Source: Escherichia coli (lineage in GTDB: Bacteria; Pseudomonadota; Gammaproteobacteria; Enterobacterales; Enterobacteriaceae). From it: 64,000 nt of DNA. The notes beneath the pieces are model-generated. The model did no database searches, was not told the DNA's origin, and saw nothing but the letters and a program-made list of their open reading frames with translations. The stretch is from NCBI RefSeq assembly GCF_030384885.1, contig NZ_CP128615.1, one strand, 5' to 3'. Shown here one piece after another: positions 1-64,000 of the stretch; within the stretch, counting starts at the first letter, position 1, and each line of letters opens with the position of its first letter. The position numbers were made by a program, and so were the translations under genes.

Positions 1-2
1 AG

Positions 3-1565
3 ATGCCTCTGATCACGCGGCTTATGCTGCAAAACTTTAAAAAGTTTCCGGAACTGGACCTGCGCTTCACTCATGACCGTAACATTCTGGTCGGGGATAA
101 TGAGTCCGGGAAAAGCACGATTCTGCTGGCCCTTGACCTTGTGCTGAGCGACAGCCGGCACCGGGTCGAGGCATTGGGTGTGGAATCGCTCCTGTCCCAG
201 TCAGCAGTCAGGCAGTTTCAGGAAGGTGAGCGCCGCGCCGATCGGTTACCCGTGCTGACAGCTGATGTTTTCCTGAGTAATGGGGGAGATCCTGACCTGA
301 ACGGCAGGCAAAATCTGGCGGGTATCGATGCGGATGGTCTCAGAATGCGCATTGCACCCATGACGGAGGAATACGGTCAGGATATACATCATGTCCTGCA
401 GCAGGATCCCGATAATTTTCCCTATGAATACTATTCCGTGCGGTTCAGCACCTTCTCCGGGGGGCATTTTGCCGGCTTCAGACGCTATCTGCGCCATCTG
501 CTGTTAGACAGTGCACGCATCGATAACGAGCACGCCGCACAGGAATATACGCGCACAGTTTACAGCGTCAATGTGCCGGTAGCCGATCGGTACCGGCTTG
601 AAAACAGTTACCGGCAACAGAAAATGCACTTCTGCACCCGGCATCTGTCAGCCATAAACGACACGCTGGATACGTATCAGTTTGGCGTGCGTTCCGGTGC
701 TAAATCAGGTCTTGAGGCGAATCTGGACATTACCGAGGACGGTATTTCCATTCGTCACCGTGGAAAAGGAAGGCAGTGCTTCATCAAAACAGAGTTTGCA
801 CTGCAGCGGCATCAGCAGCAGGGAGAGCTCCACGCACTGTTGCTTGAGGAGCCGGAGAATCATCTCAGCCATGTCAGTATGAAGAGGCTGGTTAATCAGC
901 TTGCAACTGAACGGCAGACGCAGGTGTTTATTGCCACACACAGCAGCCATATCTCATCCCGCCTCGATCTGCGTAAGGCAATCCTCCTCGGGTCTGCCCG
1001 ACCGGTACTGATGAATGAACTTTCCGCTGAGACTGCCGCCTTCTTCATGAAAGCACCGGACAATAATGTGCTGGAATTTGCGCTGGCCAGACGTGTGCTG
1101 CTCGTGGAGGGGGATGCTGAGTTTATTCTGATCGAGGCCTTTTATCGCCGCCTGTATGGCAGGTCGCCGGAGGATGACGGGGTTCACATCATCGCTATCG
1201 GCGGAACGAGTTTCCGTCGTTATCTTGAACTGGCCCGTCTTCTGGAAAATCGCGTCGCGGCCCTTCGTGATAATGACGGCAACTATCAGCAAAACTGCGA
1301 TGAACGCTATGCTGACGTGCTTTGTTCCCGCTCCCGGGTATTTGCTGATCGCGATAACACCCGATCCACATTTGAAATCTGCCTGTATCAGGATAACGCT
1401 GGTCTGTGTGATGCGCTTTTCCGCGGAACACGCCGGACACTCACGGTGCAGGAATACATGCTGGCCAATAAGGCAGAAGCAGCATTCCGGCTGTTACAGC
1501 TGCACGCCGAAGAGCTGACAGTACCTGATTATATTCAGGAGGCACTGGCATGGATAAGAGAGTGA
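3..1565 (+). CDS. OLD-family ABC-type ATPase with C-terminal Toprim-like nuclease domain (GajA-like / class 1 OLD)
   Basis: 520-aa ORF; Walker A GDNESGKST, Walker B LLEEPE, C-terminal VLLVEGDAEF...RDNDGN Toprim-like motifs; stop overlaps start of downstream helicase gene. Confidence 0.75.
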   Translation: MPLITRLMLQNFKKFPELDLRFTHDRNILVGDNESGKSTILLALDLVLSDSRHRVEALGVESLLSQSAVRQFQEGERRADRLPVLTADVFLSNGGDPDLNGRQNLAGIDADGLRMRIAPMTEEYGQDIHHVLQQDPDNFPYEYYSVRFSTFSGGHFAGFRRYLRHLLLDSARIDNEHAAQEYTRTVYSVNVPVADRYRLENSYRQQKMHFCTRHLSAINDTLDTYQFGVRSGAKSGLEANLDITEDGISIRHRGKGRQCFIKTEFALQRHQQQGELHALLLEEPENHLSHVSMKRLVNQLATERQTQVFIATHSSHISSRLDLRKAILLGSARPVLMNELSAETAAFFMKAPDNNVLEFALARRVLLVEGDAEFILIEAFYRRLYGRSPEDDGVHIIAIGGTSFRRYLELARLLENRVAALRDNDGNYQQNCDERYADVLCSRSRVFADRDNTRSTFEICLYQDNAGLCDALFRGTRRTLTVQEYMLANKAEAAFRLLQLHAEELTVPDYIQEALAWIRE

Positions 1566-2572
1566 TATTTGCGGTTGCCGGCTCGGGCAAGACCACGCTG
1601 CTGATACAGCGGTTGAGTGAGGACCGGCGGACGCTGATCCTGACCTTCACCGTGAATAATGAAGCGCATCTCCGGGCGCAGATTATCAGACGTTTTGGCT
1701 TTATCCCGGACGGGATCAGGGTGATGACCTGGTTTGAGTTTCTGCACGGTTTTTGCTTCAGGCCTTTCCTGCAGGAGCAGCTGGCATCGCGTGGGCTGAG
1801 CTTCGACCAGCCCCCACCCAGAATACCGCGCACGAATGCCCGGCATTATCAGGATCCCGCCGGACGGCTGTATCACCGGAGGCTCGCACACTTACTCACA
1901 GCCCGGGGGCTGCTGCCAGATATCCGTACCCGGCTTGCCCGTTACTACGATGAACTGCTTGTCGATGAAGTCCAGGACTTTGCCGGACATGACTTTAATT
2001 TTCTGCTGGAGCTCTGCCGCGCGGAAATCACTGTGCTCTGTTGCGGCGATTTTTATCAACATACCTTTGATACAAGCCATGACGGCAACGTTAATTCAAC
2101 GCTGCACGATGACATTACGCGATATGAGGCCCGCTTCGACGCAGCAGGTTTCACGGTTGACCGGGACACGCTCAACCGGACATGGCGTTGCTCAGCTTCA
2201 GTGTGCGAGTTTATCACCGGACAACTGAACATCCGTATCGCTGCCCATGGGATACATGCCACCCTGATTGAAACGATCACAGATGCAGAGCGCACAGCCA
2301 CCCTGCACGCCGATAATACGGTGATTAAGCTCTTCTATCGTGAACATCACCGTTACGGCTGCTATTCCATGAACTGGGGCGTCAGTAAAGGGCTCGACCA
2401 CTTTCAGGATGTCTGCATTGTGATGGGATCTTCCCACTGGAAGCTTCTGACCCGTCAGGAACTGGCAGCCCTTCCACCGTCGTCCCGTAACAGGCTGTAC
2501 GTGGCATGCTCACGGGCGCGCGGCAACATTTATTTTGTTCCCGAAATTCATCTGCGCCGATTCCGGAACTGA
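1550..2572 (+). CDS. compact UvrD/Rep-like SF1 helicase (GajB-like partner of the OLD nuclease)
   Basis: 340-aa ORF; AGSGKTT Walker A, DEVQDF motif II, YVACSRARG C-terminal motif; 16-bp overlap with upstream gene. Confidence 0.7.
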   Translation: MDKRVIFAVAGSGKTTLLIQRLSEDRRTLILTFTVNNEAHLRAQIIRRFGFIPDGIRVMTWFEFLHGFCFRPFLQEQLASRGLSFDQPPPRIPRTNARHYQDPAGRLYHRRLAHLLTARGLLPDIRTRLARYYDELLVDEVQDFAGHDFNFLLELCRAEITVLCCGDFYQHTFDTSHDGNVNSTLHDDITRYEARFDAAGFTVDRDTLNRTWRCSASVCEFITGQLNIRIAAHGIHATLIETITDAERTATLHADNTVIKLFYREHHRYGCYSMNWGVSKGLDHFQDVCIVMGSSHWKLLTRQELAALPPSSRNRLYVACSRARGNIYFVPEIHLRRFRN

Positions 2573-2699
2573 GTCAGCTGCTTCTCAGTCGGGCACAATT
2601 CAGAAATAAAGCTGTATGGCCAACGATGTCACTTCAGGCTGGAAAAGTGCGGATCCGGTTTTGCCTTTTTTCGGATCTGAGCGGGAAAAGTGAGAAACC

Positions 2700-2861
2700 A
2701 ACATAGGTGTAACATATCCATATGCCGGGCATCTGCATAGGCAAAGCATACGCATATACCTACCATCTGCATATGTAACACCTATACAAGCCGGGCTTGC
2801 AGGCATATACTTCACCTATGCGGGAATACTCCCTGGCACACTCAGCATATGAGGAAAAACC
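2700..2861 (+). promoter_or_regulatory. putative vagCD promoter/operator (inverted repeat ATAGGTGT/ACACCTAT, CATCTGCATA direct repeats)
   Basis: repeat-rich region immediately upstream of vagC; a related repeat-rich region precedes the second vagC copy at 58860-59026. Confidence 0.4.
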
Positions 2862-3092
2862 ATGCGCACAGTTTCGATATTTAAAAACGGCAATAACCGC
2901 GCCATCCGTCTGCCCCGGGACCTGGATTTTGATGGCGTCAGCGAGCTGGAGATCGTCCGGGAAGGGGACAGCATCATTCTGCGTCCCGTCCGGCCGACCT
3001 GGGGCTCGTTCGCGCAGCTGGACAGGGCCGATCCGGACTTTATGGCGGAGCGTGAGGATGTGGTCAGCGATGAAGGACGCTTTGAGCCATGA
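2862..3092 (+). CDS. vagC: VagC/VapB-type antitoxin (AbrB/SpoVT fold)
   Basis: 76-aa ORF MRTVSIFKNGNNRAIRLPRDL...; 4-bp overlap with downstream PIN toxin. Confidence 0.9.
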   Translation: MRTVSIFKNGNNRAIRLPRDLDFDGVSELEIVREGDSIILRPVRPTWGSFAQLDRADPDFMAEREDVVSDEGRFEP

Positions 3093-3505
3093 AGAAAACC
3101 TGGATGCTCGACACCAACATCTGCTCGTTCATCATGCGCGAGCAGCCGGCAGCGGTGCTGAAGCGCCTGGAGCAGGCGGTGCTGCGCGGTGATCGCATTG
3201 TGGTCTCGGCCGTGACGTATGCCGAGATGCGCTTCGGCGCCACCGGCCCGAAGGCCTCGCCGCGCCATATTCAGCTGGTCGACGCGTTCTGCGCGCGCCT
3301 CGATGCCGTCCTGCCCTGGGACCGCGCCGCGGTGGACGCCACGACGGACATCCGGGTGGCGCTGCGCCTAGCCGGGACGCCGATCGGCCCGAATGACACG
3401 GCCATTGCCGGGCACGCCATCGCGGCGGGCGCCATCCTGGTGACGAACAATGTGAGAGAGTTTGCGCGGGTCCCGGGCCTGGTGCTGGAAGACTGGGTGA
3501 AATAA
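3089..3505 (+). CDS. vagD: VagD/VapC PIN-domain toxin
   Basis: 138-aa ORF MKKTWMLDTNICSFIM... with PIN acidic residues; overlaps vagC stop. Confidence 0.9.
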   Translation: MKKTWMLDTNICSFIMREQPAAVLKRLEQAVLRGDRIVVSAVTYAEMRFGATGPKASPRHIQLVDAFCARLDAVLPWDRAAVDATTDIRVALRLAGTPIGPNDTAIAGHAIAAGAILVTNNVREFARVPGLVLEDWVK

Positions 3506-3547
3506 TCCCGTAATAATTTCCGTGACGGAGACGACAGACATGAATGG

Positions 3548-3608
3548 GCTTTGTTGAATAAATCGAACTTTTGCTGAGTTGAAGGATCAGATCACGCATC
3601 CTCCCGAC
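3548..3608 (+). mobile_element. IS903-like (IS5 family) terminal fragment including IR GGCTTTGTTGAATAAATC
   Basis: matches the first ~61 bp of the intact IS903-like copy at 23903; homology stops where the IS3-family element begins. Confidence 0.65.
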
Positions 3609-3708
3609 TGGATTTGCCCCTATATTTCCAGACACCTGTTATCACTTAATGGAGTGACCCCGAGCCCGTAGACAAATCTGCCCTATAGTTTGAGCATAGG
3701 AGGAGTCT

Positions 3709-3993
3709 ATGGGCACATCACGTTTTACCCCTGAATTTAAGGAAGAGGCCGTCCGCCAGATCACCGAGCGGGGCTATTCTATTGCTGAAGTATCTGAACG
3801 GCTCGGCGTGTCGGCGCACAGCCTATATAAATGGCTCCGGGCTGTTAAGCCTGACAACAGTGGACAGCAGGCACAGGATTTACTGGATGCCAGAACAGAA
3901 ATTCTCAGGCTGAAAGCACAGCTTAAACGCACTGAGGAAGAGCGGGATATTCTGAAAAAGGCAGCGCGGTACTTTGCAAGGGAGCCCGACTGA
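3709..3993 (+). CDS. IS3-family transposase OrfA (HTH)
   Basis: 94-aa ORF with HTH (YSIAEVSERLGVSAHSLYKW) and leucine-zipper-like C-terminus. Confidence 0.85.
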   Translation: MGTSRFTPEFKEEAVRQITERGYSIAEVSERLGVSAHSLYKWLRAVKPDNSGQQAQDLLDARTEILRLKAQLKRTEEERDILKKAARYFAREPD

Positions 3994-4567
3994 AGTATCG
4001 CTTTATCAACGATCACCGTGAAATCTGGTCGATCGTTACAATGTGTCGGGTCCTTAAGGTTGCCCGTGCCGGATTTTATGTCTGGCTCCATAACCCTGTA
4101 TCTGCCGGAGAAAAGGATAACCAGCGACTGCTGGAACTCATCCGCGACTCCTATACGCTGAGTGGTGGAGTTTACGGTTATCGCAGGGTTCATGGCGATC
4201 TTCGCGAAATTGGCGAAGTGTGCAGCAGAAACCGGGTTGCCAAAATCATGAGGAAAAACAGGATTCAGGCTATACATGGTTATAAAGTGCCACGCGGGAG
4301 CCGGGGACGACCGTCACTGATAGCGCCTAATCACGTGCGGCGTGAATTTACTGTAGTGAAGCCCAATCAGGTGTGGGTCACCGACATCACCTACATCCGC
4401 ACCTGGCAGGGCTGGCTGTACCTGGCAGTGGTTATCGATCTTTTTGCCCGTAATGTGGTGGGCTGGTCGATGAAGCCGACACTGTCGCGCGAGCTGGCAC
4501 TGGATGCGCTGCTGATGGCGGTCTGGCGACGTAAACCTGAAGAAAACGTCATTGTGCACAGCGATAG

Positions 4568-5941
4568 TAATAATGCCGATGTCAGTCTTTACCACCACTT
4601 AGTTTGCCGTTTAACCAGATTGGTGTGATTACTGATGCAGTGAAGACCTTCCCGCATCCTGACTCACACAGCGATCGACCTTTTGTGTCCTGCCCTGGAC
4701 CCGTCGGTTGCCGGAAGCGCCTTCATGCGAGGCATCTCCTCACCGATGCGCGTGACTCAAGAAGGGCCTGACGGCTTGTCTCGTTACTGTCCTGTCCGGG
4801 TTATCTGTCTGGAGATTCAACTCTGTTTCCTCACAGGAGCTCTGTCATGGTTGATAAAGTTACCGAAGCTGCCGTTGTGGGTGGCGTGGATACACATAAA
4901 GATTTGCACGTTGCCGCTGTCGTAGATCAGAACAATAAAGTCCTTGGGACTCAGTATTTCTCCACAACACGACAAGGTTACCGGCAGATGCTGGCATGGA
5001 TGACCTCGTTTGGGACATTAAAGCGAATTGGTGTTGAGTGCACAGGTACCTATGGTTCCGGTTTGCTTCGTTATTTTCAGAACGCCGGGTTAGAAGTTCT
5101 TGAGGTGACTGCTCCAGACCGGATGGAGCGACGCAAACGGGGTAAAAGTGACACAATTGATGCTGAATGTGCCGCTCATGCAGCATTCTCAGGCATCAGG
5201 ACAGTTACTCCCAAAACGCGTGATGGCATGATTGAGTCCCTGCGGGTATTAAAAACTTGCCGAAAAACAGCAATATCAGCCCGCAGAGTCGCTCTCCAGA
5301 TTATCCATTCAAATATTATCTCTGCCCCGGATGAATTACGTGAACAGCTCAGAAATATGACGCGCATGCAGCTCATCAGGACCCTGGGTTCCTGGAGACC
5401 TGATGCCAGTGAATACCGCAATGTAACCAACGTTTATCGCATTTCATTAAAGTCCCTTGCCCGACGCTATCTCGAGTTACATGACGAAATCGCTGATCTG
5501 GATGTCATGATTGCGGCAATTGTCGACGAGTTGGCACCTGAGCTGATTAAACGTAATGCTATCGGATACGAAAGCGCTTCACAGTTGCTGATCACTGCCG
5601 GAGACAATCCTCAACGGTTAAGATCAGAATCAGGATTTGCGGCACTGTGTGGTGTCAGCCCGGTCCCCGTTTCTTCTGGAAAAACGAACCGTTACCGACT
5701 TAATCGTGGTGGAGATCGTGCTGCAAATAGTGCACTTCACATCATCGCCATCGGACGCTTACGAACTGACGCAAAAACAAAGGAATATGTCGCCAGGCGT
5801 GTAGCCGAAGGACATACAAAAATGGAAGCGATACGCTGTCTAAAGCGATATATCTCCCGCGAAGTTTACACGTTACTGCGCAATCAAAACAGGCGGATCA
5901 ACAGTATCCCGATAACAGCTTGACTCTTAGAAGGGCGTCCA
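4568..5941 (+). mobile_element. IS110-family insertion sequence (about 1374 bp, no obvious terminal IRs)
   Basis: precisely interrupts the IS3 orfB codon run HSD|RGSQY (2-bp junction ambiguity); carries a DEDD-type transposase gene. Confidence 0.75.
4847..5923 (+). CDS. IS110-family (DEDD) transposase
   Basis: 358-aa ORF; N-terminal GVDTHKDLHVAAV, C-terminal ...NRGGDRAANSALHIIAIGRLR... typical of IS110 family. Confidence 0.85.
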   Translation: MVDKVTEAAVVGGVDTHKDLHVAAVVDQNNKVLGTQYFSTTRQGYRQMLAWMTSFGTLKRIGVECTGTYGSGLLRYFQNAGLEVLEVTAPDRMERRKRGKSDTIDAECAAHAAFSGIRTVTPKTRDGMIESLRVLKTCRKTAISARRVALQIIHSNIISAPDELREQLRNMTRMQLIRTLGSWRPDASEYRNVTNVYRISLKSLARRYLELHDEIADLDVMIAAIVDELAPELIKRNAIGYESASQLLITAGDNPQRLRSESGFAALCGVSPVPVSSGKTNRYRLNRGGDRAANSALHIIAIGRLRTDAKTKEYVARRVAEGHTKMEAIRCLKRYISREVYTLLRNQNRRINSIPITA

Positions 5942-6325
5942 GGGCAGTCAGTATGGCAGTGATGACTGGCAGCGGTTCTGCCGGGCCAATAATCTGGTAC
6001 CGAGCATGAGCCGTCGCGGCAACTGCTGGGATAATGCAGTGGCAGAATCGTTCTTCAGTTCACTCAAAAAAGAGCGCATCAGGAAGCGGATATACAAAAC
6101 CCGGGACATGGCCCGGGCGGATATTTTCGATTATATTGAAGTGTTCTACAACCGGGCCCGGCGCCACAGTCATCTCGGCGGCGTCAGCCCGGAGGCCTTC
6201 GAAAAGGCCTCGCAGTGAGGACAGAAACTGTCTACCGGAGCGTGGTCACTCCACATTTAAAGAAACGAGCTTTGGTAAACATACCTGTAATGACTCCATA
6301 AAATGGCGCGTCAAACGACACCTAA

Positions 6326-8401
6326 TCAATTAACCCCAAGCGCCTTAAACACGGCATCGACGGGGTCTGCATAAAAGCTGATCTGGAATTTTGAGAACAA
6401 CTCAGCAGGAACCGTTGGAATATCTGAGGCTGAGGCCATTGGGAGCAAAATACGCTTTGCGCCACTGTCCATAGCTAACTGAAGACTGCCTGCAAGATCT
6501 TGAACAGGATTGACGACACCACCTAAAGTCATCTCACCCAAAACAACCATCTGCTCTTGAATCGGTCGGTTCATCAGAATTGAACAGAACGCAATTAATG
6601 CAGCGAGCGATGACTTTGTACTTGGCCCCGTATTGTGGAGCTCAACAACATGGAGGTGATACTCATGATCAGAAAACTTCGCCGACGCACTGATTCTATT
6701 CAGGTTACCTTTGAAATAATCAAAGCCAACACGCACAGCTTCTTTCGCTGCGGTATTCGAACCAAGGCCAGACACTGAGTGTTTACCAGAACCAGCCATC
6801 ATCTGGGTTTCATAGCGATATAACCCAAGCTGCCCAGTGCTTCCCTGAGTAACCAAGTGCACGACACCAGCGCGAGGTAAGCCCTCAGGAATTAGCTTGC
6901 TGCCACCTTGTTCCGGTACATTGATGAAGAATTCTTCTAATGAATCGTTATCGATGTAGCTAAAGTGCACATCAAAAAATTCCATTCCGCCAAGCTTTTT
7001 CAATTGCTCTTTGACTCTACGTCTAGTTTCCAGCGCATAGGTCAGGCAGGCTCTTACATCATCTTTTGTGTACTGTGCGTCGGGGTGTAGTAGCTTTAAC
7101 AAGCCCGAAACAGTTCTGCGTACAGCAATTACATCACGCTGATTAAGGTTATTACCGAGTTTGAAGAACTTATCGATAGCATCCGCAAAACTTCTTTTGC
7201 GCATTTCACGCATGTATTCAGCAAGATAGTCTGTGATTAATCCGTAACTATTGGTGAAAAACTCAGGACGCATCTTCGGTATTTCCCATCCAGGAATATA
7301 GGAATGGAAACGGTCAAAAAAAGCAGTGTCAATCATGGCTTCAGGAAAAGGTGCCAACAGATGACTGGTCTTCACCAGTGTCTCAACGCTTTGATTGATG
7401 TTACCGACGAATACCATGGAAGCCTTCGCTTCGATTGAATCACGACCACGGGCAAAAGACCCTGACGCCATATAATCTTTCATTATTTGGACGCCGTCTT
7501 TGTCTTTAAAGTTAATACCCGCTACTTCATCAAAGGCGACAACATCCCACATTCCGACCAACCCAACTTGGCGCGAGCTCATGTTATAGAACAAGTTCGC
7601 CACAGTTGTTTGTCCGCCCGAGACAAGCAATGAGTTTGGTGAGCACTCCTTGTAGACATGGCTTTTACCTGTCCCTCTTGGTCCGAGCTCACAAACGTTG
7701 TAGTTGTTTTCAACGAATGGGATCATACGAGTGATAAGATGCCATTTCACCCGATGCTCTAAGTTGGTTGGCTCCATACCCACGGAACGAAGCAACACAT
7801 CCATCCACTGATCGGTACTAAAATGTCTTCTGGTTGAAAACACCTCATCCATGTTCATGGACGGCATTTGTATCGGTTTTAAACTCATAATGGAGAAAGG
7901 TGATGTCTTCTGACCTTCCTCAAAGAAATACTGGACGGTAATAATGCACCAGATGCCGCCAGTTAATAATTTTTCGTTGTCTTGTACTATTTTGGTCGGT
8001 ACAAGGGCATCCTTGATACCCAGGTTCGACAACGCAGCTTCATAGACGTCTTTTTTCTGGTTGAGCTTAACGCTTACTTTGTCGATGATTTTAAACGTGC
8101 CGCGTTCACGGATCAGTGACTTCACTTTCTCCGCTTCATCTGGTCGGACATAGTTCTCAGCCAAGATTTTTTTTACATTATCAAGGCCTTGCATTACAAC
8201 TTCGTCGTCATCGGACGCACAATACATGCCTAGTAAATACTCAAGCACATAGACAGGGACGTTAGCGCCTTCTTTCAATTGCTTTGTCAGATCTTTTCGA
8301 ACGACACGGCCTTTAAAATATTGGTTGAGCAATGCGTCTAAATCGGCGCTTTGCATCTGATTTTTTTCGTCTTTATGATCTTGTGAAAAATCAGTTGTCA
8401 T
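6326..8401 (-). CDS. brxL: BREX BrxL (Lon-like protease domain protein)
   Basis: 691-aa ORF, last gene of the BREX operon; P-loop GPRGTGKSH and Lon-like C-terminus. Confidence 0.85.
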   Translation of the reverse strand: MTTDFSQDHKDEKNQMQSADLDALLNQYFKGRVVRKDLTKQLKEGANVPVYVLEYLLGMYCASDDDEVVMQGLDNVKKILAENYVRPDEAEKVKSLIRERGTFKIIDKVSVKLNQKKDVYEAALSNLGIKDALVPTKIVQDNEKLLTGGIWCIITVQYFFEEGQKTSPFSIMSLKPIQMPSMNMDEVFSTRRHFSTDQWMDVLLRSVGMEPTNLEHRVKWHLITRMIPFVENNYNVCELGPRGTGKSHVYKECSPNSLLVSGGQTTVANLFYNMSSRQVGLVGMWDVVAFDEVAGINFKDKDGVQIMKDYMASGSFARGRDSIEAKASMVFVGNINQSVETLVKTSHLLAPFPEAMIDTAFFDRFHSYIPGWEIPKMRPEFFTNSYGLITDYLAEYMREMRKRSFADAIDKFFKLGNNLNQRDVIAVRRTVSGLLKLLHPDAQYTKDDVRACLTYALETRRRVKEQLKKLGGMEFFDVHFSYIDNDSLEEFFINVPEQGGSKLIPEGLPRAGVVHLVTQGSTGQLGLYRYETQMMAGSGKHSVSGLGSNTAAKEAVRVGFDYFKGNLNRISASAKFSDHEYHLHVVELHNTGPSTKSSLAALIAFCSILMNRPIQEQMVVLGEMTLGGVVNPVQDLAGSLQLAMDSGAKRILLPMASASDIPTVPAELFSKFQISFYADPVDAVFKALGVN

Positions 8402-8417
8402 GTTTCACCTCAGCGCC

Positions 8418-11090
8418 TTAGAAAAAATCATCTTGGAATGCCAAATCAATGGTTACCGCGTATTGGCTATAACGGGTTCTCATTTCCGCATTCTCAAGAA
8501 CTAATGTGTATTGAGCGTTTCTATCGAACTGGGAGCCAATAAGCTTTAACCTAGCTTCGCGAGTACGTTCATCCATCACTTTACTCACGCTATCAAAGTT
8601 AATCGTTTCACGACTGGAGACTTCATTACCTTGTGCATCGACGATATAGACATCCAACAACCGTGCGACGAAACGCTCGCCTACAGGGTCTGTCTGAATA
8701 AATCTGACCTTGTCGATATTGTTTACTAATTTGATGGGCTGAGTGGCTGCTACAACACCTACCGGTTGTTTCTCATGTTTTGCTGCTTGTTCTTTTTGTA
8801 GCTCTCGCACATGTAGTACCGGTACGCAGACTTCCTGTAGCATCGCTCCGCCATGCACAAACTTAGCACCACCAACGAAGTGGAAGCGTTGAGCCGCTTT
8901 TGGAAGCAGGAACTCGGTATCACTTGAGCCATGAGCCGTATCGTTAATTGAGCCTTTCCAACAGGCTTCATCTGAAGGCAAGTTATTACCAACGATATAA
9001 CGTTTCTTGGCTTCTATCGCTCCAGCAGGTTTGGTTTTCAACGAGGTTTTGTCAGCCGCTACAAGTGCTTTTTGTTGGAAGAGGAAGCCATGGTCAGCAG
9101 TGATCACAACTCGGCTGCCGTTTAGACGGTTGATGACCCGCCCAACGAGGTCTTTTAGCTCTTCAATGGCACTACGACAGGCTTCAAACGTTTTCTCTTC
9201 AGTTGCTGCCTTATCACCAATCGCATCAATGGTATCGTGATAGATATAAACGACTTCTACGTCTCGAACCTTGTCACGCCCCTCCTGGTTACTCCAGCTC
9301 ATCAGTTCCTTAGAACTCACTGCCATACCACCTACTTTTTGTAGGATGGCGTTGCGGTTGTCTAGACCCTGTGAAGAAATACCATCCACATAAACAGCCG
9401 TGCCTTGCTCTGGCTGGTAACTGAGCGCCTTATGAGGCAATAATGCCGCCATCCCAAGTTGGGTATAACTCGGCAAAACGCCCAACTGCGTAGACACCTC
9501 AGCCTTAAATCGCTTCTCGTTGTTAATGATAGCGCCAAGCTCATTCGCAATTTCAAAACGCAGGGCATCAGAGATGATCACAAACACTCGTTTTGTCTGT
9601 TTCAGACTCAGTCGTGTGCGAACTTCTTTTTCATAGAAGTCATACTGGTGCGGTACGCCAGAAATCTGCCACTTTTCAAGTAATTTTTCATTGGCCAAGT
9701 GACGATCCCATGCAAGGCCAAGCTCATACAAGTACCAGTTGGTATAAATGCTTTCGACTTCGTCGTCGAGCTGACGCAGTATGTCTGCACCTTTACTCAA
9801 TACAGAGTGCACATGCTCATTGAACAAACGGTAAGCCTGGTCAAAACGATAAATGTCTGTGGTATAGGCGTCGTACATTGCTTTCGCGTTATCAAAGTGG
9901 AACCCATCCACATAGCGATTTCGCAAGTGCATTAACTCTTCAGCGTTGCGGATAGCTTCATAAATTGCGAAGTATTCTTTGCGTGACAATGTCCAGTGGC
10001 TAGAAAGACGTCTTGATAAGACCGTATCAAACTGAACCCGGTCTAGCGCTTTACTGCTATCGAGCAAATCACGAACTAAACCACGGATTATGGCCTGTTC
10101 CACAGCTTCGAACGTTTCGCATTCGATAAGCTCAACCGGATGGTACTGCCCAGCACGAGTCGAAATTTCCAACTGTTGGCTAAGCACCTTAGAGATGCTT
10201 TCGTAGTAAGCGGCGAAAGAGCGGCTGTCGCGCCAGCTCACCATAAACGCCAAGGCTGTCGCCCGGCCTGATGCGCTTTTTAGAACATTGTTAAGCAACC
10301 AATCGCGTTCAACACCTTCAATTTGGCTCCAGAATTCAGTACAGAATAATTTCAACACGAAGTCTGAGAAGGTTGGCTCTTCAACTGTATAGCCAAAACC
10401 CTCACTCAGATATGCCCAGAGTGAGGTCTCAAGATCAAACTTTCCTAGCTGGCTCCATAAAGGTTGACCAAGGCTTTCATCTTCGATATAAGCCGCATAT
10501 TCGCGTAGTAACCCAAGCAGAATGTCCGACAAAGACGCAGAATCAGCTTTTACAACCACTGCCATCATCTTTCTGTCTAACGACAGTTCGTCTTCGTTCT
10601 CAGTCACCCACTTTTTTAAACCGGCTATGCGCTGTTTATTGGCAAAAAAGCTCTGGCGCTTACGAATGTGCGTGCGAAGCGCCATTTTCGGAATACCCAG
10701 CTCATTAAGCAGCATTGAGCTGTGATCAGCAAAAAACTGCTCGCTATACAAACGCACGTCTAGCAACCAATCGCGGTCAGGCTCTGGCTCAGCGCTTGGA
10801 AAATAGATAAGGAATTTAGCTTCACGCTCATCTACTTCAATGCGTTTTTTCACTGCCAATACAGACTCATTGCCCATATTGAGGATGGTCAAATCATTTG
10901 GAAGCACCCGTGCAGTTTTATCCGCCGATTTATCGTCTGTTTCTTTTGCAAGCCCTTCTTTTGCAATAGAGAGGGCGTTAGCTAAATGCTCAAGCTCTTC
11001 AGTAAAGCTTTGCTCTGGGTCGTACCAAAACACAATGCGGCTTTGTTCAAATTTGGCAGCAACGCCTTGTGCCAGTTCACTAATCTGCAT
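8418..11090 (-). CDS. pglZ: BREX PglZ (alkaline-phosphatase superfamily)
   Basis: 890-aa ORF between pglX and brxL; N-terminal VFWYDP motif; size and position typical of PglZ. Confidence 0.85.
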   Translation of the reverse strand: MQISELAQGVAAKFEQSRIVFWYDPEQSFTEELEHLANALSIAKEGLAKETDDKSADKTARVLPNDLTILNMGNESVLAVKKRIEVDEREAKFLIYFPSAEPEPDRDWLLDVRLYSEQFFADHSSMLLNELGIPKMALRTHIRKRQSFFANKQRIAGLKKWVTENEDELSLDRKMMAVVVKADSASLSDILLGLLREYAAYIEDESLGQPLWSQLGKFDLETSLWAYLSEGFGYTVEEPTFSDFVLKLFCTEFWSQIEGVERDWLLNNVLKSASGRATALAFMVSWRDSRSFAAYYESISKVLSQQLEISTRAGQYHPVELIECETFEAVEQAIIRGLVRDLLDSSKALDRVQFDTVLSRRLSSHWTLSRKEYFAIYEAIRNAEELMHLRNRYVDGFHFDNAKAMYDAYTTDIYRFDQAYRLFNEHVHSVLSKGADILRQLDDEVESIYTNWYLYELGLAWDRHLANEKLLEKWQISGVPHQYDFYEKEVRTRLSLKQTKRVFVIISDALRFEIANELGAIINNEKRFKAEVSTQLGVLPSYTQLGMAALLPHKALSYQPEQGTAVYVDGISSQGLDNRNAILQKVGGMAVSSKELMSWSNQEGRDKVRDVEVVYIYHDTIDAIGDKAATEEKTFEACRSAIEELKDLVGRVINRLNGSRVVITADHGFLFQQKALVAADKTSLKTKPAGAIEAKKRYIVGNNLPSDEACWKGSINDTAHGSSDTEFLLPKAAQRFHFVGGAKFVHGGAMLQEVCVPVLHVRELQKEQAAKHEKQPVGVVAATQPIKLVNNIDKVRFIQTDPVGERFVARLLDVYIVDAQGNEVSSRETINFDSVSKVMDERTREARLKLIGSQFDRNAQYTLVLENAEMRTRYSQYAVTIDLAFQDDFF

Positions 11091-14000
11091 TAGTTAACCT
11101 CCGGGGCCGAACCGGTAATGGCCTTAACATCAGCCAACAGATCACCAAACTTGCCGTAATTCACTTTCACGCCATCATCCAAATCCAGTGAAATACGCAT
11201 ATCAGCGTAGTGTTTTAGCTTGTCATCAAACTCGCGTAGTTCAACCTGTTTCTTGATTAAGGCATCCAACTCTTTCTTGAAGCGGTTCGCTTCACTGGTC
11301 GAGTCTGCCGTTTCAATCTGCTTCTCAAGCTGCTCTGCATAAGCATCGTATTTGCCGAGTAACGGGGTGACATACTCGGTACGCATACGCGAAAGCGTGC
11401 CCTCGTTGTAACGGTGCAGGTAAACCAGGCACTCAAAAGCCTTCTGTTTGCCTGAGCTAAACAACCAATAAATAGGACGTTTTTTGTATGTCTTCAGGTG
11501 GTCTTTGTAGAATTGAGTCGATAAATAGCGGCGGATCGTCTCAAGAGCTGATTCTGATTTTTTGGGCTTTATGGCATTTAAGCACAGAGACTCTGCAACA
11601 AAATCGAGATTTTCTTGTAAGTGTTCTTCACCCCAAACAACTTGGACAAACTCGCGGAAACGATTGGTTGCGTCGTCCTTGAACCATTCTTGGTCGGTTA
11701 GGGGAATGATGCCATTTTCGTCGGCAGCAAAAGATTGATAAGCACCTTCGGCAACGAGTTTATCAAACCCATAATTACAAGCATGAGCGTAGACTAAGCC
11801 TTCACGATCAAGAGAGTAACGCCCCATCATGCAACCAATGGAGTAACTAATGAGTTCACAGGTTGTATCAGATTTTAACTTACTTAAATCAGTAGAATTT
11901 TCATATCGAAAAGCAGGGTTAGCAAATAATGATAGTGTTGAAATATCTATTGAAACCGGCACCGAAATTCCAAAATCATTGCATATTAAAGAATTAACTT
12001 CACTTTCCAAATTGGCTTGTTCATTAACTAGATTTAACTTCACTTCATTTAGAACCTGATAAGATTCAGCAATTTTGGCACGTTTTATTTTACACAGAGG
12101 CGAACATTCAAAGTTCCATGACGTTTCGTACATATCCCAATCAACCTTTGCGTTGGAAATTAAATCGCTCACCTTTTCAAACAATGCTTCTTTGTCAGCC
12201 TTATTGAAAATTGCCGGCAATGAGGCTATTTGACTCGTTTCATAGTTAAGCGTTGGCGAAATGATTTTTAACTGTTCCAGCACTACAGATGAGTTTAACT
12301 GAGCCAATAAGGCATATTCTTCAATTCGAGAATTAAGAAATACTGATGCACCTGCAACGTCAAATATCGCTCCTTCAGGCTGCCATCTGAACGATGGAAT
12401 TCCACTCGAAATTTTTGACCAAGTTACTGAGCTACGAAAATAAAATGCACCATTTTTCACAGTTCTAGTAGGAGACCCATACAAACTTTTAGCGTATGCA
12501 AATACCTCTTCACCTGCATTTTCCCAATTAATTACGTATTCCTGATTGCCATACCATTTTCTATATGAACCGCCTTTATTATATGGAAACCATTTGAATC
12601 CTGAGGATTCAGCTTCATCTTTAGAACTAGAGTCATACATTGAGGTGTTTACTGGAACTTCATGCCATAGCCTTAAGAATCTATTATTATCACTTGTTTG
12701 ACACCCAACTCTAGTTTTAGCAACTGACGATATTGGCGCGTCCATAAATGTATTTAATATTTCCTTGGCAACCCAATAAGCAATCGGACTCCCAGGAATC
12801 TTTTTGAAATCATCCTGAGCTGTCGCTGCAAATTCATTCTCTCTATTGAGCAATGCTTTTTGCTTTTCTTCTTCATTGCCATCTATCAGCCTATAAAAGG
12901 TAGGTTGATAATGATTGATGTGCTTATTTTGAATAATCCAGGCAGTAGTCTGTACAACCTCGCCACTAATCTGACTAAAAGCGCGTGCACCGAGGTGAGC
13001 CATAGTAATAAATGTATGGTCTTCCAATAAATTGTTTCTTAGTTGCTCATAACTCGACAAGAACATCCACGATTGCATATTGATTTGAGCATTAAATCCA
13101 TATTGAGAAAGCAATTTAAATGCTCGCTCCATAAAAATGGCAAACAAGTCTGATTTACTATTTGGGTATTGTTTCTTAGCAAACTCTTTCAAATCTGCAT
13201 TCATTCCTTTTGCTCCCATATAGGGAGGATTAGCAATCACAGCATCGTAACGAATAGATAAAACCAAAGCCTGGTGAACAAACTCAATCAATTGCTTCGC
13301 TGCCAGCTTCTGCATTGAGTCGCCTGACTCTTGTAGCTCTACTAGCGTGCTCAGGAGCTCTTTTAGCTGTTCATGGTCATCGCTTGGTACATCAATCAAT
13401 GAACCAAAGGTCTTGGCTTGAGTAAATCTTGCCAACGTTCGCTTCAGCAGTTGGTAGCGGTTGTCTGCATTGAACGAGCTTAAATCTTGCTCTTCGTCAG
13501 AGAACAGTCCTTGTGATGTGCCGCTTTGCCAACTTCCCGATAGGTTGAGTGCTTTCCATAAGGTCGGCAGATCAATATGGTTACTTTCCTGCAATGACAG
13601 TACATTGAGTCGCACGTTACGGGTAAAAATACGCTTGTCGTCATCTCTCGCCATCATCATCAGGGCAAAGCCAGATAGCTGTGCTGCACGATCATCTATG
13701 TCCAAGCCGAAGAGGTTGTTCTCCAGGATCATCTTTGGAATGTCACGAGAGCGGAAACCACGTTCTTCGTAGATGGCTTTTAGTACGTTGTAAGCTTCAA
13801 TCAGTATGTGGCCCGAGCCACAAGCGGGATCGAGTACTTTGATGGTTTCAGGTTCAATCGATTCTGGCGTAATAGCCTTTAGCTGTTGGTTAACTTCGTC
13901 AGATTGCTGCGCAGGCTCAATGTAGTATTCCATCTGGCTTTTAATGGCAGAGTCTGGGTAGGTTTGCAGCCATTGACGACCGACTGAGTTTTGTACCAGG

Positions 14001-14758
14001 TACTTTACAATCCAGTTAGGTGTAAATAGCTGAGTAGCGGCAGGAATGTCTTCACTTTTGACTACTTTTCCGATGACCTGATCTTTCTTTTCAGAAATGT
14101 AGAATTGGTAAAGCCAACCAATCACTTCGACTTGTTGCCAGTCCTCTTCAGGGATGCCGTCTACCAATCCACGCAGAATGGAGTCGGTACGCATTAGGTT
14201 GTCTGGTAGCAGAAGCTCTGTTTCATCGTCCAATGCGTCAAATAAGAAAGGCATCGCTTCATGTAGCTTATGGCACTGGCCTAACAGCAGTTCACGATAC
14301 AGCTCTTCGTCTTTGTTGCCCGCAAGCTTGAGTTCAACAATGCGAGCTCTATCTAATCCGAGTTCATCCGCAGCGTCTTGGGCATGGTCGATAATTTCAA
14401 AGCCTTTAGGGTTGTCTGGGTGCGACAAAACACGAAAACCGTGGCCTAGATAGTCATGGATTTCCATATAGCGAATAGCACACAGACGGTTGAACCAGGT
14501 ATAAGCTACTTGTTCAATAAGTTGTGCATACCCAAGTTTCTGGCTTCTGGCTACTATGCGTTTTCTGGGCTCGGCCAGTTTACCGTCAAAACTGTTACCA
14601 GCGATTTGAAGCACAGAACCTTGTAGATTCGCTTCTGCAATTTGTAGCTCGCCCTTTTTATTCGCGGTGATACCAAAGGTATTTAATCGTTTAGCTACCG
14701 CATCCATAAATTCGCGGCGCGCTTTTGGTGCGTATTTTTTAATGTTGTTCGTATTCAT
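11090..14758 (-). CDS. pglX: BREX PglX N6-adenine DNA methyltransferase
   Basis: 1222-aa ORF; SAM motif LDPACGSGHIL and catalytic NPPY (ANPPYMGAKG). Confidence 0.9.
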   Translation of the reverse strand: MNTNNIKKYAPKARREFMDAVAKRLNTFGITANKKGELQIAEANLQGSVLQIAGNSFDGKLAEPRKRIVARSQKLGYAQLIEQVAYTWFNRLCAIRYMEIHDYLGHGFRVLSHPDNPKGFEIIDHAQDAADELGLDRARIVELKLAGNKDEELYRELLLGQCHKLHEAMPFLFDALDDETELLLPDNLMRTDSILRGLVDGIPEEDWQQVEVIGWLYQFYISEKKDQVIGKVVKSEDIPAATQLFTPNWIVKYLVQNSVGRQWLQTYPDSAIKSQMEYYIEPAQQSDEVNQQLKAITPESIEPETIKVLDPACGSGHILIEAYNVLKAIYEERGFRSRDIPKMILENNLFGLDIDDRAAQLSGFALMMMARDDDKRIFTRNVRLNVLSLQESNHIDLPTLWKALNLSGSWQSGTSQGLFSDEEQDLSSFNADNRYQLLKRTLARFTQAKTFGSLIDVPSDDHEQLKELLSTLVELQESGDSMQKLAAKQLIEFVHQALVLSIRYDAVIANPPYMGAKGMNADLKEFAKKQYPNSKSDLFAIFMERAFKLLSQYGFNAQINMQSWMFLSSYEQLRNNLLEDHTFITMAHLGARAFSQISGEVVQTTAWIIQNKHINHYQPTFYRLIDGNEEEKQKALLNRENEFAATAQDDFKKIPGSPIAYWVAKEILNTFMDAPISSVAKTRVGCQTSDNNRFLRLWHEVPVNTSMYDSSSKDEAESSGFKWFPYNKGGSYRKWYGNQEYVINWENAGEEVFAYAKSLYGSPTRTVKNGAFYFRSSVTWSKISSGIPSFRWQPEGAIFDVAGASVFLNSRIEEYALLAQLNSSVVLEQLKIISPTLNYETSQIASLPAIFNKADKEALFEKVSDLISNAKVDWDMYETSWNFECSPLCKIKRAKIAESYQVLNEVKLNLVNEQANLESEVNSLICNDFGISVPVSIDISTLSLFANPAFRYENSTDLSKLKSDTTCELISYSIGCMMGRYSLDREGLVYAHACNYGFDKLVAEGAYQSFAADENGIIPLTDQEWFKDDATNRFREFVQVVWGEEHLQENLDFVAESLCLNAIKPKKSESALETIRRYLSTQFYKDHLKTYKKRPIYWLFSSGKQKAFECLVYLHRYNEGTLSRMRTEYVTPLLGKYDAYAEQLEKQIETADSTSEANRFKKELDALIKKQVELREFDDKLKHYADMRISLDLDDGVKVNYGKFGDLLADVKAITGSAPEVN

Positions 14759-14773
14759 ATGATCTTGCGCCTC

Positions 14774-16537
14774 TTATTCTGTCTCTACGCTGTTTGCGGG
14801 TTGTAATGCGGTTCTAATGCGGGCAAGCAGTGTTTCCTGACGCTCGCGGTAAAAGTCCATAAACTGGTTTAGTTGTTCAGGTAATGATGTTATGGCTTGC
14901 GATTGCAGATGTGCTTGTCTTGCATTCACATCAGGCCACTGCTGCGCATACCATTCATGGGGCATTTTTTGCCGCTTCTGGTTGTTGATTGTCCCTTCCA
15001 ACAGTTGAAGGTTTGGCAGCTTGTTAGATGCCTCGATGAGTTCATCTAGCTGTTCAGCTGGGACACCAACTTTTGCAAGCTTGTTACGCGTAAACAAACC
15101 TTTGGGGTAAATGTGGTCCACATGAAAGTGTCGTGAAAAATCGAATCCTGGGAACAACAAAGTCAACAAGGCAAAGGTACGCGGATTACCATAATCCAAC
15201 TGCGCTAGTTCACTAATTTCCTCTGGGTCAAAGCGCAACGATTTACCACGCTGTTGCATGGTCGCTTCAATTTTCGCTAGCGGGAAACCCGTATCACCCG
15301 ATTGTTTAATGTCTGAGCGAAGCATAGTAAGCAGGGTATCCAAACCACTTCCCCAGATGCCTGACGCTTTCAACAACGACCTAATGAGCCAGTTTCTGAT
15401 GCATTCTCTATCGACCGCATATTCAACCCTAGAAAGGTAGCTTGCCGTTAACTTTCGGTGGTGCAGGTAATAGGCTAACGGGAGGATGGCACTTGTTGCT
15501 CTGAGGTTTTGTGCATTAAAACCAAAACTTGCCAGCAACTGCATTGAGAGCAATAACGCATCACGAATTGGCGTCCAGTTCTTTTCGAGAATCGCCATAT
15601 TTTCCTTGTTAAAGTTCTCAACCTTAAAGCCCACGCTACCGATGTCAGAGAGCATTAAGCCTGCTTTTAAAACGAGATCTTTTGATACGTTGAATCCATC
15701 ACCAACACGGTTCATCTCATCCACTAAGGCATGAATTTCTTCACGGGCATCTAACGAGCTCCACTGCGCTACGGCTATTGAAAGTAGTAAGTCTGAGTAG
15801 GACAAAGTAGTGCCGCCGCTATTCATGCGGATAAAGATATTCAGAACACGTTCAAGGCTCTGATCACTTTCTTCGTAAAACGAAATCTTATCTTTGTCAT
15901 GGATAGTTCGATACAAGTGACGAAGAGTTGAGCGAGCCTCTTTGCGTTGCTCCGAGCTCAACCTAGCATCATCAGCAACTTCATCGATAAGTGCATCTTC
16001 TTCCTCTTCCATGATCCGGCCTACACGGAACCAGTATTGTTCAGATGCATCCAAAGAGGCTTTATCGTCGGTTAGGAACTCAAAGTCATACATCGACCCA
16101 GTTTCTAAGTCGGGCTGGCTTAACAGATTTAAGTGAAGCCTGCGCACTGGGAAGGCGTCATCATTGCTCCACCATTTACCTGTCAGCTTCCACGCAAATG
16201 AGCCGCGTAGGCCGATGTTCAAAGCGGTAATCCGCTGCTGTCCATCTAGGACGGCAATGAACTCACGCTCTGGTAACTGAGTGACATTTTCACAATGGTA
16301 GTTATCTCGCTCATGGTAATGCTGCATGAACTGATAAAACTGATAGCTATGCCGGTTCTCTGGTTTTATCTTCCAGAATAGAAAGGTCCCAAACGGGTAA
16401 CCTTGCAACAGGCTATCAAATAGACGACAGATCTGTTCTGGTCGCCATACAAACTCTCGCTGGATGGCCGGTAACAGGTATTCCTGCTCAGCAACCTTGT
16501 CGAGTAATGATCTTATTGTTCCACCCGCTTGATACAT
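14774..16537 (-). CDS. GmrSD-family type IV restriction endonuclease (DUF262 + DUF1524; BrxU-like) embedded in BREX locus
   Basis: 587-aa ORF; N-terminal IQREFVW and DGQQR (DUF262/ParB-like) motifs, C-terminal HxxH-type HFHVDHIYPK (DUF1524 His-Me finger). Confidence 0.8.
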   Translation of the reverse strand: MYQAGGTIRSLLDKVAEQEYLLPAIQREFVWRPEQICRLFDSLLQGYPFGTFLFWKIKPENRHSYQFYQFMQHYHERDNYHCENVTQLPEREFIAVLDGQQRITALNIGLRGSFAWKLTGKWWSNDDAFPVRRLHLNLLSQPDLETGSMYDFEFLTDDKASLDASEQYWFRVGRIMEEEEDALIDEVADDARLSSEQRKEARSTLRHLYRTIHDKDKISFYEESDQSLERVLNIFIRMNSGGTTLSYSDLLLSIAVAQWSSLDAREEIHALVDEMNRVGDGFNVSKDLVLKAGLMLSDIGSVGFKVENFNKENMAILEKNWTPIRDALLLSMQLLASFGFNAQNLRATSAILPLAYYLHHRKLTASYLSRVEYAVDRECIRNWLIRSLLKASGIWGSGLDTLLTMLRSDIKQSGDTGFPLAKIEATMQQRGKSLRFDPEEISELAQLDYGNPRTFALLTLLFPGFDFSRHFHVDHIYPKGLFTRNKLAKVGVPAEQLDELIEASNKLPNLQLLEGTINNQKRQKMPHEWYAQQWPDVNARQAHLQSQAITSLPEQLNQFMDFYRERQETLLARIRTALQPANSVETE

Positions 16538-16553
16538 AGTTATCCGTTGCCTC

Positions 16554-19500
16554 TTACTTAATTCTTACTCGGTCGCCAGCTTTGACCGCAGCAATCAGCT
16601 GCTCTCTTAAAGCGGCAAGATAGGCATCAACTTCGGCTTCACTTTCAATGAATCCGGTTGTTACTGACTTAGCCATGGCATCGGTTGAGTTAATCGTTAC
16701 GGTACGTTTTGCAACCGGCTGTGGCTGCACTGGTTCAGAGGCTGGCTCAGGTGCTGGAGCTGCTTTACCGGCTTTCGCTGCTTCCTCTTCGCGTGTCTGC
16801 TGTTCGAGTTCACGACGTCTTTGCTCAGCTTCAGCTTTTTTGCGTTGATCTTCGATAAAGCCATTCAGCAACTCATAGGCTTCGTCCTCGTAACCTTCCG
16901 CTTCAGTTTGCTCACTGATAATTTGTGGTATTGAAGAGGTCGCTTCAATACGCTGTCTGCACATTTGTAACGGGCGCAGTGCTTGGTTCTGTAATTCAGA
17001 CGGTGCATGAGCTTCAGCTAGCGCTTCTTTTACACGTCCGATGCGCAGATCAACACGCTCTAAGGCATGAGTGCGTTTTTCTTCAACCAATGTTGAGTTA
17101 ATTTTTGCCACCTGCTCGATAAGCGGATTAATGTGGCGCAGCTGCTCATACGGCGAGGGCATATTGTAAATGCGTTCTAATTCAGTGAGCGCTTTTAATG
17201 CTTCACTGTCTTTTTCTAACGCAGGTCTATTGGCCTTAAACTTCTCGTTCAATGCGCCAGCAAGGGCTTGCCAAGTTTGAAATTGGCTATTGTAGAAGTC
17301 ATCAAGATCCTCAAAGTCCTCAGCAAACTCTTCAAGGGCATCAGCGTTTTCTAAGAATCGGGTGATAAGAGCGAAGCTTGAAGTTTGCTCAAGAATACCC
17401 GCGACCAATGCAAGACCATCGTCAATTTGAGATTTACCTGGGAAATGGCCTGTCTGTGACTTGGTTCTGAATGATTTAAGCTCTTCATTCCAAGCCAGTA
17501 ATTCATCGCGCACTAATTCGTAGAGCTCCTTTTCACCAGAGCCGGTAAAGGTTTTTGAAAAGATCTCTTTAACAAGACCAGCAGCCTTTTTGATTTGGCG
17601 CTCGTCATGTTGCCTGATTTTATGTACACGGATCTCACCGCGTTTACGCACGCTGGTAAACGGCTCGTAAGCTTTTTTCAACGCCAGATCTGTGCCCTGG
17701 GTACTAAAAGATAACTTTCCAGCCAAGCCCAGCCTTGCAGTGAGCAATAAGATTTCATTGTCTGGCCAGCCATACGGGCGCTTGCCGAAGTGGGCAACGA
17801 TGTCACGTAAGTAAACAGGCTCATTACGCTCGACTTTTAGCGTTACGTACTGCTCAACCTCACGCGTAGCTTCTGGGTTACATTCATCCGCTTGAAGATC
17901 CAGTCCAATCTGAGCAATATCATCAGCAACAAGTACGGCCTGTAGCTCACGCAAAACTTCACCAGGCGTCGCCTTGAGCATGTTCAATTTAGCGAAGGTG
18001 TTTTCGATAACGTATTTGTATGCTTCTTCGACGATGGCACTTGGCGTTGCTGATTTCTTCGGTAGTTTTGTGCCGATAGCGTAAACGTCAGCCTCTGCAA
18101 ACAAAGCTTCAAAATCCGTTCTTAAGCGTTTTTCACGCTCAATATTTTCCATCTGCTTTTCGCGGAGAAGGTGTTCTTGCTCTGGTCGCTGTCCTGAATT
18201 TTGTTTTAAGAATCGGTCAGTTTTTATAAAGGTTGTCAGGTCATCCCAAAGACGTTTATGTTCGCCCAGCTTGACGAGCACGCACCCATCAGCCTCAAGC
18301 GTATGATTGATGCAGGCTTGATCGTGGGAGTAATTTTCAAAGTGCGAATCCAAAGGTGAAATGACTTTAATGACTAGATCTTCCAGCGTGGTGCCATCTT
18401 TTGGATGACCATTGCAAAAACGGCTCACCGCAAAGTCTTGCTTATTAATCGGGTATCGATAGGCACGATTACCTTTCAAAATACCGTCAAATACGATTGC
18501 TGAAAGCTTGTTAGAGACCTCTGACATTTCAACGTCAGTGTGGCGGATCTCGTTTTCAATCTCTTTTTCTTCGTTGGTCAGGAAGATAAATTCATCACCA
18601 TTACGCGCAATCAGCAATTGGCGTTCAAGACGATTCAAGCTCTCTTCAATTTGTTTACGCAGCGCAATTTTATCTGCATCGATTCGATCAATTGACAGCG
18701 TCACAAGGTTGTCTAGTGTGCTTTTGACAACGTCCACATAACGGATCAAGAAAAGAGTTTTTAGAATCTTGCCATCGAATTCTGTTAAGGAATCCAACTC
18801 ACAGGCTTGGTCAATCGTTCGCTTAACCGCTGGCTCCAAAAAGCTTTCAATCGGTGCATAGAAACTGTAAAACGGGATTAACACATCAAGGCCAGAGTCC
18901 TTCATCTGTTTTGCAGCTGATTGGAAAGCATCAAGTAATGAACGCTCACCCATGGCTAAGTGCTTACCCGTCGCGCCTTTTGTTCGAATTGACTCAAACA
19001 CTTTTTGAACCAGCGTGTAGTGGTAAGGCACAAACGGATAGTTGTCCACGAAAGACGGAGCGTCGGTGTAGCCCTTTAGAGACGCAGTTGTCGTTTTATC
19101 AAATGTCAGCTGGTTACGAAGAATGTCGCCCTTTTCAGCAAACACATCGATGAGGTGTGTACGAGCTTCTTCCGTTTTGGACAACAAACGCTTTTGAATA
19201 ACTTCCGAGGTATTCGAGCTCGACAGCTGCAAGCGGGTACTAAAACGCCCTTGAATTTTAGAGAAGTCCTCGCCATCGCGCTTATCCATACCACCAATGG
19301 CAGCATCAATGTCTGCCTGAGAGGTAACAACGACCCAAGCTCTGCCACCACAATATGTGCCAAGATCTTCAGTAATGGTCTGAAGCTTCAACATCATTTG
19401 TGTGTTCTTACCGATAAACTGACCGACTTCATCGACTAAGAAAAGAAGGTTACGATCTCCAGTTCGATCTAAGTATTCATTAACCCACTTACAGAAGTTT

Positions 19501-20231
19501 CGGATATCTAGCGGGAAATTGTTTTCAACCTGTTCAACCCACGCTTTGGCAGACTCTAATGATTGCTCACTGGCATGAGCGAGTGCTTCTGAAAGTTCGT
19601 CTCGATAGAAGTCATAGGCGTCACGCTCCTTTTCCCAAGTTGATTGAGTCAACTCAGCAAATTTGTCCTTGAAAGACATGTATTGATTACGCTTATCAAG
19701 CTCGCGTTCTAAATGCGCAATGTGAGGAAAATCAGCGCAGTATCCTACACGCTCATTAAAGACTTTGAGGAAGACCTTAAGAATGGCATTTTCTCGGTCA
19801 TCCGTATTGGCTCGTGAATCGATGTTAAAAAGAATAACATCAGTGTCTTTGGTAACAGCGTTTTGGATATCGGCCAACAGCATGGCATCGTTGATTTTGT
19901 CTTTAAAAAACTCAAATGCTTGACGGCCTTGGCCATCCTTTTCGACAGACTTATTTTCGAGGAGGTAAGACAAAATTTTCAGGAAGTGAGACTTACCCGA
20001 ACCAAAGAAGCCAGAGATCCACACACCAATTTTTCCTGACATTGATGCGCCACTTTGCGTCACAGATGGAACGTAAGCCTCAAAGAAAGCGCGAAAATGT
20101 CGATCTAGCTCTCGGGTTACAACATACTCATCAAGTTCGACATACACACTGTCATTGTCTTTCTGTTCCGCTTTAACAACGCCGTTAATATCACGCGTCA
20201 ACTTCTTGGAAAAAATCTGTTCAATTTTCAT
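16554..20231 (-). CDS. brxC: BREX BrxC (large P-loop ATPase)
   Basis: 1225-aa ORF; Walker A GFFGSGKSH; position downstream of brxB. Confidence 0.9.
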   Translation of the reverse strand: MKIEQIFSKKLTRDINGVVKAEQKDNDSVYVELDEYVVTRELDRHFRAFFEAYVPSVTQSGASMSGKIGVWISGFFGSGKSHFLKILSYLLENKSVEKDGQGRQAFEFFKDKINDAMLLADIQNAVTKDTDVILFNIDSRANTDDRENAILKVFLKVFNERVGYCADFPHIAHLERELDKRNQYMSFKDKFAELTQSTWEKERDAYDFYRDELSEALAHASEQSLESAKAWVEQVENNFPLDIRNFCKWVNEYLDRTGDRNLLFLVDEVGQFIGKNTQMMLKLQTITEDLGTYCGGRAWVVVTSQADIDAAIGGMDKRDGEDFSKIQGRFSTRLQLSSSNTSEVIQKRLLSKTEEARTHLIDVFAEKGDILRNQLTFDKTTTASLKGYTDAPSFVDNYPFVPYHYTLVQKVFESIRTKGATGKHLAMGERSLLDAFQSAAKQMKDSGLDVLIPFYSFYAPIESFLEPAVKRTIDQACELDSLTEFDGKILKTLFLIRYVDVVKSTLDNLVTLSIDRIDADKIALRKQIEESLNRLERQLLIARNGDEFIFLTNEEKEIENEIRHTDVEMSEVSNKLSAIVFDGILKGNRAYRYPINKQDFAVSRFCNGHPKDGTTLEDLVIKVISPLDSHFENYSHDQACINHTLEADGCVLVKLGEHKRLWDDLTTFIKTDRFLKQNSGQRPEQEHLLREKQMENIEREKRLRTDFEALFAEADVYAIGTKLPKKSATPSAIVEEAYKYVIENTFAKLNMLKATPGEVLRELQAVLVADDIAQIGLDLQADECNPEATREVEQYVTLKVERNEPVYLRDIVAHFGKRPYGWPDNEILLLTARLGLAGKLSFSTQGTDLALKKAYEPFTSVRKRGEIRVHKIRQHDERQIKKAAGLVKEIFSKTFTGSGEKELYELVRDELLAWNEELKSFRTKSQTGHFPGKSQIDDGLALVAGILEQTSSFALITRFLENADALEEFAEDFEDLDDFYNSQFQTWQALAGALNEKFKANRPALEKDSEALKALTELERIYNMPSPYEQLRHINPLIEQVAKINSTLVEEKRTHALERVDLRIGRVKEALAEAHAPSELQNQALRPLQMCRQRIEATSSIPQIISEQTEAEGYEDEAYELLNGFIEDQRKKAEAEQRRRELEQQTREEEAAKAGKAAPAPEPASEPVQPQPVAKRTVTINSTDAMAKSVTTGFIESEAEVDAYLAALREQLIAAVKAGDRVRIK

Positions 20232-20249
20232 TCGGGAGGCTCCCTGCTC

Positions 20250-20843
20250 TTAATTTTTTTTACCGTCTTCAGGCACAAGCTTGAAGGCGCGATAGTAGTT
20301 TTTAGATTCGATCATGCCGAAAGGATGCAAATCCCTTCCGCTATATTCACCCGGATAGAAAAGCACTAATGGCGTGCTACCCATAACGTCTTGCAGAGCA
20401 CTAAGTAACTCATGTCCTCGGATAAGAGGCCACGCACTGCCTAAGCCTGACAGCAACACAAACTCAAGTTCTGATGGCTTATATTTGTCCGCGATATACC
20501 TTGCCACTTTCTCTTGGCTCAGAGGCCCGGCTAGTGTTTTTCGAAGGCCATCAACACCGACTTGCAATTCACGCTGGCAAGCTCGGTCGAAAAGGCCTCG
20601 CTCCTCAAGCATATCTATCAAGACTTCAAAAATATTGAGATGGACAAAGCGGTAACCACGCTTGTTGAGTTTTTCGTCAACGTGCTTAATGTGCTCTCGT
20701 ACAAGCAGTTCATACTTGGCTGGATAGTCAAATACCCAAAATCCAATTTCATTGCCCAAGCCATCGTTTTTCAAAAACTTAGGGCTTTCAATTCGTTCCA
20801 GTATCAGATCAAGCCTGGTCTGAAGAGCCTTCATATTGTGCAC
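20250..20843 (-). CDS. brxB: BREX BrxB (DUF1788)
   Basis: 197-aa ORF immediately upstream of brxC, overlapping brxA; size and position typical. Confidence 0.8.
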   Translation of the reverse strand: MHNMKALQTRLDLILERIESPKFLKNDGLGNEIGFWVFDYPAKYELLVREHIKHVDEKLNKRGYRFVHLNIFEVLIDMLEERGLFDRACQRELQVGVDGLRKTLAGPLSQEKVARYIADKYKPSELEFVLLSGLGSAWPLIRGHELLSALQDVMGSTPLVLFYPGEYSGRDLHPFGMIESKNYYRAFKLVPEDGKKN

Positions 20844-21430
20844 TCCATTACCTCAATCAAATCTTCCCGGCCCAGACGAACTAACCAGTCTTTAACTTCT
20901 GGCATTAGGTAAACAGGTTGTATTTTCTTTGTCCTGCTATCACTCAGGTAGCCACTATCAACCAGTGCCTTAATTGCGTTGTTACCCATTTTTTTGACAG
21001 TTGAGTCAGAAAAACCGCCAAGCTCAGCATATGCCCGCACTCTCGTGTCATAAAACTCAGACCATGCATCAGCGGTTAAAGAGGGTTTATAGGTGCGACG
21101 AGCTTCGGCTAAGGTAAGTCGCATAAAATAAGCGACAACCGGAGAATGAATGAGTAATGACATCATCAGCATTTGGACATAGGCACGTTCACTCGCGGCT
21201 AAAAGATCAGTCATAAACTCATCACCCAGGCCTTCAATACGCCAACGGATTGTTCTGGCATAACGAATAGCCGTCTGACCGGATTTTTTCTGAAGAACAT
21301 TTTGCTCAACGATCAGCGACTTCCACTCATCTTCTGGAAGTTTTTTCAATAGCGATTCTGCGATTATTCTAGATTCAGTTATCAATAAACTGCCTCCGAT
21401 AAGATCGCCTAAATATTCTTTTATATTCAT
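20831..21430 (-). CDS. brxA: BREX BrxA (DUF1819)
   Basis: 199-aa ORF first structural gene of operon; size and position typical. Confidence 0.8.
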   Translation of the reverse strand: MNIKEYLGDLIGGSLLITESRIIAESLLKKLPEDEWKSLIVEQNVLQKKSGQTAIRYARTIRWRIEGLGDEFMTDLLAASERAYVQMLMMSLLIHSPVVAYFMRLTLAEARRTYKPSLTADAWSEFYDTRVRAYAELGGFSDSTVKKMGNNAIKALVDSGYLSDSRTKKIQPVYLMPEVKDWLVRLGREDLIEVMECTI

Positions 21431-21439
21431 AAATTCATC

Positions 21440-22366
21440 TCACGATTCGCTATATCCAGGAGCGAGTGCAGCATTGTCAACGCCGTATAGTGCTTCTGGA
21501 TTTTTAAGTGCTAAATGGAACTCTCGCCCATTGCTCTTACAATTCTTTGAACAATCGATATTCCATAAACGCAGTAAATATCCAGCGAACGCAGCTCTTA
21601 TCTCTACACGCAACCTATTGTTTTCCATTGCGTAGTCCATCGATACAGCTTCTGGATGTGCTAGTTTTGGATGAGGTATCAGCTCTAGCTCAACGATTCG
21701 GTTCCATTGCTTATCCCACTGAAGAGTCTCAACTTCGTCGTTAACCTCATCCTCTAACAACTCAACTTCACTTATTCTGGTTAAAACAAAATCCCTAAAT
21801 TCTCTAAGCTTTCTATCGAATGCTCGGACATGCCATCTCAAGCCATTGTCAATCAGGGTATGAGGAACTATTTGCCTGCTCCCATGACCACTCGACAATG
21901 AGGTGTACTCAATATTAATCACAGCGCGCTTATGTATGGCTTCACTAATAGCCGCTACAACTTCCAATTTCGGCTTATTGAGATGGAATGGTGCTTCACA
22001 AGCCATAGGTGGCCTGGCCTTGCCAAGAAAGCCATCACCGAACCCTTGGCTTATCGTCGCAAGAGTTCGAACAACGTCATAATCAAACAACGGCTGGAAT
22101 GCGCTCGTCTTCAAGTGCACTCTGCGCTTTTCGTCATACATAACGTTGTTAGGAGCCAACTCTTTGTACCGCGCAAAATCTTGTGTTGCCACAGACGGCG
22201 CTACGCTAAATCGCTCGGTTAAATAACTACGCCCAGCTTCACCTTTAAATAACAAAGTGAAATCAATATGAGCGAGTCGTTCTCTCTGTGCTTGGCTAAG
22301 CTCTTCAAGTCCAGTGTTGTCTTGCACTGTCAGCCTCTCAATCCATCTGGGACAAGCCCTAATCAT
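21440..22366 (-). CDS. brxR: BrxR-type WYL-domain transcriptional regulator
   Basis: 308-aa ORF upstream of brxA; WYL-like core (RWHVRAFDRKLREFRDF); true start may be an internal Met. Confidence 0.75.
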   Translation of the reverse strand: MIRACPRWIERLTVQDNTGLEELSQAQRERLAHIDFTLLFKGEAGRSYLTERFSVAPSVATQDFARYKELAPNNVMYDEKRRVHLKTSAFQPLFDYDVVRTLATISQGFGDGFLGKARPPMACEAPFHLNKPKLEVVAAISEAIHKRAVINIEYTSLSSGHGSRQIVPHTLIDNGLRWHVRAFDRKLREFRDFVLTRISEVELLEDEVNDEVETLQWDKQWNRIVELELIPHPKLAHPEAVSMDYAMENNRLRVEIRAAFAGYLLRLWNIDCSKNCKSNGREFHLALKNPEALYGVDNAALAPGYSES

Positions 22367-22685
22367 TTAAAACTAGGAAGCCATCGATTGAATGCCATCA
22401 AGCAACCTACTTTTTTTCATTAGGTATCATAGTATCAACAAGTCGTCTTGTTGGCTATAAAAATTGGCTTGACGTTGTTCGAATGTTTCTTTTCTGGCCT
22501 TGATAGAAGCTCACGCTGGAATGCCAACTGACGCAATTCATTCTCTCGAACACGCCTAGCAACTTCTGCCTGGGCTGGTAGCTGATCTTGACCCTCCATC
22601 TCCGAACAGCTTTTGTATCTTAAGTTAACGATGTCCGCTGCCGCCGGTATTCCCTCGGGGAGTGATATCCCAGCGCGCTGTGCGG

Positions 22686-22961
22686 GTGGCTTCCATTTCC
22701 ATCAGATGTCCTTCCTGCTCCGCTACTGAAGGCGTGGTGCGTAACGGCAAAAGCACTGCCGGACATCAGCGCTATCTCTGCTCTCACTGCCGTAAAACAT
22801 GGCAACTACAGTTCACTTACACCGCCTCTCAGCCCGGTACGCACCAGAAAATCATTGATATGGCCATGAATGGCGTTGGATGCCGGGCAACCGCCCGCAT
22901 TATGGGCGTTGGCCTCAACACGATTTTACGTCACTTAAAAAACTCAGACCGCAGTCGGTAA
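22686..22961 (+). CDS. insA: IS1 InsA
   Basis: [37 protein letters not shown]...; GTG start; the ORF-track Met at 22662 lies outside IS1. Confidence 0.85.
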
Positions 22962-23383
22962 CCTCACGCATACAACCGGGCAGTGACGTCATTGTTTGCG
23001 CGGAAATGGACGAACAGTGGGGTTATGTCGGCGCTAAATCACGCCAGCGCTGGTTGTTTTACGCGTATGACAGGATACGGAGGACGGTTGTGGCGCACGT
23101 ATTCGGTGAACGCACGTTGTCCACGCTGGAGCGTCTTCTGGGCCTGCTGTCGGCCTTTGAGGTCGTGGTATGGATGACGGATGGCTGGCCGCTTTATGAA
23201 TCACGCCTGAAGGGAGAACTGCACGTTATCAGCAAGCGATATAAGCAGCGCATTGAGCGGCATAACCTGAATCTGAGGCAGCATCTGTCAAGGCTGGGCA
23301 GGAAGTCACTGTCGTTCTCAAAATCGGTGGCGCTGCATGACAAAGTCATCGGGCATTATCTGAACATAAAACACTATCAGTAA
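22880..23383 (+). CDS. insB: IS1 InsB (expressed as InsAB fusion by frameshifting)
   Basis: 167-aa [29 protein letters not shown]... Confidence 0.85.
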
Positions 23384-23590
23384 GTTGGAGTCATTACCTT
23401 CTTTGCCGCCGGACATTGTCCGGCGCAACACCAAACCGGTCTGGCGGGCTGAGCCAATCCCGCAGGCAAATTCAGCCCTTACCGGATGGCTCAGCCCCCT
23501 ACTCATTGGAATTGGATATTCAACTTTCAGGGGCTACTGCGCCAGACTTCAGTCTTTAAAGTGATTGACTTAGCGCCTGGCACACTCAAT

Positions 23591-23902
23591 TTATTTAGGT
23601 AGCGGGCCTAATTGCACCCCATCAGGATAATACTTCCAGCCATCGCGAATTTTGACATTTTCATCCCACGGAAGTTTGTATTCGCCATTGGCAAGATCGC
23701 GCACCCAGGTCAGGTAATTCTCGCGTTCGCCTCCCGGTTTGCCGACATAGCCCCGGCAGCCAAGGTTGAAAATATTGTTTTCCAACGCCCAGTTTTCACG
23801 CGCTTTATCCACCAGGCGCGGGAACAGCTCTGCGGTAACAATTTCCCATGGGTTGCGGTGCCCCTGCTGAATGACGTTACCGTCATAATTGCAGACCGTA
23901 CC
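23591..23902 (-). pseudogene. 3' fragment of an unidentified gene, N-terminally truncated by IS903
   Basis: C-terminal ORF ...[58 protein letters not shown] abuts the IS903 IR at 23903. Confidence 0.4.
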
Positions 23903-24959
23903 GGCTTTGTTGAATAAATCGAACTTTTGCTGAGTTGAAGGATCAGATCACGCATCCTCCCGACAACACAGACCATTCCGTGGCAAAGCAAAAGTTCAGA
24001 ATCACCAACTGGTCCACCTACAACAAAGCTCTCATCAACCGTGGCTCCCTCACTTTCTGGCTGGATGATGGGGCGATTCAGGCCTGGTATGAGTCGGCAA
24101 CGCCTTCATCACGGGGAAGGCCCCAGCGCTATTCTGACCTTGCCATCACGACTGTGCTGGTCATTAAACGCGTATTCAGGCTGACCCTGCGCGCTGCGCA
24201 GGGCTTTATTGATTCCATTTTTACACTGATGAATGTTCCGTTGCGCTGCCCGGATTACAGCTGTGTCAGCAGGCGGGCAAAGTCGGTTAACGTCAGTTTC
24301 AAAACGTTCACCCGGGGTGAAATCGCGCATCTGGTGATTGATTCCACCGGGCTGAAGGTCTTTGGTGAAGGCGAGTGGAAAGTCAAAAAGCATGGCCAGG
24401 AACGCCGTCGTATATGGCGAAAGTTGCATCTGGCAGTTGACAGCAACACACATGAAATCATCTGTGCAGACCTGTCGCTGAACAATGTGACGGACTCAGA
24501 AGCCTTCCCGGGTCTTATCCGGCAGACTCACAGAAAAATCAGGGCAGCATCGGCAGACGGCGCTTACGACACCCGGCTCTGTCACGATGAACTGCGGCGT
24601 AAGAAAATCAGCGCGCTTATCCCTCCCCGAAAAGGTGCGGGTTACTGGCCCGGTGAATATGCAGACCGTAACCGTGCAGTGGCTAATCAGCGAATGACCG
24701 GGAGTAATGCGCGGTGGAAATGGACAACAGATTACAACCGTCGCTCGATAGCGGAAACGGCGATGTACCGGGTAAAACAGCTGTTCGGGGGTTCACTGAC
24801 GCTGCGTGACTACGATGGTCAGGTTGCGGAGGCTATGGCCCTGGTACGAGCGCTGAACAAAATGACGAAAGCAGGTATGCCTGAAAGCGTGCGTATTGCC
24901 TGAAAACACAACCCGCTACGGGGGAGACTTACCCGAAATCTGATTTATTCAACAAAGCC
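23903..24959 (+). mobile_element. IS903-like (IS5 family) copy 1, 1057 bp, intact
   Basis: 18-bp IRs GGCTTTGTTGAATAAATC at both ends; no 9-bp target duplication. Confidence 0.9.
23935..24903 (+). CDS. IS903-like DDE transposase
   Basis: 322-aa ORF ...[28 protein letters not shown]... Confidence 0.9.
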
Positions 24960-25112
24960 AGATGGAATAGCCCCGCTCGGTGATTTGGCGGACAGCTTCT
25001 TCCTTAAATTCAGGGGTAAAACGTGGTGTGCCCATAGACTATGACCTGCTCCCCGTTGATTAGTACACCCCGATGTTAGTAATGTCTTCATAAGCCACAT
25101 GAGGACATCCCC

Positions 25113-25376
25113 ATGAAGAAGCGTTTTTCCGACGAACAGATCATCAGTATTCTCCGCGAAGCCGAAGCTGGGGTACCCGCCCGTGAACTCTGCCGCAAGC
25201 ATGCCATTTCCGATGCCACGTTTTACACCTGGCGTAAGAAGTATGGCGGTATGGAGGTGCCTGAAGTTAAGCGCCTGAAGTCGCTTGAGGAAGAGAACGC
25301 CAGACTCAAGAAGCTGCTTGCCGAAGCCATGCTGGATAAAGAGGCGCTTCAGGTGGCTCTTGGGCGAAAGTACTGA
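25113..25376 (+). CDS. IS3-family transposase OrfA
   Basis: 87-aa ORF MKKRFSDEQIISILREAEAGVPARELCRKHAISDATFYTWRKKYGG... Confidence 0.85.
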   Translation: MKKRFSDEQIISILREAEAGVPARELCRKHAISDATFYTWRKKYGGMEVPEVKRLKSLEEENARLKKLLAEAMLDKEALQVALGRKY

Positions 25377-25399
25377 CGACAGACCAGAAGCGGGAAGCC

Positions 25400-25624
25400 G
25401 TGATGCTGATGTGTGATGCGACCGGTCTGTCGCAACGTCGTGCCTGCAGGCTTACAGGTTTGTCCCTGTCGACCTGCCGCTATGAGGCTCACCGTCCGGC
25501 TGCTGATGCGCATTTATCAGGGCGCATCACTGAGCTGGCACTGGAGCGCAGGCGTTTTGGCTACCGTCGTATTTGGCAATTGCTGCGCCGTGAAGGGCTT
25601 CATGTTAATCATAAGCGCGTGTAG
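25400..25624 (+). pseudogene. IS3-family transposase OrfB, N-terminal fragment only
   Basis: 74-aa ORF ending at the truncation point. Confidence 0.7.
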
Positions 25625-25873
25625 TGATGCGGACTACGACGTGCGTTTGGTCCAGGACTGCTGCTACGACCCGGATCGGGATGCCCACGAAGCTCTGTTG
25701 CGTTCCGGGTTCGGCGGACGTGTACAGGTCGTGTAATTTTCGGGCCTCGCATGATCGCGGCCATAGCCGCAGGTGGATTGGTGCGAGGCAGGGCCAGTCC
25801 AAGTCAGGGTGCGGTCATCGCGGCGCCTGCAACTCTCAAAAACCCATCGCCGTAGCGGAGGTCTTGTAATCGC

Positions 25874-26758
25874 ATGTCATTACGCACGCCCGATTTATTG
25901 TTCACAGCGATAGCACCTGCCATTTGGGGCAGCACCTACATTGTCACCACCCAATACCTGCCGAACTTCTCACCGATGACGGTCGCGATGCTGCGGGCGT
26001 TGCCGGCGGGTTTATTGCTCGTGATGATCGTCCGACAGATTCCAACGGGAATCTGGTGGATGCGCATCTTCATCCTCGGCGCACTTAATATTTCGCTATT
26101 CTGGAGCTTGTTGTTTATTTCGGTCTACCGCCTGCCGGGCGGGGTCGCGGCGACGGTAGGCGCTGTGCAGCCGCTGATGGTCGTGTTCATCTCTGCCGCT
26201 CTGCTAGGTAGCCCGATACGATTGATGGCGGTCCTGGGGGCTATTTGCGGAACTGCGGGCGTGGCGCTGTTGGTGTTGACACCAAACGCAGCGCTAGATC
26301 CTGTCGGCGTCGCAGCGGGCCTGGCGGGGGCGGTTTCCATGGCGTTCGGAACCGTGCTGACCCGCAAGTGGCAACCTCCCGTGCCTCTGCTCACCTTTAC
26401 CGCCTGGCAACTGGCGGCCGGAGGACTTCTGCTCGTTCCAGTAGCTTTAGTGTTTGATCCGCCAATCCCGATGCCTACAGGAACCAATGTTCTCGGCCTG
26501 GCGTGGCTCGGCCTGATCGGAGCGGGTTTAACCTACTTCCTTTGGTTCCGGGGGATCTCGCGACTCGAACCTACAGTTGTTTCCTTACTGGGCTTTCTCA
26601 GCCCGGGGACCGCCGTGTTGCTAGGATGGTTGTTCTTGGATCAGACGCTGAGTGCGCTTCAAATCATCGGCGTCCTGCTCGTGATCGGGAGTATCTGGCT
26701 GGGCCAACGTTCCAACCGCACTCCTAGGGCGCGTATAGCTTGCCGGAAGTCGCCTTGA
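25874..26758 (+). CDS. EamA/DMT-family transporter (PecM-like)
   Basis: 294-aa multi-TM ORF adjacent to tetA(A), as in Tn1721. Confidence 0.8.
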   Translation: MSLRTPDLLFTAIAPAIWGSTYIVTTQYLPNFSPMTVAMLRALPAGLLLVMIVRQIPTGIWWMRIFILGALNISLFWSLLFISVYRLPGGVAATVGAVQPLMVVFISAALLGSPIRLMAVLGAICGTAGVALLVLTPNAALDPVGVAAGLAGAVSMAFGTVLTRKWQPPVPLLTFTAWQLAAGGLLLVPVALVFDPPIPMPTGTNVLGLAWLGLIGAGLTYFLWFRGISRLEPTVVSLLGFLSPGTAVLLGWLFLDQTLSALQIIGVLLVIGSIWLGQRSNRTPRARIACRKSP

Positions 26759-26789
26759 CCCGCATGGCATAGGCCTATCGTTTCCACGA

Positions 26790-27989
26790 TCAGCGATCGG
26801 CTCGTTGCCCTGCGCCGCTCCAAAGCCCGCGACGCAGCGCCGGCAGGCAGAGCAAGTAGAGGGCAGCGCCTGCAATCCATGCCCACCCGTTCCACGTTGT
26901 TATAGAAGCCGCATAGATCGCCGTGAAGAGGAGGGGTCCGACGATCGAGGTCAGGCTGGTGAGCGCCGCCAGTGAGCCTTGCAGCTGCCCCTGACGTTCC
27001 TCATCCACCTGCCTGGACAACATTGCTTGCAGCGCCGGCATTCCGATGCCACCCGAAGCAAGCAGGACCATGATCGGGAACGCCATCCATCCCCGTGTCG
27101 CGAAGGCAAGCAGGATGTAGCCTGTGCCGTCGGCAATCATTCCGAGCATGAGTGCCCGCCTTTCGCCGAGCCGGGCGGCTACAGGGCCGGTGATCATTGC
27201 CTGGGCGAGTGAATGCAGAATGCCAAATGCGGCAAGCGAAATGCCGATCGTGGTCGCGTCCCAGTGAAAGCGATCCTCGCCGAAAATGACCCAAAGCGCG
27301 GCCGGCACCTGTCCGACAAGTTGCATGATGAAGAAGACCGCCATCAGGGCGGCGACGACGGTCATGCCCCGGGCCCACCGGAACGAAGCGAGCGGGTTGA
27401 GAGCCTCCCGGCGTAACGGCCGGCGTTCGCCTTTGTGCGACTCCGGCAAAAGGAAACAGCCCGTCAGGAAATTGAGGCCGTTCAAGGCTGCCGCGGCGAA
27501 GAACGGAGCGTGGGGGGAGAAACCGCCCATCAGCCCACCGAGCACAGGTCCCGCGACCATCCCGAACCCGAAACAGGCGCTCATGAAGCCGAAGTGCCGC
27601 GCGCGCTCATCGCCATCAGTGATATCGGCAATATAAGCGCCGGCTACCGCCCCAGTCGCCCCGGTGATGCCGGCCACGATCCGCCCGATATAGAGAACCC
27701 AAAGGAAAGGCGCCGTCGCCATGATGGCGTAGTCGACAGCAGCGCCGGCCAGCGAGACGAGCAAGACCGGCCGCCGCCCGAAACGATCCGACAGCGCGCC
27801 CAGCACAGGTGCGCAGGCAAATTGCATCAACGCATACAGCGCCAGCAGAATGCCATAGTGGGCGGTGACGTCGTTCGAGTGAACCAGATCGCGCAGGAGG
27901 CCCGGCAGCACCGGCATAATCAGGCCGATGCCGACAGCGTCGAGCGCGACAGTGCTCAGAATTACGATCAGGGGTCTGTTGGGTTTCAC
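26790..27989 (-). CDS. tetA: tetracycline efflux MFS transporter TetA(A)
   Basis: 399 aa from GTG start (VKPNRPLIVILSTVALDAVGIGLIMPVLPGLL...); the ORF-track start at 28064 is an upstream extension. Confidence 0.9.
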   Translation of the reverse strand: MKPNRPLIVILSTVALDAVGIGLIMPVLPGLLRDLVHSNDVTAHYGILLALYALMQFACAPVLGALSDRFGRRPVLLVSLAGAAVDYAIMATAPFLWVLYIGRIVAGITGATGAVAGAYIADITDGDERARHFGFMSACFGFGMVAGPVLGGLMGGFSPHAPFFAAAALNGLNFLTGCFLLPESHKGERRPLRREALNPLASFRWARGMTVVAALMAVFFIMQLVGQVPAALWVIFGEDRFHWDATTIGISLAAFGILHSLAQAMITGPVAARLGERRALMLGMIADGTGYILLAFATRGWMAFPIMVLLASGGIGMPALQAMLSRQVDEERQGQLQGSLAALTSLTSIVGPLLFTAIYAASITTWNGWAWIAGAALYLLCLPALRRGLWSGAGQRADR

Positions 27990-28094
27990 GTCTGGCCTCC
28001 GGACCAGCCTCCGCTGGTCCGATTGAACGCGCGGATTCTTTATCACTGATAAGTTGGTGGACATATTATGTTTATCAGTGATAAAGTGTCAAGC

Positions 28095-28745
28095 ATGACA
28101 AAGTTGCAGCCGAATACAGTGATCCGTGCCGCCCTGGACCTGTTGAACGAGGTCGGCGTAGACGGTCTGACGACACGCAAACTGGCGGAACGGTTGGGGG
28201 TTCAGCAGCCGGCGCTTTACTGGCACTTCAGGAACAAGCGGGCGCTGCTCGACGCACTGGCCGAAGCCATGCTGGCGGAGAATCATACGCATTCGGTGCC
28301 GAGAGCCGACGACGACTGGCGCTCATTTCTGATCGGGAATGCCCGCAGCTTCAGGCAGGCGCTGCTCGCCTACCGCGATGGCGCGCGCATCCATGCCGGC
28401 ACGCGACCGGGCGCACCGCAGATGGAAACGGCCGACGCGCAGCTTCGCTTCCTCTGCGAGGCGGGTTTTTCGGCCGGGGACGCCGTCAATGCGCTGATGA
28501 CAATCAGCTACTTCACTGTTGGGGCCGTGCTTGAGGAGCAGGCCGGCGACAGCGATGCCGGCGAGCGCGGCGGCACCGTTGAACAGGCTCCGCTCTCGCC
28601 GCTGTTGCGGGCCGCGATAGACGCCTTCGACGAAGCCGGTCCGGACGCAGCGTTCGAGCAGGGACTCGCGGTGATTGTCGATGGATTGGCGAAAAGGAGG
28701 CTCGTTGTCAGGAACGTTGAAGGACCGAGAAAGGGTGACGATTGA
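28095..28745 (+). CDS. tetR: tetracycline repressor TetR(A)
   Basis: MTKLQPNTVIRAALDLLNEVGVDGLTTRKLAERLGVQQPALYWHF...; divergent from tetA. Confidence 0.9.
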   Translation: MTKLQPNTVIRAALDLLNEVGVDGLTTRKLAERLGVQQPALYWHFRNKRALLDALAEAMLAENHTHSVPRADDDWRSFLIGNARSFRQALLAYRDGARIHAGTRPGAPQMETADAQLRFLCEAGFSAGDAVNALMTISYFTVGAVLEEQAGDSDAGERGGTVEQAPLSPLLRAAIDAFDEAGPDAAFEQGLAVIVDGLAKRRLVVRNVEGPRKGDD

Positions 28746-29043
28746 TCAGGACCGCTGCCGGAGCGCAACCCACTCACTACAGCAGAGCCATGTAGACAAC
28801 ATCCCCTCCCCCTTTCCACCGCGTCAGACGCCCGTAGCAGCCCGCTACGGGCTTTTTCATGCCCTGCCCTAGCGTCCAAGCCTCACGGCCGCGCTCGGCC
28901 TCTCTGGCGGCCTTCTGGCGCTCCTGCTGCGGCGTCCGCTCGTGGGCCGTGGCGCGGGTCCGCGCGCCGGCCTCGTGCGCCTGGCGCTCGCGGGCGAGGT
29001 CCAGGGCGGCCGTCTTCACGTTCTGCCTTGCGCAGATGAGATA

Positions 29044-29081
29044 GGGGAGCCCGCAGAATTCGGAAAAAATCGTACGCTAAG
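29044..29081. repeat. Tn1721 internal 38-bp inverted repeat
   Basis: GGGGAGCCCGCAGAATTCGGAAAAAATCGTACGCTAAG, overlapping tnpA stop. Confidence 0.8.
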
Positions 29082-32043
29082 GTTTTCCGGGCATCCGTAA
29101 GGGCCGAAACTTCCCGTCTTCCAGTCTGCGGCTCTGCCGCCAGACGTAATCGCCGGTTAGGTTGATGTGCTCCCAGCCCAGCGGCGACAGGAATTGCAGC
29201 AGCTCGCCGTCCACCGGCTTGCCGGCCTCGACCAACCCCTGGGTGGCGCGTTCCAGGTACACCGTGTTCCACAGCACGATAGCCGCCGTCACCAGGTTGA
29301 GGCCGCTGGCCCGGTAGCGCTGCTGCTCGAAGCTCCGATCCCTGATTTCCCCAAGGCGGTTGAAGAACACCGCCCTGGCCAGCGAGTTGCGCGCCTCACC
29401 TTTGTTCAGGCCGGCATGCACGCGGCGGCGCAGTTCAACACTTTGCAGCCAGTCCAGGATGAACAGCGTGCGCTCGATCCGGCCCAGCTCGCGCAGGGCC
29501 ACGGCCAGTCCGTTCTGGCGCGGGTAGCTGCCGAGCTTGCGCAGCATCAGCGAGGCGGTGACGGTGCCCTGCTTGATCGAGCTGGCCAGGCGCAGGATGT
29601 CGTCCCAGTGGGCACGCACGTGCTTGATGTTCAGGGTGCCGCCGATCAGCGGGCGCAACGTCGGGTAGGCTTGCACGCCCTGCGGCACGTACAGCTTGGT
29701 TTCGCCGAGGTCGCGGATGCGCGGCGCGAAGCGGAAGCCTAGCAGGTGCATCAGGGCAAAGACGTGATCGGTGAAGCCGGCCGTGTCGGTGTAGTGCTCC
29801 TCGATCCGCAGGTCGGACTCGTGGTACAGCAGGCCGTCGAGCACATAGGTGGAATCGCGGACGCCGACATTCACCACGCGGGTGCTGAACGGCGCGTACT
29901 GGTCGGAGATATGGGTATAGAACAGCCGTCCCGGCTCGCTACCGTACTTCGGGTTGACGTGCCCGGTGCTCTCGCCCCGGCCACCCGCGCGGAAGCGCTG
30001 GCCATCGGAGGATGAGGTCGTGCCGTCGCCCCAGTGGGCGGCAAAGGCGTGGCGATACTGGTGGTTGACCAGCTCGGCCAAGGCCGCCGAATAGGTTTCG
30101 TCGCGGATGTGCCAGGCTTGCAGCCAGGACAGCTTGGCGTAGGTCAGGCCGGGGCTCGACTCGGCCATCTTGGTCAGCCCGAGGTTGATCGCATCACCGA
30201 GGATTGCGGACAGCAGCAACGTCCTGTCTTTGGCCTCGGCCCCGTCCTTCAAGTGGGTGAAGTGGCGGCTGAAGCCCGTCCAGTCGTCCACGTCCATCAG
30301 CAGTTCGGTGATCTTGATGCGCGGCAGTAACTGGCTGGTTTGGTCGATCAGCGCCTGCGCCCGATCCGGCACCGCCGCATCCAGCGGGGTGATTTTCAGC
30401 CCTGACTCGGTGAGGATGGCATCGGGCAGCTCGTTGTCCTTGGCCAGGCGGGTGACGGTGGCCAACTGCTCGTCCAGCAGCTGCAAACGCTCTTCCAGGT
30501 ACTGGTCGCTGTTCGGGTTGATCGCCAGGGGCAGGGCCTGCTCGCGCTTGAGTGCGGCGAACTTCTCGGCCGGCAGCAGGTAGTCGTCGAAGTCGCGGAA
30601 CTGCCGCGAGCCCTTGACCCAGATGTCGCCGGAGCGCAGGGCGTTCTTCAGCTCGGACAGGGCGCAGATTTCGTAGAATTTCCGGTCGAGGCCTTCCGGG
30701 GTGATCACCAGCGGCTTCCAGCGCGGCTTGATGAAGGCCGTGGGTGCATCGGCCGGCACCTTGCGCAGGTTGTCGGCGTTCATCTCACGCAGGGTCTGCA
30801 CGGCTGCCAGCACGCCTTGCGCGGCCGGCGCGGCGCGCAGTTCCAGCACCTCCAGCAAGGCCGGCGTGTAACGGCGCAGGGTGGCGAAGTTCTCGCCGAC
30901 CAGGTGCAGGTGGTCGAAGCCTTCCGGCCGGGCCAGCAGCTCGGCCTCGCTGACGCTCTCGGTGAACTCGTCCCAGGGAATCACCGCCTCGATGGCGGCA
31001 TAGGGGTCGCTGCCGCTTTCCTTCGCTTCCAGCAGCGCCTGGCCGATCCTGGAGTACAGGCGCACCTTGTCGTTGATCGCCTTGCCCTGCTTCTGGAACT
31101 GCTGCTGATGCTTGTGCTTCGCGCCGCTGAACAGCTTGACCAGGATGCGGTCATGCAGATCGACCAGCTCATCGATCACGGTCGCGGTGCTCTCCAGCAC
31201 CACGGCGGCCAGGGTCGCGTAGCGGCGCTGCGGCTCGAACTTACCGAGGTCTTTGGGCGTCATCTGCCCACCCTCGCGGGCCAGCTTGAGCAGGCGGTTC
31301 TGGTGGATGTGCCGGCCCAGGCCTTCGGGCAAGTCCACCAACTGAAATGTCTTCAGCCGCTCGATGTGTTCCAGCATGTGCCGAGAGTTGGGTTTCAGCG
31401 GTGCCTGGCGCAGCCAGGTCAACCAGGTGATGCTGCTGCCGGCCTTGAGCTTCAACAGCTCGTCCAGCTTGGCCCGATGCGAGTCCGTGAGTGGTTCGAC
31501 CAGGGCGCGGTAGACCCGCCGATTGGCTCGCGCAATGGCTTCCGAGCAGGCCCGGTCAATCACGCTCAGCGCCGGCAGGATGCGTCGTTTCTGCCGTAGG
31601 CTCTCCAGGGCCTGACCGGCCAGCAGCAAGCCTTTGTCGGTCTGCTGGGCCAGCTCGGTTAGCTCGCGCACCAGGGCGCGGAAGTCGGACAGGCCGAACG
31701 GGGCCAGTTGCAGGTAGGTGCGCAGTTCCTGGGCATGCTCGCGACGGGTCACGTCGCGCTCGCCGTACTTTGCCCAGCTCGCCGGCTCGGCCTGGACTTG
31801 CTTCGCCACCCACAGGATGACCGGCTCGGGCAGCTCGCTGTCGGTTCCCAGCGCGTAACCGGGGTAGCGCAGCAGGCAGAGCTGCACGGCGAAGCCGAGG
31901 CGGTTGGCGTCGCCGCGTCGCTGGCGGATCAGCGACAGGTCGGAGTCGTTGAAGGTGTAGTAGCGGATCAGGTCATCCTGGCTTTCCGGCAGCGCAAGCA
32001 GGGTGTCCCGCTCCGTGGCCGAGAGGATCAAGCGACGCGGCAT
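29077..32043 (-). CDS. tnpA: Tn3-family transposase TnpA (Tn1721-type)
   Basis: 988-aa ORF; C-terminal ...[17 protein letters not shown] motif. Confidence 0.9.
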
Positions 32044-32046
32044 GTG

Positions 32047-32607
32047 TCAGTCGTCCGTGCGGAGGTACTGGTAGAGGGTTTCCCGGCTGATGTTGAACTC
32101 GCGGGCAAGCTGCGCCTTGGGCTCGCCGGCCGTCGCTCGCTGCCGCAGGGTAGCAGCCTGCTCATCGGACAGGGCTTTCTTGCGGCCCCGGTACGCGCCA
32201 CGCTGCTTGGCCAAGGCGATGCCCTCACGCTGCCGCTCGCGGATCAGGGCGCGCTCGAACTCAGCGAAGGCCCCCATCACCGACAGCATCAGGTTGGCCA
32301 TCGGCGAGTCCTCGCCAGTGAACACCAGGCCCTCCTTCAGGAACTCGATGCGCACGCCGCGCTGAGTCAGCTTCTGTACCAAGCGACGCAGGTCATCGAG
32401 GTTGCGGGCCAGCCGATCCATGCTGTGCACCACCACTGTATCGCCTTCGCGGACGAAGCTCAGCAGCGCTTCGAGCTGGGGGCGCTGGGTGTCCTTGCCC
32501 GATGCCTTGTCGGTGAACACCTTGCTCACCTGGGTTTGTTCCAGCTGGCGTTCCGGGTTCTGGTCAAAGCTGCTGACCCGGACGTAGCCGATGCGGTGCC
32601 CCTGCAC
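32047..32607 (-). CDS. tnpR: serine resolvase TnpR
   Basis: 186-aa ORF MQGHRIGYVRVSSFDQNPERQ... with catalytic Ser and C-terminal HTH. Confidence 0.9.
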   Translation of the reverse strand: MQGHRIGYVRVSSFDQNPERQLEQTQVSKVFTDKASGKDTQRPQLEALLSFVREGDTVVVHSMDRLARNLDDLRRLVQKLTQRGVRIEFLKEGLVFTGEDSPMANLMLSVMGAFAEFERALIRERQREGIALAKQRGAYRGRKKALSDEQAATLRQRATAGEPKAQLAREFNISRETLYQYLRTDD

Positions 32608-32800
32608 GATGTCTCCTTGGTTGAAGGCGGCTTAAGTGCACTTTCTGTTCCGTTGTGCCTCAAAGCCCATTTCTGTCAGGCTGAAATCTATAACCTTCGC
32701 GGGCATGTGTCAAAAAATGGGAAAGCAGACTCTATTCTGACGAAGCGGCGCGCCCTGCCTGACATCAAGTTAGGGTATAGCCTAGATTGACATGCGCGAT
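32608..32800. promoter_or_regulatory. probable res site / tnpR promoter region
   Basis: AT-rich intergenic region between tnpR and mcp, by position only. Confidence 0.4.
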
Positions 32801-32915
32801 GCAACCCTTAACTTGCTTGCACCTATCGTTTCCATGCTAGCTTTATCGTAACGCTCAAGAAATTGGGCTTAATGCCGAAAACAATAAAATAAAACAGCCA
32901 ACCCTTGAGGTTCTT

Positions 32916-34493
32916 ATGCGCCAGAATTTACCAGTGACGGGTCGAAACTTAGAACTCCCAAAAGATGCCAATATTCTTTCGACTACCTCCCCTCAAAGCC
33001 ATATCACGTACGTTAATCCTGACTTCATTAAAATCAGTGGTTTCACTGAGGAAGAACTATTAGGCCAGCCTCACAACATCGTAAGACACCCAGATATGCC
33101 GCCTGCTGCATTTGAGCATATGTGGAGTACATTAAAATCTGGCCGCTCATGGATGGGGCTAGTAAAAAATCGCTGTAAAAATGGCGACCACTATTGGGTA
33201 AGTGCTTATGTAACGCCAATAGCTAAGAATGGTTCGATTGTTGAATACCAGTCTGTAAGGACCAAGCCTGAACCTGAGCAGGTTTTGGCTGCGGAAAAAT
33301 TATATGCTCAATTGAGAAGCGGGAAGGCCGCGAGGCCGAAATTGGCTGCTAGCTTTTCCGTGAAAATACTCTTGCTCATATGGGGTAGTATTATATCAAG
33401 CGCAATGGCTGCCGGCATGCTTACTGATACATCAATAAGCAGCTTATTGTTAGCCACTTTAATGTCAGGAAGCTTAAGCTCTGTTAGTGTTTTGGCTATT
33501 CTCTCTCCTCTTGGAAGACTGGTTGAAAGAGCCAGGAATATTTCCAATAACCCATTAAGTCAATCCCTCTACACTGGGCGCACCGATGAGTTTGGCCAAA
33601 TAGAGTTTGCTTTACGAATGATGCAAGCTGAAACAGGCGCCATAGTAGGTCGCATAGGTGATGCATCAAATCGGCTTAGCGAACACACCCGAGGCCTACT
33701 AAAGGATATTGAGTCAAGCAATGTACTTACAGTTGAGCAGCAGGCAGAGACAGATCAAATAGCAACGGCAGTAAACCAAATGGTGGCAAGCATTCAAGAG
33801 GTTGCGAGCAATGCACAGCATGCTGCAGATGCGGCCGGAAGAGCAGACACTGAGACGGCATCTGGCCAGCGTCTGGTAGCCCACACAAGCCAGTCAATCA
33901 CTGCCCTTGAAGGTGAAATTAGGCAAGCCACTCAGGTTATTCATGAGCTTGAAGGTCAAAGTAACGAGATATCAAAAGTTCTTGACGTTATACGAGGGAT
34001 CGCCGAGCAAACGAATTTGTTGGCACTCAACGCAGCAATTGAGGCCGCGCGTGCTGGTGAGCAGGGGCGTGGTTTTGCTGTTGTCGCCGATGAGGTTCGC
34101 AGTCTTGCTGCTCGCACACAGCAATCGACAACGGATATTCAAAGCATGATCAGCGCTCTACAAGAGCGAGCGCAATCCGCTGTTACAGTCATGGAGCAAA
34201 GTAGTCGGCAAGCGCACACGAGTGTAGCTCACGCAGAGGAAGCAGCTACAGCTCTTGATGGAATTGGCCAACGCGTTAACGAAATTACCGACATGAACGC
34301 GCAAATAGCGACTGCGGTCGAGCAGCAGGGAGCAGTAAGTGAAGACATAAACCGCAGTATTATCAATATACGCGATGCTGCTGATACCAATGTACAGACC
34401 GGGCAGAATAATTTGCAAAGTGCGAAATCTGTCGCTCAGTTAACTAGCGCTCTGAGCGAACTGGCAAAACAGTTTTGGGAAAAACGAGGATAA
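32916..34493 (+). CDS. methyl-accepting chemotaxis-like protein (Tn1721 orfI-type, PAS + MCP signalling domain)
   Basis: 525-aa ORF; PAS-like N-terminus, TM segment, MCP signalling repeats ([30 protein letters not shown]). Confidence 0.85.
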
Positions 34494-34643
34494 CGCTTTT
34501 CAGTATCTCGACAGGGATAACTTACTTTACCATCGGTTATCCCTTTTAGCCGCACAAATTTTAGCCATGGCTTTTCAGGAAGTCAGGGCTATCAGAATGG
34601 CCTTAGAAAGCCTAGTCAAAGAGCTGTCACGAGAACACCGTTA

Positions 34644-34681
34644 GCTTAGCGTACGATTTTTTCCGAATTCTGCGGTTCCCC
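34644..34681. repeat. Tn1721 terminal inverted repeat (mcp side)
   Basis: reverse complement of GGGGAACCGCAGAATTCGGAAAAAATCGTACGCTAAG. Confidence 0.8.
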
Positions 34682-34715
34682 CTTAATTTCAGTATCTGTT
34701 ATTACAGTTGGGTAT

Positions 34716-34790
34716 CGGTGATGCTGCCAACTTACTGATTTAGTGTATGATGGTGTTTTTGAGGTGCTCCAGTGGCTTCTGTTTCTATGG
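34716..34790 (+). mobile_element. IS1 terminal fragment (IR plus first ~75 bp)
   Basis: GGTGATGCTGCCAACTTACTGATTTAGTGTATGATGG...; joined directly to a Tn3-family IR. Confidence 0.8.
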
Positions 34791-34828
34791 GGTCAGTTTG
34801 GATATCGAAAATTATTGTACGTTAAGGT
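34791..34828. repeat. Tn3-family 38-bp terminal inverted repeat (unidentified transposon)
   Basis: GGGGTCAGTTTGGATATCGAAAATTATTGTACGTTAAG followed on minus strand by a tnpA 3' fragment. Confidence 0.7.
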
Positions 34829-35147
34829 CGTTTTTTGACCTTTCTACTTTAGCTGGCCTCAGCCGACGAAACTTACCGGAGGCCGGTATTCTGTTGTTTT
34901 TCCAGATGTAATCGCCTGTCAGATTGATATGCTCCCAGCCTAACGGCGACAAATGTGACAGCAGTTGCTCGTTGATCTTCACCCCTTTACGCTTCAGGGC
35001 ATCGACCGCTCTTTCCATATACACTGTATTCCACAGCGAGATAGTTGCTGTCAGCAGCGTCAGTCCACTGGCGCGGTAGCTCTGATTTTCCGGTTTACGA
35101 TCCCTGATTTCACCCAGACGGTGCAGGAATACCGCGCGCGCTAGAGA
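34812..35147 (-). pseudogene. Tn3-family transposase TnpA, C-terminal ~110 codons only
   Basis: ...[17 protein letters not shown]...[17 protein letters not shown]...; homology to TnpA ends near 35147. Confidence 0.75.
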
Positions 35148-35666
35148 GAGCTCCCATCGCTGCGCGACGGGCCCCAACCGGAGAACCAAGTTAGTTACAG
35201 CATTCAGATGAAAATTCATCATAAAACCGGCGCCGGTTTGCCAGCCAGGAGCCCCTCCCCACCACTGAAAAGCGCCGCCGCCCCCGGCCGAAGGCCGGGA
35301 GTAGTGTCGCTTTTAATGATGGGTGTTGTAACTACTCTTCGTCATCTCTGTGAGTAGTGTCGCGGTAAGTTCTGGGATACACGCTCGTAAGCGGCCCTAA
35401 CGGCCCGCTAACGCGGAGATACGCCCCGACTGCGGCTGTCGCCTTGCCGGGACCACTCCGACCGCGTACAGAGGCATCTGAGCCGTTTTTAGCGGGTATA
35501 GCTTTGCAGGGAAGGGGGTGGGTGAGGCAGAACCTGTCAAAACAGCAGCCGGCTGCGCCGGGCGACGGCGCCATTTACCCGCAGTACTCCATTCAACTTC
35601 AGCTGGCGCCTCCATGCCGCTGACGCGGCATTATCTATACTTTAAGTCTGGCCACTGGAGGTAACC

Positions 35667-35751
35667 ATGTGCGGACGTTTTTCTCAGTCTATGACGCGGG
35701 AAGAGTATCTTTCTCTCCTCGCCAATGAAGCCGATCGAAATATTGCCTACG
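35667..35751 (+). pseudogene. SRAP/YedK-like (DUF159) gene, first 28 codons only, truncated by IS903
   Basis: MCGRFSQSMTREEYLSLLANEADRNIAY with RBS GGAGGT; runs into the IS903 IR at 35752. Confidence 0.5.
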
Positions 35752-35912
35752 GGCTTTGTTGAATAAATCAGATTTCGGGTAAGTCTCCCCCGTAGCGGGT
35801 TGTGTTTTCAGGCAATACGCACGCTTTCAGGCATACCTGCTTTCGTCATTTTGTTCAGCGCTCGTACCAGGGCCATAGCGGGGTCGTTTGCGGGAGGGGG
35901 CGGAATCCTACG

Positions 35913-38798
35913 CTAAGGCTTTGGCCAGCGATATTCTCCGGTGAGATTGATGTGTTCCCATCCGAGCGGCGAAACATGGGCCAAGAGATCGGGCGATAGC
36001 AGCTTTCCATCGCGTTTCTGGTTTGCAACGACCTCGCCGAGCTTCATGGTGTTCCAGAAGATGATGATGGCGGCGAGCAGATTCATGCCGGCGATGCGGT
36101 AATGCTGGCCTTCGGCGGAACGGTCGCGGATTTCACCGCGGCGGTGGAAGCTGATTGCCCGCTTCAGCGCATGATGAGCTTCGCCTTTGTTGAGCCCGAT
36201 CTGGGCACGCCGTTGGAGTTCGGCATCCAGAATCCAGTCGATCATGAACAGGGTGCGCTCGACGCGACCGACTTCCCGCAGGGCTGTCGCGAGCTCGTTC
36301 TGCCGCGGATAGGAGGCGAGTTTCCGCAGAATCTGGCTTGGCGCGACGGTCCCGGCAGCAATGGTGGCGGCGATGCGCAGGATGTCGGGCCAATTGCGCT
36401 CGATCATGGCTTGGTTGACCTTTCCGCCGATCAACGCTCGCAGGTGCGCCGGGGCGGCCGACGGATTGAACGCGTAGAGCCGTTTGGATGGCAGGTCGCG
36501 GATGCGCGGAGCGAACCGGTAGCCGAGAATGGCACATGCGGCAAAGACGTGATCGGTGAAGCCGCCCGTGTCGGTGAACTGCTCGCGGATATGGCGTCCA
36601 GCATCGTTCATCAGCAGGCCATCGAGGATGTAAGGCGCTTCGCTTGCCGTTGCAGGAATCACCTGGGTTGCGAACGGCGCATATTGGTCGGAGACGTGGC
36701 TATAGGCTTTCAGGCCCGGGGTATTGCCATATTTCGCGTTGACCAGGTTCATGGCCTCACCTTGCTCTGTAGCGACGAAGAACTGTCCGTCGCTCGAAGC
36801 CGACGTGCCCATGCCCCAGAACCGGGCCATGGGTAACGCTGCCTGTGCCTCGACCACCATGGCCAGCGCCCGGTCATAGGCTTCGCCCTCGACATGCCAC
36901 CGTCCAATGCGGATCAATTCCCAGAAGGTGTGGGTGTTTGTCGCATCCGCCATTTTGCGCAAGCCGAGGTTGATCCCTTCCGCCAAGATAACGTTCATTA
37001 GCCCGATCCGGTCAGCGCAGGGTGCTCCTGTGCGCAGATGGGTGAACGCTTCGGTGAAGCCGGTCGCCGCATCCACCTCCAGCAGGAGATCGGTGATGCG
37101 CGTGGGCGGGATCTGCTTGTAGAGATCGAGCACCAGATCTTCGGCGCCTGTCGGCGCGGCGGCTTCGAGTTTCTCGATATGCAGAACGCCGTTTTCAATC
37201 GACCCGCCCGGGATCGTGCCTGCGCGAGCGGCACGGCCAAGCTCGCGCAACCGCATGTCGAGGCGAGCTTGCCGGTCTGCCAGCCATTCCTCCGGCCGCA
37301 ATGGCACAGCGAGACGACCGCCTTCCGCGATGGATTGTGCCGGAACGAGTGCGTGTTTCAGATCGCCATAGCGCCGGGACCTAGTAAGCCAGACATCTCC
37401 GGAGCGGAACGCATCGCGCAGATGGAACAGCACCGCGATCTCCCATAGGCGAGCGTCGCCAGCCCTCTGGGCCCGAAGGTGGCGATGCCATTTCGAGCTG
37501 GGCCGCAAGAAGCTGGTCATCGCGGCATCGTTCAAACCGGTACGAAGGGCCGTCACCGCTTCCAGAAGCGGCAGTGCAACGGGCGCAGCTCGCAGATCGA
37601 GCAGGCGCAACATGCGTGGAGCGTATCGGCGGAAGCGGTGATAACCGTCGAGCACATGATTGAGCGGATCGTCGGCCATGGTGGCGGTCAGCCTGGTTGC
37701 CATTGCAACAAGGGTTTTTAAGCCGTCCCACCCTGACCCACTCGCGATGACATCGCCCAGCGGCTGGCCATCATCCTGTGCATCGACCAGGGCGCCCCCG
37801 ATCTCGGCGAAGGATTTCAGGGTGTCACGCACCACCCCCGCTTCGTCTGCGACCTTTGCATGGCAAATACGCTCCGAAGCACGGTAGAGACGGCCGACGA
37901 TCCGGTCGTGGGTTTCGACCACTGCGTCGGCCAACATCGCCTGCCATTCCGAGACGCAAACAGCCAAGATCGCAAGCCGCCTGTCCTCCGGGAGATCGCG
38001 CATGCCGTCGGCATAATACCGTTCACCCTGCCTGCGCAGACGAGTCACCCGATGGGCAGGAACGCCGGCAAGCAGATCCTCGGGGAGATCGATGCGTTGC
38101 AGATATTCGAGCCGGTCGAGCAGCCGGTTGGCCGACGAAGAGTTCGAGCCAGGCTCGAACTGGCGCAGCCACACAAAACGGGTCACCCGATCATCAGCCG
38201 TCTCCTCGAGCAATGCCAGCAACTGTTCTCGGATCGACATAGGCAGCCGACTGGCGATCCTCGTCTCGATGCGTCGCTCGGCATCGACGAGAGCCGCGGC
38301 ACAAAGCCGCTCGATCGTGGATGTCGCGGGAAGGACAGTGCGGGTGCGTCGGCACTCGGCTACGAAGCGACGGGCGATATCCTCGTTCGACACCGCCATC
38401 TCGGCTTCTCGGAACAACCATTCCTTCAGCTCGCTCGCACCACGTCCGGAGAAGGTGCGGAAGCCGTAGAGCCCCCGTAACTCGGCAAGATGCTCGTGCC
38501 GTGTTTCCTCGCGGGCAGCATAGTCTACGAGATCGTCGGCACCCAGGCCAAGCTGCGCTCCGATAAATTCGATGACCTCTGCAGGGATCAGTTCGCCTGG
38601 AGCCAGCACCCGGCCGGGATAGCGCAGGACACACAATTGCAGGGCGAAGCCGAACCTGTTGTGAGCGCGCCGACGCAGCCTGATATGCCCAAGGTCTTCA
38701 TCACTCAGCGTATAGTGCTTGAGCAAATCCGTCTGTGAAGTCGGCAAGCGCAACAGCGCGTCTTTCTGCCGATCGGTTAGAGTGACGCGACGCGGCAT
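35913..38798 (-). CDS. tnpA: Tn3-family transposase TnpA (Tn5393)
   Basis: 961-aa ORF; C-terminal ...[17 protein letters not shown]. Confidence 0.9.
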   Translation of the reverse strand: MPRRVTLTDRQKDALLRLPTSQTDLLKHYTLSDEDLGHIRLRRRAHNRFGFALQLCVLRYPGRVLAPGELIPAEVIEFIGAQLGLGADDLVDYAAREETRHEHLAELRGLYGFRTFSGRGASELKEWLFREAEMAVSNEDIARRFVAECRRTRTVLPATSTIERLCAAALVDAERRIETRIASRLPMSIREQLLALLEETADDRVTRFVWLRQFEPGSNSSSANRLLDRLEYLQRIDLPEDLLAGVPAHRVTRLRRQGERYYADGMRDLPEDRRLAILAVCVSEWQAMLADAVVETHDRIVGRLYRASERICHAKVADEAGVVRDTLKSFAEIGGALVDAQDDGQPLGDVIASGSGWDGLKTLVAMATRLTATMADDPLNHVLDGYHRFRRYAPRMLRLLDLRAAPVALPLLEAVTALRTGLNDAAMTSFLRPSSKWHRHLRAQRAGDARLWEIAVLFHLRDAFRSGDVWLTRSRRYGDLKHALVPAQSIAEGGRLAVPLRPEEWLADRQARLDMRLRELGRAARAGTIPGGSIENGVLHIEKLEAAAPTGAEDLVLDLYKQIPPTRITDLLLEVDAATGFTEAFTHLRTGAPCADRIGLMNVILAEGINLGLRKMADATNTHTFWELIRIGRWHVEGEAYDRALAMVVEAQAALPMARFWGMGTSASSDGQFFVATEQGEAMNLVNAKYGNTPGLKAYSHVSDQYAPFATQVIPATASEAPYILDGLLMNDAGRHIREQFTDTGGFTDHVFAACAILGYRFAPRIRDLPSKRLYAFNPSAAPAHLRALIGGKVNQAMIERNWPDILRIAATIAAGTVAPSQILRKLASYPRQNELATALREVGRVERTLFMIDWILDAELQRRAQIGLNKGEAHHALKRAISFHRRGEIRDRSAEGQHYRIAGMNLLAAIIIFWNTMKLGEVVANQKRDGKLLSPDLLAHVSPLGWEHINLTGEYRWPKP

Positions 38799-38923
38799 AC
38801 ATGTTCCTTTTTCAAAATCTGATAGCGTTCAAGACGCTTTGTTTATGAAGCTGGTTGAGATACATTTCCAGAGGTCAATGCAATCGTGGCCGAAGCGCCG
38901 CCTCAAACCAACGTTTGTGATAC

Positions 38924-39538
38924 ATGCTGATCGGATATGCCCGCGTCTCCAAAGCCGATGGCTCGCAGTCTCTCGACCTGCAGCACGACGCCTTGCGCGC
39001 CGCAGGTGTCGAACGGGACAATATCTATGATGATCTTGCTTCCGGCGGTCGTGATGATCGCCCTGGCTTGACTGCCTGCCTCAAGTCATTGCGTGACGGC
39101 GATGTGCTGGTGGTCTGGAAGCTCGATCGCCTCGGACGATCGCTTGCCCATCTGGTCAACACGGTGAAGGAGCTGTCAGACCGCAAGATCGGCCTGCGGG
39201 TTCTGACTGGAAAGGGCGCTCAGATCGACACCACGACTGCGTCCGGTCGCATGGTGTTCGGAATCTTCGCCACCTTGGCCGAGTTCGAGCGGGATCTGAT
39301 CCGAGAGCGCACCATGGCGGGTCTCGCCTCCGCGAGAGCGCGCGGTCGCAAGGGCGGACGAAAATTCGCGCTCACCAAAGCTCAGGTGCGTCTCGCGCAA
39401 GCCGCCATGGCCCAGCGCGATACTTCAGTTTCCGATCTCTGCAAGGAACTCGGCATCGAGCGCGTCACTCTCTACCGATATGTCGGTCCCAAAGGCGAGC
39501 TCAGAGACCATGGAAAGCATGTTCTCGGACTTACGTAG
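38924..39538 (+). CDS. tnpR: serine resolvase TnpR (Tn5393)
   Basis: 204-aa ORF MLIGYARVSKADGSQSLDLQ... Confidence 0.9.
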   Translation: MLIGYARVSKADGSQSLDLQHDALRAAGVERDNIYDDLASGGRDDRPGLTACLKSLRDGDVLVVWKLDRLGRSLAHLVNTVKELSDRKIGLRVLTGKGAQIDTTTASGRMVFGIFATLAEFERDLIRERTMAGLASARARGRKGGRKFALTKAQVRLAQAAMAQRDTSVSDLCKELGIERVTLYRYVGPKGELRDHGKHVLGLT

Positions 39539-39581
39539 TGGACTTGCCTCGGTTTCGTTCCGGTCTTTTTGAGAGCATTAT

Positions 39582-39878
39582 TTGTTATCAAGGAGACCAT
39601 ATATGTCATTAAAGCATAGTGATGAATTTAAGCGTGATGCAGTTCGCATAGCACTCACTAGTGGCTTAACACGCCGTCAAGTTGCGTCAGATTTAAGTAT
39701 TGGGCTTTCCACGCTTGGGAAATGGATCGCATCAATTTCCGATGAAACTAAAATTCCTACCCAAGACACTGATCTTCTGCGTGAGAATGAACGTTTACGC
39801 AAAGAGAACCGTATCCTTCGGGAGGAGAGGGAGATATTAAAAAAGGCAGCAATATTTTTCGCAGTACAAAAGCTGTGA
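39582..39878 (+). CDS. IS1133 transposase OrfA
   Basis: 98-aa ORF with HTH. Confidence 0.8.
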   Translation: MLSRRPYMSLKHSDEFKRDAVRIALTSGLTRRQVASDLSIGLSTLGKWIASISDETKIPTQDTDLLRENERLRKENRILREEREILKKAAIFFAVQKL

Positions 39879-40732
39879 GATTTCAGTTTATTACGGATTA
39901 CCGTGGCTCTCTCTCACGTTCACGCATATGTCGTTTGATGGGCGTAACAGATCGTGGTTTACGTGCATGGAAACGCCGTCCTCCATCACTGCGCCAGCGT
40001 CGTGATCTTATACTTCTAGCGCATATACGTGAGCAGCATCGGTTGTGTTTGGGGAGCTATGGTAGGCCGCGTATGACAGAAGAGTTGAAAGCGCTGGGCC
40101 TGCAGGTTGGGCAGCGTCGGGTTGGACGTTTGATGCGCCAGAATAACATTACAGTTGTTCGAACGCGTAAATTCAAACGGACAACGGATAGTCATCATAC
40201 CTTCAACATTGCACCGAACCTATTAAAACAAGACTTTAGCGCAAGCGCACCCAACCAGAAATGGGCAGGCGATATCACTTATGTTTGGACCAGAGAAGGA
40301 TGGGTCTATCTTGCTGTTATCCTTGACCTGTATTCCCGTCGCGTGATTGGCTGGGCAACAGGTGATCGATTAAAGCAGGATCTTGCATTAAGGGCACTGA
40401 ATATGGCGTTGGCTTTACGCAAACCACCACCGGGTTGTATTCAACACACAGACCGTGGGAGCCAATATTGCGCTCATGAATATCAAAAGCTACTGCTCAA
40501 ACATCAATTGCTGCCGTCCATGAGCGGGAAAGGCAATTGTTTTGATAACTCCGCAGTAGAAAGCTTCTTTAAATCATTAAAGGCTGAGTTGATTTGGCGC
40601 AGACACTGGCAAACAAGGCGAGATATTGAGATTGCAATCTTCGAATATATAAATGGCTTTTATAATCCACGCCGAAGACATTCAACACTCGGCTGGAAAT
40701 CGCCGGTGGCATTTGAGAAAAAAGCCGCTTAA
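39875..40732 (+). CDS. IS1133 transposase OrfB (DDE/rve)
   Basis: 285-aa ORF; 4-bp overlap with orfA. Confidence 0.8.
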   Translation: MRFQFITDYRGSLSRSRICRLMGVTDRGLRAWKRRPPSLRQRRDLILLAHIREQHRLCLGSYGRPRMTEELKALGLQVGQRRVGRLMRQNNITVVRTRKFKRTTDSHHTFNIAPNLLKQDFSASAPNQKWAGDITYVWTREGWVYLAVILDLYSRRVIGWATGDRLKQDLALRALNMALALRKPPPGCIQHTDRGSQYCAHEYQKLLLKHQLLPSMSGKGNCFDNSAVESFFKSLKAELIWRRHWQTRRDIEIAIFEYINGFYNPRRRHSTLGWKSPVAFEKKAA

Positions 40733-40838
40733 AATGAGAGATAGACCGGAACACAACCGGTGCAAGTCCATAGCAACTCGTTTCTTTTCGCAGGTTGAGC
40801 CACCTCCGCGCTTCATCAGAAAACTGAAGGAACCTCCA

Positions 40839-41642
40839 TTGAATCGAACTAATATTTTTTTTGGTGAATCGCATTCTGACTGGTTGCCTGTCAGAGGCGG
40901 AGAATCTGGTGATTTTGTTTTTCGACGTGGTGACGGGCATGCCTTCGCGAAAATCGCACCTGCTTCCCGCCGCGGTGAGCTCGCTGGAGAGCGTGACCGC
41001 CTCATTTGGCTCAAAGGTCGAGGTGTGGCTTGCCCCGAGGTGATCAACTGGCAGGAGGAACAGGAGGGTGCATGCTTGGTGATAACGGCAATTCCGGGAG
41101 TACCGGCGGCTGATCTGTCTGGAGCGGATTTGCTCAAAGCGTGGCCGTCAATGGGGCAGCAACTTGGCGCTGTTCACAGCCTATCGGTTGATCAATGTCC
41201 GTTTGAGCGCAGGCTGTCGCGAATGTTCGGACGCGCCGTTGATGTGGTGTCCCGCAATGCCGTCAATCCCGACTTCTTACCGGACGAGGACAAGAGTACG
41301 CCGCAGCTCGATCTTTTGGCTCGTGTCGAACGAGAGCTACCGGTGCGGCTCGACCAAGAGCGCACCGATATGGTTGTTTGCCATGGTGATCCCTGCATGC
41401 CGAACTTCATGGTGGACCCTAAAACTCTTCAATGCACGGGTCTGATCGACCTTGGGCGGCTCGGAACAGCAGATCGCTATGCCGATTTGGCACTCATGAT
41501 TGCTAACGCCGAAGAGAACTGGGCAGCGCCAGATGAAGCAGAGCGCGCCTTCGCTGTCCTATTCAATGTATTGGGGATCGAAGCCCCCGACCGCGAACGC
41601 CTTGCCTTCTATCTGCGATTGGACCCTCTGACTTGGGGTTGA
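40839..41642 (+). CDS. strA: aminoglycoside 3''-phosphotransferase APH(3'')-Ib (streptomycin resistance)
   Basis: 267 aa from TTG start (NRTNIFFGESHSDWLPVRGGESGDFVFRRGDGHAFAKIAP...); the ORF-track start at 40653 is an upstream extension. Confidence 0.9.
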   Translation: MNRTNIFFGESHSDWLPVRGGESGDFVFRRGDGHAFAKIAPASRRGELAGERDRLIWLKGRGVACPEVINWQEEQEGACLVITAIPGVPAADLSGADLLKAWPSMGQQLGAVHSLSVDQCPFERRLSRMFGRAVDVVSRNAVNPDFLPDEDKSTPQLDLLARVERELPVRLDQERTDMVVCHGDPCMPNFMVDPKTLQCTGLIDLGRLGTADRYADLALMIANAEENWAAPDEAERAFAVLFNVLGIEAPDRERLAFYLRLDPLTWG

Positions 41643-42478
41643 TGTTCATGCCGCCTGTTTTTCCTGCTCATTGGCACGTTTCGCAACCTGTTCTCATTGC
41701 GGACACCTTTTCCAGCCTCGTTTGGAAAGTTTCATTGCCAGACGGGACTCCTGCAATCGTCAAGGGATTGAAACCTATAGAAGACATTGCTGATGAACTG
41801 CGCGGGGCCGACTATCTGGTATGGCGCAATGGGAGGGGAGCAGTCCGGTTGCTCGGTCGTGAGAACAATCTGATGTTGCTCGAATATGCCGGGGAGCGAA
41901 TGCTCTCTCACATCGTTGCCGAGCACGGCGACTACCAGGCGACCGAAATTGCAGCGGAACTAATGGCGAAGCTGTATGCCGCATCTGAGGAACCCCTGCC
42001 TTCTGCCCTTCTCCCGATCCGGGATCGCTTTGCAGCTTTGTTTCAGCGGGCGCGCGATGATCAAAACGCAGGTTGTCAAACTGACTACGTCCACGCGGCG
42101 ATTATAGCCGATCAAATGATGAGCAATGCCTCGGAACTGCGTGGGCTACATGGCGATCTGCATCATGAAAACATCATGTTCTCCAGTCGCGGCTGGCTGG
42201 TGATAGATCCCGTCGGTCTGGTCGGTGAAGTGGGCTTTGGCGCCGCCAATATGTTCTACGATCCGGCTGACAGAGACGACCTTTGTCTCGATCCTAGACG
42301 CATTGCACAGATGGCGGACGCATTCTCTCGTGCGCTGGACGTCGATCCGCGTCGCCTGCTCGACCAGGCGTACGCTTATGGGTGCCTTTCCGCAGCTTGG
42401 AACGCGGATGGAGAAGAGGAGCAACGCGATCTAGCTATCGCGGCCGCGATCAAGCAGGTGCGACAGACGTCATACTAG
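41642..42478 (+). CDS. strB: aminoglycoside 6-phosphotransferase APH(6)-Id (streptomycin resistance)
   Basis: 278 aa MFMPPVFPAHWHVSQPVLIADTF...; overlaps strA stop. Confidence 0.9.
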   Translation: MFMPPVFPAHWHVSQPVLIADTFSSLVWKVSLPDGTPAIVKGLKPIEDIADELRGADYLVWRNGRGAVRLLGRENNLMLLEYAGERMLSHIVAEHGDYQATEIAAELMAKLYAASEEPLPSALLPIRDRFAALFQRARDDQNAGCQTDYVHAAIIADQMMSNASELRGLHGDLHHENIMFSSRGWLVIDPVGLVGEVGFGAANMFYDPADRDDLCLDPRRIAQMADAFSRALDVDPRRLLDQAYAYGCLSAAWNADGEEEQRDLAIAAAIKQVRQTSY

Positions 42479-42584
42479 ATATCAAGCGACTTCTCCTATC
42501 CCCTGGGAACACATCAATCTTACCGGAGAATATCGTTGGCCAAAGCCTTAGCGTAGGATTTCGCCCTCTCCCGCAAACGACCCC

Positions 42585-43486
42585 ATAGCCTCCGCAACCT
42601 GACCATCGTAGTCACGCAGCGTCAGTGAACCCCCGAACAGCTGTTTTACCCGGTACATCGCCGTTTCCGCTATCGAGCGACGGTTGTAATCTGTTGTCCA
42701 TTTCCACCGCGCATTACTCCCGGTCATTCGCTGATTAGCCACTGCACGGTTACGGTCTGCATATTCACCGGGCCAGTAACCCGCACCTTTTCGGGGAGGG
42801 ATAAGCGCGCTGATTTTCTTACGCCGCAGTTCATCGTGACAGAGCCGGGTGTCGTAAGCGCCGTCTGCCGATGCTGCCCTGATTTTTCTGTGAGTCTGCC
42901 GGATAAGACCCGGGAAGGCTTCTGAGTCCGTCACATTGTTCAGCGACAGGTCTGCACAGATGATTTCATGTGTGTTGCTGTCAACTGCCAGATGCAACTT
43001 TCGCCATATACGACGGCGTTCCTGGCCATGCTTTTTGACTTTCCACTCGCCTTCACCAAAGACCTTCAGCCCGGTGGAATCAATCACCAGATGCGCGATT
43101 TCACCCCGGGTGAACGTTTTGAAACTGACGTTAACCGACTTTGCCCGCCTGCTGACACAGCTGTAATCCGGGCAGCGTAGCGGAACGTTCATCAGAGAAA
43201 AAATGGAATCAATAAAGCCCTGCGCAGCGCGCAGGGTCAGCCTGAATACGCGTTTAATGACCAGCACAGTCGTGATGGCAAGGTCAGAATAGCGCTGAGG
43301 TCTGCCTCGTGAAGAAGGTGTTGCTGACTCATACCAGGCCTGAATAGCTTCATCATCCAGCCAGAAAGTTATGGAGCCACGGTTGATGAGGGCTTTATTG
43401 TAGGTGGGCCAGTTGGTTATTTTGAACTTTTGCTTTGCCACGGAACGGTCTGCGTTGTCGGGAAGATGCGTGATCTGATCCTTCAA
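42585..43486 (-). pseudogene. IS903-like transposase, C-terminus replaced by read-through into Tn5393 IR
   Basis: ORF identical to the other copies up to ...VAEAM, then diverges (GSFAGEGEILR) at the Tn5393 junction. Confidence 0.8.
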
Positions 43487-43857
43487 CTCAGCAAAAGTTC
43501 GATTTATTCAACAAAGCCCATTCAGTCCTCAATTTGTGCATTTTTTAAACGAAAAAAGGGTGTCTAATACGGTGAAATCATAGTATTACCAAAGTAATAA
43601 ATAAAAAGTTATTTAAATCAGTAATTTAGATTTGATTTGTAATACCTGGGTAATACCGCAGCATGGCTAAATTTTGTTTTTTTTCTTTTAAATCAGTGCG
43701 ATAGCGTGATTTATCACGCTGCGTTAGGTGTATAGCAGGTTAAGGGATAAAAAATCATCTTTTTTTGGTAGGGCGATCTCCGTAGGTTAAGGGGCATTTG
43801 GCTAAAAAGCGTCCTATTCTTTGATGGTCATGCTTGCATGACCATCTGAGCAACCAA

Positions 43858-44006
43858 AAACTACAGATAAACTACAGATAAACTACAAAAAACGTTTTGC
43901 CTTAGTGTTGTAAGACTACAAATAGACTACAATAAAACTACAAATAAACTACAAAAAACGTGACAGACTACAAATAGACTACAATAAAACTACAGATAAA
44001 CTACAA
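43858..44006. repeat. array of ~11-bp ACTACA(A/G)ATA direct repeats (iteron- or centromere-like)
   Basis: at least 12 copies of (A/G)ACTACA(A/G)AT(A) in 150 bp, preceded by a perfect palindrome GATGGTCATG-cttg-CATGACCATC at 43821-43846. Confidence 0.6.
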
Positions 44007-44066
44007 AACTCGATTGACCCCTTCTTACGAGTGTTGTAGAGTCATTTTCATACAACGGAGGGGGTT

Positions 44067-44246
44067 ATGAATAAACCAGCAGATCTGAAACCCCGCAACT
44101 TATCGGCTGCTGTCAGATTGCGCCTAAATGAAATCGAGAACTGGCTGGACAGAGGGCTAACGCGGCATGAAATTGCTGAAATCCTCGACAGCGAATACAG
44201 CTTTTCGGTAACAGCCAAAGGGCTTGAGATGGATGGCACTGTATAG
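44067..44246 (+). CDS. small hypothetical protein (59 aa), possible DNA-binding regulator
   Basis: strong RBS GGAGGGGG 6 bp upstream; MNKPADLKPRNLSAAVRLRLNEIENWLDRGLTRHEIAEILD...; below the ORF-track length cutoff. Confidence 0.45.
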   Translation: MNKPADLKPRNLSAAVRLRLNEIENWLDRGLTRHEIAEILDSEYSFSVTAKGLEMDGTV

Positions 44247-44465
44247 AACGCGGCAAAACCGAAAAAATGTATTGCACAATACGCATGATAAGAGTAGCGC
44301 GAAGGGTGCAGCGGAAAGTGTATTGCACAATACACAACCGTCTGAGCCTGAAGTGCAGGAAAGTAAAAAAGCAGAGAGTCCCGGCATTATTGATAAAGAA
44401 TTCTTCAAGAAAATCGGTGAGAATTTCGACCCTAAGAAGTTCAACAAAAAATTCTGAGGTGATTT

Positions 44466-44540
44466 ATGAAAGTAGCGGTAATTAATTACAGTGGCAGTGT
44501 TCGTAAAACCTTAATTTCATCTTACCTGTTAGCCCCGCGC
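44466..44540 (+). pseudogene. 5' fragment of a gene (MKVAVINYSGSVRKTLISSYLLAPR), truncated by IS903 copy 3
   Basis: RBS GAGGTGA then ATG; the N-terminus resembles the start of a ParA-like NTPase but the Walker A is not canonical. Confidence 0.35.
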
Positions 44541-45597
44541 GGCTTTGTTGAATAAATCAGATTTCGGGTAAGTCTCCCCCGTAGCGGGTTGTGTTTTCAG
44601 GCAATACGCACGCTTTCAGGCATACCTGCTTTCGTCATTTTGTTCAGCGCTCGTACCAGGGCCATAGCCTCTGCAACCTGACCATCGTAGTCACGCAGTG
44701 TCAGTGAACCTCCGAACAGCTGTTTTACCCGGTACATCGCCGTTTCCGCTATCGAGCGACGGTTGTAATCTGTTGTCCATTTCCACCGCGCATTACTCCC
44801 GGTCAGCCGCTGATTCGCAACAGCACGGTTACGGTCTGCATATTCACCGGGCCAGTAACCCGCGCCTTTTCGGGGCGGGATAAGCGCGCTGATTTTCTTA
44901 CGCCGCAGTTCATCGTGACAGAGTTGGGTGTCGTAAGCGCCGTCTGCCGATGCTGCCCTGATTTTTCTGTGAGTCTGCCGGATAAGACCCGGGAAGGCTT
45001 CTGAGTCCGTCACATTGTTCAGCGACAGGTTTGCACAGATGATTTCATGTGTGTTGCTGTCAACTGCCAGATGCAACTTTCGCCATATACGACGGCGTTC
45101 CTGGCCATGCTTTTTGACTTTCCATTCGCCTTCACCAAAGACCTTCAGCCCGGTGGAATCAATCACCAGATGCGCGATTTCACCCCGGGTGAACGTTTTG
45201 AAACTGACATTAACCGACTTTGCGCGCTTGCTGACACTGGTGTAATCCGGGCAGCGCAACGGAACATTCATCAGTGTAAAAATGGAATCAATAAAACCCT
45301 GTGCAGCCCGCAGGGTCAACCTGAACACGCGTTTAATGACCAGAACGGTGGTGATGGCGAGATCAGAATAGCGCTGAGGTCTTCCCCGTGATGAAGGCGT
45401 TGCCGACTCATACCAGGCCTGAATAGCTTCATCATCCAGCCAGAAAGTTATGGAGCCACGGTTGATGAGGGCTTTATTGTAGGTGGGCCAGTTGGTTATT
45501 TTGAACTTTTGCTTTGCCACGGAATGGTCTGCGTTGTCGGGAAGATGCGTGATCTGATCCTTCAACTCAGCAAAAGTTCGATTTATTCAACAAAGCC
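44541..45597 (-). mobile_element. IS903-like copy 3, 1057 bp, intact
   Basis: 18-bp IRs at both ends; same orientation as copy 2. Confidence 0.9.
44597..45565 (-). CDS. IS903-like DDE transposase
   Basis: 322-aa ORF nearly identical to copy 1. Confidence 0.9.
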   Translation of the reverse strand: MKDQITHLPDNADHSVAKQKFKITNWPTYNKALINRGSITFWLDDEAIQAWYESATPSSRGRPQRYSDLAITTVLVIKRVFRLTLRAAQGFIDSIFTLMNVPLRCPDYTSVSKRAKSVNVSFKTFTRGEIAHLVIDSTGLKVFGEGEWKVKKHGQERRRIWRKLHLAVDSNTHEIICANLSLNNVTDSEAFPGLIRQTHRKIRAASADGAYDTQLCHDELRRKKISALIPPRKGAGYWPGEYADRNRAVANQRLTGSNARWKWTTDYNRRSIAETAMYRVKQLFGGSLTLRDYDGQVAEAMALVRALNKMTKAGMPESVRIA

Positions 45598-46099
45598 GTC
45601 TGTGTTGTAAAATGGCGCCGAAAGCCCGGCGTAGCCGGTTGCCGGGCTATAAATTCTGCCACCCTACCCCCTGCCCTGATTAGCCTTAACTCGCGAACAG
45701 CAATGAAGAAGTCAAAGTAATCCCTTTTAACCCCGGTGAGCGGGCTTTACGGCGTTTACGACGTAAAGGGCGTGATTTCCGGGGCCTAAGCGGCGGCAGC
45801 TTGCTGCTGACGCTTAGGGGGATGTTCATCAACTATTTCAGCGACACCAGGGAACTTAACACGGTAGCTGCAAAGCCCTAATCCCGCTCACCGCCACGCA
45901 GCTGCCGTACGTCCCCCACGGGGGTGCGCAGTGCTGCGCGCGGGAACGGCGGCCCGTCTGCGGGACGCGGCGCCGTACTGCGCGTTAGCGGCCGCACGCG
46001 GCCGGTTACGGGGGACACTCCGCCATACGACCAGCGACCCGCTGAGCTGCACAATCCACAGATAACACAAGCTACATACATGTCGATATGGGAATCGGC

Positions 46100-46660
46100 C
46101 CACCTTGCCGGGCGCCGGTGCCGTGTGGAAATCCGCCCACCTTGCCGCGCGCCGGTGCCGTGTGGGAATCCGCCCACCTTGCCGCGCGCCGGTGCCGTGT
46201 GGGAATCCGCCCACCTTGCCGGGCGCCGGTGCTGTGTGGAAATCCGCCCACCTTACCGGGCGCCGGTGCTGTGTGGAAATCCGCCCATCTTGCCGGGCGC
46301 CGGTGCCGTGTGGGAATCCGCCCACCTTACCGGGCGCCGGTGCCGTGTGGGAATCCGCCCACCTTACCGGGCGCCGGTGCCGTGTGGGAATCCGCCCACC
46401 TTACCGGGCGCCGGTGCTGTGTGGAAATCCGCCCACCTTGCCGCGCGCCGGTGCCGTGTGGGAATCCGCCCACCTTGCCGCGCGCCGGTGCCGTGTGGGA
46501 ATCCGCCCACCTTGCCGGGCGCCGGTGCTGTGTGGAAATCCGCCCACCTTACCGGGCGCCGGTGCTGTGTGGAAATCCGCCCATCTTGCCGGGCGCCGGT
46601 GCCGTGTGGGAATCCGCCCACCTTACCGGGCGCCGGTGCTGTGTGGAAATCCGCCCATCT
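46100..46660. repeat. tandem array of about 15 copies of a 37-bp repeat (putative Rep_3 iterons)
   Basis: unit CTTGCCG(G/C)GCGCCGGTGC(C/T)GTGTGG(G/A)AATCCGCCCAC; lies downstream of the truncated repA fragment. Confidence 0.7.
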
Positions 46661-46708
46661 TCATGACAAAAATTTGTCAAATGACAGGCTCATGTGTGCT
46701 GATTTATG

Positions 46709-47011
46709 TCAGACGGGATTTTGCTTATCAATTATTGAGAACAGAAATTTTCCTGAATCATCAATACTATACTTAGCAAGTAAAGGTGTTTTCTCATTTA
46801 TCTGCTTGAGTGCAGGATCAAGGAAAGATCGTTTCAACTCTGCCAAGTTCTTCTGCTGGGATTCCGGTAAGACGAAACGGTCATTTAACCAAGCATGAGT
46901 AGTAACCCATAAGCCTGAAGATTTGAATTGAGCAAGACTTTCATAAAGGCGGATCGTCCGGGGATTTCGAAGACTGCCACAATCGCGGAGCGAGTAGGTG
47001 GTGAACTGGTT
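46709..47011 (-). pseudogene. Rep_3-family replication initiator, C-terminal ~100 codons only (truncated by IS1)
   Basis: translation ...NQFTTYSLRDCGSLRNPRTIRLYESLAQFKSSGLWVTTHAWL... aligns with the C-terminus of the intact RepA at 54593-55459. Confidence 0.8.
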
Positions 47012-47026
47012 GGTAATGACTCCAAC

Positions 47027-47530
47027 TTACTGATAGTGTTTTATGTTCAGATAATGCCCGATGACTTTGTCATGCAGCGCCACCGATTTTGAGAACGACA
47101 GTGACTTCCTGCCCAGCCTTGCCAGATGCTGCCTCAGATTCTGGTTATGCCGCTCAATTCGCTGCGTATATCGCTTGCTGATAACGTGCAGTTCTCCCTT
47201 CAGGCGGGATTCATAAAGCGGCCAGCCATCCGTCATCCATACCACGACCTCAAAGGCCGACAGCAGGCCCGGAAGACGCTCCAGCGTGGCCAGAGTACGC
47301 TCACCAAAGACGCGTGCCACCACCGTCCTGCACATCCTGCCATAGGCGTAAAATAACCAGCGCTGACGTGATTTAGCCCCGACGTAGCCCCACTGTTCGT
47401 CCATTTCCGCGCAGACAATGACGTCACTGCCCGGTTGTATGCGTGAGGTTACCGACTGCGGTCTGAGTTTTTTAAGTGACGTAAAATCGTGTTGAGGCCA
47501 ACGCCCATAATGCGGGCGGTTGCCCGGCAT
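47027..47530 (-). CDS. insB: IS1 InsB
   Basis: 167-aa ORF. Confidence 0.85.
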
Positions 47531-47724
47531 CCAACGCCATTCATGGCCATATCAATGATTTTCTGGTGCGTACCGGGCTGAGAGGCGGTGTAAGTGAACT
47601 GTAGCTGCCATGTTTTACGGCAGTGAGAGCAGAGATAGCGCTGATGTCCGGCAGTACTTTTACCGTTACGCACCACGCCTTCAGTAGCTGAGCAGGAGGG
47701 ACAACTGATGGAGATGGAAGCCAC
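47449..47724 (-). CDS. insA: IS1 InsA
   Basis: 91-aa [14 protein letters not shown]... Confidence 0.85.
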
Positions 47725-47789
47725 TGGAGCACCTCAAAGACACCATCGTACACTAAATCAGTAAGTTGGCACCATTATCCGGCAGGCGA

Positions 47790-49700
47790 TCTGGATTATC
47801 GTCACGCTGTTAAATATGTCGCGGTAGGGATACCCGTTACCGGATACCCCCCGCACAGATCCCGGCGTGCGCGATTTACGCACCGGGCTCCTGCCTCGGG
47901 TGTCTGGCGGTGAACCGCTCCACAGGCCATGGATGAAGAACCCGAACCCTTGGTAGCCATGCGGCTGCCAGTTTGTTTGCTTTCGTCCAGGTCGTATCAT
48001 CCTTCTGGCTCCTGCGCCTGAGCGCCCGGCGCCAGAGGTTTGTTACGTGTGTCCTGAACTTCTGCATGGTGGGGAAGTTGCCCGGTACCGAGTGATAGTT
48101 CAGGTATCCCTGAACCACTCTCCTGAGCCATTTTCCCTGTTCGGGGATTGAGTAATGCCAGCGCCTTCGCAGACCGTCTTTGATGGCTTTCAGAGTTGCC
48201 GTCATCCGATCCCGGCGGGTCTTTCGTATCAGCATGAACCTGCCGTTGCGATCTTTCCCGCTGATGTGCGTGAACCCGAGGAAGTTGAACGTTTCTGGTT
48301 TGCCTTTTCCCCTGATGGCACGGTTTTCGGCAGCGAAGCGGCCGAACTCCATCAGACGGGTTTTCTCCGGGTGAACCGTGAGTCCGAACTCCCTCAGTCT
48401 GCGCTGCATGGCTATACGGAAGCGCCGGGCATCGTATCGTTTGTCGAACCCGATGACGATGTCATCGGCGTATCTGACCATTACCACATTGCCTGTGGCA
48501 TAGCGACGTCGCCACTGATGCGCCCACAGATCGAAGACGTAGTGGAGGTATATGTTTGCCAGCAGCGGTGAGATGACCGCACCCTGTGGGGTGCCTTCCT
48601 CCGTTGCTCGCCATTGACCCTCCTCCAACGTCCCGGCTGTGAGCCACTTACGTATGAGCCTGATTACGCTCCGGTCGCCGATCCGATGCTCTGTGAACCT
48701 GATCAGCCATTCGTGGCTCACCCTGTCGAAGAACTGACTGATGTCGGCATCCAGTACCCAGTTTACGTTAGTGCGTACCAGCCCTGTGGCCAGTGCGTCC
48801 AGTGCATCGTGCTGGCTTCGCCCGGGTCTGAACCCGTATGAGAACCCCATAAAGTCGTTTTCATAGACTGCGTTCAGGATTTTCACCAGCGCATACTGGA
48901 CGATCTTGTCCTCCAGCGAGGCGATGCCGAGCGGGCGTTGTTTTCCATCCGCTTTTGGGATGTAGTGACGCCTGCCGGGCTGCGCCCTGTAGCTGCCCTA
49001 ATGTAGCCTCCGGTGCAGATCTGTTATGTTGTTCTTCATGTTTCCGGCGTAGTCCATCCACCTGATGCCATCCACTCCGGCGGCCGCTTTCCTGCTCAGG
49101 GAGAGGAATGCGGCTTCCAGTGCTTCGACTGTCAGCAGGTGGAACAATGCTGTAAACCGTTCTTTCTTCCGCTGCTTCGCAGCTTCCCGCACGCGTGACA
49201 GCCTCTGTGACATGCTTTCCCGGCTCTGTGTCCGGCGCATGTGTGGCTGTTCCGCGTTCCCCTTGGCCCCGCTCCTTCGCTCCACTGACTCCGCTCCTTT
49301 CGGGTTGTTCGCCTGCTTCGCCGCTACTATGAGCGAGTCCGACTTCTCCTCTCCGTACATCACCGGCTATGACTCCTCGTCTTCCCGGTGCGGGCCGTCT
49401 CCGACACTGGCAGATGGTCAGAGGGGAGATCTCCCGGTTCCCGCGTAGAGATCGTATTGACATGCCAGGGTCTCAGACCCCGCCGGGTCCATGTGGCACT
49501 CGCAGTATCGCACCCTATGATGTTGCCTTCCGTTAACAGTACAACGTCGGCACCCGGTAATTTAATATACATTTCGTGGCTCAATGGCTGGCCTGTCAAC
49601 ACCCCTGTCAACGCTTCGCCCCATACCTCGCGGTATGCAACGCATGACTCGGGGACCTTGTGGATTGCTGGTCCTTCAATGGTCGGGGACTTTCACCCCT
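47790..49700 (-). mobile_element. bacterial group II intron (boundaries approximate)
   Basis: intron-encoded RT/maturase ORF; domain V-like hairpin in the reverse complement of 47845-47880; 5' boundary not pinned. Confidence 0.6.
47876..49363 (-). pseudogene. group II intron reverse transcriptase/maturase, interrupted by one in-frame TAG
   Basis: two same-frame ORFs (48998-49363 and 47876-48886) separated by a TAG at 48998-49000; RT motifs ...GVDGIRWMDY..., ...FSYGFRPGRSQHDAL..., ...YADDIVIG... Confidence 0.75.
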
Positions 49701-49727
49701 TGATCTCTACCGGTCTCCCGGTGAACA

Positions 49728-49743
49728 CTGTATGTATAACCAG
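49728..49743 (+). promoter_or_regulatory. LexA (SOS) box upstream of umuD
   Basis: CTGTATGTATAACCAG (CTGT-N8-CCAG, one mismatch to the CTG-N10-CAG consensus) 26 bp upstream of the umuD start. Confidence 0.6.
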
Positions 49744-49768
49744 TAAAATTAGAGTGTCAGGAGGAAAG

Positions 49769-50200
49769 ATGAAACTACAACTTTTCAGCACCGGGAAAGA
49801 ACTCCCGCCACAGGCCCATCCATTGTTTGCCGATCTGGCCAGCTGCGGTTTTCCCAGCCCTGCTGCTGACTATGTCGAGTCCGATCTGGATCTCCATGAT
49901 TACTGCATACGGCATCCGAGCGCGACGTACTACCTGCGTGCCAGCGGAGACAGCATGGCCGACGGCAGTCTGTACAATGGCGATCTGCTGGTTGTGGACA
50001 GTGCTGAAAAGCCGCGGCACGGCGATATCGTTGTCGCCAGCATGCAGGGGGAGTTTACGGTGAAACGGCTTCTGCTGACGCCGCGACTGACGCTGCAGCC
50101 CATGAATGCCTCCTGGTCGCCGATTTATCCTGATCCCGACGAGCTGGATATCTTTGGCGTCGTCACGCATATCATCCACCGCCCGAGGGAGATGTACTGA
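49769..50200 (+). CDS. umuD: UmuD-like SOS mutagenesis protein (LexA-like peptidase S24)
   Basis: 143 aa from [10 protein letters not shown]... with RBS AGGAGG; Ser-Lys dyad region (SGDSM...K); the ORF-track start at 49388 is an upstream extension. Confidence 0.85.
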
Positions 50201-51471
50201 TGTTTGCCCTGGCCGATGTGAACAGCTTCTATGCCAGCTGTGAACGTGTTTTCCGCCCGGATTTGAAAGGAAAGCCGATAGTCGTCCTGAGCAACAACGA
50301 CGGGAATGTAATCGCTCGCAGTGCCGAGGCGAAGCCCTGGATCAAAATGGAAACTCCGTGGTTTCAGATAAAAAACGAAAGATACCCGGAAAAAATATAT
50401 GCGTTTTCAAGTAACTATGAACTTTATGCCTCGATGTTGGCGCGCGTGATGAACAGCCTGGAGGAACTGGCCCCCAGAGTGGAACAGTATTCAATTGATG
50501 AGATGTTCCTCGATTTGACCGGCGTGGAGCACTGTATGGAGCTTGAGGACTTCGGCCGGCAGCTGCGTCAGCACGTGTATGACTGTACCCACCTGACCAT
50601 TGGCGTGGGCGCCGGACCAACGAAGACCCTCGCAAAATCAGCCCAGTGGGCCTCAAAAGAGTGGAAACAGTTTCGTGGCGTACTTGCTCTGACCAGGGGA
50701 AATCCGCAGAGAACGCGGAAACTGCTTTCACTGCAGCCGGTTGAAGAAATCTGGGGGGTGGGTAACCGTATTGCACGCAAGCTGAATGTACTGGGCATTA
50801 AGACCGCGCTCGATCTCGCCCTGACGAACCCGGCCTTCATCCGCAAAAATTTTTCTGTGGTCCTTGAGCGAACGGTACGGGAACTGAACGGGGAAAGCTG
50901 CCTTTCGCTTGAGGAAGCCCCTCCGACGAAACAGCAAATTGTCTGCAGCCGCAGTTTTGGCGTGAAGATCACGGAGTACGAGTCACTCCGTCAGGCTATC
51001 TGTCAGCACGCAGAGCGGGCCTCTGAAAAACTGCGTAAAGAGCACCAGTATTGCCGGCATATTTCCGTTTTCATCAAAACGTCTCCGTTCGCCATTAAAG
51101 AGCCTTACTACGGCAACGTGGCTACGGAAAAACTTCTTACACCCACTCAGGACACCAGGGACATCATTGCAGCCGCTACAACGGCTCTGGAGCGTATCTG
51201 GAGGGATGGGCACCGGTATGCCAAAGCCGGAGTTATGCTGAATGACTTCACCGGCTCCGGCGTTTCGCAGCTGCAGCTGTTCGACGAACGCCCGCCACGC
51301 CCTTACAGTGCTGAGCTGATGAAGGTTCTGGACGGGATCAACAACTCAGGGCTGGGTAAAGTATGGTTTGCGGGGCGGGGTATTGCCCCGGAATGGCAGA
51401 TGAAACGGGAGATGCTTTCTCCTGCTTATACGACACGATGGTCAGATATTCCTTCAGCGAAACTGGCGTAA
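50200..51471 (+). CDS. umuC: UmuC-like Y-family DNA polymerase V catalytic subunit
   Basis: 423-aa [44 protein letters not shown]... Confidence 0.9.
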
Positions 51472-51481
51472 AACTTTGGCG

Positions 51482-51550
51482 ATTTCACCTTGAAATTCTC
51501 AGCCTAAACTGCCTAATTACAATAAGTTAGATGTGAAATCGCCATGGCGA
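51482..51550. promoter_or_regulatory. putative P1-type parS centromere (heptamer ATTTCAC and hexamer TCGCCA boxes)
   Basis: GATTTCACC...GTGAAATCGCCATGGCGAAAT immediately downstream of parB. Confidence 0.5.
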
Positions 51551-51552
51551 AA

Positions 51553-52530
51553 TTATTGACTCAAATTTCTGTCAAGGACCTCGTTGATAGCCTTGTCCAG
51601 TTCATCCTGAATCACTTTTGACATACGGCTAAACTCATAAGTCAGCGTACGCCCTTTCACACGCTTACGCGCGAACTTGTCCTTTTCTTCAAAAGACCAG
51701 AGTGGGGAAACCACTGACTTTTCCTTGGGAGATGGATCTATCAATGCCTGAGATGCCTGAGAAATCAGCTTCAGTATACTGGCTTTCTGTTCGTCTTCTG
51801 GTCGCTCGCCTTCACTCAAAATTGCATCGAGCTGAGCTGATACAGACTGAATGAGTTCTTCAGGCGTTAATCCCTTTTCACTGAGTTTTTCATTAACTTC
51901 TAAAAGAAGTTTATAGTCACTAAACGATAGCTCCGACTGAACCGGGAACAGAGAAATCAAGTCTTGCGGTACGGCCGCCGCCTGCAGCGCCCTGGTAACT
52001 TTAGCTTGAGATAACCCCTCCAGTTCAGCAATTTCCTTTTGATTAAATCCGGACTCTTTAAGAGCGATCAATCTCAGGCCAATCTCCCGAAGATTATGTT
52101 CTTTAGCTGTCTGGATATCTTTAGCCAGTTGGCGAGCTTCATCAGCTGATAAATGCTCTTCGGTAACCATTACATCAAGGCCTGTACGGACAAAAATTGC
52201 TGAGGCTCGCCGTCTTGAACCATCCAGTATCTCAATCCTTTCACTTTGCTTAATACCAATACAGGGAAAGAACTGCTGAAACTTAATCGTCTGGATAATG
52301 GATTTCAGGGATTCCCTGGTCAGTGCAAGTTGATCTCTTCCGTTGTTTTCCTGGTTTACGAAGGTCTTACTTTCAACTTCAGATGCAGGCACCCGAACAA
52401 ACCTGAACGTTACCTTCCTGCCGGTTTTTAAGGTAAATACCTGGCTTCTACCGGTGTCCGTCATTTCCGCAATTGACGCCTGGGTATTTAACTGTCTGCC
52501 GATGGTTTTTCTTTTCTCATTCGACATCAC
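51553..52530 (-). CDS. parB: ParB/SopB-family partition protein
   Basis: 325-aa ORF downstream of parA, overlapping its stop. Confidence 0.8.
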   Translation of the reverse strand: MMSNEKRKTIGRQLNTQASIAEMTDTGRSQVFTLKTGRKVTFRFVRVPASEVESKTFVNQENNGRDQLALTRESLKSIIQTIKFQQFFPCIGIKQSERIEILDGSRRRASAIFVRTGLDVMVTEEHLSADEARQLAKDIQTAKEHNLREIGLRLIALKESGFNQKEIAELEGLSQAKVTRALQAAAVPQDLISLFPVQSELSFSDYKLLLEVNEKLSEKGLTPEELIQSVSAQLDAILSEGERPEDEQKASILKLISQASQALIDPSPKEKSVVSPLWSFEEKDKFARKRVKGRTLTYEFSRMSKVIQDELDKAINEVLDRNLSQ

Positions 52531-53732
52531 ATACCTCCGTTAGTACGAATGAACTCGATGCGATCAAAGACTGCCTTCGCAAAGTCTTCCGCTGCTGATT
52601 TTGCGCTTTTTAGTGCCTCTGTACTTCCATCATAGGTTGCTGGATTTGCTGAAATAACTGTGTCAAAAGTCTCCCCACAACGTTCGAAACCATCCAGTCT
52701 TGGCAGAACCATGTCTAGCATATCGGCACCGAAAACCTCTTTGGCCTGACTATGGCAAATTTTGTGATCAGACTTGTTCAGGATCTTGGACATGAAGCCG
52801 ACATTACCGATGAGATTGCAGGTGTGCCCATCCATTTCGATGGAATCTATGAGGGCAGGGAGGCTGGCCACAAACTTCAGGGAAGAATGAAAATCAACCG
52901 TCGCCGGTGGAAGAGGGGTCAACATCAGGTCTGCCGCCCCAATGCAGTTTTTCAGGAACGCATCAAGGTGAGGACCACTATCAAGGAAAATAAAGTCGTA
53001 GTCATGCTGGAGCTTGTCGATAATGTTCTCTTTAAGCACCGCATGAATATTTTTCCCTGGCAGATGTTCTTCACACAATCCCTTCCAGCCTTCAGCAAGG
53101 AATGCATCGTCAATGGAAGCGGGGATTACATCAACACCAGGGATAATAGACGGTACTATAAAATCGGAAAGTAATTCTTCACGAGACACGTTCTGGAGCA
53201 TGGCCTGAGCAGCCGTATTTTCAACCAAGCCCACTGAATTCTCATGGCTCAGGAACATTGTCAGAGATGCCTGCGGATCGAAATCGATGGCCAGAATACG
53301 CAGGTCTTCGAACAGAAGCTGAGGATGAGCTCGAAAAGCATGTGATAATGAAGCGGTAGAAACTGTCTTGGAACCACCACCTTTAAGATTACATACAAAA
53401 ATCGTAAAGGCTTTATCGAAGCGATCCCTGTACTTCGGTACTTTACGATGGTTATACAGATCGATGACATTCTGAATCGTCATCGCGTATTTCATCGTAT
53501 TACCAGAAGGTTTCTTTTTAAAAATGTAGCCACCGGCTTCCATTTCGGACACAGCATACTCAACACTGCCTTTACTGAGCTTAGGCAGCTTATACAGAGC
53601 GGCTTTGCTGTATTCCTGATAGAACTCGGTAAGCTTCAATTCCTCTTTTTGCTGTCGGATACTTTCGCTCAAAGATGTCAGAAGCTTACCTGCACGTGTA
53701 GCGACTTTCCGTAACTGCTCAATATTGTCCAT
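52527..53732 (-). CDS. parA: ParA/SopA-family type Ia partition ATPase
   Basis: 401-aa ORF; deviant Walker A (CNLKGGGSKTVSTASL) after an N-terminal DNA-binding extension. Confidence 0.85.
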   Translation of the reverse strand: MDNIEQLRKVATRAGKLLTSLSESIRQQKEELKLTEFYQEYSKAALYKLPKLSKGSVEYAVSEMEAGGYIFKKKPSGNTMKYAMTIQNVIDLYNHRKVPKYRDRFDKAFTIFVCNLKGGGSKTVSTASLSHAFRAHPQLLFEDLRILAIDFDPQASLTMFLSHENSVGLVENTAAQAMLQNVSREELLSDFIVPSIIPGVDVIPASIDDAFLAEGWKGLCEEHLPGKNIHAVLKENIIDKLQHDYDFIFLDSGPHLDAFLKNCIGAADLMLTPLPPATVDFHSSLKFVASLPALIDSIEMDGHTCNLIGNVGFMSKILNKSDHKICHSQAKEVFGADMLDMVLPRLDGFERCGETFDTVISANPATYDGSTEALKSAKSAAEDFAKAVFDRIEFIRTNGGM

Positions 53733-54125
53733 TTATCACCTCATGACGTTTTTTGTCATTTTGAACAAAAAGTGTCATGTTGCAAGAAAAAAATCATATT
53801 GTTTTGATTTCGCTCTCAACAGAAGGGGGATGAAGCTCGACGGGCGTGCTACTAAATCACACTGCAGCAACACGCAGACGCACTTTTGACCATCAACAGC
53901 AACTCATACAAAAGGGCTTTGAGAAAGGTATTCAACTTGCAAGACAGGAGAGTCATTCAGAAGGATTCTGATTTTAGTTACGACCAGTGCAATGCTGAGC
54001 CTTATGTATCAGCGCTCGCCGCAGCCATGTAACCGAGCGTAGCGAGCGAACTGGCGAGGAAGCGAAGAGGAACCGTTCCGGCAGATAGCTCTTACGCTCA
54101 GCACAAGAAGAGTTTTCCATCCTCT

Positions 54126-54545
54126 GTGGGAAACAGGTCAACTTTAATGGACGCTCCGGACTATGGGAAACAGGTCAACTTCGCGGACGGCCCGGACTAT
54201 GGGAAACAGGTCAACTTCACGGGCGGCCGGGAGTGTGGGGAACAGGTCAACTTCGCGGACGGCCCGGATTATGGGAAACAGGTCAACTTCGCGGGCGGCC
54301 GGGACTGTGGGAAACAGGTCAACTTTGCAGACGGCCCGGACTGTGGGAAACAGGTCAACTTCGCGGGCGGCCGGGAGTGTGGGGAACAGGTCAACTTCGC
54401 GGACGGCCCGGACTAAGGGAAACAGGTCAGCTTCTCGGACGGCCCGGACTATGGGAAACAGGTCAACTTCTCGGACGGTCGGGAGTGTGGGAAACAGGTC
54501 AAGTTAGGCAAGCACTATGGGAAACACAGCAAGTTCAGTATCCCC
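54126..54545. repeat. tandem array of about 11-12 copies of a 36-bp repeat (putative repA iterons / copy-control array)
   Basis: unit TATGGGAAACAGGTCAACTTCGCGGACGGCCCGGAC; immediately downstream of repA. Confidence 0.7.
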
Positions 54546-54592
54546 CCATATGTCAGCAACAAACTAAGGGGGGAGGAAATAAAAATTACAGA

Positions 54593-55459
54593 CTATTGTT
54601 TTTTATCAAGAAAATTAAACAGCAAGCGACCATCTTCTTCAGTGGTATATGTTACCTTTAATGGCGTCTTCTCATTAATTTTCTTCAGAGCAGGTTCCAG
54701 GAAGGTACGCTTCATTTCAGCAATATTGTTTTTCTGCGAGGCAGGGAGCATAAACCTTTCACATAACCAGTCATGTGTGGTGATCCAGACACCAGTGCTC
54801 CGGAACTGACACAGGCTTTCATAAAGCCGGATGACACGAACACTATTAAGCTGGCCACAGTCATAGAGAGAATAGGTAGTGAACTGGGAGGTTAAGCCGA
54901 CCAGGAATGGCATGACCTTGTAGTTAAATTCAATCTGCCAGGAACCCCGGCCTCGCTTCATTCCTGCTTCAGCCAGCCACGGACGTTTAACTTCTTCAAA
55001 CTCACCTTCTTTTGGATAAAAGGTAACCGTTGATTCGCCCAGAGCATTTACCCCAGCCTTCACATCACGACTGGCGACAGACGTAGCGACATTGAAGTAT
55101 TTGACGTAATCGGAAACGCTGATTTTGAAGAGCGGCAATACGTCAGAGTCATCTTCCTGGCTGTCATTAAAATAGGCCTGCATGAGGCATAACCACAGCA
55201 CACGTTTTGCCTGAAGAGGCAGGTAATATGCAGCTTCGGTCAATTCGTTAGATTGCTTTATACTGGCGCGTTTTTTAAACGTTTTAGTAGCTGGCAAGAG
55301 TGCTTGAGTATCCATTTCAATGCCTATGGGTAAATTTTTACCCACCCATAATGACAGTGAAAACAGAAATTGCAAGCTATCGCGATACTTATCCACCGGA
55401 AAAATCTGCACTTTATCCACAAGTGGATAATTGAGAACTGAACTTGACCTCTTTCCCAT
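54593..55459 (-). CDS. repA: Rep_3-family replication initiator (RepFIB-type)
   Basis: 288-aa ORF; N-terminal IKQSNELTEAAYYLPLQAKRVLWL typical of Rep_3. Confidence 0.85.
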   Translation of the reverse strand: MGKRSSSVLNYPLVDKVQIFPVDKYRDSLQFLFSLSLWVGKNLPIGIEMDTQALLPATKTFKKRASIKQSNELTEAAYYLPLQAKRVLWLCLMQAYFNDSQEDDSDVLPLFKISVSDYVKYFNVATSVASRDVKAGVNALGESTVTFYPKEGEFEEVKRPWLAEAGMKRGRGSWQIEFNYKVMPFLVGLTSQFTTYSLYDCGQLNSVRVIRLYESLCQFRSTGVWITTHDWLCERFMLPASQKNNIAEMKRTFLEPALKKINEKTPLKVTYTTEEDGRLLFNFLDKKQ

Positions 55460-55700
55460 AGCTTGTTGATGCGTATCCCATAGCTTGTTGACACAAAACC
55501 CACTGATACGTGATTAATTTCCCATATTATGTTTACCAGTTGCCCATACAGGCCCCCTCTCAGGCCGCACTGTACGCGGCTTTCAGGCTCCCTAAAAGAT
55601 GTAAAATAAAGAAAAAGAATAAAAAAGTACTTTATAAAAATATGCCCGTGGATAAGTGGATAACCCCGAGGGGAGGTGATTTTTCAGGCATTGAGCGTAA
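55460..55700. other. putative oriV region (DnaA boxes, short direct repeats, AT-rich tract)
   Basis: TTATCCACA at 55414-55422, TGGATAAGTGGATAA near 55640, two copies of TCCCATAGCTTGTTGA at 55460-55500. Confidence 0.5.
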
Positions 55701-56221
55701 GCAGAATTTATAAGTTTTGTTCCCTGGTGCTTCCTCGCTCACTCGGGGCTTCGCCCTGTCGCTCGACTGCGGCGAGCACTGCTGGCTCGATCATATCCGT
55801 GGCCGGAAGATACTACTCCTCCCCCGAGTCGCTCTCCAGAGCCGGCTACAGCGAGACAACCCGCACGAAGATTTCTATCGTCCCTGCAGACATATTCGAA
55901 TCGTTTTTATTAACCCTGGCTTCCGTCGTGACAGAACACTACGTCCTGTAAAAGGGGGACTAAGGCCCCTGAATCACACACCTGAATAATGCGGAGTTTT
56001 ACGATAATGTCATTGCTGGAAACTTTCCTGACCGCTTCTCAGGGGGCAACAATCCTGTTCCTTGCCATGCTGATCTACTGGCAAAAGCGATAAATCCAAG
56101 CGGGCTGGCCTTTGGCCAGCTTCGCTGTATAAGGGGAAAAATGCGGCATATCCAGACATTTCACTAGGCAATTTGAATTCAGATATCTATGCTTGGGATC
56201 CGGTCAACAGGAGGTAACAAG

Positions 56222-56479
56222 ATGAAACTTGAAACTATACAGATAGATAATACCGTAAGGAGTGGTCTTAATTCTTTCACTGACGGGGTGATTATTCGTG
56301 ATACAAAGGTATTGATCACGCTCAATCTCCCGGATGGACAGAAAACCACTATTGAGGGGGAATGGCGGCATATGTCGGACGCCAACAGGTTGTCAGAACG
56401 TATTACGATGCTTCAGCATGCGATCTATGAGCAGTATGAGGAATACAGAGCAGATATTCCCGTCAGCTGGTCCAGATAA
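56222..56479 (+). CDS. hypothetical protein (85 aa)
   Basis: RBS AGGAGG then MKLETIQIDNTVRSGL...; no recognisable motif. Confidence 0.5.
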   Translation: MKLETIQIDNTVRSGLNSFTDGVIIRDTKVLITLNLPDGQKTTIEGEWRHMSDANRLSERITMLQHAIYEQYEEYRADIPVSWSR

Positions 56480-56536
56480 CGTCTGACAGACCTCCCCGGC
56501 GAGCAGGACGTTCGCCAGCATCATTCTCCTAAGTAC

Positions 56537-57315
56537 TTAAATATTCCCTTTCAGCATGGCTACCGCATCCGCTTCGGGCATCTGAAACTGAACTCGATGC
56601 CGCGCAGCAACATCAAGTGCGAACACCTTCGTATAGACTTCCGTCGAGCTAATCGATTTGTGGCCCATCAGGCTCTGCAAAACCTTCAGTGGTATGCCGG
56701 CATACAGCACATATGCATCGCGTAGGAGTGGCGGAACGTATGCGGGGTGACCGGCACCGAGAATGTCACCCCGTCGACGGCGGCCGCTTCAACCGCTTCG
56801 CCAATCCAGGTCCGTACTGTCCGGTCGGTGATGTCCCAGATGCGGGCTTTCTCTGTTCTGCCGGTACGCTTGTTGCGTCTTTCCAGCGGAATTTTCAGGG
56901 TGGCCACCATCATCTGCAGCTGGCTGACGTAGTGGTGATCGGAAAGCGGAACCAGACGATGAGCCTGGCTACCGGCGGGAGCTCGGCCGGCTGTCCTGGC
57001 CGCTTTTTCGGTGCGCTGCTTAAGCGTGGCCAGCTGCACGAACGGATACGGTGGCACCAGCGAAAAATCCCCCCGGGTCAGCGCCAGCGCCTCGTTGATA
57101 CGTGCGCCGGTGTTCCAGAGGGTTGCCAGCAGCATCTTGCGGTGCAAATCGGGCACATAATGGAGCAGGGCGCTGACTTCCGGTGCCAGCAGGTATTTCG
57201 GTAGTTCATCTTGAACGAGCGCCATCTGGCGCAGGGCCAGCGCGGCGGGATAGTCAATGGCCACCGGCATTTGCGCCGGCTGCTGCGGGTGAGAATATGA
57301 TAAGAGGCCGCTCAT
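56537..57315 (-). pseudogene. tyrosine site-specific recombinase (XerD/ResD-like) with frameshift upstream of the catalytic Tyr
   Basis: ORF 56686-57315 ends ...HTFRHSYAMHMCCMPAYH*; the adjacent frame continues LYAGIPLKVLQSLMGHKSISSTEVYTKVF... Confidence 0.7.
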
Positions 57316-58055
57316 TGGTTTGACATTCCATCAGGTATCACTAATTGATTCCACTCCCTGTTGCGGGTAGCTTCAGCAGCGCGCAGGGCTCTTTCGCGCC
57401 TCCAGACTTTACGAAACACGGAAACTGCAGACCATTCATCATGACCTGTAAGACGTGTTTCGGGCATCCCGGTTGCCTTGCGCAGACGGACGGCAAGAAT
57501 GACAGCGTTGATGCCCAAGCGCGTGAACTGATACTGCCGTTCCCTGAAATAGTCCTTATGCCAAGGAGGGTCGGAGTATTCGGCGGCATATGCAATTGCC
57601 CTGTGGGCCTCATCCTGGAGCACCGGCAGTTCACGGATGCGATACATAAGACGTGGCTCTAAAGTCCGCCAGTCACCGGAGACATCGATCAGATTCAGTT
57701 CAGGGTAATTCGTGACAGCTTTTCTCTCAGGCTGGGGGGCATCATCATCCTGGCCGTCATCCGTCACAACCCGGAAACAACCCTCAGCATACCGTTCAAG
57801 CATGAATACCAACTCGGTGGCAATGTAATGCAGTTCCTTTTTCATTTTATCTTCTGACGCCTGTCTCTCACGCTTAAGCGTGAAATAATGTGTCAGCCAG
57901 ATGCCAGTGAGTGTTATACCCCCAGTAAGCAGGCCAGTGATAAGCCCGGTTGCCACGTTTCCCCAGATCCCCGCCCCTTGATTAATCAGCTGTACGGAAA
58001 CCGGATGGGATGTCGCAGCAACTATACTCTCAGTTGCGGCCTGTATATCAGTCAT
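57312..58055 (-). CDS. hypothetical membrane-anchored protein (one N-terminal TM helix)
   Basis: 247-aa ORF; hydrophobic segment GNVATGLITGLLTGGITLTGIWL; 4-bp overlap with the recombinase start. Confidence 0.6.
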   Translation of the reverse strand: MTDIQAATESIVAATSHPVSVQLINQGAGIWGNVATGLITGLLTGGITLTGIWLTHYFTLKRERQASEDKMKKELHYIATELVFMLERYAEGCFRVVTDDGQDDDAPQPERKAVTNYPELNLIDVSGDWRTLEPRLMYRIRELPVLQDEAHRAIAYAAEYSDPPWHKDYFRERQYQFTRLGINAVILAVRLRKATGMPETRLTGHDEWSAVSVFRKVWRRERALRAAEATRNREWNQLVIPDGMSNQ

Positions 58056-58105
58056 TGATCATTTACCCCTTTATATTCCTGAGAAATCCCGCCCTCTGTC
58101 CGTAG

Positions 58106-58456
58106 TCAGCGGCCGGCAGCCAGCTCTTCAGCCAGTTTCACAAACCTTTTGTGCTCAGTCTGCAGGTAATGGCTGTAAATCCGGGCATCACGTTCTGTCA
58201 GTCCGGATGGATTGCCGGTGAAGTAACGTTGCAGCACCGCAATACAGTGATTGTAGGTATCGAGATCATATTCCCAGTTTCCCAGCTCACCGGCCGCATC
58301 CAGTTCCTGGCGAAACTGCTCGTATTTACGGAGCAGAATGCCAAGACCTAATTCTGTTGCAGCATAAAGATTATTTTCTCCTGGCGCGGAAATCGCATTA
58401 CGGATTTTTTCAAAAGCATAACTGAAATCATTTCTCTCATTGAATGCAGTAAACAT
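58106..58456 (-). CDS. hypothetical protein (116 aa)
   Basis: ORF 50 bp upstream of the membrane protein gene, same strand; no recognisable motif. Confidence 0.5.
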   Translation of the reverse strand: MFTAFNERNDFSYAFEKIRNAISAPGENNLYAATELGLGILLRKYEQFRQELDAAGELGNWEYDLDTYNHCIAVLQRYFTGNPSGLTERDARIYSHYLQTEHKRFVKLAEELAAGR

Positions 58457-58859
58457 GTCCTTTCCTCAGTTGAATAGTTAGCCGTGCAATTTTACCACAC
58501 CTCAATCATCGTCAGATGAGTGCCACTCTGTCGCGACAGTGACTTTCACGAGAGTGATTTTCACATACTAAAATAATAAGCAGCCATATAACAACGTAAT
58601 TAAATTACCTGACGGCCGCTCTGGCCGGATCCGACTTTTATGTTATTCCACAGTTTCCGGAAGTGTACCACGCACACGGAATAACCACAGCGCCCTTTCA
58701 GGGTGGTGAGCGGCCGGTCACGGGGCAGGGGAGGGGCACAACATATATGGTCACTGACAGCTGGAAACACCGCTACATCTTGTGTTTCCGGGCCGCTGCG
58801 CGCCGGCGGGGCTGAATCAGATCCGGAACTGGTGGTTTTCGGATCTGCGGTGGAGAAAT

Positions 58860-59026
58860 GAGAAAACAGGATATGCGCAGCATATCCACATGCCACGCAT
58901 CTGCATAGGGCAGACATACGCATATGTCAGTCATCTGCATATGTTACACCTATACAGACCAGTCCGGCAGGCATATACTGCACATATGTACTCACACATC
59001 ATGCATGATCAGCCGGAGGAACATCC
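58860..59026 (+). promoter_or_regulatory. putative promoter/operator of second vagC copy (CATATG / CATCTGCATA repeats)
   Basis: repeat pattern related to, but diverged from, 2700-2861. Confidence 0.4.
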
Positions 59027-59257
59027 ATGCGCACAGTTTCGATATTTAAAAACGGCAATAACCGCGCCATCCGTCTGCCCCGGGACCTGGATTTTGACGG
59101 CGTCAGCGAGCTGGAGATCGTCCGGGAAGGGGACAGCATCATTCTGCGTCCCGTCCGGCCGACCTGGGGCTCGTTCGCGCAGCTGGACAGGGCCGATCCG
59201 GACTTTATGGCGGAGCGTGAGGATGTGGTCAGCGATGAAGGACGCTTTGAGCCATGA
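59027..59257 (+). CDS. vagC: VagC/VapB-type antitoxin, second copy
   Basis: 76-aa protein identical to the first copy; two synonymous DNA differences noted. Confidence 0.9.
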   Translation: MRTVSIFKNGNNRAIRLPRDLDFDGVSELEIVREGDSIILRPVRPTWGSFAQLDRADPDFMAEREDVVSDEGRFEP

Positions 59258-59349
59258 AGAAAACCTGGATGCTCGACACTAACATCTGCTCGTTCATCAT
59301 GCGCGAGCAGCCGGCAGCGGTGCTGAAGCGCCTGGAGCAGGCGGTGCTG
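59254..59349 (+). pseudogene. vagD: vagD (PIN toxin), first ~32 codons only, truncated by IS21-family element
   Basis: MKKTWMLDTNICSFIMREQPAAVLKRLEQAVL then IS terminus TGTCAACGCC... Confidence 0.85.
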
Positions 59350-59407
59350 TCAACGCCACGATGTTTGACCGTTATTTGCCATTTTCATGCCCGCTAAGAT
59401 ACTTTCG

Positions 59408-60191
<784 letters not shown>

Positions 60192-60195
<4 letters not shown>

Positions 60196-60833
60196 AACAG
60201 CTCCTCATAGGCACTCAGTGGTCGATGTTCCACCTGACTGACCTGCTGCCAGAGCGGGGCGTGATGCTCCGGCACTGTCTGCCAGCCAGACGATGCCGGA
60301 CAGAGGCGATGTGAGGCCACCAGTTTCTCATTACTGTAGATCCGCAACTCGTCATCCAGCGATATTCGTATCGATACTGGCTGACCACACAGCGCTTCGG
60401 GAACGCTGTAACGATTACCACCAACCTCGATATAGCTGTCCCAGGACACATGGCGGATGTCGAAGTAACTGGTATCGAAGTCCGTATCCGGTAACGGCTG
60501 CAGATGTTCCTGCTCCAGCGCGAAGCGCTGTTCCGGCGTTTCTTTGAACTGGCGAAGCTCCCGTTTGTCAGCCACATCGGCTATCCATTGCTCCAGTTGT
60601 TGATTAACATGAGTGAAGCTGTCGAACCTGCGGTACCGGACGAAGAAGTTCTCCTTGAGGTATTTCACCATCCGCTCAACCTTACCTTTTGTTCTGGCCC
60701 TGCGTGGACGGCATGCCCGTGGCAGGAAGTTATAGTGGTCGGCCAGCAACAGGAATCCGGAGTTGAACACGACTTTCCCGTTGTTATTCTTCAGCACCGC
60801 AGCCTTCTGGTTATCAACCAGCACCGTTTTCAC
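60192..60833 (-). pseudogene. istA: IS21-family IstA transposase, C-terminal 213 codons only
   Basis: ORF ...[23 protein letters not shown]...; overlaps istB start. Confidence 0.75.
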
Positions 60834-61020
60834 ACAACCACCGAATTTGATCCCTGAAAACTGTCAGCGCTGCGAGGACGAAGAAAGTATTACGGCTAAA
60901 GCCGTAATACCTCCCCATCCAGCTTCAAGCTATGTAGAAACTTATGTGGGTAGAGCAGTCCCGACAGGGCAGTACCGCATTGACAGGCCGTCAGGGCCAC
61001 TTACGAGCTTGTATGACAAG

Positions 61021-61058
61021 GGGGGCCGTCTGGATATAGCGAATTATTGTACGGTAAG
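61021..61058. repeat. Tn3-family-like 38-bp inverted-repeat sequence, isolated
   Basis: GGGGGCCGTCTGGATATAGCGAATTATTGTACGGTAAG, about 80 percent identical to the IR at 34791-34828. Confidence 0.5.
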
Positions 61059-61394
61059 CCTTTTTTGAACAGCCTTACCTATTGCTATAGAGGGGAACTC
61101 CTACGTTATACGCCGCTTTCAGGGGATTCGACCTTAATGAGACAACTCAAATATGATCGACAACTTAAACGCGATAGTTGCTGATAAAATCAATCCATTA
61201 CGCGTTTCAATTGATTAAATAATGCACTTAATGTACAAAAATTCCCGATCTCAAAACTGAACCCTAAAGATACCAGGCATCTCCCCCAGGAAGCGCCCTC
61301 ATGCGTTTTCCTGTTCCGCCCCTGCCACCTACCTTCTGTTTCATACTTGTTGTATTATTGTTTTTGTTTTCAATCCCCAAGGAGACGTCGCTAT

Positions 61395-61562
61395 ATGACT
61401 GTGCGGGAGACAGAGGAAAACATTGAACAAATCTTCCCTGAGCTTTCGAACTTAATTGATATTATTAATAAATGGCTTTCCCATGGAAACATTGATCCTG
61501 AACTGGCACACTTCATCATTTATCTTCTTGATTACCTAACCACCACACACAAAAGCATATAA
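61395..61562 (+). CDS. small hypothetical protein (55 aa)
   Basis: MTVRETEENIEQIFPELSNLIDIINKWLSHGNIDPELAHFIIYLLDYL...; followed by a strong terminator; RBS weak. Confidence 0.35.
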   Translation: MTVRETEENIEQIFPELSNLIDIINKWLSHGNIDPELAHFIIYLLDYLTTTHKSI

Positions 61563-61677
61563 AAATTTTCCTTGCACATCCATTTTTTTGCGAATATTAT
61601 TATTCCTGCTGAATATGATTCAATATCGCACGCTACTCATCCATCCCAGGATAATGAGTACATAGGTTGAAGTTTCA

Positions 61678-61705
61678 ACACCCCCATTACGGGGGTGTTT
61701 TTTTT
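61678..61705 (+). terminator. rho-independent terminator
   Basis: ACACCCCCATTACGGGGGTGT followed by T8. Confidence 0.7.
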
Positions 61706-61823
61706 ACCAATAAACACAAATCACACCATCGCCATACTCTGTTTGCCAGACATCGATTGGTAAATATGCGTAACTCGCTATAATACAAAAAGAAAAATCA
61801 GAACCAGAAACCAGTTTCCAGAT

Positions 61824-61850
61824 AAAAAACACCCTCCCGAAGGAGGGGAC
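61824..61850 (-). terminator. rho-independent terminator (minus strand)
   Basis: reverse complement of CCCTCC-CGAA-GGAGGG hairpin followed by a T-run. Confidence 0.6.
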
Positions 61851-62180
61851 AGACACATTCATATTTCCCAAAACAGGAATTTTTATTTTTATGACGCATT
61901 AATGAAGTTACTTCATCTCCAGTAGATTAACTTCATTTAAAGTGGCGATCAATCATATTTATTACGACTCTAAACTATTACAACAACCACAATAAGATAT
62001 CACCTCAAATATAAAAGATAACTCTTACAAAAACGTTCCGAAAACAAAAAATACAGATAAACACCAATAAAAAACAGAAAACTCTTACACATTTAAAGAT
62101 GGTAAAATAATATAGAACTGTTAGTCTAATGGAGAAGGCGCATCTGATTCAGAGCAATCTATTGCGAAGAATCAGAGTAA

Positions 62181-62219
62181 CAGGGCCCCATGATATAATC
62201 ATGGGGCCCTGTTGCTTTT
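62181..62219. terminator. strong near-perfect hairpin, possibly a bidirectional terminator
   Basis: CAGGGCCCCATGA-TATAA-TCATGGGGCCCTG followed by TTGCTTTT. Confidence 0.6.
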
Positions 62220-62463
62220 ACAGATGTAAAAACGACCAATCATTTAACATCTGTTATCGGCACCGCCCCGGACGGGTTCGGCGCAAATATGGTATGGTAC
62301 CAGCCCGGCAATTCACCTGCCGTGCAATCTGACGAAGCAGTACCGGCGTATGCAGATATATCGTCCAGACATATCTGCCGCATTCAGGCGGTGAGTAAAG
62401 CCTTCTCTCTCAAAAGAGGAGCAACAGTTATCCACAGATTCTGGGGATAACTGCGAAAAGAAT

Positions 62464-62604
62464 ATGTGCCAGGAAAGTCGGCTCCCGGGAAAAAGACCGC
62501 TGGCGGCGCAGCTGCTGGATACGAAAGCTGAGCTGAAAGGATCCCGGGAGGACGTCCGTAAACTTCAGTCCCTGGCCCGTCATGACGGGAAGGTGAAAAA
62601 GTGA
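62464..62604 (+). CDS. small hypothetical protein (46 aa)
   Basis: MCQESRLPGKRPLAAQLLDTKAELKGSREDVRKLQSLARHDGKVKK; stop overlaps GTG start of the next ORF (GTGA); below the ORF-track cutoff. Confidence 0.3.
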   Translation: MCQESRLPGKRPLAAQLLDTKAELKGSREDVRKLQSLARHDGKVKK

Positions 62605-63242
62605 ATGCGGATACCTGGACCCGCCTGCAGGCCTTCCGACATGCTCTGGAGCTGACTTCCTGTGAGGCTTCTCTCACCGCCGGGTATGATCACCTGAAGG
62701 ATTTCCCGGCCGGTTGCAGCGAGCTGGCCAGCCAGACGCTGACTGATTATCTGACGGAAGACGGCAGCAACCTGTACTCCTGTATTGTCGGTATGCAGTG
62801 GGATAATGGTCCTGGCAGATACGGCCACGTCATTGCCGCCCCTGCCAGGGACTATATCGACCTGACCCTTGATCAGTTTCCAGGCTATCATAACCGGATT
62901 GTGGCAGAGCCCGTTGAGTCCGGCGGACAGCTCGCGGCAGACCTCAACAGGGAGCCTGCCATCAGTACAGCTGATGGAATAGTGGCCAGCGCATCAGATA
63001 AGGTTAATTACATTACTGAACAGAAAAATCGCCAGCCAATGGTGATCATTACAGAATGTTACAAGCTGATCAGAATAACGGCAAGATTTATACCAATGTG
63101 CCAGTCATCTCAACTCTTCCAGCACCAGGTATTCCCTCGCTTATTTATCATTTCAGACGTTGGCTCCTGCAGTTTGTCCAGGAACACCTTAGATCGTTTA
63201 GCTACTGACTGGAAGGTGACACTGTCCATCCTGTCGCTATAG
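62601..63242 (+). CDS. hypothetical protein (GTG start; 3' part may be spurious)
   Basis: 213-aa ORF; N-terminal ~150 aa look protein-like; 3' end overlaps a convergent ORF. Confidence 0.35.
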   Translation: MNADTWTRLQAFRHALELTSCEASLTAGYDHLKDFPAGCSELASQTLTDYLTEDGSNLYSCIVGMQWDNGPGRYGHVIAAPARDYIDLTLDQFPGYHNRIVAEPVESGGQLAADLNREPAISTADGIVASASDKVNYITEQKNRQPMVIITECYKLIRITARFIPMCQSSQLFQHQVFPRLFIISDVGSCSLSRNTLDRLATDWKVTLSILSL

Positions 63243-63430
63243 GGCTTGATATAAACCTGGCAGGCAAGGGATCTGGTTAACTCCTTTCCTTCCATAAAGT
63301 GTTTGAAGATCCAGAGATACGTATCCACAAGCTCCAGCCCTGTACTCTGTGTCCCCGACTGGAAGACCTGCGGTTCAGCTGGTATTTCCGTTACATCCAT
63401 GACCGGTGTCTGCGCAGCAGTGCCTGTCAT
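63110..63430 (-). CDS. hypothetical protein (106 aa)
   Basis: ORF convergent with and overlapping 62601-63242; no recognisable motif. Confidence 0.3.
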   Translation of the reverse strand: MTGTAAQTPVMDVTEIPAEPQVFQSGTQSTGLELVDTYLWIFKHFMEGKELTRSLACQVYIKPYSDRMDSVTFQSVAKRSKVFLDKLQEPTSEMINKRGNTWCWKS

Positions 63431-64000
63431 CAGGATCCTGTCACTCTTTCGACCGACAGCTTATGGCATACAGTTGGGCTCGTAAGATCCAGAGTCAATA
63501 ACTGACAGGGTTTATTCTGTCATCCTCCGGCAACAAAGGCATATACGATATTCACTTATTTTGTCGGCCCAACGGCTTTTTACAGTAGCTCGTTTTGCCC
63601 AACTGATGCTACAGCTCTTTGGTTTGCTTCATCACGGATATCAGCTCCGACACAGGCACAGCTGACTGGTTGCAACGTCTGCACTTCTCTGGACCTGAAA
63701 CGTCAATTATCAGGATTCTGACGATTAGTCTTAAGACTGTCGGTAAATTAAGTGATGCCAGTTGTCAGGATATTCATGGAGCCAGTCTGCATGCGCCTCT
63801 GGCGTTGAGACAAACATATGAAGTGTATTTCGGATATGACTGTACGCTCAGGAAGTACGGCAGATTCCGTCAAAAATTACCTGTAAAGACAGACTTCAGA
63901 AAAAACAGTGCTCGCCGCAGACCGGTGACCGGGCGAAGCCCGCGAACCGGCGAGGAAGCGCAATATATCTGTAGTTACAGTGAGCAGGTACGCCCTGAAG

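Follow-up and report, generated by a model that had tools for sequence, protein, structure and literature searches.

The 587-residue open reading frame (ORF) lying between brxC and pglX in a plasmid-borne type 1 BREX island of Escherichia coli is almost certainly brxU, representing a natural allele of an enzyme already described, BrxU, whose mechanism would carry over to it by near-identity. We analysed a window of 64,000 nucleotides (contig NZ_CP128615.1 of assembly GCF_030384885.1), in which the ORF is intact and begins with ATG; its coordinates are exactly those of a first-pass annotation made from the sequence alone, which gave no strand (Table 1). The finding is real yet already explained, as BrxU is a published enzyme: for a protein 99.5% identical to the window product, the literature provides a crystal structure and a biochemical mechanism, and both the range of phages targeted and an inhibitor from phage are established. 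RefSeq labels the gene 'DUF262 domain-containing protein'; its annotation should read brxU. What our analysis adds is only the constancy of BrxU against a variable PglX recognition module.

Domain content and identity with BrxU of pEFER

Three motifs had led the first-pass annotation to a GmrSD/BrxU-type modification-dependent nuclease, and all are present in the translation: IQREFVW (residues 25-31), DGQQR (98-102) and HFHVDHIYPK (470-479, with DHIYP inside at 474-478). RLFDS (38-42) is additional to these. The profile search proposed there for DUF262 and DUF1524, when run, placed both domains of the GmrSD family in one polypeptide, with PF03235 strong and PF07510 marginal by HMM (E-values in Table 1). 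Pfam alone is weak for the C-terminal domain, which we assign as a DUF1524 HNH domain because of the crystal structure of the near-identical protein, with which the window product agrees at every residue of that domain. The PADLOC model HEC-05 (PDLC04151) matched the full-length product (E = 6.4e-234), and a PDB sequence search aligned residues 1-587 to residues 1-587 of 7P9K (E = 0); scores of the GmrSD_N, HEC-05 and 7P9K matches are far above chance. An NCBIfam search with the product found no family model, and thus no curated name there.

The alignment to BrxU that had also been proposed gave 584 of 587 identical residues (99.5%) over the full length of the crystallised BrxU of the Escherichia fergusonii plasmid pEFER (PDB 7P9K/7P9M), which bears out the GmrSD/BrxU-type assignment. 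The three differences from pEFER are H63D, Q141K and N582S, the window having H63, Q141 and N582. These are natural polymorphisms common to other plasmid copies: across the eight islands sampled, residue 63 is H in 4/8 and D in 4/8, residue 141 is Q in 6/8 and K in 2/8, and residue 582 is N in 5/8 and S in 3/8. The window protein keeps each of the 12 residues that the BrxU study mutated, namely D98 and Q100 of DGQQR together with Q35, R38, S42, Q101, R102, D474, H475, N485, N519 and E528. Nothing was found in the sequence that speaks against the BrxU identity.

The brxU coding sequence of pEFER (NC_011743.1) spans 18711-20474 and likewise encodes 587 aa with RLFDS, DGQQR and DHIYP, in the slot between brxC (15017-18694) and pglX (20490-24143). 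Both islands are headed by BrxR and sit on an IncR-type multiresistance plasmid backbone. They differ in the middle region of PglX, including its target-recognition domain, and upstream of brxR, where pEFER has brxS and brxT and the window has IS1 instead.

Among related families, HEC-05 of PADLOC is the same protein as BrxU. It was put forward as a candidate by Payne et al., and the homologue tested is 99.2% identical to BrxU and active in defence (bioRxiv 10.1101/2024.01.29.577857); the genes used to define the family lie within Hma systems, whereas the host system of the window gene is BREX. Like BrxU, GmrSD (Eco94GmrSD, EcoCTGmrSD), the founding type IV family, combines DUF262 with DUF1524, cleaves glucosyl-hmC and hmC DNA in an NTP-dependent manner and is inhibited by T4 IPI*, but the two share only ~13% sequence identity (PMC8565348). 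GmrSD lacks the RLFDS motif (bioRxiv 10.1101/2024.01.29.577857), and BrxU has a broader nucleotide and metal range and cuts 5mC as well (PMC8565348). SspE of the Ssp system resembles BrxU in its N-terminal DUF262 domain, DUF1524-type C-terminal nuclease and intertwined dimer (bioRxiv 10.1101/2024.01.29.577857), but it senses phosphorothioate, a host modification, nicks DNA, has another quaternary structure and shows no full-length similarity to BrxU; the PADLOC SspE match to the window product was weak and covered residues 18-107 only (E = 3.4e-5).

Table 1 Features of the brxU gene, the BREX island and its surroundings in the 64,000-nucleotide window.
Feature	Position	Strand	Description and basis
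brxU	14774-16537	minus	GmrSD-family type IV (modification-dependent) restriction enzyme; annotated WP_061350061.1 in identical plasmids
DUF262/GmrSD_N domain of brxU	15779-16513	minus	Nucleotide binding and hydrolysis, aa 9-253; Pfam PF03235, E = 8.3e-34
RLFDS motif	16412-16426	minus	Within DUF262/GmrSD_N domain
DGQQR motif	16232-16246	minus	Within DUF262/GmrSD_N domain
DUF1524/GmrSD_C core of brxU	14906-15139	minus	HNH (His-Me finger) nuclease core, aa 467-544; Pfam PF07510, weak, E = 0.013
DHIYP motif	15104-15118	minus	Within GmrSD_C core
brxR	21440-22366	minus	WYL-domain repressor of the island; PADLOC WYL, E = 7e-18; 96.8% to pEFER BrxR
brxA (DUF1819)	20831-21430	minus	Annotation of identical record; 97.0% to pEFER
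brxB (DUF1788)	20250-20834	minus	Annotation of identical record; 98.5% to pEFER
brxC	16554-20231	minus	BREX P-loop ATPase, upstream neighbour of brxU; PADLOC BrxC, E = 0; 98.7% to pEFER
pglX	11090-14758	minus	BREX-1 N6-adenine methyltransferase, downstream neighbour of brxU; NCBIfam NF033452, 1528 bits against a cut-off of 500
pglZ	8418-11090	minus	BREX-1 phosphatase, type A; annotation of identical record; 98.3% to pEFER
brxL	6326-8401	minus	Lon-related BREX protein; 99.7% to pEFER
brxC-brxU junction	16538-16553	minus	16 nt, TAA GAGGCAACGGATAACT ATG; Shine-Dalgarno directly after the brxC stop codon
brxU-pglX junction	14759-14773	minus	15 nt, TAA GAGGCGCAAGATCAT ATG; same start as the upstream junction (stop codon and GAGGC)
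Predicted BrxR operator region	22378-22447	minus	Counterpart of pEFER 12801-12870 (EMSA probe with BrxR-binding inverted repeats R-BOX1, downstream of PbrxR); 3 mismatches
vapBC	2862-3505		ORFs and annotation of near-identical plasmid NZ_CP123330.1
IS110 copy	4847-5923		Inserted in an IS3 remnant; ORFs and NZ_CP123330.1 annotation
IS903	23935-24903		ORFs and NZ_CP123330.1 annotation
tet(A)	about 26790-27989		ORFs and NZ_CP123330.1 annotation
TnAs1 transposase	29077-32043		ORFs and NZ_CP123330.1 annotation
Second Tn3-family transposase	35913-38798		ORFs and NZ_CP123330.1 annotation

Position in the BREX operon and predicted expression

On the minus strand the genes run in the order WYL/BrxR, BrxA, BrxB, BrxC, BrxU, PglX, PglZ and BrxL, which is a complete type 1 BREX system, with all six ORFs intact, plus one extra gene. 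The RefSeq annotation of an identical record agrees, as does the first-pass description, which placed the enzyme within a type 1 BREX operon having a BrxR-type WYL regulator upstream. The same gene order and junctions occur in pEFER and six further plasmids. Collinearity with pEFER begins at window position 22582, 216 bp upstream of brxR, and extends to 6032, 294 bp beyond brxL, at ~97% DNA identity except in the middle of pglX. Within pglZ, a patch at 10917-10964 (residues 43-58) differs from pEFER by a 5-residue indel (AKEGL) and five substitutions within 16 residues, and the remainder of PglZ is ~99% identical.

Together with the BREX genes, brxU is probably transcribed from the promoter that BrxR represses upstream of brxR, because the 15-16-nt gaps on either side carry Shine-Dalgarno sequences and a crude consensus scan found no promoter- or terminator-like site on the minus strand between brxC, brxU and pglX. 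The scan, which found nothing specific to brxU, carries little weight, as promoter-like sites were fewer than in shuffled sequences. The best minus-strand terminator-like hairpin follows brxL, at 6118-6099. BrxR represses PbrxR and PbrxA (PMC9122601). We located the counterpart of the R-BOX1 probe from the coordinates in PMC9122601 and an ungapped alignment of window 22582-22301 to pEFER 12666-12947 (97.2% identity); the three mismatches in this predicted operator region (22378-22447) weaken the inverted repeat.

Both brxU junctions are conserved in six other islands; the brxU-pglX junction is identical there, and the brxC-brxU spacer shows one A/G difference. The same 8-mer, TAAGAGGC, opens both junctions (14759-14776 and 16538-16556) and consists of the stop codon of the upstream gene and the Shine-Dalgarno sequence. 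It could be a trace of cassette insertion or merely reflect convergent ribosome-binding sites. A role for TAAGAGGC as a cassette boundary or recombination site was considered and is unsupported, since a stop codon followed by a Shine-Dalgarno sequence may recur by chance or convergence. GC content gave no sign that brxU is foreign: at 44-48% the gene resembles its neighbours, so its insertion would be old or from a similar source.

Distribution of the island and of BrxU homologues

DNA of the region around brxU (window 14000-17500) was found at 100% identity in four E. coli plasmids and as close copies in 66 PLSDB plasmids from Escherichia, Salmonella, Klebsiella, Moellerella, Raoultella and Enterobacter. 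Close copies also occur in 53 of 5,426 complete E. coli genomes, where 16 places are chromosomal. A search for an 'empty site', that is, the same BREX without brxU, returned three plasmids matching only the 3' end of pglX, which are IS5-truncated remnants holding pglZ and brxL only.

By tblastn, plasmid BrxU homologues form a tight group of at least 99% identity (60 records), followed by a gap down to 59%; homologues below 60% account for 332 records, most of them from Klebsiella, a genus that supplies 264 of the 395 matching records. The three more distant homologues that we inspected lie outside BREX. A 59% homologue from Raoultella (locus L006, 9001-10734) stands alone beside Ter/VWA genes, a 50% homologue from Phaeobacter (locus L007, 9001-10743) is also alone, and a 35% homologue from Klebsiella (locus L008, 8989-10854) lies directly upstream of a type I restriction-modification system. 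These positions fit the proposal in the literature of an autonomous module able to reside in different host systems (bioRxiv 10.1101/2024.01.29.577857). BrxU homologues are commonly embedded in BREX: of the known defence systems lying between BREX genes, they represent 15.98% (PMC11341690).

Exchange of the PglX recognition module

PglX is 73.7% identical to its pEFER counterpart overall, and the divergence is confined to the middle of the protein: residues 1-500 and 1040-1222 are 96-100% identical, while residues ~500-990 (window 11789-13261, minus strand) are only 24-56% identical. The sole compositional anomaly coincides with this pglX middle, GC content falling to 37% at 11700-13200 against ~46% around it. 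In Salmonella PglX numbering (PMC11341690), the stretch covers residues 591-600, a specificity loop of the methyltransferase domain, as well as the target-recognition domain at 662-849 and the spacer helices at 850-960. The BREX motif of the window PglX therefore probably differs from the GCTAAT of pEFER.

Across the eight sampled islands we found eight mutually different PglX middle regions (36-59% pairwise identity), whereas BrxU was 98.8-100% identical and the C-terminal 200 residues of PglX were 97.5-100% identical. The N-terminal parts of PglX were 96.7-98.8% identical in seven of the islands, with the Moellerella copy at ~85%. Among 69 PLSDB plasmids, 2 matched the window pglX over at least 80% of its length. 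The island thus exchanges its BREX specificity module with BrxU fixed, a pattern that fits a BrxU blind to adenine methylation in any motif. That PglX is variable is known in general terms (PMC11341690). Going further, we tentatively suggest, as a possibility we rate below even chances, that the island may serve as a platform of repeated PglX module exchange in which BrxU, tolerant of any BREX N6mA motif, is kept as a specificity-independent partner and the window PglX has a motif not yet described.

Mechanism and alternative readings

The mechanism was shown for the 99.5%-identical pEFER protein. That BrxU is an intertwined dimer with an occluded nucleotide site, which ATP binding converts to monomers; Q101 and R102 are required for hydrolysis, S42 governs the dimer-monomer switch, and cleavage depends on cycles of dissociation and re-association (PMC8565348). 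Cleavage of 5mC, 5hmC and glucosyl-5hmC DNA needs a hydrolysable nucleotide, preferably ATP, together with a metal ion, for which Mg2+, Mn2+ and some others serve (PMC8565348). Residues D474 and H475 make up the HNH nuclease site, and D474A and H475A abolish both cleavage and defence (PMC8565348). Substrates are ranked glc-5hmC > 5mC > 5hmC, and the T4 protein IPI* is inhibitory (PMC12409352); arabinosylated cytosines are also substrates (PMC13390438). Published work on BrxU thus already answers the checks put forward in the first-pass annotation.

Given 99.5% identity, the window allele would be expected to share the ATP- and Mg-dependent cleavage and the dimer-to-monomer switch. It would rest as an intertwined homodimer with the nucleotide site of its N-terminal DUF262 domain blocked, and binding of ATP, or less well of other NTPs or dNTPs, would dissociate it into monomers, with the DGQQR motif supporting hydrolysis. 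With Mg2+ or Mn2+ it would then degrade DNA with modified cytosines, glucosyl-5hmC before 5mC before 5hmC, and arabinosylated DNA too. T-even-like phages, whose hypermodified DNA escapes BREX, would be restricted by BrxU, and unmodified phages would be dealt with by BREX via PglX N6-adenine methylation, the two layers acting independently. A multiresistance plasmid would accordingly carry two complementary anti-phage layers, a known principle with a bearing on phage therapy wherever strains of E. coli, Salmonella or Klebsiella hold such plasmids.

In ordinary E. coli hosts, CCWGG is methylated by Dcm. Dcm appears in the BrxU paper solely in the reference list, and BrxU cuts fully 5mC-substituted DNA in vitro with no toxicity reported even on over-expression (PMC8565348). 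The first-pass annotation had reasoned that the enzyme would have to tolerate PglX methylation, and this agrees with published data: BrxU acts on modified cytosines, and strains with the island bear the BREX N6mA mark unharmed, so N6mA is not recognised by BrxU (PMC8565348).

That annotation had also raised the idea of a separate hitch-hiker into BREX, GmrSD-like and distinct from BrxU, on the grounds that the gene sits between brxC and pglX and that its product is shorter than BrxU. No tool lent this any support, and its only basis was a view of BrxU as longer and located elsewhere, which is incorrect on both points; the pEFER BrxU itself has 587 aa and occupies the identical slot (PMC8565348), and both intergenic junctions are alike in all sampled islands. 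With 584/587 identity, the same length and the same slot, we rejected an enzyme apart from BrxU and give it virtually no credence. Scarcely less improbable is that BrxU works as a functional subunit of BREX, either required by it or reliant on it, and not as a second, autonomous defence. Its tight embedding with 15-16-nt gaps and its near-invariant co-occurrence with this BREX lineage on plasmids would fit such a role, but published deletions show mutual independence: BREX remains functional when brxU is removed, as does BrxU when pglX is removed, and pBAD-driven expression of BrxU by itself suffices for phage defence (PMC8565348). The 59%, 50% and 35% homologues outside BREX, alone or beside a type I restriction-modification system, argue in the same direction.

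Slightly more room, though still very little, is left for the gene being brxU by descent while its allele is inactive, shifted in substrate by H63, Q141 and N582, or poorly expressed without brxS and brxT. Activity was shown for close relatives of this allele, the pEFER protein and the HEC-05 homologue 99.2% identical to BrxU; position 63 lies within the DUF262 domain between RLFDS and DGQQR, and the sequence is unlike pEFER beyond 216 bp upstream of brxR. Against this, the ORF is intact with all catalytic and mechanistic residues tested in BrxU conserved, the three variant residues occur in 4/8, 6/8 and 5/8 natural islands, the region of PbrxR and R-BOX1 is kept, and 100% conservation of the allele in at least four E. 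coli plasmids argues against decay. We therefore retain an active, autonomous BrxU as the preferred reading. The genes brxS and brxT are missing or truncated in the window because pEFER homology stops 216 bp upstream of brxR at IS1. Both have been called necessary for BREX host methylation (PMC9122601), and their loss could affect BREX but should not affect BrxU.

Surroundings of the island

The IS1 element (transposase 22687-23384) abuts the island where pEFER homology stops, at 22582. The island is set in a mosaic of mobile and resistance DNA, which in the window occupies 2862-3505, 4041-5923 and 23935-38798 (Table 1). Some 4 kb separate the BREX island from a two-gene Gabija-like pair (3-1565 and 1550-2572, both on the plus strand), which is a third defence module on this plasmid segment. 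The pair comprises a GajA-type ATPase of 520 aa, matched over its full length by PADLOC GajA (E = 1.5e-101), and a short GajB-like protein of 340 aa (PADLOC, E = 1.7e-47). Two plasmids with an identical island (L001 and L004) have other genes where the window has this pair.

Follow-up and report, generated by a model that had tools for sequence, protein, structure and literature searches.

IS1 remnants beside a BREX island and a Tn1721/tet(A) segment in an IncR-type multiresistance plasmid of Escherichia coli: probable scars of older rearrangements

Introduction

The insertion sequence IS1 promotes adjacent deletions and, where these are mediated by its transposase, the deletion begins at an intact end of IS1 and leaves the element whole. 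The promoter of IS1 is located within the left inverted repeat (IRL). A BREX defence island with BrxU and BrxR has been described from plasmid pEFER of Escherichia fergusonii (Picton et al., PMC8565348, PMC9122601), and the -10 box of PbrxR, together with the BrxR operator R-BOX1, was mapped experimentally to nt 12,801-12,870 of that plasmid (Picton et al., PMC9122601).

The sequence studied here (the window) is a stretch of 64,000 nt from E. coli (contig NZ_CP128615.1), and represents an IncR-type multiresistance plasmid related to NZ_CP024857.1. The plasmid is a patchwork of IS903 copies, IS1, Tn1721, Tn5393 and IS3-family fragments, and NZ_CP024857.1 and NZ_CP123330.1 each share only part of the window. 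An earlier note on this DNA, made from the sequence alone, had drawn attention to two incomplete copies of IS1, one beside a BREX island and the other near tet(A), and had attributed the present form of both the BREX promoter flank and the tet(A) region to deletions mediated by IS1.

Compared with the pEFER island, the window shows the same gene order and retains the mapped PbrxR/R-BOX1 region. The part compared (nt 17900-22582) is 97% identical to pEFER and 99.4% identical to PCN061p6, but an intact 105-aa ORF and ~1.2 kb of pEFER are replaced in the window by a block of IS remnants. This block has a counterpart in Klebsiella plasmids, at a site between clpK and the amiF-urtEDCBA cluster, with which it shares the same junction and the same IS1 right flank. 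In the window, however, the clpK side is replaced on the left by the brxR upstream region, and IS903 has left only 310 bp of amiF. The truncated IS1 within the block shares insA, the A6C site, the insB' frame and the 23-bp right inverted repeat (IRR) with the IS1 family (92-95% identity over 713 bp), but is without positions 1-55 (IRL and promoter) and so has a single end. With the classical IS1-mediated adjacent deletion it has in common the presence of IS1 sequence at the deletion boundary; unlike such a deletion, which would have its endpoint at an intact terminus of a whole IS1, the break here is at IS1 position 56, that is, 55 bp inside the element. The second site resembles the insertion of a Tn3-family transposon (Tn1721, Tn5393, Tn3 class) into a resident IS, as IS1 ends exactly where a 38-bp inverted repeat (IR) begins with GGGG, and the 3' end of tnpA lies beyond this IR. 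It differs in that the transposon is itself truncated after ~360 bp, and no second half of the IS1 bearing the expected 5-bp duplication was found. The two sites are very probably independent, immobile scars of old rearrangements, and not products of IS1 activity in this plasmid.

Results and Discussion

The truncated IS1 and its left junction

Table 1. Positions of the features discussed in the text (coordinates are those of the window).
Feature	Position (nt)	Strand	Remarks
brxR (WYL regulator) upstream region	22367-22582	-	210/216 identical to pEFER
BrxR operator R-BOX1 equivalent	22402-22428	-	coordinates mapped from PMC9122601
IS3-family right-end remnant	22583-22689	-	107/107 identical to two intact copies (L006, L007)
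IS3-family/IS1 crossover	22686-22689		GTGG, common to both parents; three-way alignment
Truncated IS1	22686-23398	+	IS1 positions 56-768; alignment and NCBIfam transpos_IS1 matches
insA	22686-22961	+	intact frame, InsA of 91 aa
insB' frame	22880-23383	+	open, InsB' of 167 aa
IRR of truncated IS1	23376-23398	+	23 bp; sole terminal repeat of this copy
amiF-locus fragment	23399-23902	-	downstream spacer and last ~310 bp of amiF (23592-23901)
IS903	23903-24959	+	1,057 bp; truncates amiF
ISSen4-like IS3-family left part	25042-25623	+	582 bp, truncated, joined to Tn1721 interior
Tn1721-derived segment	25624-34682		partial cysteine hydrolase gene, pecM-like transporter, tet(A), tetR, tnpA, tnpR, mcp
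Tn1721 left inverted repeat	34645-34682		complete, 38 bp; 34 bp from IS1 fragment
Left flank of IS1 fragment	34683-34716		34 bp, original flank; conserved in IncR-lineage plasmids; Tn1721 abuts
IS1 left-end fragment	34717-34788	+	72 bp, IS1A positions 1-72, 100% identical
IRL of IS1 fragment	34717-34739	+	terminal-repeat scan
Tn3-family terminal IR and tnpA 3' end	34789-35148	-	IR at 34789-34826; tnpA truncated at ~35148
Complete IS1	47012-47779	-	768 bp; both IRs (47012-47034, 47757-47779); only complete copy in the window

The IS1 copy beside the BREX island, placed by the earlier note at nt 22682-23400 and said to lack its first ~50 bp, is real, although its limits need correction (Table 1) and the missing portion is 55 bp, including IRL and the promoter that resides there. 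Across the note as a whole the factual content stands, with coordinates shifted by 1-4 bp. The two coding frames of the truncated copy match the NF033558 transpos_IS1 profile with E values of 1.8e-41 and 1.4e-25, the A6C motif for -1 frameshifting is present (as TTAAAAAAC), and at the same coordinates of related records PGAP annotates an IS1 transposase with a frameshift. The copy begins exactly at the GTG start codon of insA (nt 22686), because the tetranucleotide GTGG happens to lie at the junction.

A scan of the whole window for IS1 terminal repeats, using a degenerate pattern with at most 3 mismatches, returned four sites only (23376-23398, 34717-34739, 47012-47034 and 47757-47779) where 0.01 were expected by chance. 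The pattern of IS1 remnants is real and far beyond chance. None of these sites is near 22630-22685, and nt 22631-22685 match IS1 positions 1-55 at 18 of 55 bases, which is about the chance level. An inverted-repeat search of nt 22300-23700 gave no partner for the IRR, and a sigma-70 consensus scan of nt 22300-23500 picked up no promoter upstream of insA. While a functional IS1 has two terminal IRs of ~23 bp and is bordered by a target duplication of 8-9 bp, this copy carries only the IRR, its left end being deleted. The earlier note had allowed that careful alignment might uncover a left IR at 22630-22682; there is none, and these bases belong to a run that aligns in full with an IS3-family element.

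In sequence the truncated IS1 shares 658 of 713 bases (92.3%, positions 56-768) with IS1A of E. coli K-12 and 679 of 713 (95.2%) with the complete IS1 of the same plasmid, and it matches neither of the two isoforms compared, IS1A and the copy labelled IS1X3. The complete IS1 is 91.0% identical to IS1A, and the corresponding copy in NZ_CP024857.1 is labelled 'IS1X3 family' by PGAP; it is not bordered by a 9-bp target duplication (GAACTGGTT vs CGGCAGGCG). The best candidate for a full-length IS1 of the same isoform as the truncated copy, in NZ_CP081793.1, proved to be a mosaic that is identical to it only over positions 56-155 and is IS1A-like elsewhere.

Directly to the left lies the right end of an IS3-family element. 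It consists of the terminal inverted repeat, which starts TGATCTTGACC, and, from orfB (rve), the stop codon with the 22 codons before it. The translation of the minus strand at nt 22620-22688 is the exact C-terminus of the 293-aa OrfB of intact copies, in agreement with the ~20 codons of an rve-type transposase that had been noticed just outside IS1. The intact parent is ~1,336 bp long, has the termini TGATC.../...ATCA, and is annotated as 'ISEcl1-like' in one record. Pfam domains rve (E = 8e-17), rve_3 and HTH_21 are found in its OrfB and HTH_Tnp_1 in its OrfA; the intact relatives thus display the features of the IS3 family, namely an orfA HTH, an orfB with a DDE (rve) domain, and TG...CA termini with imperfect IRs. 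The window keeps the last 103-107 bp of the element, which is a remnant and not a functional member of the family.

Three-way alignment of the IS3-family parent (GTGCGGGTGGTTTTCATTGTAATG), the IS1 parent (GCTCCAGTGGCTTCCATCTCCATC) and the window (GTGCGGGTGGCTTCCATTTCCATC) places the crossover in the GTGG common to both parents, within a longer similarity of 10 out of 12 bases (GTGGyTTyCATT). It falls 55 bp from the end of IS1 and ~100 bp from that of the IS3-family element, so that neither terminus is at the junction. A breakpoint that is internal to both elements and associated with microhomology argues for an illegitimate deletion, and against an event driven by the IS1 transposase. Judged from these alignments, the left junction represents a microhomology-type illegitimate deletion that probably destroyed the IRL and the promoter of IS1.

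Distribution of the junction and the BREX flank

A 208-bp probe centred on the IS3-family/IS1 junction was covered at 80% or more in 976 plasmids of PLSDB, and a probe over the IS1 right end and the amiF flank was covered in 925. Among the matches listed, the former are mostly large Klebsiella plasmids, and those examined are all from Klebsiella. Given this distribution, the junction was not formed in the present plasmid but predates it. It is base-for-base identical in K. variicola p4253-2 and K. pneumoniae pMCL-2017-T20-ESBL_1 (both IncFIB/IncFII), where the block is situated between clpK-hsp20 heat-resistance genes and an intact amiF-urtEDCBA cluster. In the majority of K. pneumoniae copies the IS3-family tail has lost a further 3 bp, GCC, which the window retains. 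No record was identified with the undeleted arrangement, i.e. a complete IS1 or a complete IS3-family element at the amiF site, and the near-equal counts of 976 and 925 bear on this arrangement only indirectly.

To the right of the truncated IS1, the amiF-locus fragment is 99.8% identical to p4253-2, where it is contiguous with the same truncated IS3/truncated IS1 block. The amiF remnant is labelled 'formamidase, partial' by PGAP in NZ_CP123330.1, and its 103-aa product returned no Pfam domains. The IS903 that truncates it is not flanked by a 9-bp target duplication (GACCGTACC vs AGATGGAAT). K. pneumoniae pIncHIA has the same BREX/IS3-family junction, but its amiF piece is 232 bp longer and ends at another IS903-like copy, from which it follows that the truncation of amiF is secondary and independent.

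On the left side, a search with the 5' end of brxR plus its upstream region recovered ~50 BREX plasmids, including pEFER and PCN061p6, in which homology to the window ends exactly at nt 22582 and unrelated sequence follows (AATGGCAGC). The brxR upstream region of the window contains the 3' 148 bp of a hypothetical ORF of 105 aa that is intact in pEFER and cut at nt 22582; the continuation of the pEFER/PCN061p6 type completes this ORF (no Pfam domains) and adds ~1.2 kb without counterpart in the window. The segment of pEFER to which PbrxR and R-BOX1 were mapped corresponds to nt 22378-22447, ~135 bp from the IS3-family junction. The boundary of the BREX flank is thus the outermost base of the IS3-family remnant (nt 22583), not IS1. 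A probe for the reciprocal junction, composed of the IS3-family left end, a 15-bp putative target duplication and the pEFER continuation, found 0 records in PLSDB at 80% coverage or more, i.e. no intact IS3-family element at the BREX site.

No more than 9 PLSDB records have the BREX island joined to the scar block, and NZ_CP123330.1, from the E. coli collection, is a further case; among these plasmids are p1658/97, NZ_CP024857.1, a Raoultella IncR plasmid and K. pneumoniae pIncHIA. It could be argued that the truncated IS3/truncated IS1 junction arose beside BREX, perhaps in a BREX plasmid of Klebsiella, and that the ~970 Klebsiella plasmids with a clpK-side flank show the derived state; the scar would then have been generated as the BREX island was mobilised. 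In favour of this, the 3-bp tail deletion of most K. pneumoniae copies is missing from the window and from the BREX plasmids, whose version is therefore not the more derived, and a Klebsiella IncHI2A plasmid carries BREX together with the block and a longer piece of amiF. The tail is equally undeleted, however, in p4253-2, which has the clpK/amiF-urt context; only in that context is amiF-urt intact; and the scar accompanies BREX in 10 plasmids as against more than 900 without it. An origin beside BREX is consequently improbable, and the intact amiF and the record counts indicate a direction from the Klebsiella context to the BREX flank.

The 72-bp IS1 fragment and the Tn1721/tet(A) segment

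The second remnant is an isolated IS1 end fused to a Tn3-family IR, as the earlier note had observed, although it is 72 bp long rather than the ~75 bp at nt 34716-34790 first given. The adjoining 38-bp IR (GGGGTCAGTTTGGATATCGAAAATTATTGTACGTTAAG) begins GGGGTCAG and ends ACGTTAAG, and beside it are the last ~110 codons of a Tn3-family tnpA (NF033527, E = 7e-33, positions 872-954 of 954). A 38-bp IR of the form GGGG...TAAG next to the 3' end of tnpA identifies the Tn3 family, of which ~360 bp remain here as a remnant. The IS1 fragment stops exactly at the outer G of this IR, and independent copies of related transposons start at the same base (nt 34789). Because the end of the fragment is the outer base of the IR, insertion of the transposon into IS1 is indicated, and not an IS1-driven deletion. 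Flank, IS1 fragment and IR with truncated tnpA occur together in 91 plasmids (at least 80% coverage), two of which, p66R and the Raoultella plasmid, were examined in detail and are both IncR. A synthetic probe for the other half of the split IS1 (the reverse-complemented IR joined to IS1A positions 68-200) gave no contiguous match; among the matches listed, eight had 96-100% coverage, each of them in two pieces 315-520 bp apart.

NZ_CP123330.1 matches nt 19663-34682 of the window at 99.99% and diverges exactly at the outer end of the Tn1721 IR. The Tn1721 boundary is therefore a transposon end, independent of the IS1 fragment. At its other end the tet(A) module is cut at nt 25622-25624 by the interior of the ISSen4-like fragment, a junction that has no match in PLSDB but occurs in one complete E. 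coli plasmid. IS1 lies at neither boundary of the Tn1721/tet(A) module.

These observations bear on the proposal that the IS1 transposase, acting from IS1 ends, produced both junctions by adjacent deletion, with loss of sequence from the BREX promoter flank and from the tet(A) region. The activity itself is well established for IS1, the window contains three IS1-derived sequences, and the absence of target duplications around the complete IS1 and IS903 means that IS-associated rearrangements did occur here. A deletion of this type, however, keeps the IS1 end, and at the BREX side it is that very end which is missing, at a breakpoint internal to both partners and with microhomology. The BREX flank terminates at the IS3-family terminus with PbrxR/R-BOX1 intact, Tn1721 has an intact left IR and is cut at its other end by the ISSen4-like fragment, and the 72-bp fragment ends at the terminus of the Tn3-family IR. 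Both scars are, in addition, older than this plasmid (976 and 91 records). IS1-mediated deletion is thus highly improbable as an explanation for either region, and the view of the two sites as independent scars is preferred.

Relationship between the IS1 sequences

The two remnants have IS1 positions 56-72 in common, and differ there at 3 of 17 bases (positions 64, 65 and 70). The earlier note had recognised that they overlap but differ in sequence, and had assigned them to different IS1 isoforms, for which this comparison provides support. Its title, on the other hand, spoke of a matching IR 12 kb away, which is at odds both with its own reasoning and with the differences in the overlap. That the pieces are the halves of one IS1, split by an insertion or inversion, might be suggested by their common location on the plus strand and by their jointly comprising one IRL and one IRR, yet there is next to no chance of this being correct. 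The halves of a single split IS1 would be complementary and of the same isoform; instead there is a 17-bp overlap with three differences, the fragment is 100% of IS1A type as against 92.3% identity to IS1A for the truncated copy, each piece abuts a different foreign element, and the distributions are dissimilar (976 plasmids, mostly from Klebsiella among the matches listed, vs 91, the examined ones being IncR). An assembly or sequencing artefact, in the form of a chimeric join between repeats, can be dismissed as exceedingly improbable, for although IS copies are classic sites of misassembly, hundreds of complete plasmids that were sequenced independently, p1658/97 among them, show identical junctions.

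The IRL of the one remnant (outer end at nt 34717) and the IRR of the other (outer end at nt 23398) have the same IS1 orientation, so that the plasmid minus the 11.3-kb segment 23399-34716 is formally bracketed by a correctly oriented pair of IS1 ends. This segment comprises the amiF fragment, IS903, the ISSen4-like fragment and Tn1721/tet(A), and intact insA-insB' frames are available on the same plasmid in both the truncated IS1 and the complete copy (47012-47779). Hypothetically, IS1 transposase acting in trans could use this pair of ends, leading to replicon fusions or to precise loss of the tet(A) segment. The likelihood of this is very slight, and such use is unlikely to matter.

Proposed history and significance

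The following sequence of events would account for the two scars. The first (nt 22583-23902) is a 1.3-kb block in which the right end of an IS3-family element is followed by IS1 positions 56-768 and then by the 3' end of amiF. The two IS pieces were probably fused by one illegitimate deletion between internal GTGG sites, which would have removed most of the IS3-family element along with the IRL and promoter of IS1. The one-ended IS1 left behind would be unable to transpose on its own. This fusion was probably a single event in Klebsiella plasmids carrying clpK and amiF-urt, in which it is now widespread, and the block would later have been positioned upstream of a BREX island of the pEFER type. 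The join between block and island is exactly at the terminal base of the IS3-family remnant, where it cuts the 105-aa ORF ~135 bp upstream of the PbrxR/operator probe. Since the 103-bp IS3-family tail cannot itself transpose, the most likely route is that an intact IS3-family copy inserted upstream of brxR and then underwent homologous recombination with the remnant. The amiF side would have been trimmed afterwards by IS903-family elements.

For the second scar (nt 34717-34788), the simplest reading is that an IS1A-type copy was split by insertion of a Tn3-family transposon, which was itself truncated later, at ~35148. Tn1721 with tet(A) would have come to lie 34 bp from this scar at a later stage, with its own end intact.

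A search of the literature turned up no description of these two scars. They are nevertheless already present and annotated in hundreds of public records, and are examples of ordinary, already-known plasmid mosaicism. The analysis corrects a plausible but wrong inference, that of IS1 sculpting the BREX promoter and the tet(A) region. The 1.3-kb block of IS3-family remnant, truncated IS1 and amiF fragment is a widespread lineage marker, and it traces an exchange of DNA between Klebsiella clpK/amiF-urt plasmids and BREX islands of the pEFER type. Multiresistance plasmids routinely contain such scar junctions, which have little import beyond annotation but help in reconstructing plasmid histories.

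IS1 copies and neighbouring elements

A full-length IS1 in NZ_CP081793.1 (nt 1146–1913) is a mosaic, in which positions 56–155 are identical to the isoform of the truncated IS1 and the rest is IS1A-like, resembling the E. coli K-12 isoform. This is evidence for recombination between IS1 isoforms, and since isoforms recombine, isoform typing on short fragments is unreliable.

The IS3-family element whose right-end remnant adjoins the truncated IS1 is intact in other plasmids. In the K. pneumoniae plasmid NZ_CP046950.1, which carries silE, IS1 sequence borders the intact copy (within nt 2135–4835) at both ends, one border being an IS1 copy and the other IS1 positions 268–768, and so IS1 and this element recur in entangled arrangements. 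In pCC32 (NZ_LC556211.1) the element is bracketed by a 15-bp direct repeat, GTTCGAAGATAACGC (nt 2988–3002 and 4339–4353), which is much longer than the usual IS3-family duplication of 3–5 bp, and could represent either a long target duplication or a repeat that was already there before.

Only one complete IS1 is present in the window. No 9-bp target-site duplication was found around it (flanks GAACTGGTT vs CGGCAGGCG) and, like the other IS1 pieces, it lies where sequences have been joined by recombination. The IRL of this copy starts atypically, with GATAATGGTGCC. About 350 bp away is a tandem array that may represent iterons or a centromere-like site, and a related array occurs in NZ_CP024857.1, where it gives a BLAST ladder against the window.

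Coordinates of features in the window
Feature	Position (nt)	Description
BREX type 1 island	~9000–22366	includes DUF262 gene and WYL regulator (BrxR)
R-BOX1 equivalent	22402–22428	GATACCTAATG-AAAAA-AAGTAGGTTGC
IS903	23903–24959	target duplication absent
ISSen4-like/Tn1721 junction	25622–25624	inside partial cysteine hydrolase gene
IS903 end fragment	35752–35879	128 bp; inverted copy of 24832–24959, 100% identical
Tandem array	46089–46661	37-bp unit TGGGAATCCGCCCACCTTGCCGGGCGCCGGTGCCGTG, 15.5 copies, 93% matches
Complete IS1	47012–47779

Possible inversions

Either the ISSen4-like segment or the mcp end of Tn1721 lies in the opposite orientation in the related plasmids Raoultella NZ_MT136605.1, pEFER and PCN061p6, which suggests inversions; IS903 may possibly have driven them.

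BREX island and acquisition of tet(A)

The region nt 17900–22582 shows 97% identity to pEFER and 99.4% to PCN061p6, and by such similarity the BREX island is a member of the pEFER family. Its DUF262 gene lies between brxC and pglX, a place held in pEFER by a type IV restriction gene, presumably BrxU. The equivalent of the BrxR operator, R-BOX1, departs at 3 of 27 positions from the pEFER operator that has been characterised by experiment (GAAACCTACTG-AAAAA-CAGTAGGTTGC), making its inverted repeat less symmetric.

At the tet(A) junction a truncated ISSen4-like element is joined to the interior of Tn1721. None of the 72,556 PLSDB plasmids has this junction; it does occur in a single complete E. 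coli plasmid, NZ_CP123330.1, which comes from human stool (USA). From this distribution, the acquisition of tet(A) next to BREX looks both recent and rare.

Follow-up and report, generated by a model that had tools for sequence, protein, structure and literature searches.

The 64-kb window analysed here (the whole stretch of DNA examined, from an IncR-type plasmid) contains three IS903-group elements, which are found at the seams of a patchwork resistance region. This raises the question of whether these elements are the ends of a transposon that brought the resistance genes, or relics left at the joints of a mosaic. We consider it likely that they are relics. The three copies, c1 to c3, were located by repeat search and MAFFT alignment, together with a fourth, much shorter piece:

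23903–24959, plus strand: c1, IS903-group copy 1, transposase intact
35752–43518, minus strand: c2, IS903-group copy 2, in two pieces
35752–35879, minus strand: right-end piece of c2, IS nt 930–1057
42585–43518, minus strand: left piece of c2, IS nt 1–934, transposase cut
44541–45597, minus strand: c3, IS903-group copy 3, transposase intact; the IS903B of the IncR 'N region'
3547–3608, plus strand: 62-bp left end of an IS903/IS102-like element, 100% identical to c1 nt 1–62

An earlier sequence-only reading of this DNA had reported three IS903-like copies, and its coordinates proved to be exact. Given the strands, c1 is inverted relative to c2 and c3, which are direct repeats of each other, and this too is as the earlier reading had it. 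The 62-bp end lies outside the range that it covered, is cut by an IS2 end and an ISEc15-like element, and matches 'locus A' of IncR plasmids (PMC9412624).

Repeat search, MAFFT and scripts give each copy a length of 1057 bp, c2 being counted without Tn5393 and one copy of its duplication. All three have perfect 18-bp terminal inverted repeats (GGCTTTGTTGAATAAATC), and the element is filled by a single IS5-family DDE transposase gene (profile NF033579). The transposases of c1 and c3 match this profile with 351–353 bits over positions 1–289 of 289, while the match of c2 stops at position 279 of 289, because Tn5393 interrupts the gene and has removed the C-terminus. Membership of the IS903 group is defined by more than about 94% nucleotide identity to IS903, IS102 or IS602 (PMC12670165). 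The reference compared was IS102 of pSC101, against which c1 is 95.6%, c2 94.1% and c3 94.0% identical, placing all three in the group, and their equivalents in relatives are annotated as IS903 or IS903B family. The copies are thus members of the IS903 group of the IS5 family; the absence of a target duplication, discussed below, concerns their history and not their membership.

The element that interrupts c2 is complete:

35880–42584, plus strand: Tn5393, 6705 bp, with tnpA, tnpR, IS1133, strA and strB, and terminal inverted repeats at 35880 and 42584

It is flanked by a 5-bp duplication, ATAGC, at 35875–35879 and 42585–42589, both within c2. Tn5393 therefore entered c2 by ordinary Tn3-family transposition, as the duplication shows directly. 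The strAB genes had been described as framed by IS903 copies; they lie instead inside copy 2, as part of Tn5393. The state before this insertion is preserved in pLAO36, which has the order SRAP'|uninterrupted IS903|stbA|IS903.

The 9-bp left and right flanks, in IS orientation, are GACCGTACC and AGATGGAAT for c1, GACTGAATG and CGTAGGCAA for c2, and AACACAGAC and GCGCGGGGC for c3. No 9-bp duplication was found in any pairing of left and right flanks among c1 to c3 and the 62-bp end, so that on re-inspection the reported lack of target duplications holds. The best pairing has five of nine nucleotides matching, and the longest word shared within 25+25 nt of the flanks is 5 nt, a length typical of randomly paired stretches. 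The close relative AR_0011 (NZ_CP024857.1) provides a positive control: its fourth IS903 copy is flanked by ACGGGAGAC on both sides, a perfect 9-bp duplication. The flanking DNA was traced as follows:

23399–23902, minus strand: c1 left flank, 3' part of amiF (formamidase gene) and downstream spacer, by comparison with pKP062-1
24960–25041, minus strand: c1 right flank, 82-bp 5' fragment of an ISEc15-like IS3-family element, with 74/79 nt identical to the IS3-family element at about 3700
35143–35751, plus strand: c2 right flank, IncFII(K)-type ori DNA downstream of repA, ending with SRAP codons 1–28 (35668–35751)
43519–44540, plus strand: c2 left flank and c3 right flank, IncN-like oriT-stbA-stbB' remnant of 1022 bp (R46 19991–21007, 80–89% identical)
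45598–45888, plus strand: c3 left flank, IncFII(K)-type ori-distal fragment, 95% identical to p17-15-KPC and pKp_Goe_588-1

The two sides of each copy are unrelated DNA, and the six flanks trace to at least four sources: Klebsiella accessory DNA, IS3-family elements, IncFII(K)-type DNA and IncN-like DNA. Comparison with related plasmids, which the earlier reading had suggested as a check, gave an uninterrupted target for one flank of each copy. For c1 this is amiF in pKP062-1, where amiF-urtEDCBA is intact and the empty site reads ...GCAGACCGTACC|CTCGCCGAAG (in AREA_497 amiF is annotated as a pseudogene). For c2 it is SRAP in pF13_1 and pKP91, and for c3 it is the IncFII(K) ori-distal region of p17-15-KPC and pKp_Goe_588-1. 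The other halves of these three targets are absent from the window, and none of c1 to c3 was found in relatives with both original flanks and a 9-bp duplication. The missing duplications indicate that the surrounding DNA was reshuffled after IS903 insertion.

The same comparison showed that the junction of amiF' with the left end of IS903 is variable on its other side, being joined to at least three different right flanks, with a truncated IS in two plasmids. pPK8568 and p1658/97 have an IS identical to c1 with a different right flank, and in pIS04_68 the IS at this junction is c3-like at nt 55–734. The elements themselves are mosaic. Element c1 combines IS102-like and IS903-like sequence and is identical to IS102 of pSC101 at nt 1–168 and 720–1057. 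Element c2 resembles c3 and IS903B up to nt 221 and is identical to c1 from nt 342 on, giving 716 nt of identity between c1 and c2 in inverted orientation. At informative sites c2 groups with c3 in 14/14 over nt 55–221 and with c1 in 29/29 over nt 236–926, and the maximum chi-square of 43 was reached in none of 10,000 permutations. In pLAO36, c2 and c3 are at the same loci as in the window and have different internal mosaics. Mosaicism is widespread across the IS903 group. Because of this, and because c1 is itself an IS102/IS903 mosaic, some of the exchange may long predate these plasmids. The mosaics favour homologous exchange for at least part of the rearrangement.

The remaining elements of the region are:

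22686–23398, plus strand: IS1-family element, 95% identical, inverted, to IS1X3 at 47012–47724; annotated as IS1 family in relatives
25042–25623, plus strand: 5' fragment of a second IS3-family element (ISSen4 in the RefSeq annotation), cut at 25623
25624–34682, minus strand: truncated Tn1721, 9.06 kb, with hydrolase 3' end, pecM, tet(A), tetR(A) and Tn1722
25874–26758: pecM, within truncated Tn1721
26790–27989: tet(A), within truncated Tn1721
28095–28745: tetR(A), within truncated Tn1721
29044–34682: complete Tn1722, with tnpA, tnpR, mcp and both 38-bp inverted repeats
34717–34788, plus strand: 72-bp IS1 left-end fragment, read directly from the sequence, preceded by 34 bp (34683–34716)
34789–35144, minus strand: Tn3-family (TnEc1-like) inverted repeat and tnpA 3' remnant, matching annotated TnEc1
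45868–47011, minus strand: IncN iterons and repA remnant, 37-bp unit, with 15.5 well-conserved copies at 46089–46661
47012–47779, minus strand: full-length IS1X3 bounding the N region, followed by IncR backbone

The contents described earlier for the space between c1 and c2 (a tet(A) segment of Tn1721, an IS1 end, a Tn3-family remnant and a truncated SRAP gene) are all present, as is the plasmid-module remnant between c2 and c3, which is the 1022-bp IncN-like oriT-stbA-stbB' piece. The IS3 fragment beside c1 is also present, at 24960–25623, except that it consists of two IS3-family elements and not one. Tn1721 keeps only IRL (34645–34682) and IRR-I (29044–29081); the IRR-II end is missing, the tet end being cut at 25624 by the IS3-family fragment. 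Tn1721 is thus truncated, while the Tn1722 within it is intact. Beyond c3, which is IS903B, the 37-bp IncN iterons, repA remnant and IS1X3 lie upstream of the IncR backbone, as in the IncR 'N region', which has been described together with the multi-IS loci of these plasmids (PMC9412624).

In other plasmids this region occurs as two separate blocks. The block of c1 and truncated Tn1721 is found alone, and 100% identical, in an IncFII plasmid (AREA_497, matching window 23400–34682 in one piece), where homology stops exactly at the Tn1721 IRL. The c2-c3 block is found in plasmids of the IncR and IncX1 types, with IS26 and IS1 at its borders. AR_0011 matches window 32674–39270 and 40284–46661, and IncX1 plasmids carry window 40650/41767–47775 between IS26 and IS1. 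The outer flanks of the c2-c3 block are constant where examined (both in AR_0011 and pLAO36, the right one in two IncX1 plasmids), and in these IncX1 plasmids IS26 has removed the left part of the block. Because the first block ends at the Tn1721 IRL and the second is bounded by IS26 and IS1, the two meet inside Tn1721 and not at an IS903 copy. Together, AR_0011, pLAO36, AREA_497 and pSG17-135-X contain all six IS903 junctions at 99.4–100% identity, and PLSDB has 585 records of strB-IR|c2|stbA|c3, 179 of SRAP'|c2|Tn5393 and two of amiF'|c1|IS3 fragments. Every IS903 junction is thus already in public plasmids, and the mechanisms are textbook ones.

Could the inverted copies nevertheless form a functional Tn903-like composite, as c1+c2 (19.6 kb) or c1+c3 (21.7 kb), which brought or still moves tet(A), with or without strAB, along with intact Tn1722 and Tn5393? 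The unit has two IS copies, inverted as in Tn903, intact outer 18-bp repeats, full-length transposases encoded by c1 and c3, and a flanked passenger, and IS903-group composites do exist (Tn903, Tn602 and TnaphA1-pIE545; PMC12670165). If true, the part played by IS903-group elements in moving very large resistance blocks would be under-appreciated. However, no 9-bp duplication surrounds any of the possible units: the outer flanks are GACCGTACC and CATTCAGTC for c1-c2, GACCGTACC and GTCTGTGTT for c1-c3, and TTGCCTACG and GTCTGTGTT for c2-c3. Nor was the unit found at other sites or replicons, no record in PLSDB or in 5,426 E. coli RefSeq genomes covering at least 80% of c1-c2 or c1-c3 in one place. 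Its two halves occur separately in other backbones, with their meeting point inside Tn1721, and the c2-c3 block is exchanged between IncR and IncX1 plasmids with IS26 and IS1 as its bounds. IS903 transposase is also mainly cis-acting, and composite transposition declines with length, which we count against a composite. We therefore regard it as very improbable, and the earlier suggestion that the inverted pair could mobilise the tet(A) region is not supported. Misassembly is more improbable still. Misjoins classically arise at repeats, and here there are three near-identical ones of 1 kb as well as those of IS1 and the Tn3 family; such misjoins would give false junctions without duplications. 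Against this, every junction recurs in independently sequenced complete plasmids, the closest relatives being 99.4–100% identical, and c1, c2 and c3 differ among themselves at 54 sites and so can be told apart.

A more serious alternative, though one that we still think unlikely, is that IS903 transposase was the main agent behind the one-sided junctions, acting by adjacent deletion or intramolecular replicative transposition, with homologous recombination in a minor role. Adjacent deletions and cointegrates are documented for IS903, as are its 9-bp duplications (PMC12670165, PMC11708052). The DNA beyond each target is simply missing, and pPK8568 and p1658/97, which share the IS and left flank of c1 and have another right flank, are exactly what a right-end deletion would produce. 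Adjacent deletion also yields one-sided junctions, and where the IS is unchanged, as between pPK8568 and the window, the result is the same as that of homologous recombination. It keeps the flanks of one parental molecule, however, whereas here the flanks of each copy come from different replicon types. In the case of c3, where both flanks are near IncN DNA, the corresponding sites on R46 are in inverted orientation, with about 11.5 kb between them. Neither the sharp mosaic breakpoint in c2 nor the c3-like IS behind the amiF' junction in pIS04_68 is explained by deletion, and the inversion that intramolecular transposition would leave, in which the left flank of one copy matches the right flank of another, is absent.

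Our preferred reading, that the copies are relics, suggests the following history, in the order that we infer. At first each IS903 would have made a normal insertion with a 9-bp duplication, and each of the three in a replicon or accessory segment of its own. The target of c1 would have been amiF, a gene of Klebsiella plasmids; that of c2, the SRAP gene that follows an IncFII(K)-type repA; and that of c3, an ori-distal region of IncFII(K) type. The sequence on one side of every copy would subsequently have been replaced, so that each now joins unrelated DNA and keeps half its duplication. The favoured mechanism is recombination dependent on RecA, or gene conversion, between copies of IS903 carried by plasmids that were co-resident or had formed cointegrates, while transposase-driven adjacent deletion or cointegrate formation probably contributed to some joints. 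The earlier proposal of rearrangement at IS903 rather than simple insertion is supported by the halved targets, the three right flanks at amiF' and the mosaics that differ between plasmids. Tn5393 would have entered c2 after its flanks were rearranged. The present array would then have arisen when two pre-existing blocks, namely BREX-IS1-amiF'-c1-IS3 fragments-truncated Tn1721 and Tn1721 IRL...SRAP'-c2::Tn5393-stbA-c3-IncN iterons-IS1X3-IncR backbone, recombined within the Tn1721 common to both, either by homology or at the res site. Across Tn1721, where this crossover is placed, AREA_497 does not differ from the window. The IS903 copies today mainly act as about 1 kb of portable homology.

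The region provides a worked example of how multiresistance regions are built on small-backbone IncR plasmids, with IncN, IncFII(K) and Klebsiella accessory fragments stitched together at IS903, intact Tn5393 and Tn1722 nested within, and whole blocks exchanged among IncR, IncF and IncX1 plasmids. The 1-kb repeats are likely sites of future inversion, deletion or cointegration, and are an assembly hazard. Current understanding is unchanged, IS903 relics being an ordinary feature seen in hundreds of sequenced plasmids.

Among these, the AR_0011 IncR plasmid differs from the window in being scrambled by IS26 and a group II intron, in lacking tet(A) and in having the fourth IS903 with its duplication, while AREA_497 has only the c1 block and the IncX1 plasmids only the c2-c3 block. 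The region has much in common with pST1023 (PMC9412624). Both have IS903B beside 37-bp IncN iterons, a repA remnant and IS1X3 upstream of the IncR backbone; a truncated IS102-like end, truncated IS2 and then ISEc15 beside vagCD/vapBC, as in multi-IS loci A/B; and truncated IS1 and truncated TnEc1 adjoining IS903B. The window has 15.5 well-conserved iteron copies compared to the 24.3 reported (PMC9412624), and adds c2::Tn5393 and the IncN-like oriT-stbA piece to the left of the N-region IS903B, as well as c1 with the truncated-Tn1721 block. It resembles Tn903, Tn602 and TnaphA1-pIE545 in having 1057-bp IS903-group ends, inverted (as in Tn903) or direct (as in Tn602), around a passenger, with intact terminal repeats and at least one full-length transposase. 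It differs from them in passenger size (10.8 kb for c1-c2 and 1 kb for c2-c3, compared to about 1–3 kb), in having no 9-bp duplication, in having been found in one context, and in that one bounding copy is disrupted by Tn5393. There is also a parallel with IS26-bounded pseudo-compound transposons and IS26-driven resistance-region mosaics, where a repeated IS is also found at module joints, duplications are missing and modules reassort between backbones. IS26 has a well-characterised conservative or cointegrate route, whereas no equivalent targeted mechanism is established for IS903 (PMC12670165), and the IS903 copies here appear to have served mostly as passive homology.

The three IS903-group elements proposed by the sequence-only reading (c1, c2 and c3) were located at the coordinates it gave by repeat search, alignment of the copies and direct extraction. 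Each is 1057 bp long with perfect 18-bp ends GGCTTTGTTGAATAAATC, and their assignment to the group is based on length, inverted repeats, transposase and 94-96% identity to IS102. A profile search found a full-length IS5-family transposase in c1 and c3; that of c2 ends at profile position 279 of 289. Because c2 is split by a Tn5393 carrying strA and strB, these genes lie inside copy 2, and are not framed by two IS903 copies as had been suggested. The 5-bp duplication ATAGC belongs to the Tn5393 insertion in c2. An explicit description of IS903::Tn5393 was not found in the open-access literature, which gives only the general context of IncR and IS903. The other contents reported between the copies are all present, although the earlier list understated them; the IS3-family fragments to the right of c1 number two, not one. 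The features are listed in map order, with primes denoting truncation.

3547-3608, fourth IS903/IS102-like piece, a 62-bp left end 100% identical to nt 1-62 of c1
6326-22366, complete type 1 BREX system (brxL, pglZ, pglX, brxC, DUF1788, DUF1819, WYL regulator)
23903-24959, plus strand, c1, IS903-group element
24960-25041, ISEc15-like piece, the IS3-family fragment directly right of c1
25042-25623, ISSen4, the second IS3-family fragment
25624-34682, truncated Tn1721 (9.06 kb) with pecM, tet(A), tetR and a complete Tn1722 with both 38-bp inverted repeats
Following Tn1721, 34 bp without assignment, a 72-bp IS1 end and a TnEc1-like Tn3-family remnant
Following this remnant, IncFII(K)-type DNA from downstream of repA, stopping at SRAP codon 28
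35752-43518, minus strand, c2, IS903-group element in two pieces (35752-35879 and 42585-43518)
35880-42584, complete Tn5393 (6705 bp) inside c2, with tnpA, tnpR, IS1133, strA, strB and its inverted repeats
43519-44540, c2-c3 spacer, IncN-like oriT-stbA-stbB', matching R46 19991-21007 at 80-89% identity
44541-45597, minus strand, c3, IS903-group element
Right of c3 on the map, 290 bp of IncFII(K)-type DNA, then IncN 37-bp iterons, a repA remnant, IS1X3 and IncR backbone

The DNA on this side of c3 is the 'N region' described in IncR plasmids (PMC9412624). When it and the c2-c3 spacer were mapped on the IncN reference R46, both were IncN-like, but inverted and about 11.5 kb apart; an IncN origin was rejected for the stretch directly adjoining c3, which is of IncFII(K) type. 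The iteron array (46089-46661) has 15.5 well-conserved copies, with degenerate copies across 45941-46772, and since 24.3 are reported for pST1023 (PMC9412624), the copy number is variable among N-region plasmids. The spacer contains an IncN/IncW-type oriT-like region (matching R46 19991-20312), a block of direct repeats of about 11 bp (43850-44010), stbA, and stbB codons 1-25. A motif near 43715-43750, picked out by eye, is presumably nic-like, by analogy with R388 and R46. The spacer might allow IncN or IncW helpers to mobilize this otherwise non-conjugative IncR-type plasmid. The outer flanks of c2-stbA-c3 (35143-35751 and 45598-45888) both come from the same neighbourhood of about 0.5 kb downstream of an IncFII(K)-type repA, in opposite orientation, with breakpoints about 160 bp apart and an overlap only about 80% identical; their counterparts adjoin each other in p17-15-KPC and pKp_Goe_588-1. 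Two different IncFII(K) parents, or an old inversion, may explain this pairing.

The left and right flanking 9-mers, in IS orientation, are GACCGTACC and AGATGGAAT for c1, GACTGAATG and CGTAGGCAA for c2, and AACACAGAC and GCGCGGGGC for c3. As first read, the outer flanks lack 9-bp duplications: none was found in any of the 12 left-right pairings, including the left flank of the 62-bp end, the best being 5/9. That flank, ACATGAATG, matches no right flank of c1-c3. The 62-bp piece adjoins vapBC and corresponds to 'locus A' of IncR plasmids (PMC9412624); it is truncated first by a 41-bp IS2 end and then by an ISEc15-like IS3-family element. Comparison of 25 nt per side, with this fragment included, gave no shifted-boundary or cross-copy duplication beyond chance, and the outer flanks of possible IS903 composites did not match. 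The check was validated on the fourth IS903 of the closely related IncR plasmid AR_0011 (NZ_CP024857.1), which shows a perfect ACGGGAGAC repeat. A 16-nt extension of c1/c2 homology into the left flanks, reported by the repeat finder, matches at only 10/16 and was judged to be chance or a weak target preference. IS102 in pSC101 also has no 9-bp duplication (ACTGAAAGT versus GGGTGTGGT). In homologous recombination between IS copies, each IS end always stays with its own flank. Mere partner swapping among c1-c3 should thus leave some left flank equal to some right flank, and none are equal.

Each copy has one flank whose uninterrupted target is found in relatives. The c1 target is intact in pKP062-1, within amiF-urtEDCBA (...GCAGACCGTACC/CTCGCCGAAG, the slash marking the insertion point), that of c2 is SRAP in pF13_1 and pKP91, and that of c3 is the ori-distal IncFII(K) site in p17-15-KPC and pKp_Goe_588-1. 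A search of the 64-kb window for the rest of amiF, of SRAP and of the IncFII(K) site found none of the three, and the second flank of each copy derives from another type of replicon or element. Each IS903 is therefore a novel joint.

The junction of amiF' with the left end of IS903 is found in several states. It has the ISEc15' right flank in the window, AREA_497 and AR_0011, a different right flank with an IS identical to c1 in pPK8568-156kb and p1658/97, and a third right flank in pIS04_68, where the IS is c3-like at nt 55-734. The IS is truncated at nt 350 in pHNTH9F11-1 and at nt 541 in the ROWM plasmid. Internally, the copies are sharp mosaics: c2 groups with c3 at 14/14 informative sites over nt 55-221 and with c1 at 29/29 over nt 236-926, with identity to c1 from nt 342 on (maximum chi-square 43, reached by none of 10,000 permutations). 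At the c2 and c3 loci of pLAO36, the flanks are unchanged and the internal mosaics are different. Compared with IS102 of pSC101 (L012 6916-7972), c1 is identical at nt 1-168 and 720-1057 and about 8% divergent between. The labels 'IS903' and 'IS102' therefore denote mosaics. The mosaic patterns in c1, c2 and the pLAO36 copies show homologous exchange among IS903 copies, part of which may be old. A reciprocal c1/c2 crossover was rejected as the source: the counterpart hybrid expected from such an event is missing, and no duplication reappears when the inversion is reversed. The mosaic is better explained by gene conversion or by exchange with copies outside the window.

Two blocks make up the array. 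That on the left has the order BREX-IS1-amiF'-c1-IS3 fragments-truncated Tn1721; window 23400-34682 shares 100% identity with an IncFII plasmid from E. coli AREA_497, and the match ends precisely at the Tn1721 IRL. The right block begins inside Tn1721 and continues through SRAP'-c2::Tn5393-stbA-c3 as far as the IncR backbone; it is present in AR_0011, scrambled there by IS26 and a group II intron. Parts of this block are frequent in PLSDB: the arrangement strB-IR/c2/stbA/c3 occurs in 585 records and SRAP'/c2/Tn5393 in 179; pLAO36 keeps the state before Tn5393, and IncX1 plasmids carry window 40650/41767-47775 between IS26 and IS1. No record in PLSDB or E. coli RefSeq covers at least 80% of the whole region. 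The block boundaries point to a join of the tet(A) and strAB blocks inside the shared Tn1721. The c2-c3 structure travels passively, carried by other IS elements. Of the 28 differences from AR_0011 that the window shows over 32674-39270, 27 lie in 85 bp of the Tn1721 res region (32681-32765, tnpR-mcp intergenic). This clustering suggests that the res site is a hybrid, which would be a relic of exchange by resolvase between Tn1721-family copies.

The one-sided joints, the several amiF'/IS903 states and the IS mosaics bear out the proposal of assembly by rearrangement rather than simple insertion. Ordinary IS903 insertions would have come first, making 9-bp duplications, after which one flank of each copy would have been replaced, most likely when IS903 copies on co-resident or cointegrated plasmids recombined or underwent gene conversion, with transposase-mediated adjacent deletion or cointegration as a second contributor. 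Tn5393 then entered c2, as seen directly, and the join within Tn1721 would complete the array. We regard this three-step picture as quite probable. Adjacent deletion and cointegration are both documented for IS903 (PMC12670165, PMC11708052), and an origin of the joints by transposase alone is conceivable, though rather unlikely. It is very doubtful that a composite transposon delivered the unit or can move it: the suggestion that the inverted pair could mobilize tet(A) in this way is not upheld, since there is no flanking duplication and no second context, and both halves occur apart. An assembly artefact is hardly credible, as all junctions recur in independent complete plasmids.

The entire 23.6-kb resistance region is enclosed by an inverted IS1-family pair (22686-23398 and 47012-47779, 95% identical over 713 nt); the right member is a full-length IS1X3, and the left has no recognizable IS1 left end. 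The BREX system includes a DUF262 gene, placed between pglX and brxC, and is flanked by IS110 and, at its other end, by IS1-amiF'-c1; the same module, together with the c1 junction, occurs in relatives on IncF, IncR and IncHI2-type plasmids. A 518-bp direct repeat in the vapBC region (2668-3184 and 58836-59349, 90% identical) encloses the IncR-like segment of backbone and resistance region, and the outer DNA (1-2650 and 59350-64000) matches other E. coli, Shigella and Citrobacter plasmids encoding an AAA ATPase and a UvrD-like helicase. Together, these suggest that recombination at vapBC homologues inserted an IncR plasmid into another plasmid.

The N region, the multi-IS loci, Tn5393 and Tn1721 have all been described, and all junctions are present in public plasmids. 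The inverted c1/c2 pair is laid out like Tn903 and the direct c2/c3 pair like Tn602, but, when tested, neither qualified as a transposed composite. The whole 22-kb arrangement is in none of the public records searched, and it is concluded that it is merely a new combination of known blocks.

What the first reader, a model, noticed from the sequence alone, without database searches (positions are those of the whole stretch)
35148..35666. Unexplained GC-rich 0.5-kb segment with direct repeats upstream of a truncated SRAP gene
Between the end of the Tn3-family tnpA fragment and the MCGRF start of a YedK/SRAP-like gene lies about 520 bp with no convincing ORF. It has a 12-bp direct repeat GAGTAGTGTCGC about 60 bp apart, several GC hairpins (GCGGCCC-taac-GGCCCGC) and base composition unlike the flanks. 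It could be the native 5' regulatory region of the SRAP gene, a structured RNA, or a fragment of another element.
Basis: seen in the sequence. Interest (0 to 1): 0.35.

Follow-up and report, generated by a model that had tools for sequence, protein, structure and literature searches.

The report
Leftover piece of IncFII replication origin
The GC-rich 0.5-kb stretch is an orphaned piece of an IncFII-type plasmid replication region, the DNA just beyond the origin that carries fork-arrest (Ter) sites and priming hairpins; it is a known kind of sequence left stranded among transposons, not a new element.

Summary
Window 35143-35632 is colinear with the DNA that lies about 0.4-1.0 kb downstream of repA in IncFII-family replicons such as R100 and Klebsiella IncFII plasmids. 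This is just past the DnaA box and oriR, in the stretch the R100/NR1 literature calls the "repA4 region".

It contains:
- an inverted pair of Tus/Ter-type sites;
- a conserved hairpin with compensatory changes;
- a 93-bp near-invariant block;
- three serial hairpins followed by CTG on the minus strand, laid out like the phage G4 priming origin.

Only the last ~35 bp (35632-35666, with the GGAGG ribosome-binding site) go with the SRAP gene.

repA and oriR are absent from the window, so this is a relic. Plasmid pHB25-1-88K has an intact repA and oriR, and its sequence is identical to window 35251-35920, including both the SRAP/IS903B and IS903B/Tn5393 junctions. That shows what kind of plasmid the relic came from.

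The 12-bp direct repeat is real (1.35% of shuffles reach 12 bp) but is not conserved in related replicons. Rfam finds nothing in the segment, and no conserved ORF or sigma-70 promoter was found.

Verdict: already known, low interest.

The parts
35143..35632 (+). Relic of the origin-distal ('repA4') region of an IncFII-family replicon. repA and oriR are missing.
   Evidence: BLAST to replicon regions: 87% to pKP15ZE495-1, 92.5% to pKPT698-mcr, 73.7% over 494 bp to R100. No other part of those replicons is present in the window. In intact plasmids this DNA lies about 420-950 bp downstream of the repA stop, beyond the DnaA box.
35188..35210 (-). Left Ter-like site (CATCTGAATGCTGTAACTAACTT on the minus strand). 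It has one core mismatch (T11 to C).
   Evidence: One-mismatch match to GNRNGTTGTAAYKA. The equivalent site in R100, L012 and L014 has a perfect core; the site is absent in L011 and L013.
35268..35314 (.). Conserved long hairpin: outer stem A4GCG/CGCT4 and inner stem CCCGGCC-GAA-GGCCGGG. It resembles a bidirectional terminator and directly abuts the right Ter site.
   Evidence: Inverted repeat I1. ssDNA fold z = -3.35 (+ strand) and -3.91 (- strand). Across 10 replicons, 98.6% of cells are paired, 2 pairs show compensatory changes (7 cells), and 0 of 500 shuffles reach this.
35316..35338 (+). Right Ter site (ATGATGGGTGTTGTAACTACTCT) with a perfect core and G at position 6.
   Evidence: The only exact match to GNRNGTTGTAAYKA in the 64-kb window. 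The core GTTGTAACTA is invariant in all 12 aligned replicons; 16 of 23 columns are invariant.
35299..35310 (+). Direct-repeat copy 1 (GAGTAGTGTCGC). It lies in the 3' arm of the conserved hairpin.
   Evidence: Relatives differ here: GAGTGATGTCGC in L004, GAACAGAGTCGC in R100.
35352..35363 (+). Direct-repeat copy 2 (GAGTAGTGTCGC). It lies in a variable spacer between the right Ter site and the invariant block.
   Evidence: The 35339-35377 segment has mean pairwise identity 0.59 and 4 of 39 invariant columns. The repeat is perfect only in the window lineage, L004 (copy 2 only) and L016.
35378..35470 (.). It is a candidate single-strand initiation signal (primosome-assembly or primase site).
   Evidence: 74 of 93 columns are invariant, and mean identity is 0.91 against 0.59-0.67 in the flanks. 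The minus strand folds with z = -2.66, the plus strand with z = -0.74. The consensus structure has 33 pairs, 2 of them compensatory. 98.5% of cells pair on the minus strand against 89.4% on the plus strand.
35543..35631 (-). Three serial hairpins on the minus strand: III at 35614-35631, II at 35567-35610, I at 35549-35561. They are followed 3' by CTGCTG (35548-35543). This is a G4-oric-like layout and the best positional candidate for the primase 'G-site' / leading-strand start.
   Evidence: Folds (R100 homologue z = -3.33; window z = -1.74). Phage G4 oric has hairpins and then CTACTG, with the annotated primer start there. Compensatory changes occur in hairpin III (L012) and hairpin II (R100). 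In R100 it begins 590 bp after the DnaA box, roughly 420 bp past the inferred right end of oriR.
35632..35666 (+). SRAP-specific leader, with a -10-like TATACT at 35636-35641 and the Shine-Dalgarno GGAGG at 35657-35661.
   Evidence: Shared only by SRAP-bearing plasmids (L002, L004, L005, L006, L016). Mean identity across all replicons is 0.33. No sigma-70 consensus promoter was found.
35667..35751 (+). First 28 codons of an SRAP (YedK-like) gene, truncated.
35752..35879 (.). 128-bp end fragment of IS903B. It is itself cut by the Tn5393 inverted repeat at 35880.
   Evidence: 100% identical to the ends of the IS903B copies at 24832-24959 and 44541-44668. Tn5393-type tnpA lies at 35913-38798.
34789..35142 (-). 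Tn3-family terminal inverted repeat (34789-34826) plus the C-terminal ~111 codons of tnpA. It is joined to the IncFII relic with no recognisable element end at the junction.
   Evidence: Pfam DDE_Tnp_Tn3; sequence; junction defined by the alignment.

Best explanation
**What it is.** Window 35143-35632 is a relic of an IncFII-family plasmid replicon. It is the cis-acting region that lies immediately beyond oriR, called the 'repA4 region' in R100/NR1. The 35 bp that follow are the leader of the SRAP gene, which is the next gene in Klebsiella-type IncFII plasmids.

**How the region works in an intact replicon (established knowledge of R1/R100, cited from memory unless a paper id is given).** RepA opens oriR and DnaB unwinds rightwards. 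Leading-strand synthesis is then primed by DnaG about 400 bp downstream of oriR, at a G4-type 'G-site'. An inverted pair of Ter sites binds Tus and forms a polar fork trap, which stops the fork after one round and suppresses rolling-circle/multimer products.

**How the window maps onto that plan.**
- Ter-like site at 35188-35210 (minus orientation).
- Conserved hairpin at 35268-35314.
- Ter site at 35316-35338 (plus orientation). If, as I recall, the non-permissive face of a Ter site is at its position-1-to-6 end, the non-permissive faces of the two Ter sites point towards each other.
- Near-invariant structured block at 35378-35470.
- Three hairpins followed by CTG on the minus strand at 35543-35631.

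**State in this window.** The window has no IncFII repA or oriR, so these sites cannot act as an origin here. The segment is a passenger left by transposon-associated deletion.

**Shown:** homology, synteny, conservation pattern, covariation, absence of repA/oriR, and the donor-type plasmid.

**Inferred:** which block is the G-site and which is a primosome site, the strand assignment, and the Tus binding and orientation effects.
For: 1. **Abundance and host range.** More than 5000 plasmid records match the segment, mostly Klebsiella conjugative plasmids.
2. **Synteny.** In every intact example examined, the match lies 0.4-0.5 kb downstream of an IncFII-type repA, whatever gene follows. This holds for L002, L003/L007 (R100), L005, L006, L009, L011, L012, L013, L014 and L016.
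3. **Relic status.** The DnaA box TTATCCACA lies about 175 bp after the repA stop in those plasmids. That is 240-290 bp upstream of the point where the window's homology begins, so oriR is not in the window. A BLAST of three whole replicon regions against the window finds only 35143-35751.
4. **Donor type.** pHB25-1-88K has intact repA plus oriR and is 100% identical to window 35251-35920, including the SRAP/IS903B and IS903B/Tn5393 junctions.
5. **Ter sites.** There is one exact consensus match in 64 kb, its core is invariant in 12 replicons, and a partner lies in inverted orientation.
6. **Conservation is patchy, as expected for cis sites.** Mean identity is 0.91 in the 93-bp block and 0.82-0.86 in the hairpin and right Ter site, against 0.55-0.67 in the spacers.
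7. **Structure.** Covariation supports the 35268-35314 hairpin. The three-hairpin-plus-CTG layout matches phage G4 oric.
8. **Literature.** The R100 ori lies between repA1 and repA4, and the repA4 region holds the ter sites and is needed for stable maintenance (PMC4398462). The Tus-ter system represses rolling-circle products of plasmid R1 (PMC6315707).
Against: - **Primary papers unavailable.** The papers that map the R1/NR1 leading-strand start and ter sites could not be read in the held library. These are Masai & Arai 1989, Bernander et al. 1992, Jiang et al. 1993 and Krabbe et al. 1997. Assigning individual blocks to named sites therefore rests on position, structure and memory.
- **Weakened left Ter site.** In this lineage it carries a core substitution (T11C) and may not bind Tus.
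- **CTG is not universal.** The CTG next to the hairpins is absent in L011-L014. The window variant also lacks the TACTG that R100 has next to the 93-bp block.
- **Strand evidence for the 93-bp block is mixed.** G·T pairs favour the minus strand. However, an F-type relative elsewhere in the window keeps hairpin pairing only on the other strand (by eye), and the AAGCGG motif is on the plus strand.
- **The direct repeat has no assigned role.**
Confidence: 0.9

Rival explanations
1. The whole 520 bp is the native promoter/regulatory region of the SRAP gene.
For: In L006 the intact SRAP gene follows directly, with no other gene in between. The last ~35 bp, with the GGAGG ribosome-binding site and a TATACT hexamer, are found only in SRAP-bearing plasmids.
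Against: The same conserved sequence up to about 35632 precedes tir/CPBP in R100, DUF2913-umuDC in L011, a hypothetical gene in L012 and L014, and an Rpn nuclease in L013. No sigma-70-like promoter was detected, and I saw no LexA-box-like CTG-N10-CAG in 35600-35666.
Confidence: 0.05
2. It encodes a structured non-coding RNA.
For: There are several stable hairpins. One hairpin (35268-35314) is followed by a T-run, like an intrinsic terminator, and shows covariation.
Against: No Rfam family matches at E <= 1 inside the segment, and no promoter-like site was found. The best-conserved motifs are protein-binding or ssDNA motifs of a replication origin region (Ter core, hairpins plus CTG). The location is fixed relative to oriR, not to any gene.
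Confidence: 0.03
3. It encodes the RepA4 protein: the 128-codon ORF annotated in older R100 records.
For: R100 has a 128-aa ORF on the plus strand covering this region (L007 10033-10419). It is named repA4 in several plasmid papers.
Against: The frame is not preserved in the window or its Klebsiella relatives: the plus-strand ORFs are only 49, 59 and 48 aa. The R100 ORF has no Pfam match. RefSeq no longer annotates it. Conservation is concentrated in hairpins and Ter cores, not spread along the ORF as expected for coding sequence; codon-position variation was not examined.
Confidence: 0.02
4. The relic is not inert. Its Ter site(s) and priming hairpins still act in the present IncR-type plasmid as an ectopic fork trap or a complementary-strand priming site, and are retained for that reason.
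For: The right Ter core is perfect, so Tus binding is physically plausible in any Enterobacteriaceae host. Relics of this same region without repA have arisen independently at least three times, with different left junctions: the window lineage, L004 and L010. At least 444 records carry the full window arrangement.
Against: All copies of the window arrangement share identical junctions. That is what hitch-hiking with a recently spread resistance region would give. IncFII replicons are common insertion neighbours of resistance transposons, so repeated relic formation needs no selection.
Confidence: 0.1

Closest known systems
IncFII basic replicon of R1 / R100 (NR1): the origin-distal 'repA4 region' with the ter inverted repeats and the leading-strand start (G-site)
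   Same: The order and spacing after repA and the DnaA box are the same. Identity to R100 is 73.7% over 494 bp. There is an inverted Ter pair, the same conserved hairpin, an identical 93-bp block and the same three terminal hairpins.
   Different: Here it is an orphan: repA, copA/copB and oriR are absent. It is the Klebsiella-type allele, in which the left Ter core is mutated and the downstream gene is SRAP rather than tir-pemIK. The R100 repA4 ORF is not preserved.
Tus-Ter replication fork trap of the E. coli chromosome (TerA-J) and plasmid R6K
   Same: The 14-bp core consensus GNRNGTTGTAAYKA is matched exactly at 35321-35334, with G at position 6. The two sites are inverted; on my recalled Ter polarity their non-permissive faces point inwards, as described for fork traps (PMC6315707).
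   Different: The trap is only about 130 bp wide and sits next to a plasmid origin. One arm carries a core mismatch. Binding and arrest were not tested.
Phage G4 complementary-strand origin (oric), the prototype primase-only single-strand initiation signal
   Same: Serial hairpins on the template strand are followed 3' by CTG. R100 even shares the TACTG found at the annotated G4 primer start.
   Different: BLAST finds no primary-sequence similarity to phage genomes. The CTG is missing in several related replicons. Activity was not tested.
RepFIA (F plasmid) oriV-1 region
   Same: A ~40-nt relative of the 93-bp block (TACAAGCTCGTAAGTGGCCCTGACGGCC...) lies in DNA upstream of ccdA in pUTI89, and as a second relic in this window at 60960-61013.
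   Different: Only the first hairpin and its flanks are shared. The rest of the region is unrelated.

Membership tests
IncFII-family replicon, origin-distal (repA4) region | Sequence homology to the region downstream of ori in R100/R1 | tested here: met
   73.7% over 494 bp to R100. 80-98% to Klebsiella/Enterobacter IncFII replicons.
IncFII-family replicon, origin-distal (repA4) region | Fixed position about 0.4-1 kb downstream of an IncFII-type repA and its DnaA box in intact plasmids | tested here: met
   True in 10 intact replicons with five different downstream genes.
IncFII-family replicon, origin-distal (repA4) region | Inverted pair of ter sites | tested here: met
   35188-35210 (minus, one core mismatch) and 35316-35338 (plus, exact). 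The literature statement that repA4 holds the ter sites is in PMC4398462.
Functional IncFII replicon | repA, copA/tap control region and oriR (DnaA box, RepA-binding region) present in cis | tested here: not met
   Only 35143-35751 of the replicon is present in the window, and the DnaA box lies upstream of the breakpoint. The segment is therefore a relic, not a replicon.
Tus-Ter fork barrier | Match to the Ter core consensus with G/C at position 6 | tested here: met
   Exact match at 35321-35334. It is the only exact match in 64 kb. With up to one mismatch there are 4 matches, against 1.43 expected by chance.
Tus-Ter fork barrier | Tus binding and polar fork arrest | not testable with these tools
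   Needs EMSA or 2D-gel analysis in tus+ and tus- hosts.
G4-type primase-dependent single-strand initiation signal (G-site / ssiA) | Stable hairpins on the template strand with a CTG start triplet just 3' of them | tested here: inconclusive
   35631-35549 (minus strand) forms three hairpins followed by CTGCTG, and R100 has the same with TACTG (z = -3.33). However, L011-L014 lack the CTG, and the window's fold z is only -1.74.
G4-type primase-dependent single-strand initiation signal (G-site / ssiA) | Primase-only priming on SSB-coated single-stranded DNA | not testable with these tools
   Needs an M13 ori-defective vector assay or in vitro priming.
phiX174-type (PriA, n') primosome assembly site | Hairpin carrying the AAGCGG motif (recalled from memory), plus PriA-dependent ATPase/priming | tested here: inconclusive
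   AAGCGG lies at 35389-35394 on the plus strand, inside the invariant block. The hexamer is also in the phiX174 F-G intergenic region. A 6-mer is weak evidence, and activity is not testable here.
Rfam RNA families | Covariance-model match | tested here: not met
   No hit at E <= 1 within 35143-35666. The only hit in 34500-36300 is a sub-threshold isrL fragment at 34500-34595.
Iteron-type repeats | Repeated motif conserved in number and sequence among related replicons | tested here: not met
   There are only two copies. They match 10/12 in L004 and are unrelated in R100, L002 and L006.

The most novel reading that the evidence does not exclude
The orphaned IncFII origin-distal segment is still active in its new host plasmid. 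Tus bound at the intact Ter site (35316-35338) would arrest forks of the IncR-type replicon and limit rolling-circle/multimer formation. The hairpin signals could also prime complementary-strand synthesis. The relic would then be retained by selection rather than by chance.
Probability: 0.08. Interest if true: 0.3.

Novelty: already known. Interest (0 to 1): 0.08.

Why it matters
The result mainly helps annotation. Thousands of Enterobacteriaceae plasmid records leave this stretch unannotated or call spurious small ORFs in it. Recognising it as the ter/priming region of IncFII replicons, or as a relic of one, avoids treating it as an unknown element and helps reconstruct how resistance regions were assembled. 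Here the relic shows that part of this IncR-type plasmid's resistance region was taken from a pHB25-1-88K-like IncFII plasmid, together with Tn5393 and an IS903B fragment. It raises no new biological question unless the orphaned Ter site proves to influence replication of its new host plasmid.

Tried and rejected
- **Rfam.** A permissive-threshold scan of 34500-36300 found nothing in the segment.
- **Phage search.** A BLAST of the invariant block against 50,697 phage genomes, looking for G4/phiX-type origins, gave only a 19-nt chance hit.
- **Promoter and terminator scan.** It found no sigma-70-like promoter. The one terminator-like site is in fact hairpin I plus the CTGCTGTTTT tail on the minus strand.
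- **Protein coding.** The two largest local ORFs and the R100 repA4 ORF have no Pfam match, and the frame is not conserved.
- **Direct repeat as an iteron or binding motif.** Rejected because it is not conserved in homologous replicons, even though it is nominally rarer than chance.
- **Primary literature.** I tried to read the papers on the R1/NR1 G-site, ter sites and repA4 (PMC98921, PMC206589, PMC390076, PMC557023, PMC4441207). None is held. Full-text searches for G-site, terR1/terR2, ssiA and AAGCGG returned nothing usable.
- **First G-site assignment revised.** I initially assigned the G-site to the 93-bp block. A second candidate (three hairpins plus CTG at 35543-35631) fits the published distance from oriR and the G4 geometry better. 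I therefore leave the two assignments open.

Full report
**Observation**

The segment is as described. To the left, 34812-35147 on the minus strand encodes the last ~111 residues of a Tn3-family transposase (PF01526, profile positions 310-389 of 389), ending at a 38-bp terminal inverted repeat at 34789-34826. To the right, an ORF starting MCGRFSQS at 35667 is 27/28 identical to the N-terminus of an intact 223-aa SRAP protein (PF02586, E = 1.5e-48). It is cut after codon 28 by a 128-bp IS903B end (35752-35879), which is in turn cut by the Tn5393 inverted repeat at 35880.

Between the two there is no ORF longer than 80 aa, and the two largest have no Pfam match. GAGTAGTGTCGC occurs at 35299 and 35352, a 53-bp spacing. 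An exact repeat this long appears in 1.35% of 2000 dinucleotide-preserving shuffles. The hairpin GCGGCCC-TAAC-GGCCCGC is at 35391-35408 and is imperfect. GC content is 59.3%, against 48.7% on the left and 55.1% on the right.

**What it is**

The 519 bp match more than 5000 plasmid records, mostly Klebsiella conjugative plasmids. I looked at the annotation around matches spread across the identity range. In every intact case the match begins 0.4-0.5 kb downstream of an IncFII-type repA:

- KPC-2 IncFII plasmid;
- pETN48 and R100;
- pKPT698-mcr;
- pKP15ZE495-1;
- five further replicons from Klebsiella, Enterobacter and Edwardsiella;
- pHB25-1-88K.

The gene that follows differs between plasmids: SRAP, tir/CPBP-pemIK, DUF2913-umuDC, a hypothetical gene, or an Rpn nuclease. 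The conserved DNA therefore belongs to the replicon, not to SRAP. In a 12-sequence alignment, homology to the non-SRAP plasmids ends at about 35632. The last 35 bp, including GGAGG at 35657-35661, are shared only with SRAP-bearing plasmids.

The DnaA box TTATCCACA, which marks oriR, lies about 175 bp after the repA stop in these plasmids. That is 240-290 bp upstream of the point that corresponds to window 35143. A BLAST of three complete replicon regions against the whole window finds only 35143-35751. The window therefore holds the origin-distal part of an IncFII replicon without repA and without oriR. It is a relic.

**Where it came from**

pHB25-1-88K (NZ_CP039525) has an intact repA (1-1014) and oriR. 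It is 100% identical to window 35251-35920, including the SRAP/IS903B junction and the IS903B/Tn5393 junction. So SRAP was already truncated, and Tn5393 already adjacent, while the replicon was intact. The repA-oriR side was lost later, leaving a junction at 35142/35143 with an internally truncated Tn3-family tnpA.

The first ~110 bp (35149-35250) differ from pHB25-1-88K at 12 positions, which suggests a mosaic allele.

Relics of the same region with other left junctions exist in pKPN103_3, where it is cut by a Tn3 inverted repeat 75 bp further left, and in pNT1N25-tetX4.

The window itself is an IncR-type plasmid backbone carrying BREX-1, Tn1721 and Tn5393.

**Anatomy**

Conservation is patchy in the way expected of cis-acting sites.

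1. **Ter sites.** A Ter-like site at 35188-35210 (minus orientation) has one core mismatch in this lineage, but a perfect core in R100, L012 and L014. A Ter site at 35316-35338 (plus orientation) has a core that is the only exact match to GNRNGTTGTAAYKA in 64 kb and is invariant in all 12 replicons. On my recollection of Ter polarity (non-permissive face at the G/C-6 end), the non-permissive faces of the two sites point at each other. That is the fork-trap arrangement described in PMC6315707.
2. **Conserved hairpin.** Between the Ter sites lies a long hairpin at 35268-35314, with outer stem A4GCG/CGCT4 and inner stem CCCGGCC-GAA-GGCCGGG. Across 10 replicons 98.6% of cells are paired, two base pairs show compensatory changes, and 0 of 500 shuffles reach this. 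Fold z-scores are -3.35 and -3.91. Direct-repeat copy 1 is part of its 3' arm.
3. **Variable spacer.** 35339-35377 has mean identity 0.59 and contains repeat copy 2.
4. **Near-invariant block.** 35378-35470 has 74 of 93 invariant columns and mean identity 0.91. Its minus strand folds with z = -2.66 and its plus strand with z = -0.74. The consensus structure has 33 pairs, mostly invariant, with two compensatory. It pairs in 98.5% of cells on the minus strand against 89.4% on the plus strand.
5. **Three-hairpin cluster.** On the minus strand there are three serial hairpins (35614-35631, 35567-35610, 35549-35561), followed immediately 3' by CTGCTG (35548-35543). R100 has the same three hairpins followed by TACTG (z = -3.33). 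Hairpin III in L012 and hairpin II in R100 show compensatory changes.

**How it most likely works**

From established knowledge of R1/R100 (recalled; the primary papers are not in the library): RepA opens oriR, DnaB unwinds rightwards, and the leading strand is primed by primase alone at a G4-type "G-site" about 400 bp downstream of oriR. Tus bound at the ter sites stops the fork after one round.

Two held papers support the outline. In R100-type replicons the ori lies between repA1 and repA4, and the repA4 region holds the ter sites and is required for stable maintenance (PMC4398462). The Tus-ter system represses rolling-circle products of R1 (PMC6315707).

In R100, measured from the DnaA box, the left Ter site is at +231, the right Ter core at +371, the invariant block at +422 and hairpin I at +590. 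With a 188-bp oriR that starts near the DnaA box, hairpin I and its CTG lie about 420 bp beyond oriR. They also lie just past the end of the 128-codon repA4 ORF.

Phage G4's annotated primer start sits at CTACTG, immediately 3' of its hairpins. This is the same geometry. I therefore consider 35543-35631 (minus strand) the best candidate for the G-site.

The 93-bp block is a second single-strand initiation or primosome-assembly signal. It carries AAGCGG on the plus strand, a motif I recall from phiX174-type n' sites and which is present in the phiX174 F-G intergenic region. These two assignments are inferences and could be swapped.

In this window none of these sites can support initiation, because repA and oriR are gone.

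**The direct repeat**

It is perfect in the window and in pHB25-1-88K. It matches 10/12 in pKPN103_3 and is unrecognisable in R100, L002 and L006. Copy 1 is constrained by the hairpin, while copy 2 lies in the most variable spacer. I see no evidence that it is a functional motif.

**Alternatives**

- **SRAP regulatory region:** holds only for the last ~35 bp.
- **Structured RNA:** no Rfam hit and no promoter.
- **RepA4 protein:** the frame is not conserved.
- **Residual activity in the new plasmid:** activity of the orphaned Ter site cannot be excluded and is the only mildly novel reading.

**Verdict**

This is a known kind of sequence, a relic of the IncFII origin-distal ter/priming region plus the SRAP leader. 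Interest is low.

Noticed in passing
window 60840-61058: A second origin-region relic. 60840-61020 is 99% identical to DNA about 650-830 bp upstream of ccdA in pUTI89, which by the map in PMC4398462 is where the F-type RepFIA oriV-1 lies. It contains a ~40-nt relative of the near-invariant IncFII block (TACAAGCTCGTAAGTGGCCCTGACGGCC..., 60960-61013, minus strand). It abuts a Tn3-family inverted repeat at 61021-61058, which is related to the one at 34789-34826.
   Followed up: partly
window 6326-22366: A complete-looking BREX type 1 defence operon (brxC, pglX, pglZ, brxL and others) on this IncR-type plasmid. It is 100% identical to NZ_CP024857.1 and NZ_CP080127.1.
   Followed up: no
window 34500-34595: A sub-threshold Rfam match to the 3' end of isrL (19.7 bits against a gathering score of 35; E = 0.0053), just downstream of the Tn1721 chemotaxis-protein gene. 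Probably chance.
   Followed up: no
window 34645-34826: Nested debris, in order: the Tn1721 terminal repeat (~34645-34682), 34 bp of unassigned DNA, a 72-bp IS1 left-end fragment (34717-34788), and the Tn3-family inverted repeat that cuts the IS1 fragment at 34789.
   Followed up: partly
L004 6950-7532; L010 1320-2002: Independent orphan copies of the same IncFII origin-distal region, lacking repA, in pKPN103_3 (IncR, cut by a Tn3 inverted repeat) and pNT1N25-tetX4 (next to RepFIA repE, IS1 and IS26). Formation of this relic is therefore recurrent.
   Followed up: partly
window 35149-35250: All 12 differences from pHB25-1-88K fall within 35149-35250, while 35251-35920 are identical. This suggests a recombination breakpoint or mosaic allele inside the relic.
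   Followed up: no
L014 1761-1932: The Enterobacter plasmid pEN37L carries a ~170-bp insertion between the near-invariant block and the three-hairpin cluster. Both remain intact on either side, so their spacing is flexible.
   Followed up: no

Follow-up and report, generated by a model that had tools for sequence, protein, structure and literature searches.

The DNA analysed here, which we call the window, is a stretch of 64,000 nucleotides from an Escherichia coli contig (NZ_CP128615.1), and positions are counted from its first letter. Between positions 35752 and 43518 lies an element of the IS903 group, IS903 being the insertion sequence (IS) that flanks Tn903, split into arms of 128 bp and 934 bp around a 6705-bp insert. 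The left arm (35752–35879, minus strand) carries the inverted repeat (IR) at the C-terminal end of the transposase, with the last 21 native codons and the stop, and is 100% identical to the matching part of two other IS903 copies in the window, A and C. The right arm (42585–43518, minus strand) carries the IR at the N-terminal end and codons 1–286; an identical arm is present in one of the loci we compared (L010). The last 5 bp of the left arm (35875–35879) and the first 5 bp of the right (42585–42589) both read ATAGC. An earlier, sequence-only reading had given the outer coordinates and the three lengths, all of which hold on recomputation, and had placed a direct ATAGC repeat at both junctions, where we also find it. 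Automated annotation hides the nesting of one element in the other: all that RefSeq gives for the two arms is a partial 'transposase', with no name, and a partial 'hypothetical protein'.

Removing the insert together with one ATAGC leaves an IS of 1057 bp (128 + 934 - 5) with perfect 18-bp terminal IRs (GGCTTTGTTGAATAAATC, 18/18). Its open reading frame encodes a DDE transposase of 307 residues that matches the IS5-family profile NF033579 over positions 1–289 of 289 at 354.6 bits and has D121, D193 and E259, along with the Y252, R255 and K266 of the Y-R-E-K signature. RefSeq labels an uninterrupted copy with no differences from it 'IS5-like element IS903B family transposase'. Compared with the interrupted IS, the window's two further copies show 25 and 40 base differences, distributed as a mosaic (96–98% identity), with copy A identical to the reconstruction over its first 716 bp. 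The interrupted IS lacks the 9-bp target duplication of IS903 (its flanks read TTGCCTACG and CATTCAGTC), as do copies A and C, and in a search that sought to trace inversions or deletions we found no matching pair of 9-bp flanks among copies A, B and C and a 63-bp remnant. The element's own history must therefore include recombination or an adjacent deletion. The missing duplication points to an element that was rearranged later, or that came in through recombination or deletion, and is not decisive for the identity of the IS.

The insert (35880–42584, plus strand) has the organization of a Tn3-family unit transposon, the IS1133-bearing form of Tn5393. It is bounded by long terminal IRs of 81 bp, one at the tnpA end (35880–35960, plus strand) and the other at the strB end (42504–42584, minus strand), the first identical at 77 of 81 positions to the reverse complement of the second. 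The sequence with which these repeats begin, GGGGTCGTTTGCGGGAG, is found nowhere in the window except at the element's two termini, against 0.00 occurrences expected by chance. Just inside the left end, tnpA (35913–38798, minus strand) encodes a Tn3-family transposase of 961 residues (NF033527, 1022 bits against a cut-off of 500) in which the Pfam domain DDE_Tnp_Tn3 is covered in full (1–389 of 389) and is accompanied by DUF4158; identical copies are filed in RefSeq as WP_001138082.1. Transcribed divergently from it is tnpR (38924–39538, plus strand), a serine resolvase of 204 residues (Pfam Resolvase, 153 bits). From its position between the divergent genes and from family knowledge, the 125-bp spacer separating them (38799–38923) would be expected to hold res, and the tnpA/tnpR/res architecture of Tn5393 has been published (PMC10333595, PMC11783820).

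The TAG stop codon of tnpR (39536–39538) doubles as the left copy of the 3-bp target duplication of IS1133, an element of 1232 bp (39539–40770, plus strand) with imperfect terminal IRs of 28 bp and TAG on either side. Curated models assign its reading frames, orfA (39582–39878) and orfB (39875–40732), to the IS3 family, and RefSeq names an identical copy 'IS3-like element IS1133 family transposase, programmed frameshift'. Judging by its family, we infer that IS1133 may contribute promoter activity to the resistance genes that follow, strA and strB. The former, aph(3'')-Ib (40839–41642, plus strand; 267 residues), scores 637.7 bits with NF032895 (cut-off 600), and the latter, aph(6)-Id (41642–42478, plus strand; 278 residues; WP_000480968.1 in identical copies), scores 385.9 bits with NF012171, the APH(6)-I model (cut-off 325). 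The pair adjoins the right IR of the transposon. The earlier reading had called the insert Tn5393, with long terminal IRs and with tnpA, tnpR, IS1133, strA and strB as its genes; the curated models bear out the gene content, and size, gene order and the match to copies at independent sites agree with the name. Taken together, the 6705-bp length, the published architecture and the finding of 0–1 differences from copies that many records annotate as Tn5393 components lend indirect support to the assignment to the IS1133-bearing form.

A consequence of the insertion is a hybrid transposase. The IS903 reading frame now runs from a GTG start at 43441 to a stop at 42548–42550 (42548–43441, minus strand) and encodes 297 residues, 286 of them native and the remainder, GSFAGEGEILR, read from the strB-end IR of Tn5393, which also supplies the stop. 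Read-through into this IR at the cost of about 20 codons had been proposed; the exact figures are 21 of 307 native residues lost and 11 foreign codons gained. The altered protein retains D121, D193, E259 and the Y-R-E-K signature and lacks the last 10 positions of the family profile, so that NF033579 is matched over positions 1–279 of 289, against 1–289 in the native form. With those C-terminal positions gone, it is probably impaired. The domains of the IS903 transposase were reportedly studied by Tavakoli and colleagues in 1997.

To look for the site without its insert, we searched PLSDB with a virtual ancestor, the locus with the transposon removed, and 134 records covered at least 80% of the query, at least 19 of them doing so at 100%. 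At this very locus, the IncR plasmid NZ_LR890753 of Klebsiella pneumoniae carries the IS in uninterrupted form: the IS matches at every position (0/1057 differences), its outer flanks are those of the window, and with Tn5393 taken out the window can be aligned to this plasmid across 4481 bp at 99.87%. Because its flanks are the same, the rearrangement around the IS must predate the arrival of Tn5393. ATAGC is present once in the compared locus L009, as it is in the uninterrupted copies A and C. A duplication of 5 bp is what is expected of the Tn3 family. Matching 5 bp by chance alone has a probability of 1/1024, and coincidence is excluded by the exact restoration of a 1057-bp IS together with a natural empty site that differs from it at none of 1057 positions. 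The sequence-only reading had spoken of a bona fide transposition into the IS, and the duplication and the exact empty site support this.

The same transposon has also moved elsewhere. A Salmonella plasmid (SARB44, CP074224) carries at an independent site a Tn5393 that is base-for-base identical to ours, and identical copies are found in plasmids of E. coli, Salmonella and Enterobacter. Among the loci we compared, three (L003, L004 and L006) have a Tn5393 with 0 differences from the window, and three (L005, L006 and L007) are independent insertions with the same ends and 5-bp duplications of their own, the duplicated sequences being TATAA, CTATA and ATTCA; the transposon is 6704 bp long in L005, 6705 bp in L006 and 6705 bp, with 1 difference, in L007. 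Finding the same 6705-bp unit at several independent sites, between intact duplications, shows that the IS1133-bearing form is one that actively transposes.

We are thus confident that an IS903-group element was interrupted by Tn5393 through transposition, on a multiresistance plasmid of IncR type. The events are as follows. A 1057-bp IS of the IS903 group (IS5 family) already lay in an IncR accessory region, between a truncated SOS-response-peptidase gene and a stbA fragment, when Tn5393 entered it and duplicated the 5-bp target ATAGC. From what is known of the family, this would have followed the replicative Tn3 pathway, with a cointegrate made by TnpA and then resolved by TnpR at res. The plasmid gained streptomycin resistance in the process.

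Repeated elements, IS903 and Tn5393 included, are notorious for causing mis-assembly, and one might ask whether the nesting is a mis-join of repeats. That is almost inconceivable: the left junction recurs at 100% identity in at least 178 independent PLSDB plasmids, among them the published IncR plasmid pKPS30, and in 9 complete E. coli genomes, and the right junction recurs in about 100 PLSDB plasmids, including tigecycline-resistance plasmids with tmexCD1-toprJ1. NZ_MT136605 and NZ_CP073944 each contain both junctions, around a Tn5393 that shows 0 differences and has ATAGC at either end. (pKPS30 is said to have been described by Compain and colleagues in AAC in 2014.) A different objection is that homologous recombination or IS-mediated rearrangement placed two partial IS903 copies around Tn5393, the ATAGC repeat being coincidental. 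IS903 is certainly abundant in the region (A, C and the remnant of 63 bp, none with a 9-bp duplication), the copies are mosaic relative to one another, so recombination among them clearly occurs, and a Tn5393 lacking a duplication exists elsewhere (L014). We nevertheless regard this account as extremely improbable. The two arms are co-oriented and exactly complementary, and they restore a 307-residue reading frame; joined, they are indistinguishable over all 1057 bp from a natural IS with the same locus and flanks; and the 5-bp repeat agrees with those at three other places where this transposon has inserted.

Transposition into the IS could also have involved a different form of the transposon. 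An IS1133-free Tn5393, of the Tn5393c or Tn5393a kind, might have hit IS903, and homologous recombination with a second Tn5393 might then have brought in the IS1133-bearing interior. In NZ_OL348377 (P1-tmexCD), the ATAGC/IS903 right junction is that of the window, yet the Tn5393 there is missing exactly positions 39537–40772, that is, IS1133 and one TAG; this plasmid also has in common with the IncR plasmid NZ_MT136605 a downstream breakpoint, at which window position 43259 is joined to 34686. A review, moreover, notes that Tn5393 may originally have been IS-free (PMC10333595). Against this stand the identical 6705-bp IS1133-bearing units found with intact duplications at several independent sites, and the state of the tmexCD1 context, which has been heavily rearranged by IS26 and by insertion of the efflux cluster, so that the interior is at least as likely to have been exchanged in that setting. 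An IS1133-free founder therefore seems to us unlikely, and either order of events leaves the main conclusion, transposition of Tn5393 into IS903, unchanged.

A segment of 7767 bp now has an intact 18-bp IS903 IR at each end, and one can imagine this segment behaving as an IS903-bounded streptomycin-resistance transposon, moved in trans by the two intact IS903 copies nearby on the plasmid or by the 297-residue transposase, were that active. If so, strA-strB would have gained a second, Tn3-independent route of movement. We think this very doubtful. None of the best matches in 5,426 complete E. coli genomes was a unit that combined new outer flanks with a 9-bp duplication, and the PLSDB matches inspected yielded one candidate only for movement of the whole unit, a false lead. 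In H76 (NZ_AP025548), considered as a moved 7.8-kb unit because the outer flank at its IS903 end looked different, Tn5393 lies within the mcp gene of Tn1721 and has no duplication, and what matched IS903 there is a separate copy. A group of IncHI2 matches (H68–H72), considered as the whole nested structure in a new context, turned out on alignment to have the reverse nesting, with IS903B inside the IS1133 of Tn5393.

The nested insertion is real but ordinary. It is already known, in that its junctions are not new and stand in more than 100 public plasmid sequences; our search of the open-access literature found no paper with wording for an interrupted IS903. The two elements and the way they work have been in the textbooks since the 1980s and 1990s, and with known elements and a junction in well over 100 public plasmids, the interest for basic biology is small. 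The structure is chiefly of use for marking a lineage. Together, the ATAGC/IS903 junction and the IncR empty site link the IncR accessory region to the strAB–IS903 segment that lies beside the tmexCD1-toprJ1 cluster, and a link of this kind can help to reconstruct how those multiresistance regions were assembled. No IS26 ends are present anywhere in the window, which is why Tn5393 is intact here and truncated in many related plasmids.

How does the locus compare with systems already described? Tn5393 itself reportedly goes back to work by Chiou and Jones in 1993 on plasmid pEa34 of Erwinia amylovora (GenBank M96392/M95402). The reference element is 6.7 kb long, in the order tnpA, res, tnpR, IS1133, strA and strB (PMC10333595). 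The window copy, at 6705 bp, has the same gene order, long IRs and a 5-bp duplication and, set against M96392 by its published description, differs only in its host replicon, which is enterobacterial and IncR-type, and in its target, the inside of IS903. The reconstructed IS likewise agrees with IS903/IS903B (IS5 family, IS903 group) in its 1057 bp, perfect 18-bp IRs, 307-residue DDE transposase and RefSeq IS903B-family label, and departs from it in being interrupted by Tn5393, in the altered C terminus of its transposase and in lacking a 9-bp duplication. Tn5393i of pYR1 and the IncHI2 plasmid NZ_MK461930 nest the same two types of element but in reverse, with IS903/IS903B inside Tn5393; in NZ_MK461930, it lies within IS1133, at about window positions 39800–39809. 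Another related arrangement is the 'IS903B-Tn5393' module drawn beside tnfxB1-tmexCD1-toprJ1 in Klebsiella megaplasmids (PMC10611489). There, as in NZ_OL348377, Tn5393 lacks IS1133 and the RND efflux cluster lies on its tnpR side, IS26 events have separated off the left junction, and the IS903 arm breaks off at window position 43259, where an inverted mcp fragment follows, whereas the junction of the right IR of Tn5393, ATAGC and the IS903 arm is the same as ours at 100% identity.

Direct reading of both junctions shows an IS903-type terminal repeat, GGCTTTGTTGAATAAATC, beginning at 35752 and its inverted partner ending at 43518. Between them lie 128 bp of IS sequence, a 6705-bp insert (35880-42584) and another 934 bp of IS. 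ATAGC directly abuts the insert on either side (35875-35879 and 42585-42589), and removing the insert with one ATAGC gives back a 1057-bp IS with perfect 18-bp inverted repeats and a single 307-aa open reading frame. The insert itself ends in 81-bp inverted repeats, identical at 77 of 81 positions, the first 17 bases of which occur nowhere else in the window (chance expectation 0.00). The sequence-only reading had given these junctions and lengths, and had asked that the ATAGC duplication be re-inspected; read directly and then measured, all its numbers held, and the duplication is there at both junctions.

The insert is Tn5393. Its tnpA (35913-38798, minus strand) encodes a full-length Tn3-family transposase of 961 aa (NF033527, 1022 bits; Pfam DDE_Tnp_Tn3 matched end to end), and the divergent tnpR (38924-39538) a 204-aa serine resolvase (Pfam Resolvase, 153 bits). 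There follows a 1232-bp IS3-family element with orfA and orfB and 28-bp imperfect inverted repeats (39539-40770), an identical copy of which is named IS1133 by RefSeq. The TAG on each side of it (39536-39538 and 40771-40773) is its 3-bp target duplication; the left one doubles as the tnpR stop codon, so IS1133 inserted precisely where the resolvase gene ends and left its protein unchanged. Streptomycin genes complete the element: strA, or APH(3'')-Ib (40839-41642; 637.7 bits to a curated model with a cut-off of 600), and strB, or APH(6)-I by a curated protein model (41642-42478). Published Tn5393 is 6.7 kb long and carries tnpA, tnpR, res, IS1133 and strA-strB, which is the architecture and size of the insert (PMC10333595). 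Its boundaries are independently confirmed by three unrelated insertion sites, each with its own 5-bp duplication: a Salmonella SARB44 plasmid (CP074224; 6705 bp, 0 differences, TATAA), an Enterobacter plasmid (NZ_CP082281; 6705 bp, 1 difference, CTATA) and the E. coli ECOR24 plasmid NZ_LT985301 (6704 bp, 1 bp shorter, its differences not counted; ATTCA).

We searched PLSDB with a virtual ancestor composed of the left flank and the uninterrupted IS, and obtained 134 records at 80% coverage or more, at least 19 of them 100% identical. With Tn5393 taken out, the window aligns to the IncR plasmid NZ_LR890753 of Klebsiella pneumoniae at 99.87% over 4481 bp, from the left flank through the IS and stbA spacer to the next IS903 copy (copy C). 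The IS of this plasmid shows 0 differences in 1057 positions from the reconstructed, Tn5393-interrupted element (copy B), and it is the exact empty site for the insertion. Its outer flanks, TTGCCTACG and CATTCAGTC, are the same as here, so the absence of a 9-bp IS903 duplication is older than the arrival of Tn5393. Tn5393 occupies the site, identical in sequence and with ATAGC at each end, in the IncR plasmids NZ_MT136605 (Raoultella) and NZ_CP073944 (E. coli). The left junction runs from the truncated SOS-peptidase gene through the 128-bp arm into the Tn5393 repeat; at least 178 PLSDB plasmids carry it at 100% identity, and 9 complete E. coli genomes have it too. Among the plasmids is the published IncR plasmid pKPS30 (NC_023314), in which IS26 cuts Tn5393 shortly past the repeat. 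About 100 plasmids contain the right junction as one unbroken stretch. In several plasmids of E. coli and Salmonella the whole right arm, the stbA spacer and the start of copy C follow one another without interruption; one of these is an IncX1 plasmid with strB truncated by IS26.

The structure is best explained by one replicative transposition event that put Tn5393 into an IS903 already in place. The duplication, the restored target and the empty site were seen directly, as was the match to identical copies that have moved elsewhere, and all of these support the transposition that the sequence-only reading had proposed. By what is known of the Tn3 family, TnpA would form a cointegrate, TnpR would resolve it at a res site within the 125-bp spacer between tnpA and tnpR, and expression of strA-strB would be driven by IS1133.

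What of the interrupted IS? Its native transposase starts at a GTG (43441), is 307 aa long, and is broken after codon 286. The predicted loss of about 20 codons with read-through into the Tn5393 repeat was borne out: the final 21 residues are swapped for GSFAGEGEILR, read from the terminal repeat at the strB end (42504-42584) to a stop at 42548-42550. The fusion keeps D121, D193 and E259 and the Y252-R255-E259-K266 signature. The native protein matches an IS5-family model over 1-289 of 289 positions (354.6 bits) and the fusion scores 346.0 bits, losing the final 10 profile positions; the Pfam DDE_Tnp_1 match shrinks from 199/200 to 195/200. These shortened matches put the break right at the conserved domain's C-terminal edge, and the activity of the fusion may plausibly be impaired. 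Both inverted repeats of copy B are intact, so the 7767-bp unit that they bracket, Tn5393 included, could in principle be moved by the transposase of IS903 copy A or C in the window. No class of hit with an IS arm and Tn5393 but a changed outer flank turned up in the best matches from 5,426 E. coli genomes. The sole PLSDB candidate for movement of the unit to new outer flanks proved a false lead.

Three complete copies of the IS903 group are present in the window: A (23903-24959, opposite in orientation to B), the interrupted B, and C (44541-45597, oriented as B); a 63-bp end remnant lies at 3547-3609. Copies A and C each carry ATAGC once, at the position matching the insertion point. Copy A equals reconstructed copy B over the first 716 bp, within which the insertion point falls, and the 25 differences between them are grouped at the opposite end. 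Differences among the copies number 25-43 and cluster in blocks; the copies are mosaics of each other, a pattern that suggests repeated homologous exchange among them. No 9-bp duplication surrounds A, B or C, and comparing flanks from copy to copy gave no matching pair.

All of this sits in a multiresistance region of an IncR-type plasmid. Its BREX type 1 anti-phage system is complete (brxA/B, brxC, pglX, pglZ, brxL and associated genes; ~6326-22366, minus strand) and is followed by IS1, IS903 copy A, a Tn1721/TnAs1 module (pecM, tet(A), tetR, tnpA, tnpR, mcp; ~25.8-34.5 kb), a Tn3-family fragment, an SOS-peptidase remnant and IS903::Tn5393. The BREX region is 100% identical to the E. coli plasmids NZ_CP024857 and NZ_CP080127. 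The outer end of IS903 truncates the SOS-response-associated peptidase gene, of which just 28 codons survive from its start (MCGRFSQS...; 35668-35751); at least 178 plasmids and the empty-site plasmids share this truncation. Beyond IS903::Tn5393 come an AT-rich spacer of about 1 kb (43519-44540, between copies B and C), in which near-identical records annotate a gene for the plasmid stabilization protein StbA, copy C, and an IncR backbone with IS1, a group II intron reverse transcriptase, umuDC, parBA, repB, resD and vagCD. The directly repeated IS903-stbA-IS903 arrangement is conserved in IncR plasmids. No IS26 terminal repeats occur anywhere in the 64-kb window, which is unusual in an enterobacterial multiresistance region, and this is probably why Tn5393 is still intact here. 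Related plasmids have this Tn5393 cut short by IS26 at various points. The window's ends (1-2572 and 59350-64000) lie outside the coverage of the best IncR matches; the left one carries an AAA-ATPase-like frame (3-1565) weakly similar to defence ATPases and then a 340-aa frame, the right one an IS21-family transposase fragment (60192-60833) and a 213-aa frame (62601-63242).

Tn5393 and IS903 are both classical elements, and IS903::Tn5393 is a known kind of structure with many copies in public data. RefSeq labels its IS903 arms only as anonymous partial pseudogenes, and in the open-access literature we found no paper that explicitly reports this duplication of ATAGC inside IS903. IS903::Tn5393 is chiefly useful as a marker of lineage for IncR-derived resistance regions. 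The reverse nesting also exists: in the IncHI2 plasmid NZ_MK461930 (7905-8962), IS903B lies inside the IS1133 of Tn5393 (window ~39800-39809), where the flanking alignments overlap by 10 bp, consistent with a 9-bp duplication. That arrangement is seen in a group of ~275-kb IncHI2 plasmids of pig E. coli. Around the tigecycline resistance cluster tnfxB1-tmexCD1-toprJ1, the adjacency of IS903 and Tn5393 has been drawn as 'IS26-hp-IS903B-Tn5393-(toprJ1-tmexD1-tmexC1-tnfxB1)-hp-hp-IS26' (PMC10611489). In the plasmid P1-tmexCD (NZ_OL348377) this adjacency is the same ATAGC/IS903 junction as in the window: 9425-14427 matches window 38569-43259, and the cluster adjoins this Tn5393. Its Tn5393 precisely lacks IS1133 and one TAG (window 39537-40772), whereas that of the window has IS1133. 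A breakpoint joining window 43259 to inverted 34686 is common to NZ_OL348377 and the Raoultella IncR plasmid NZ_MT136605, and points to a common ancestry of these modules.
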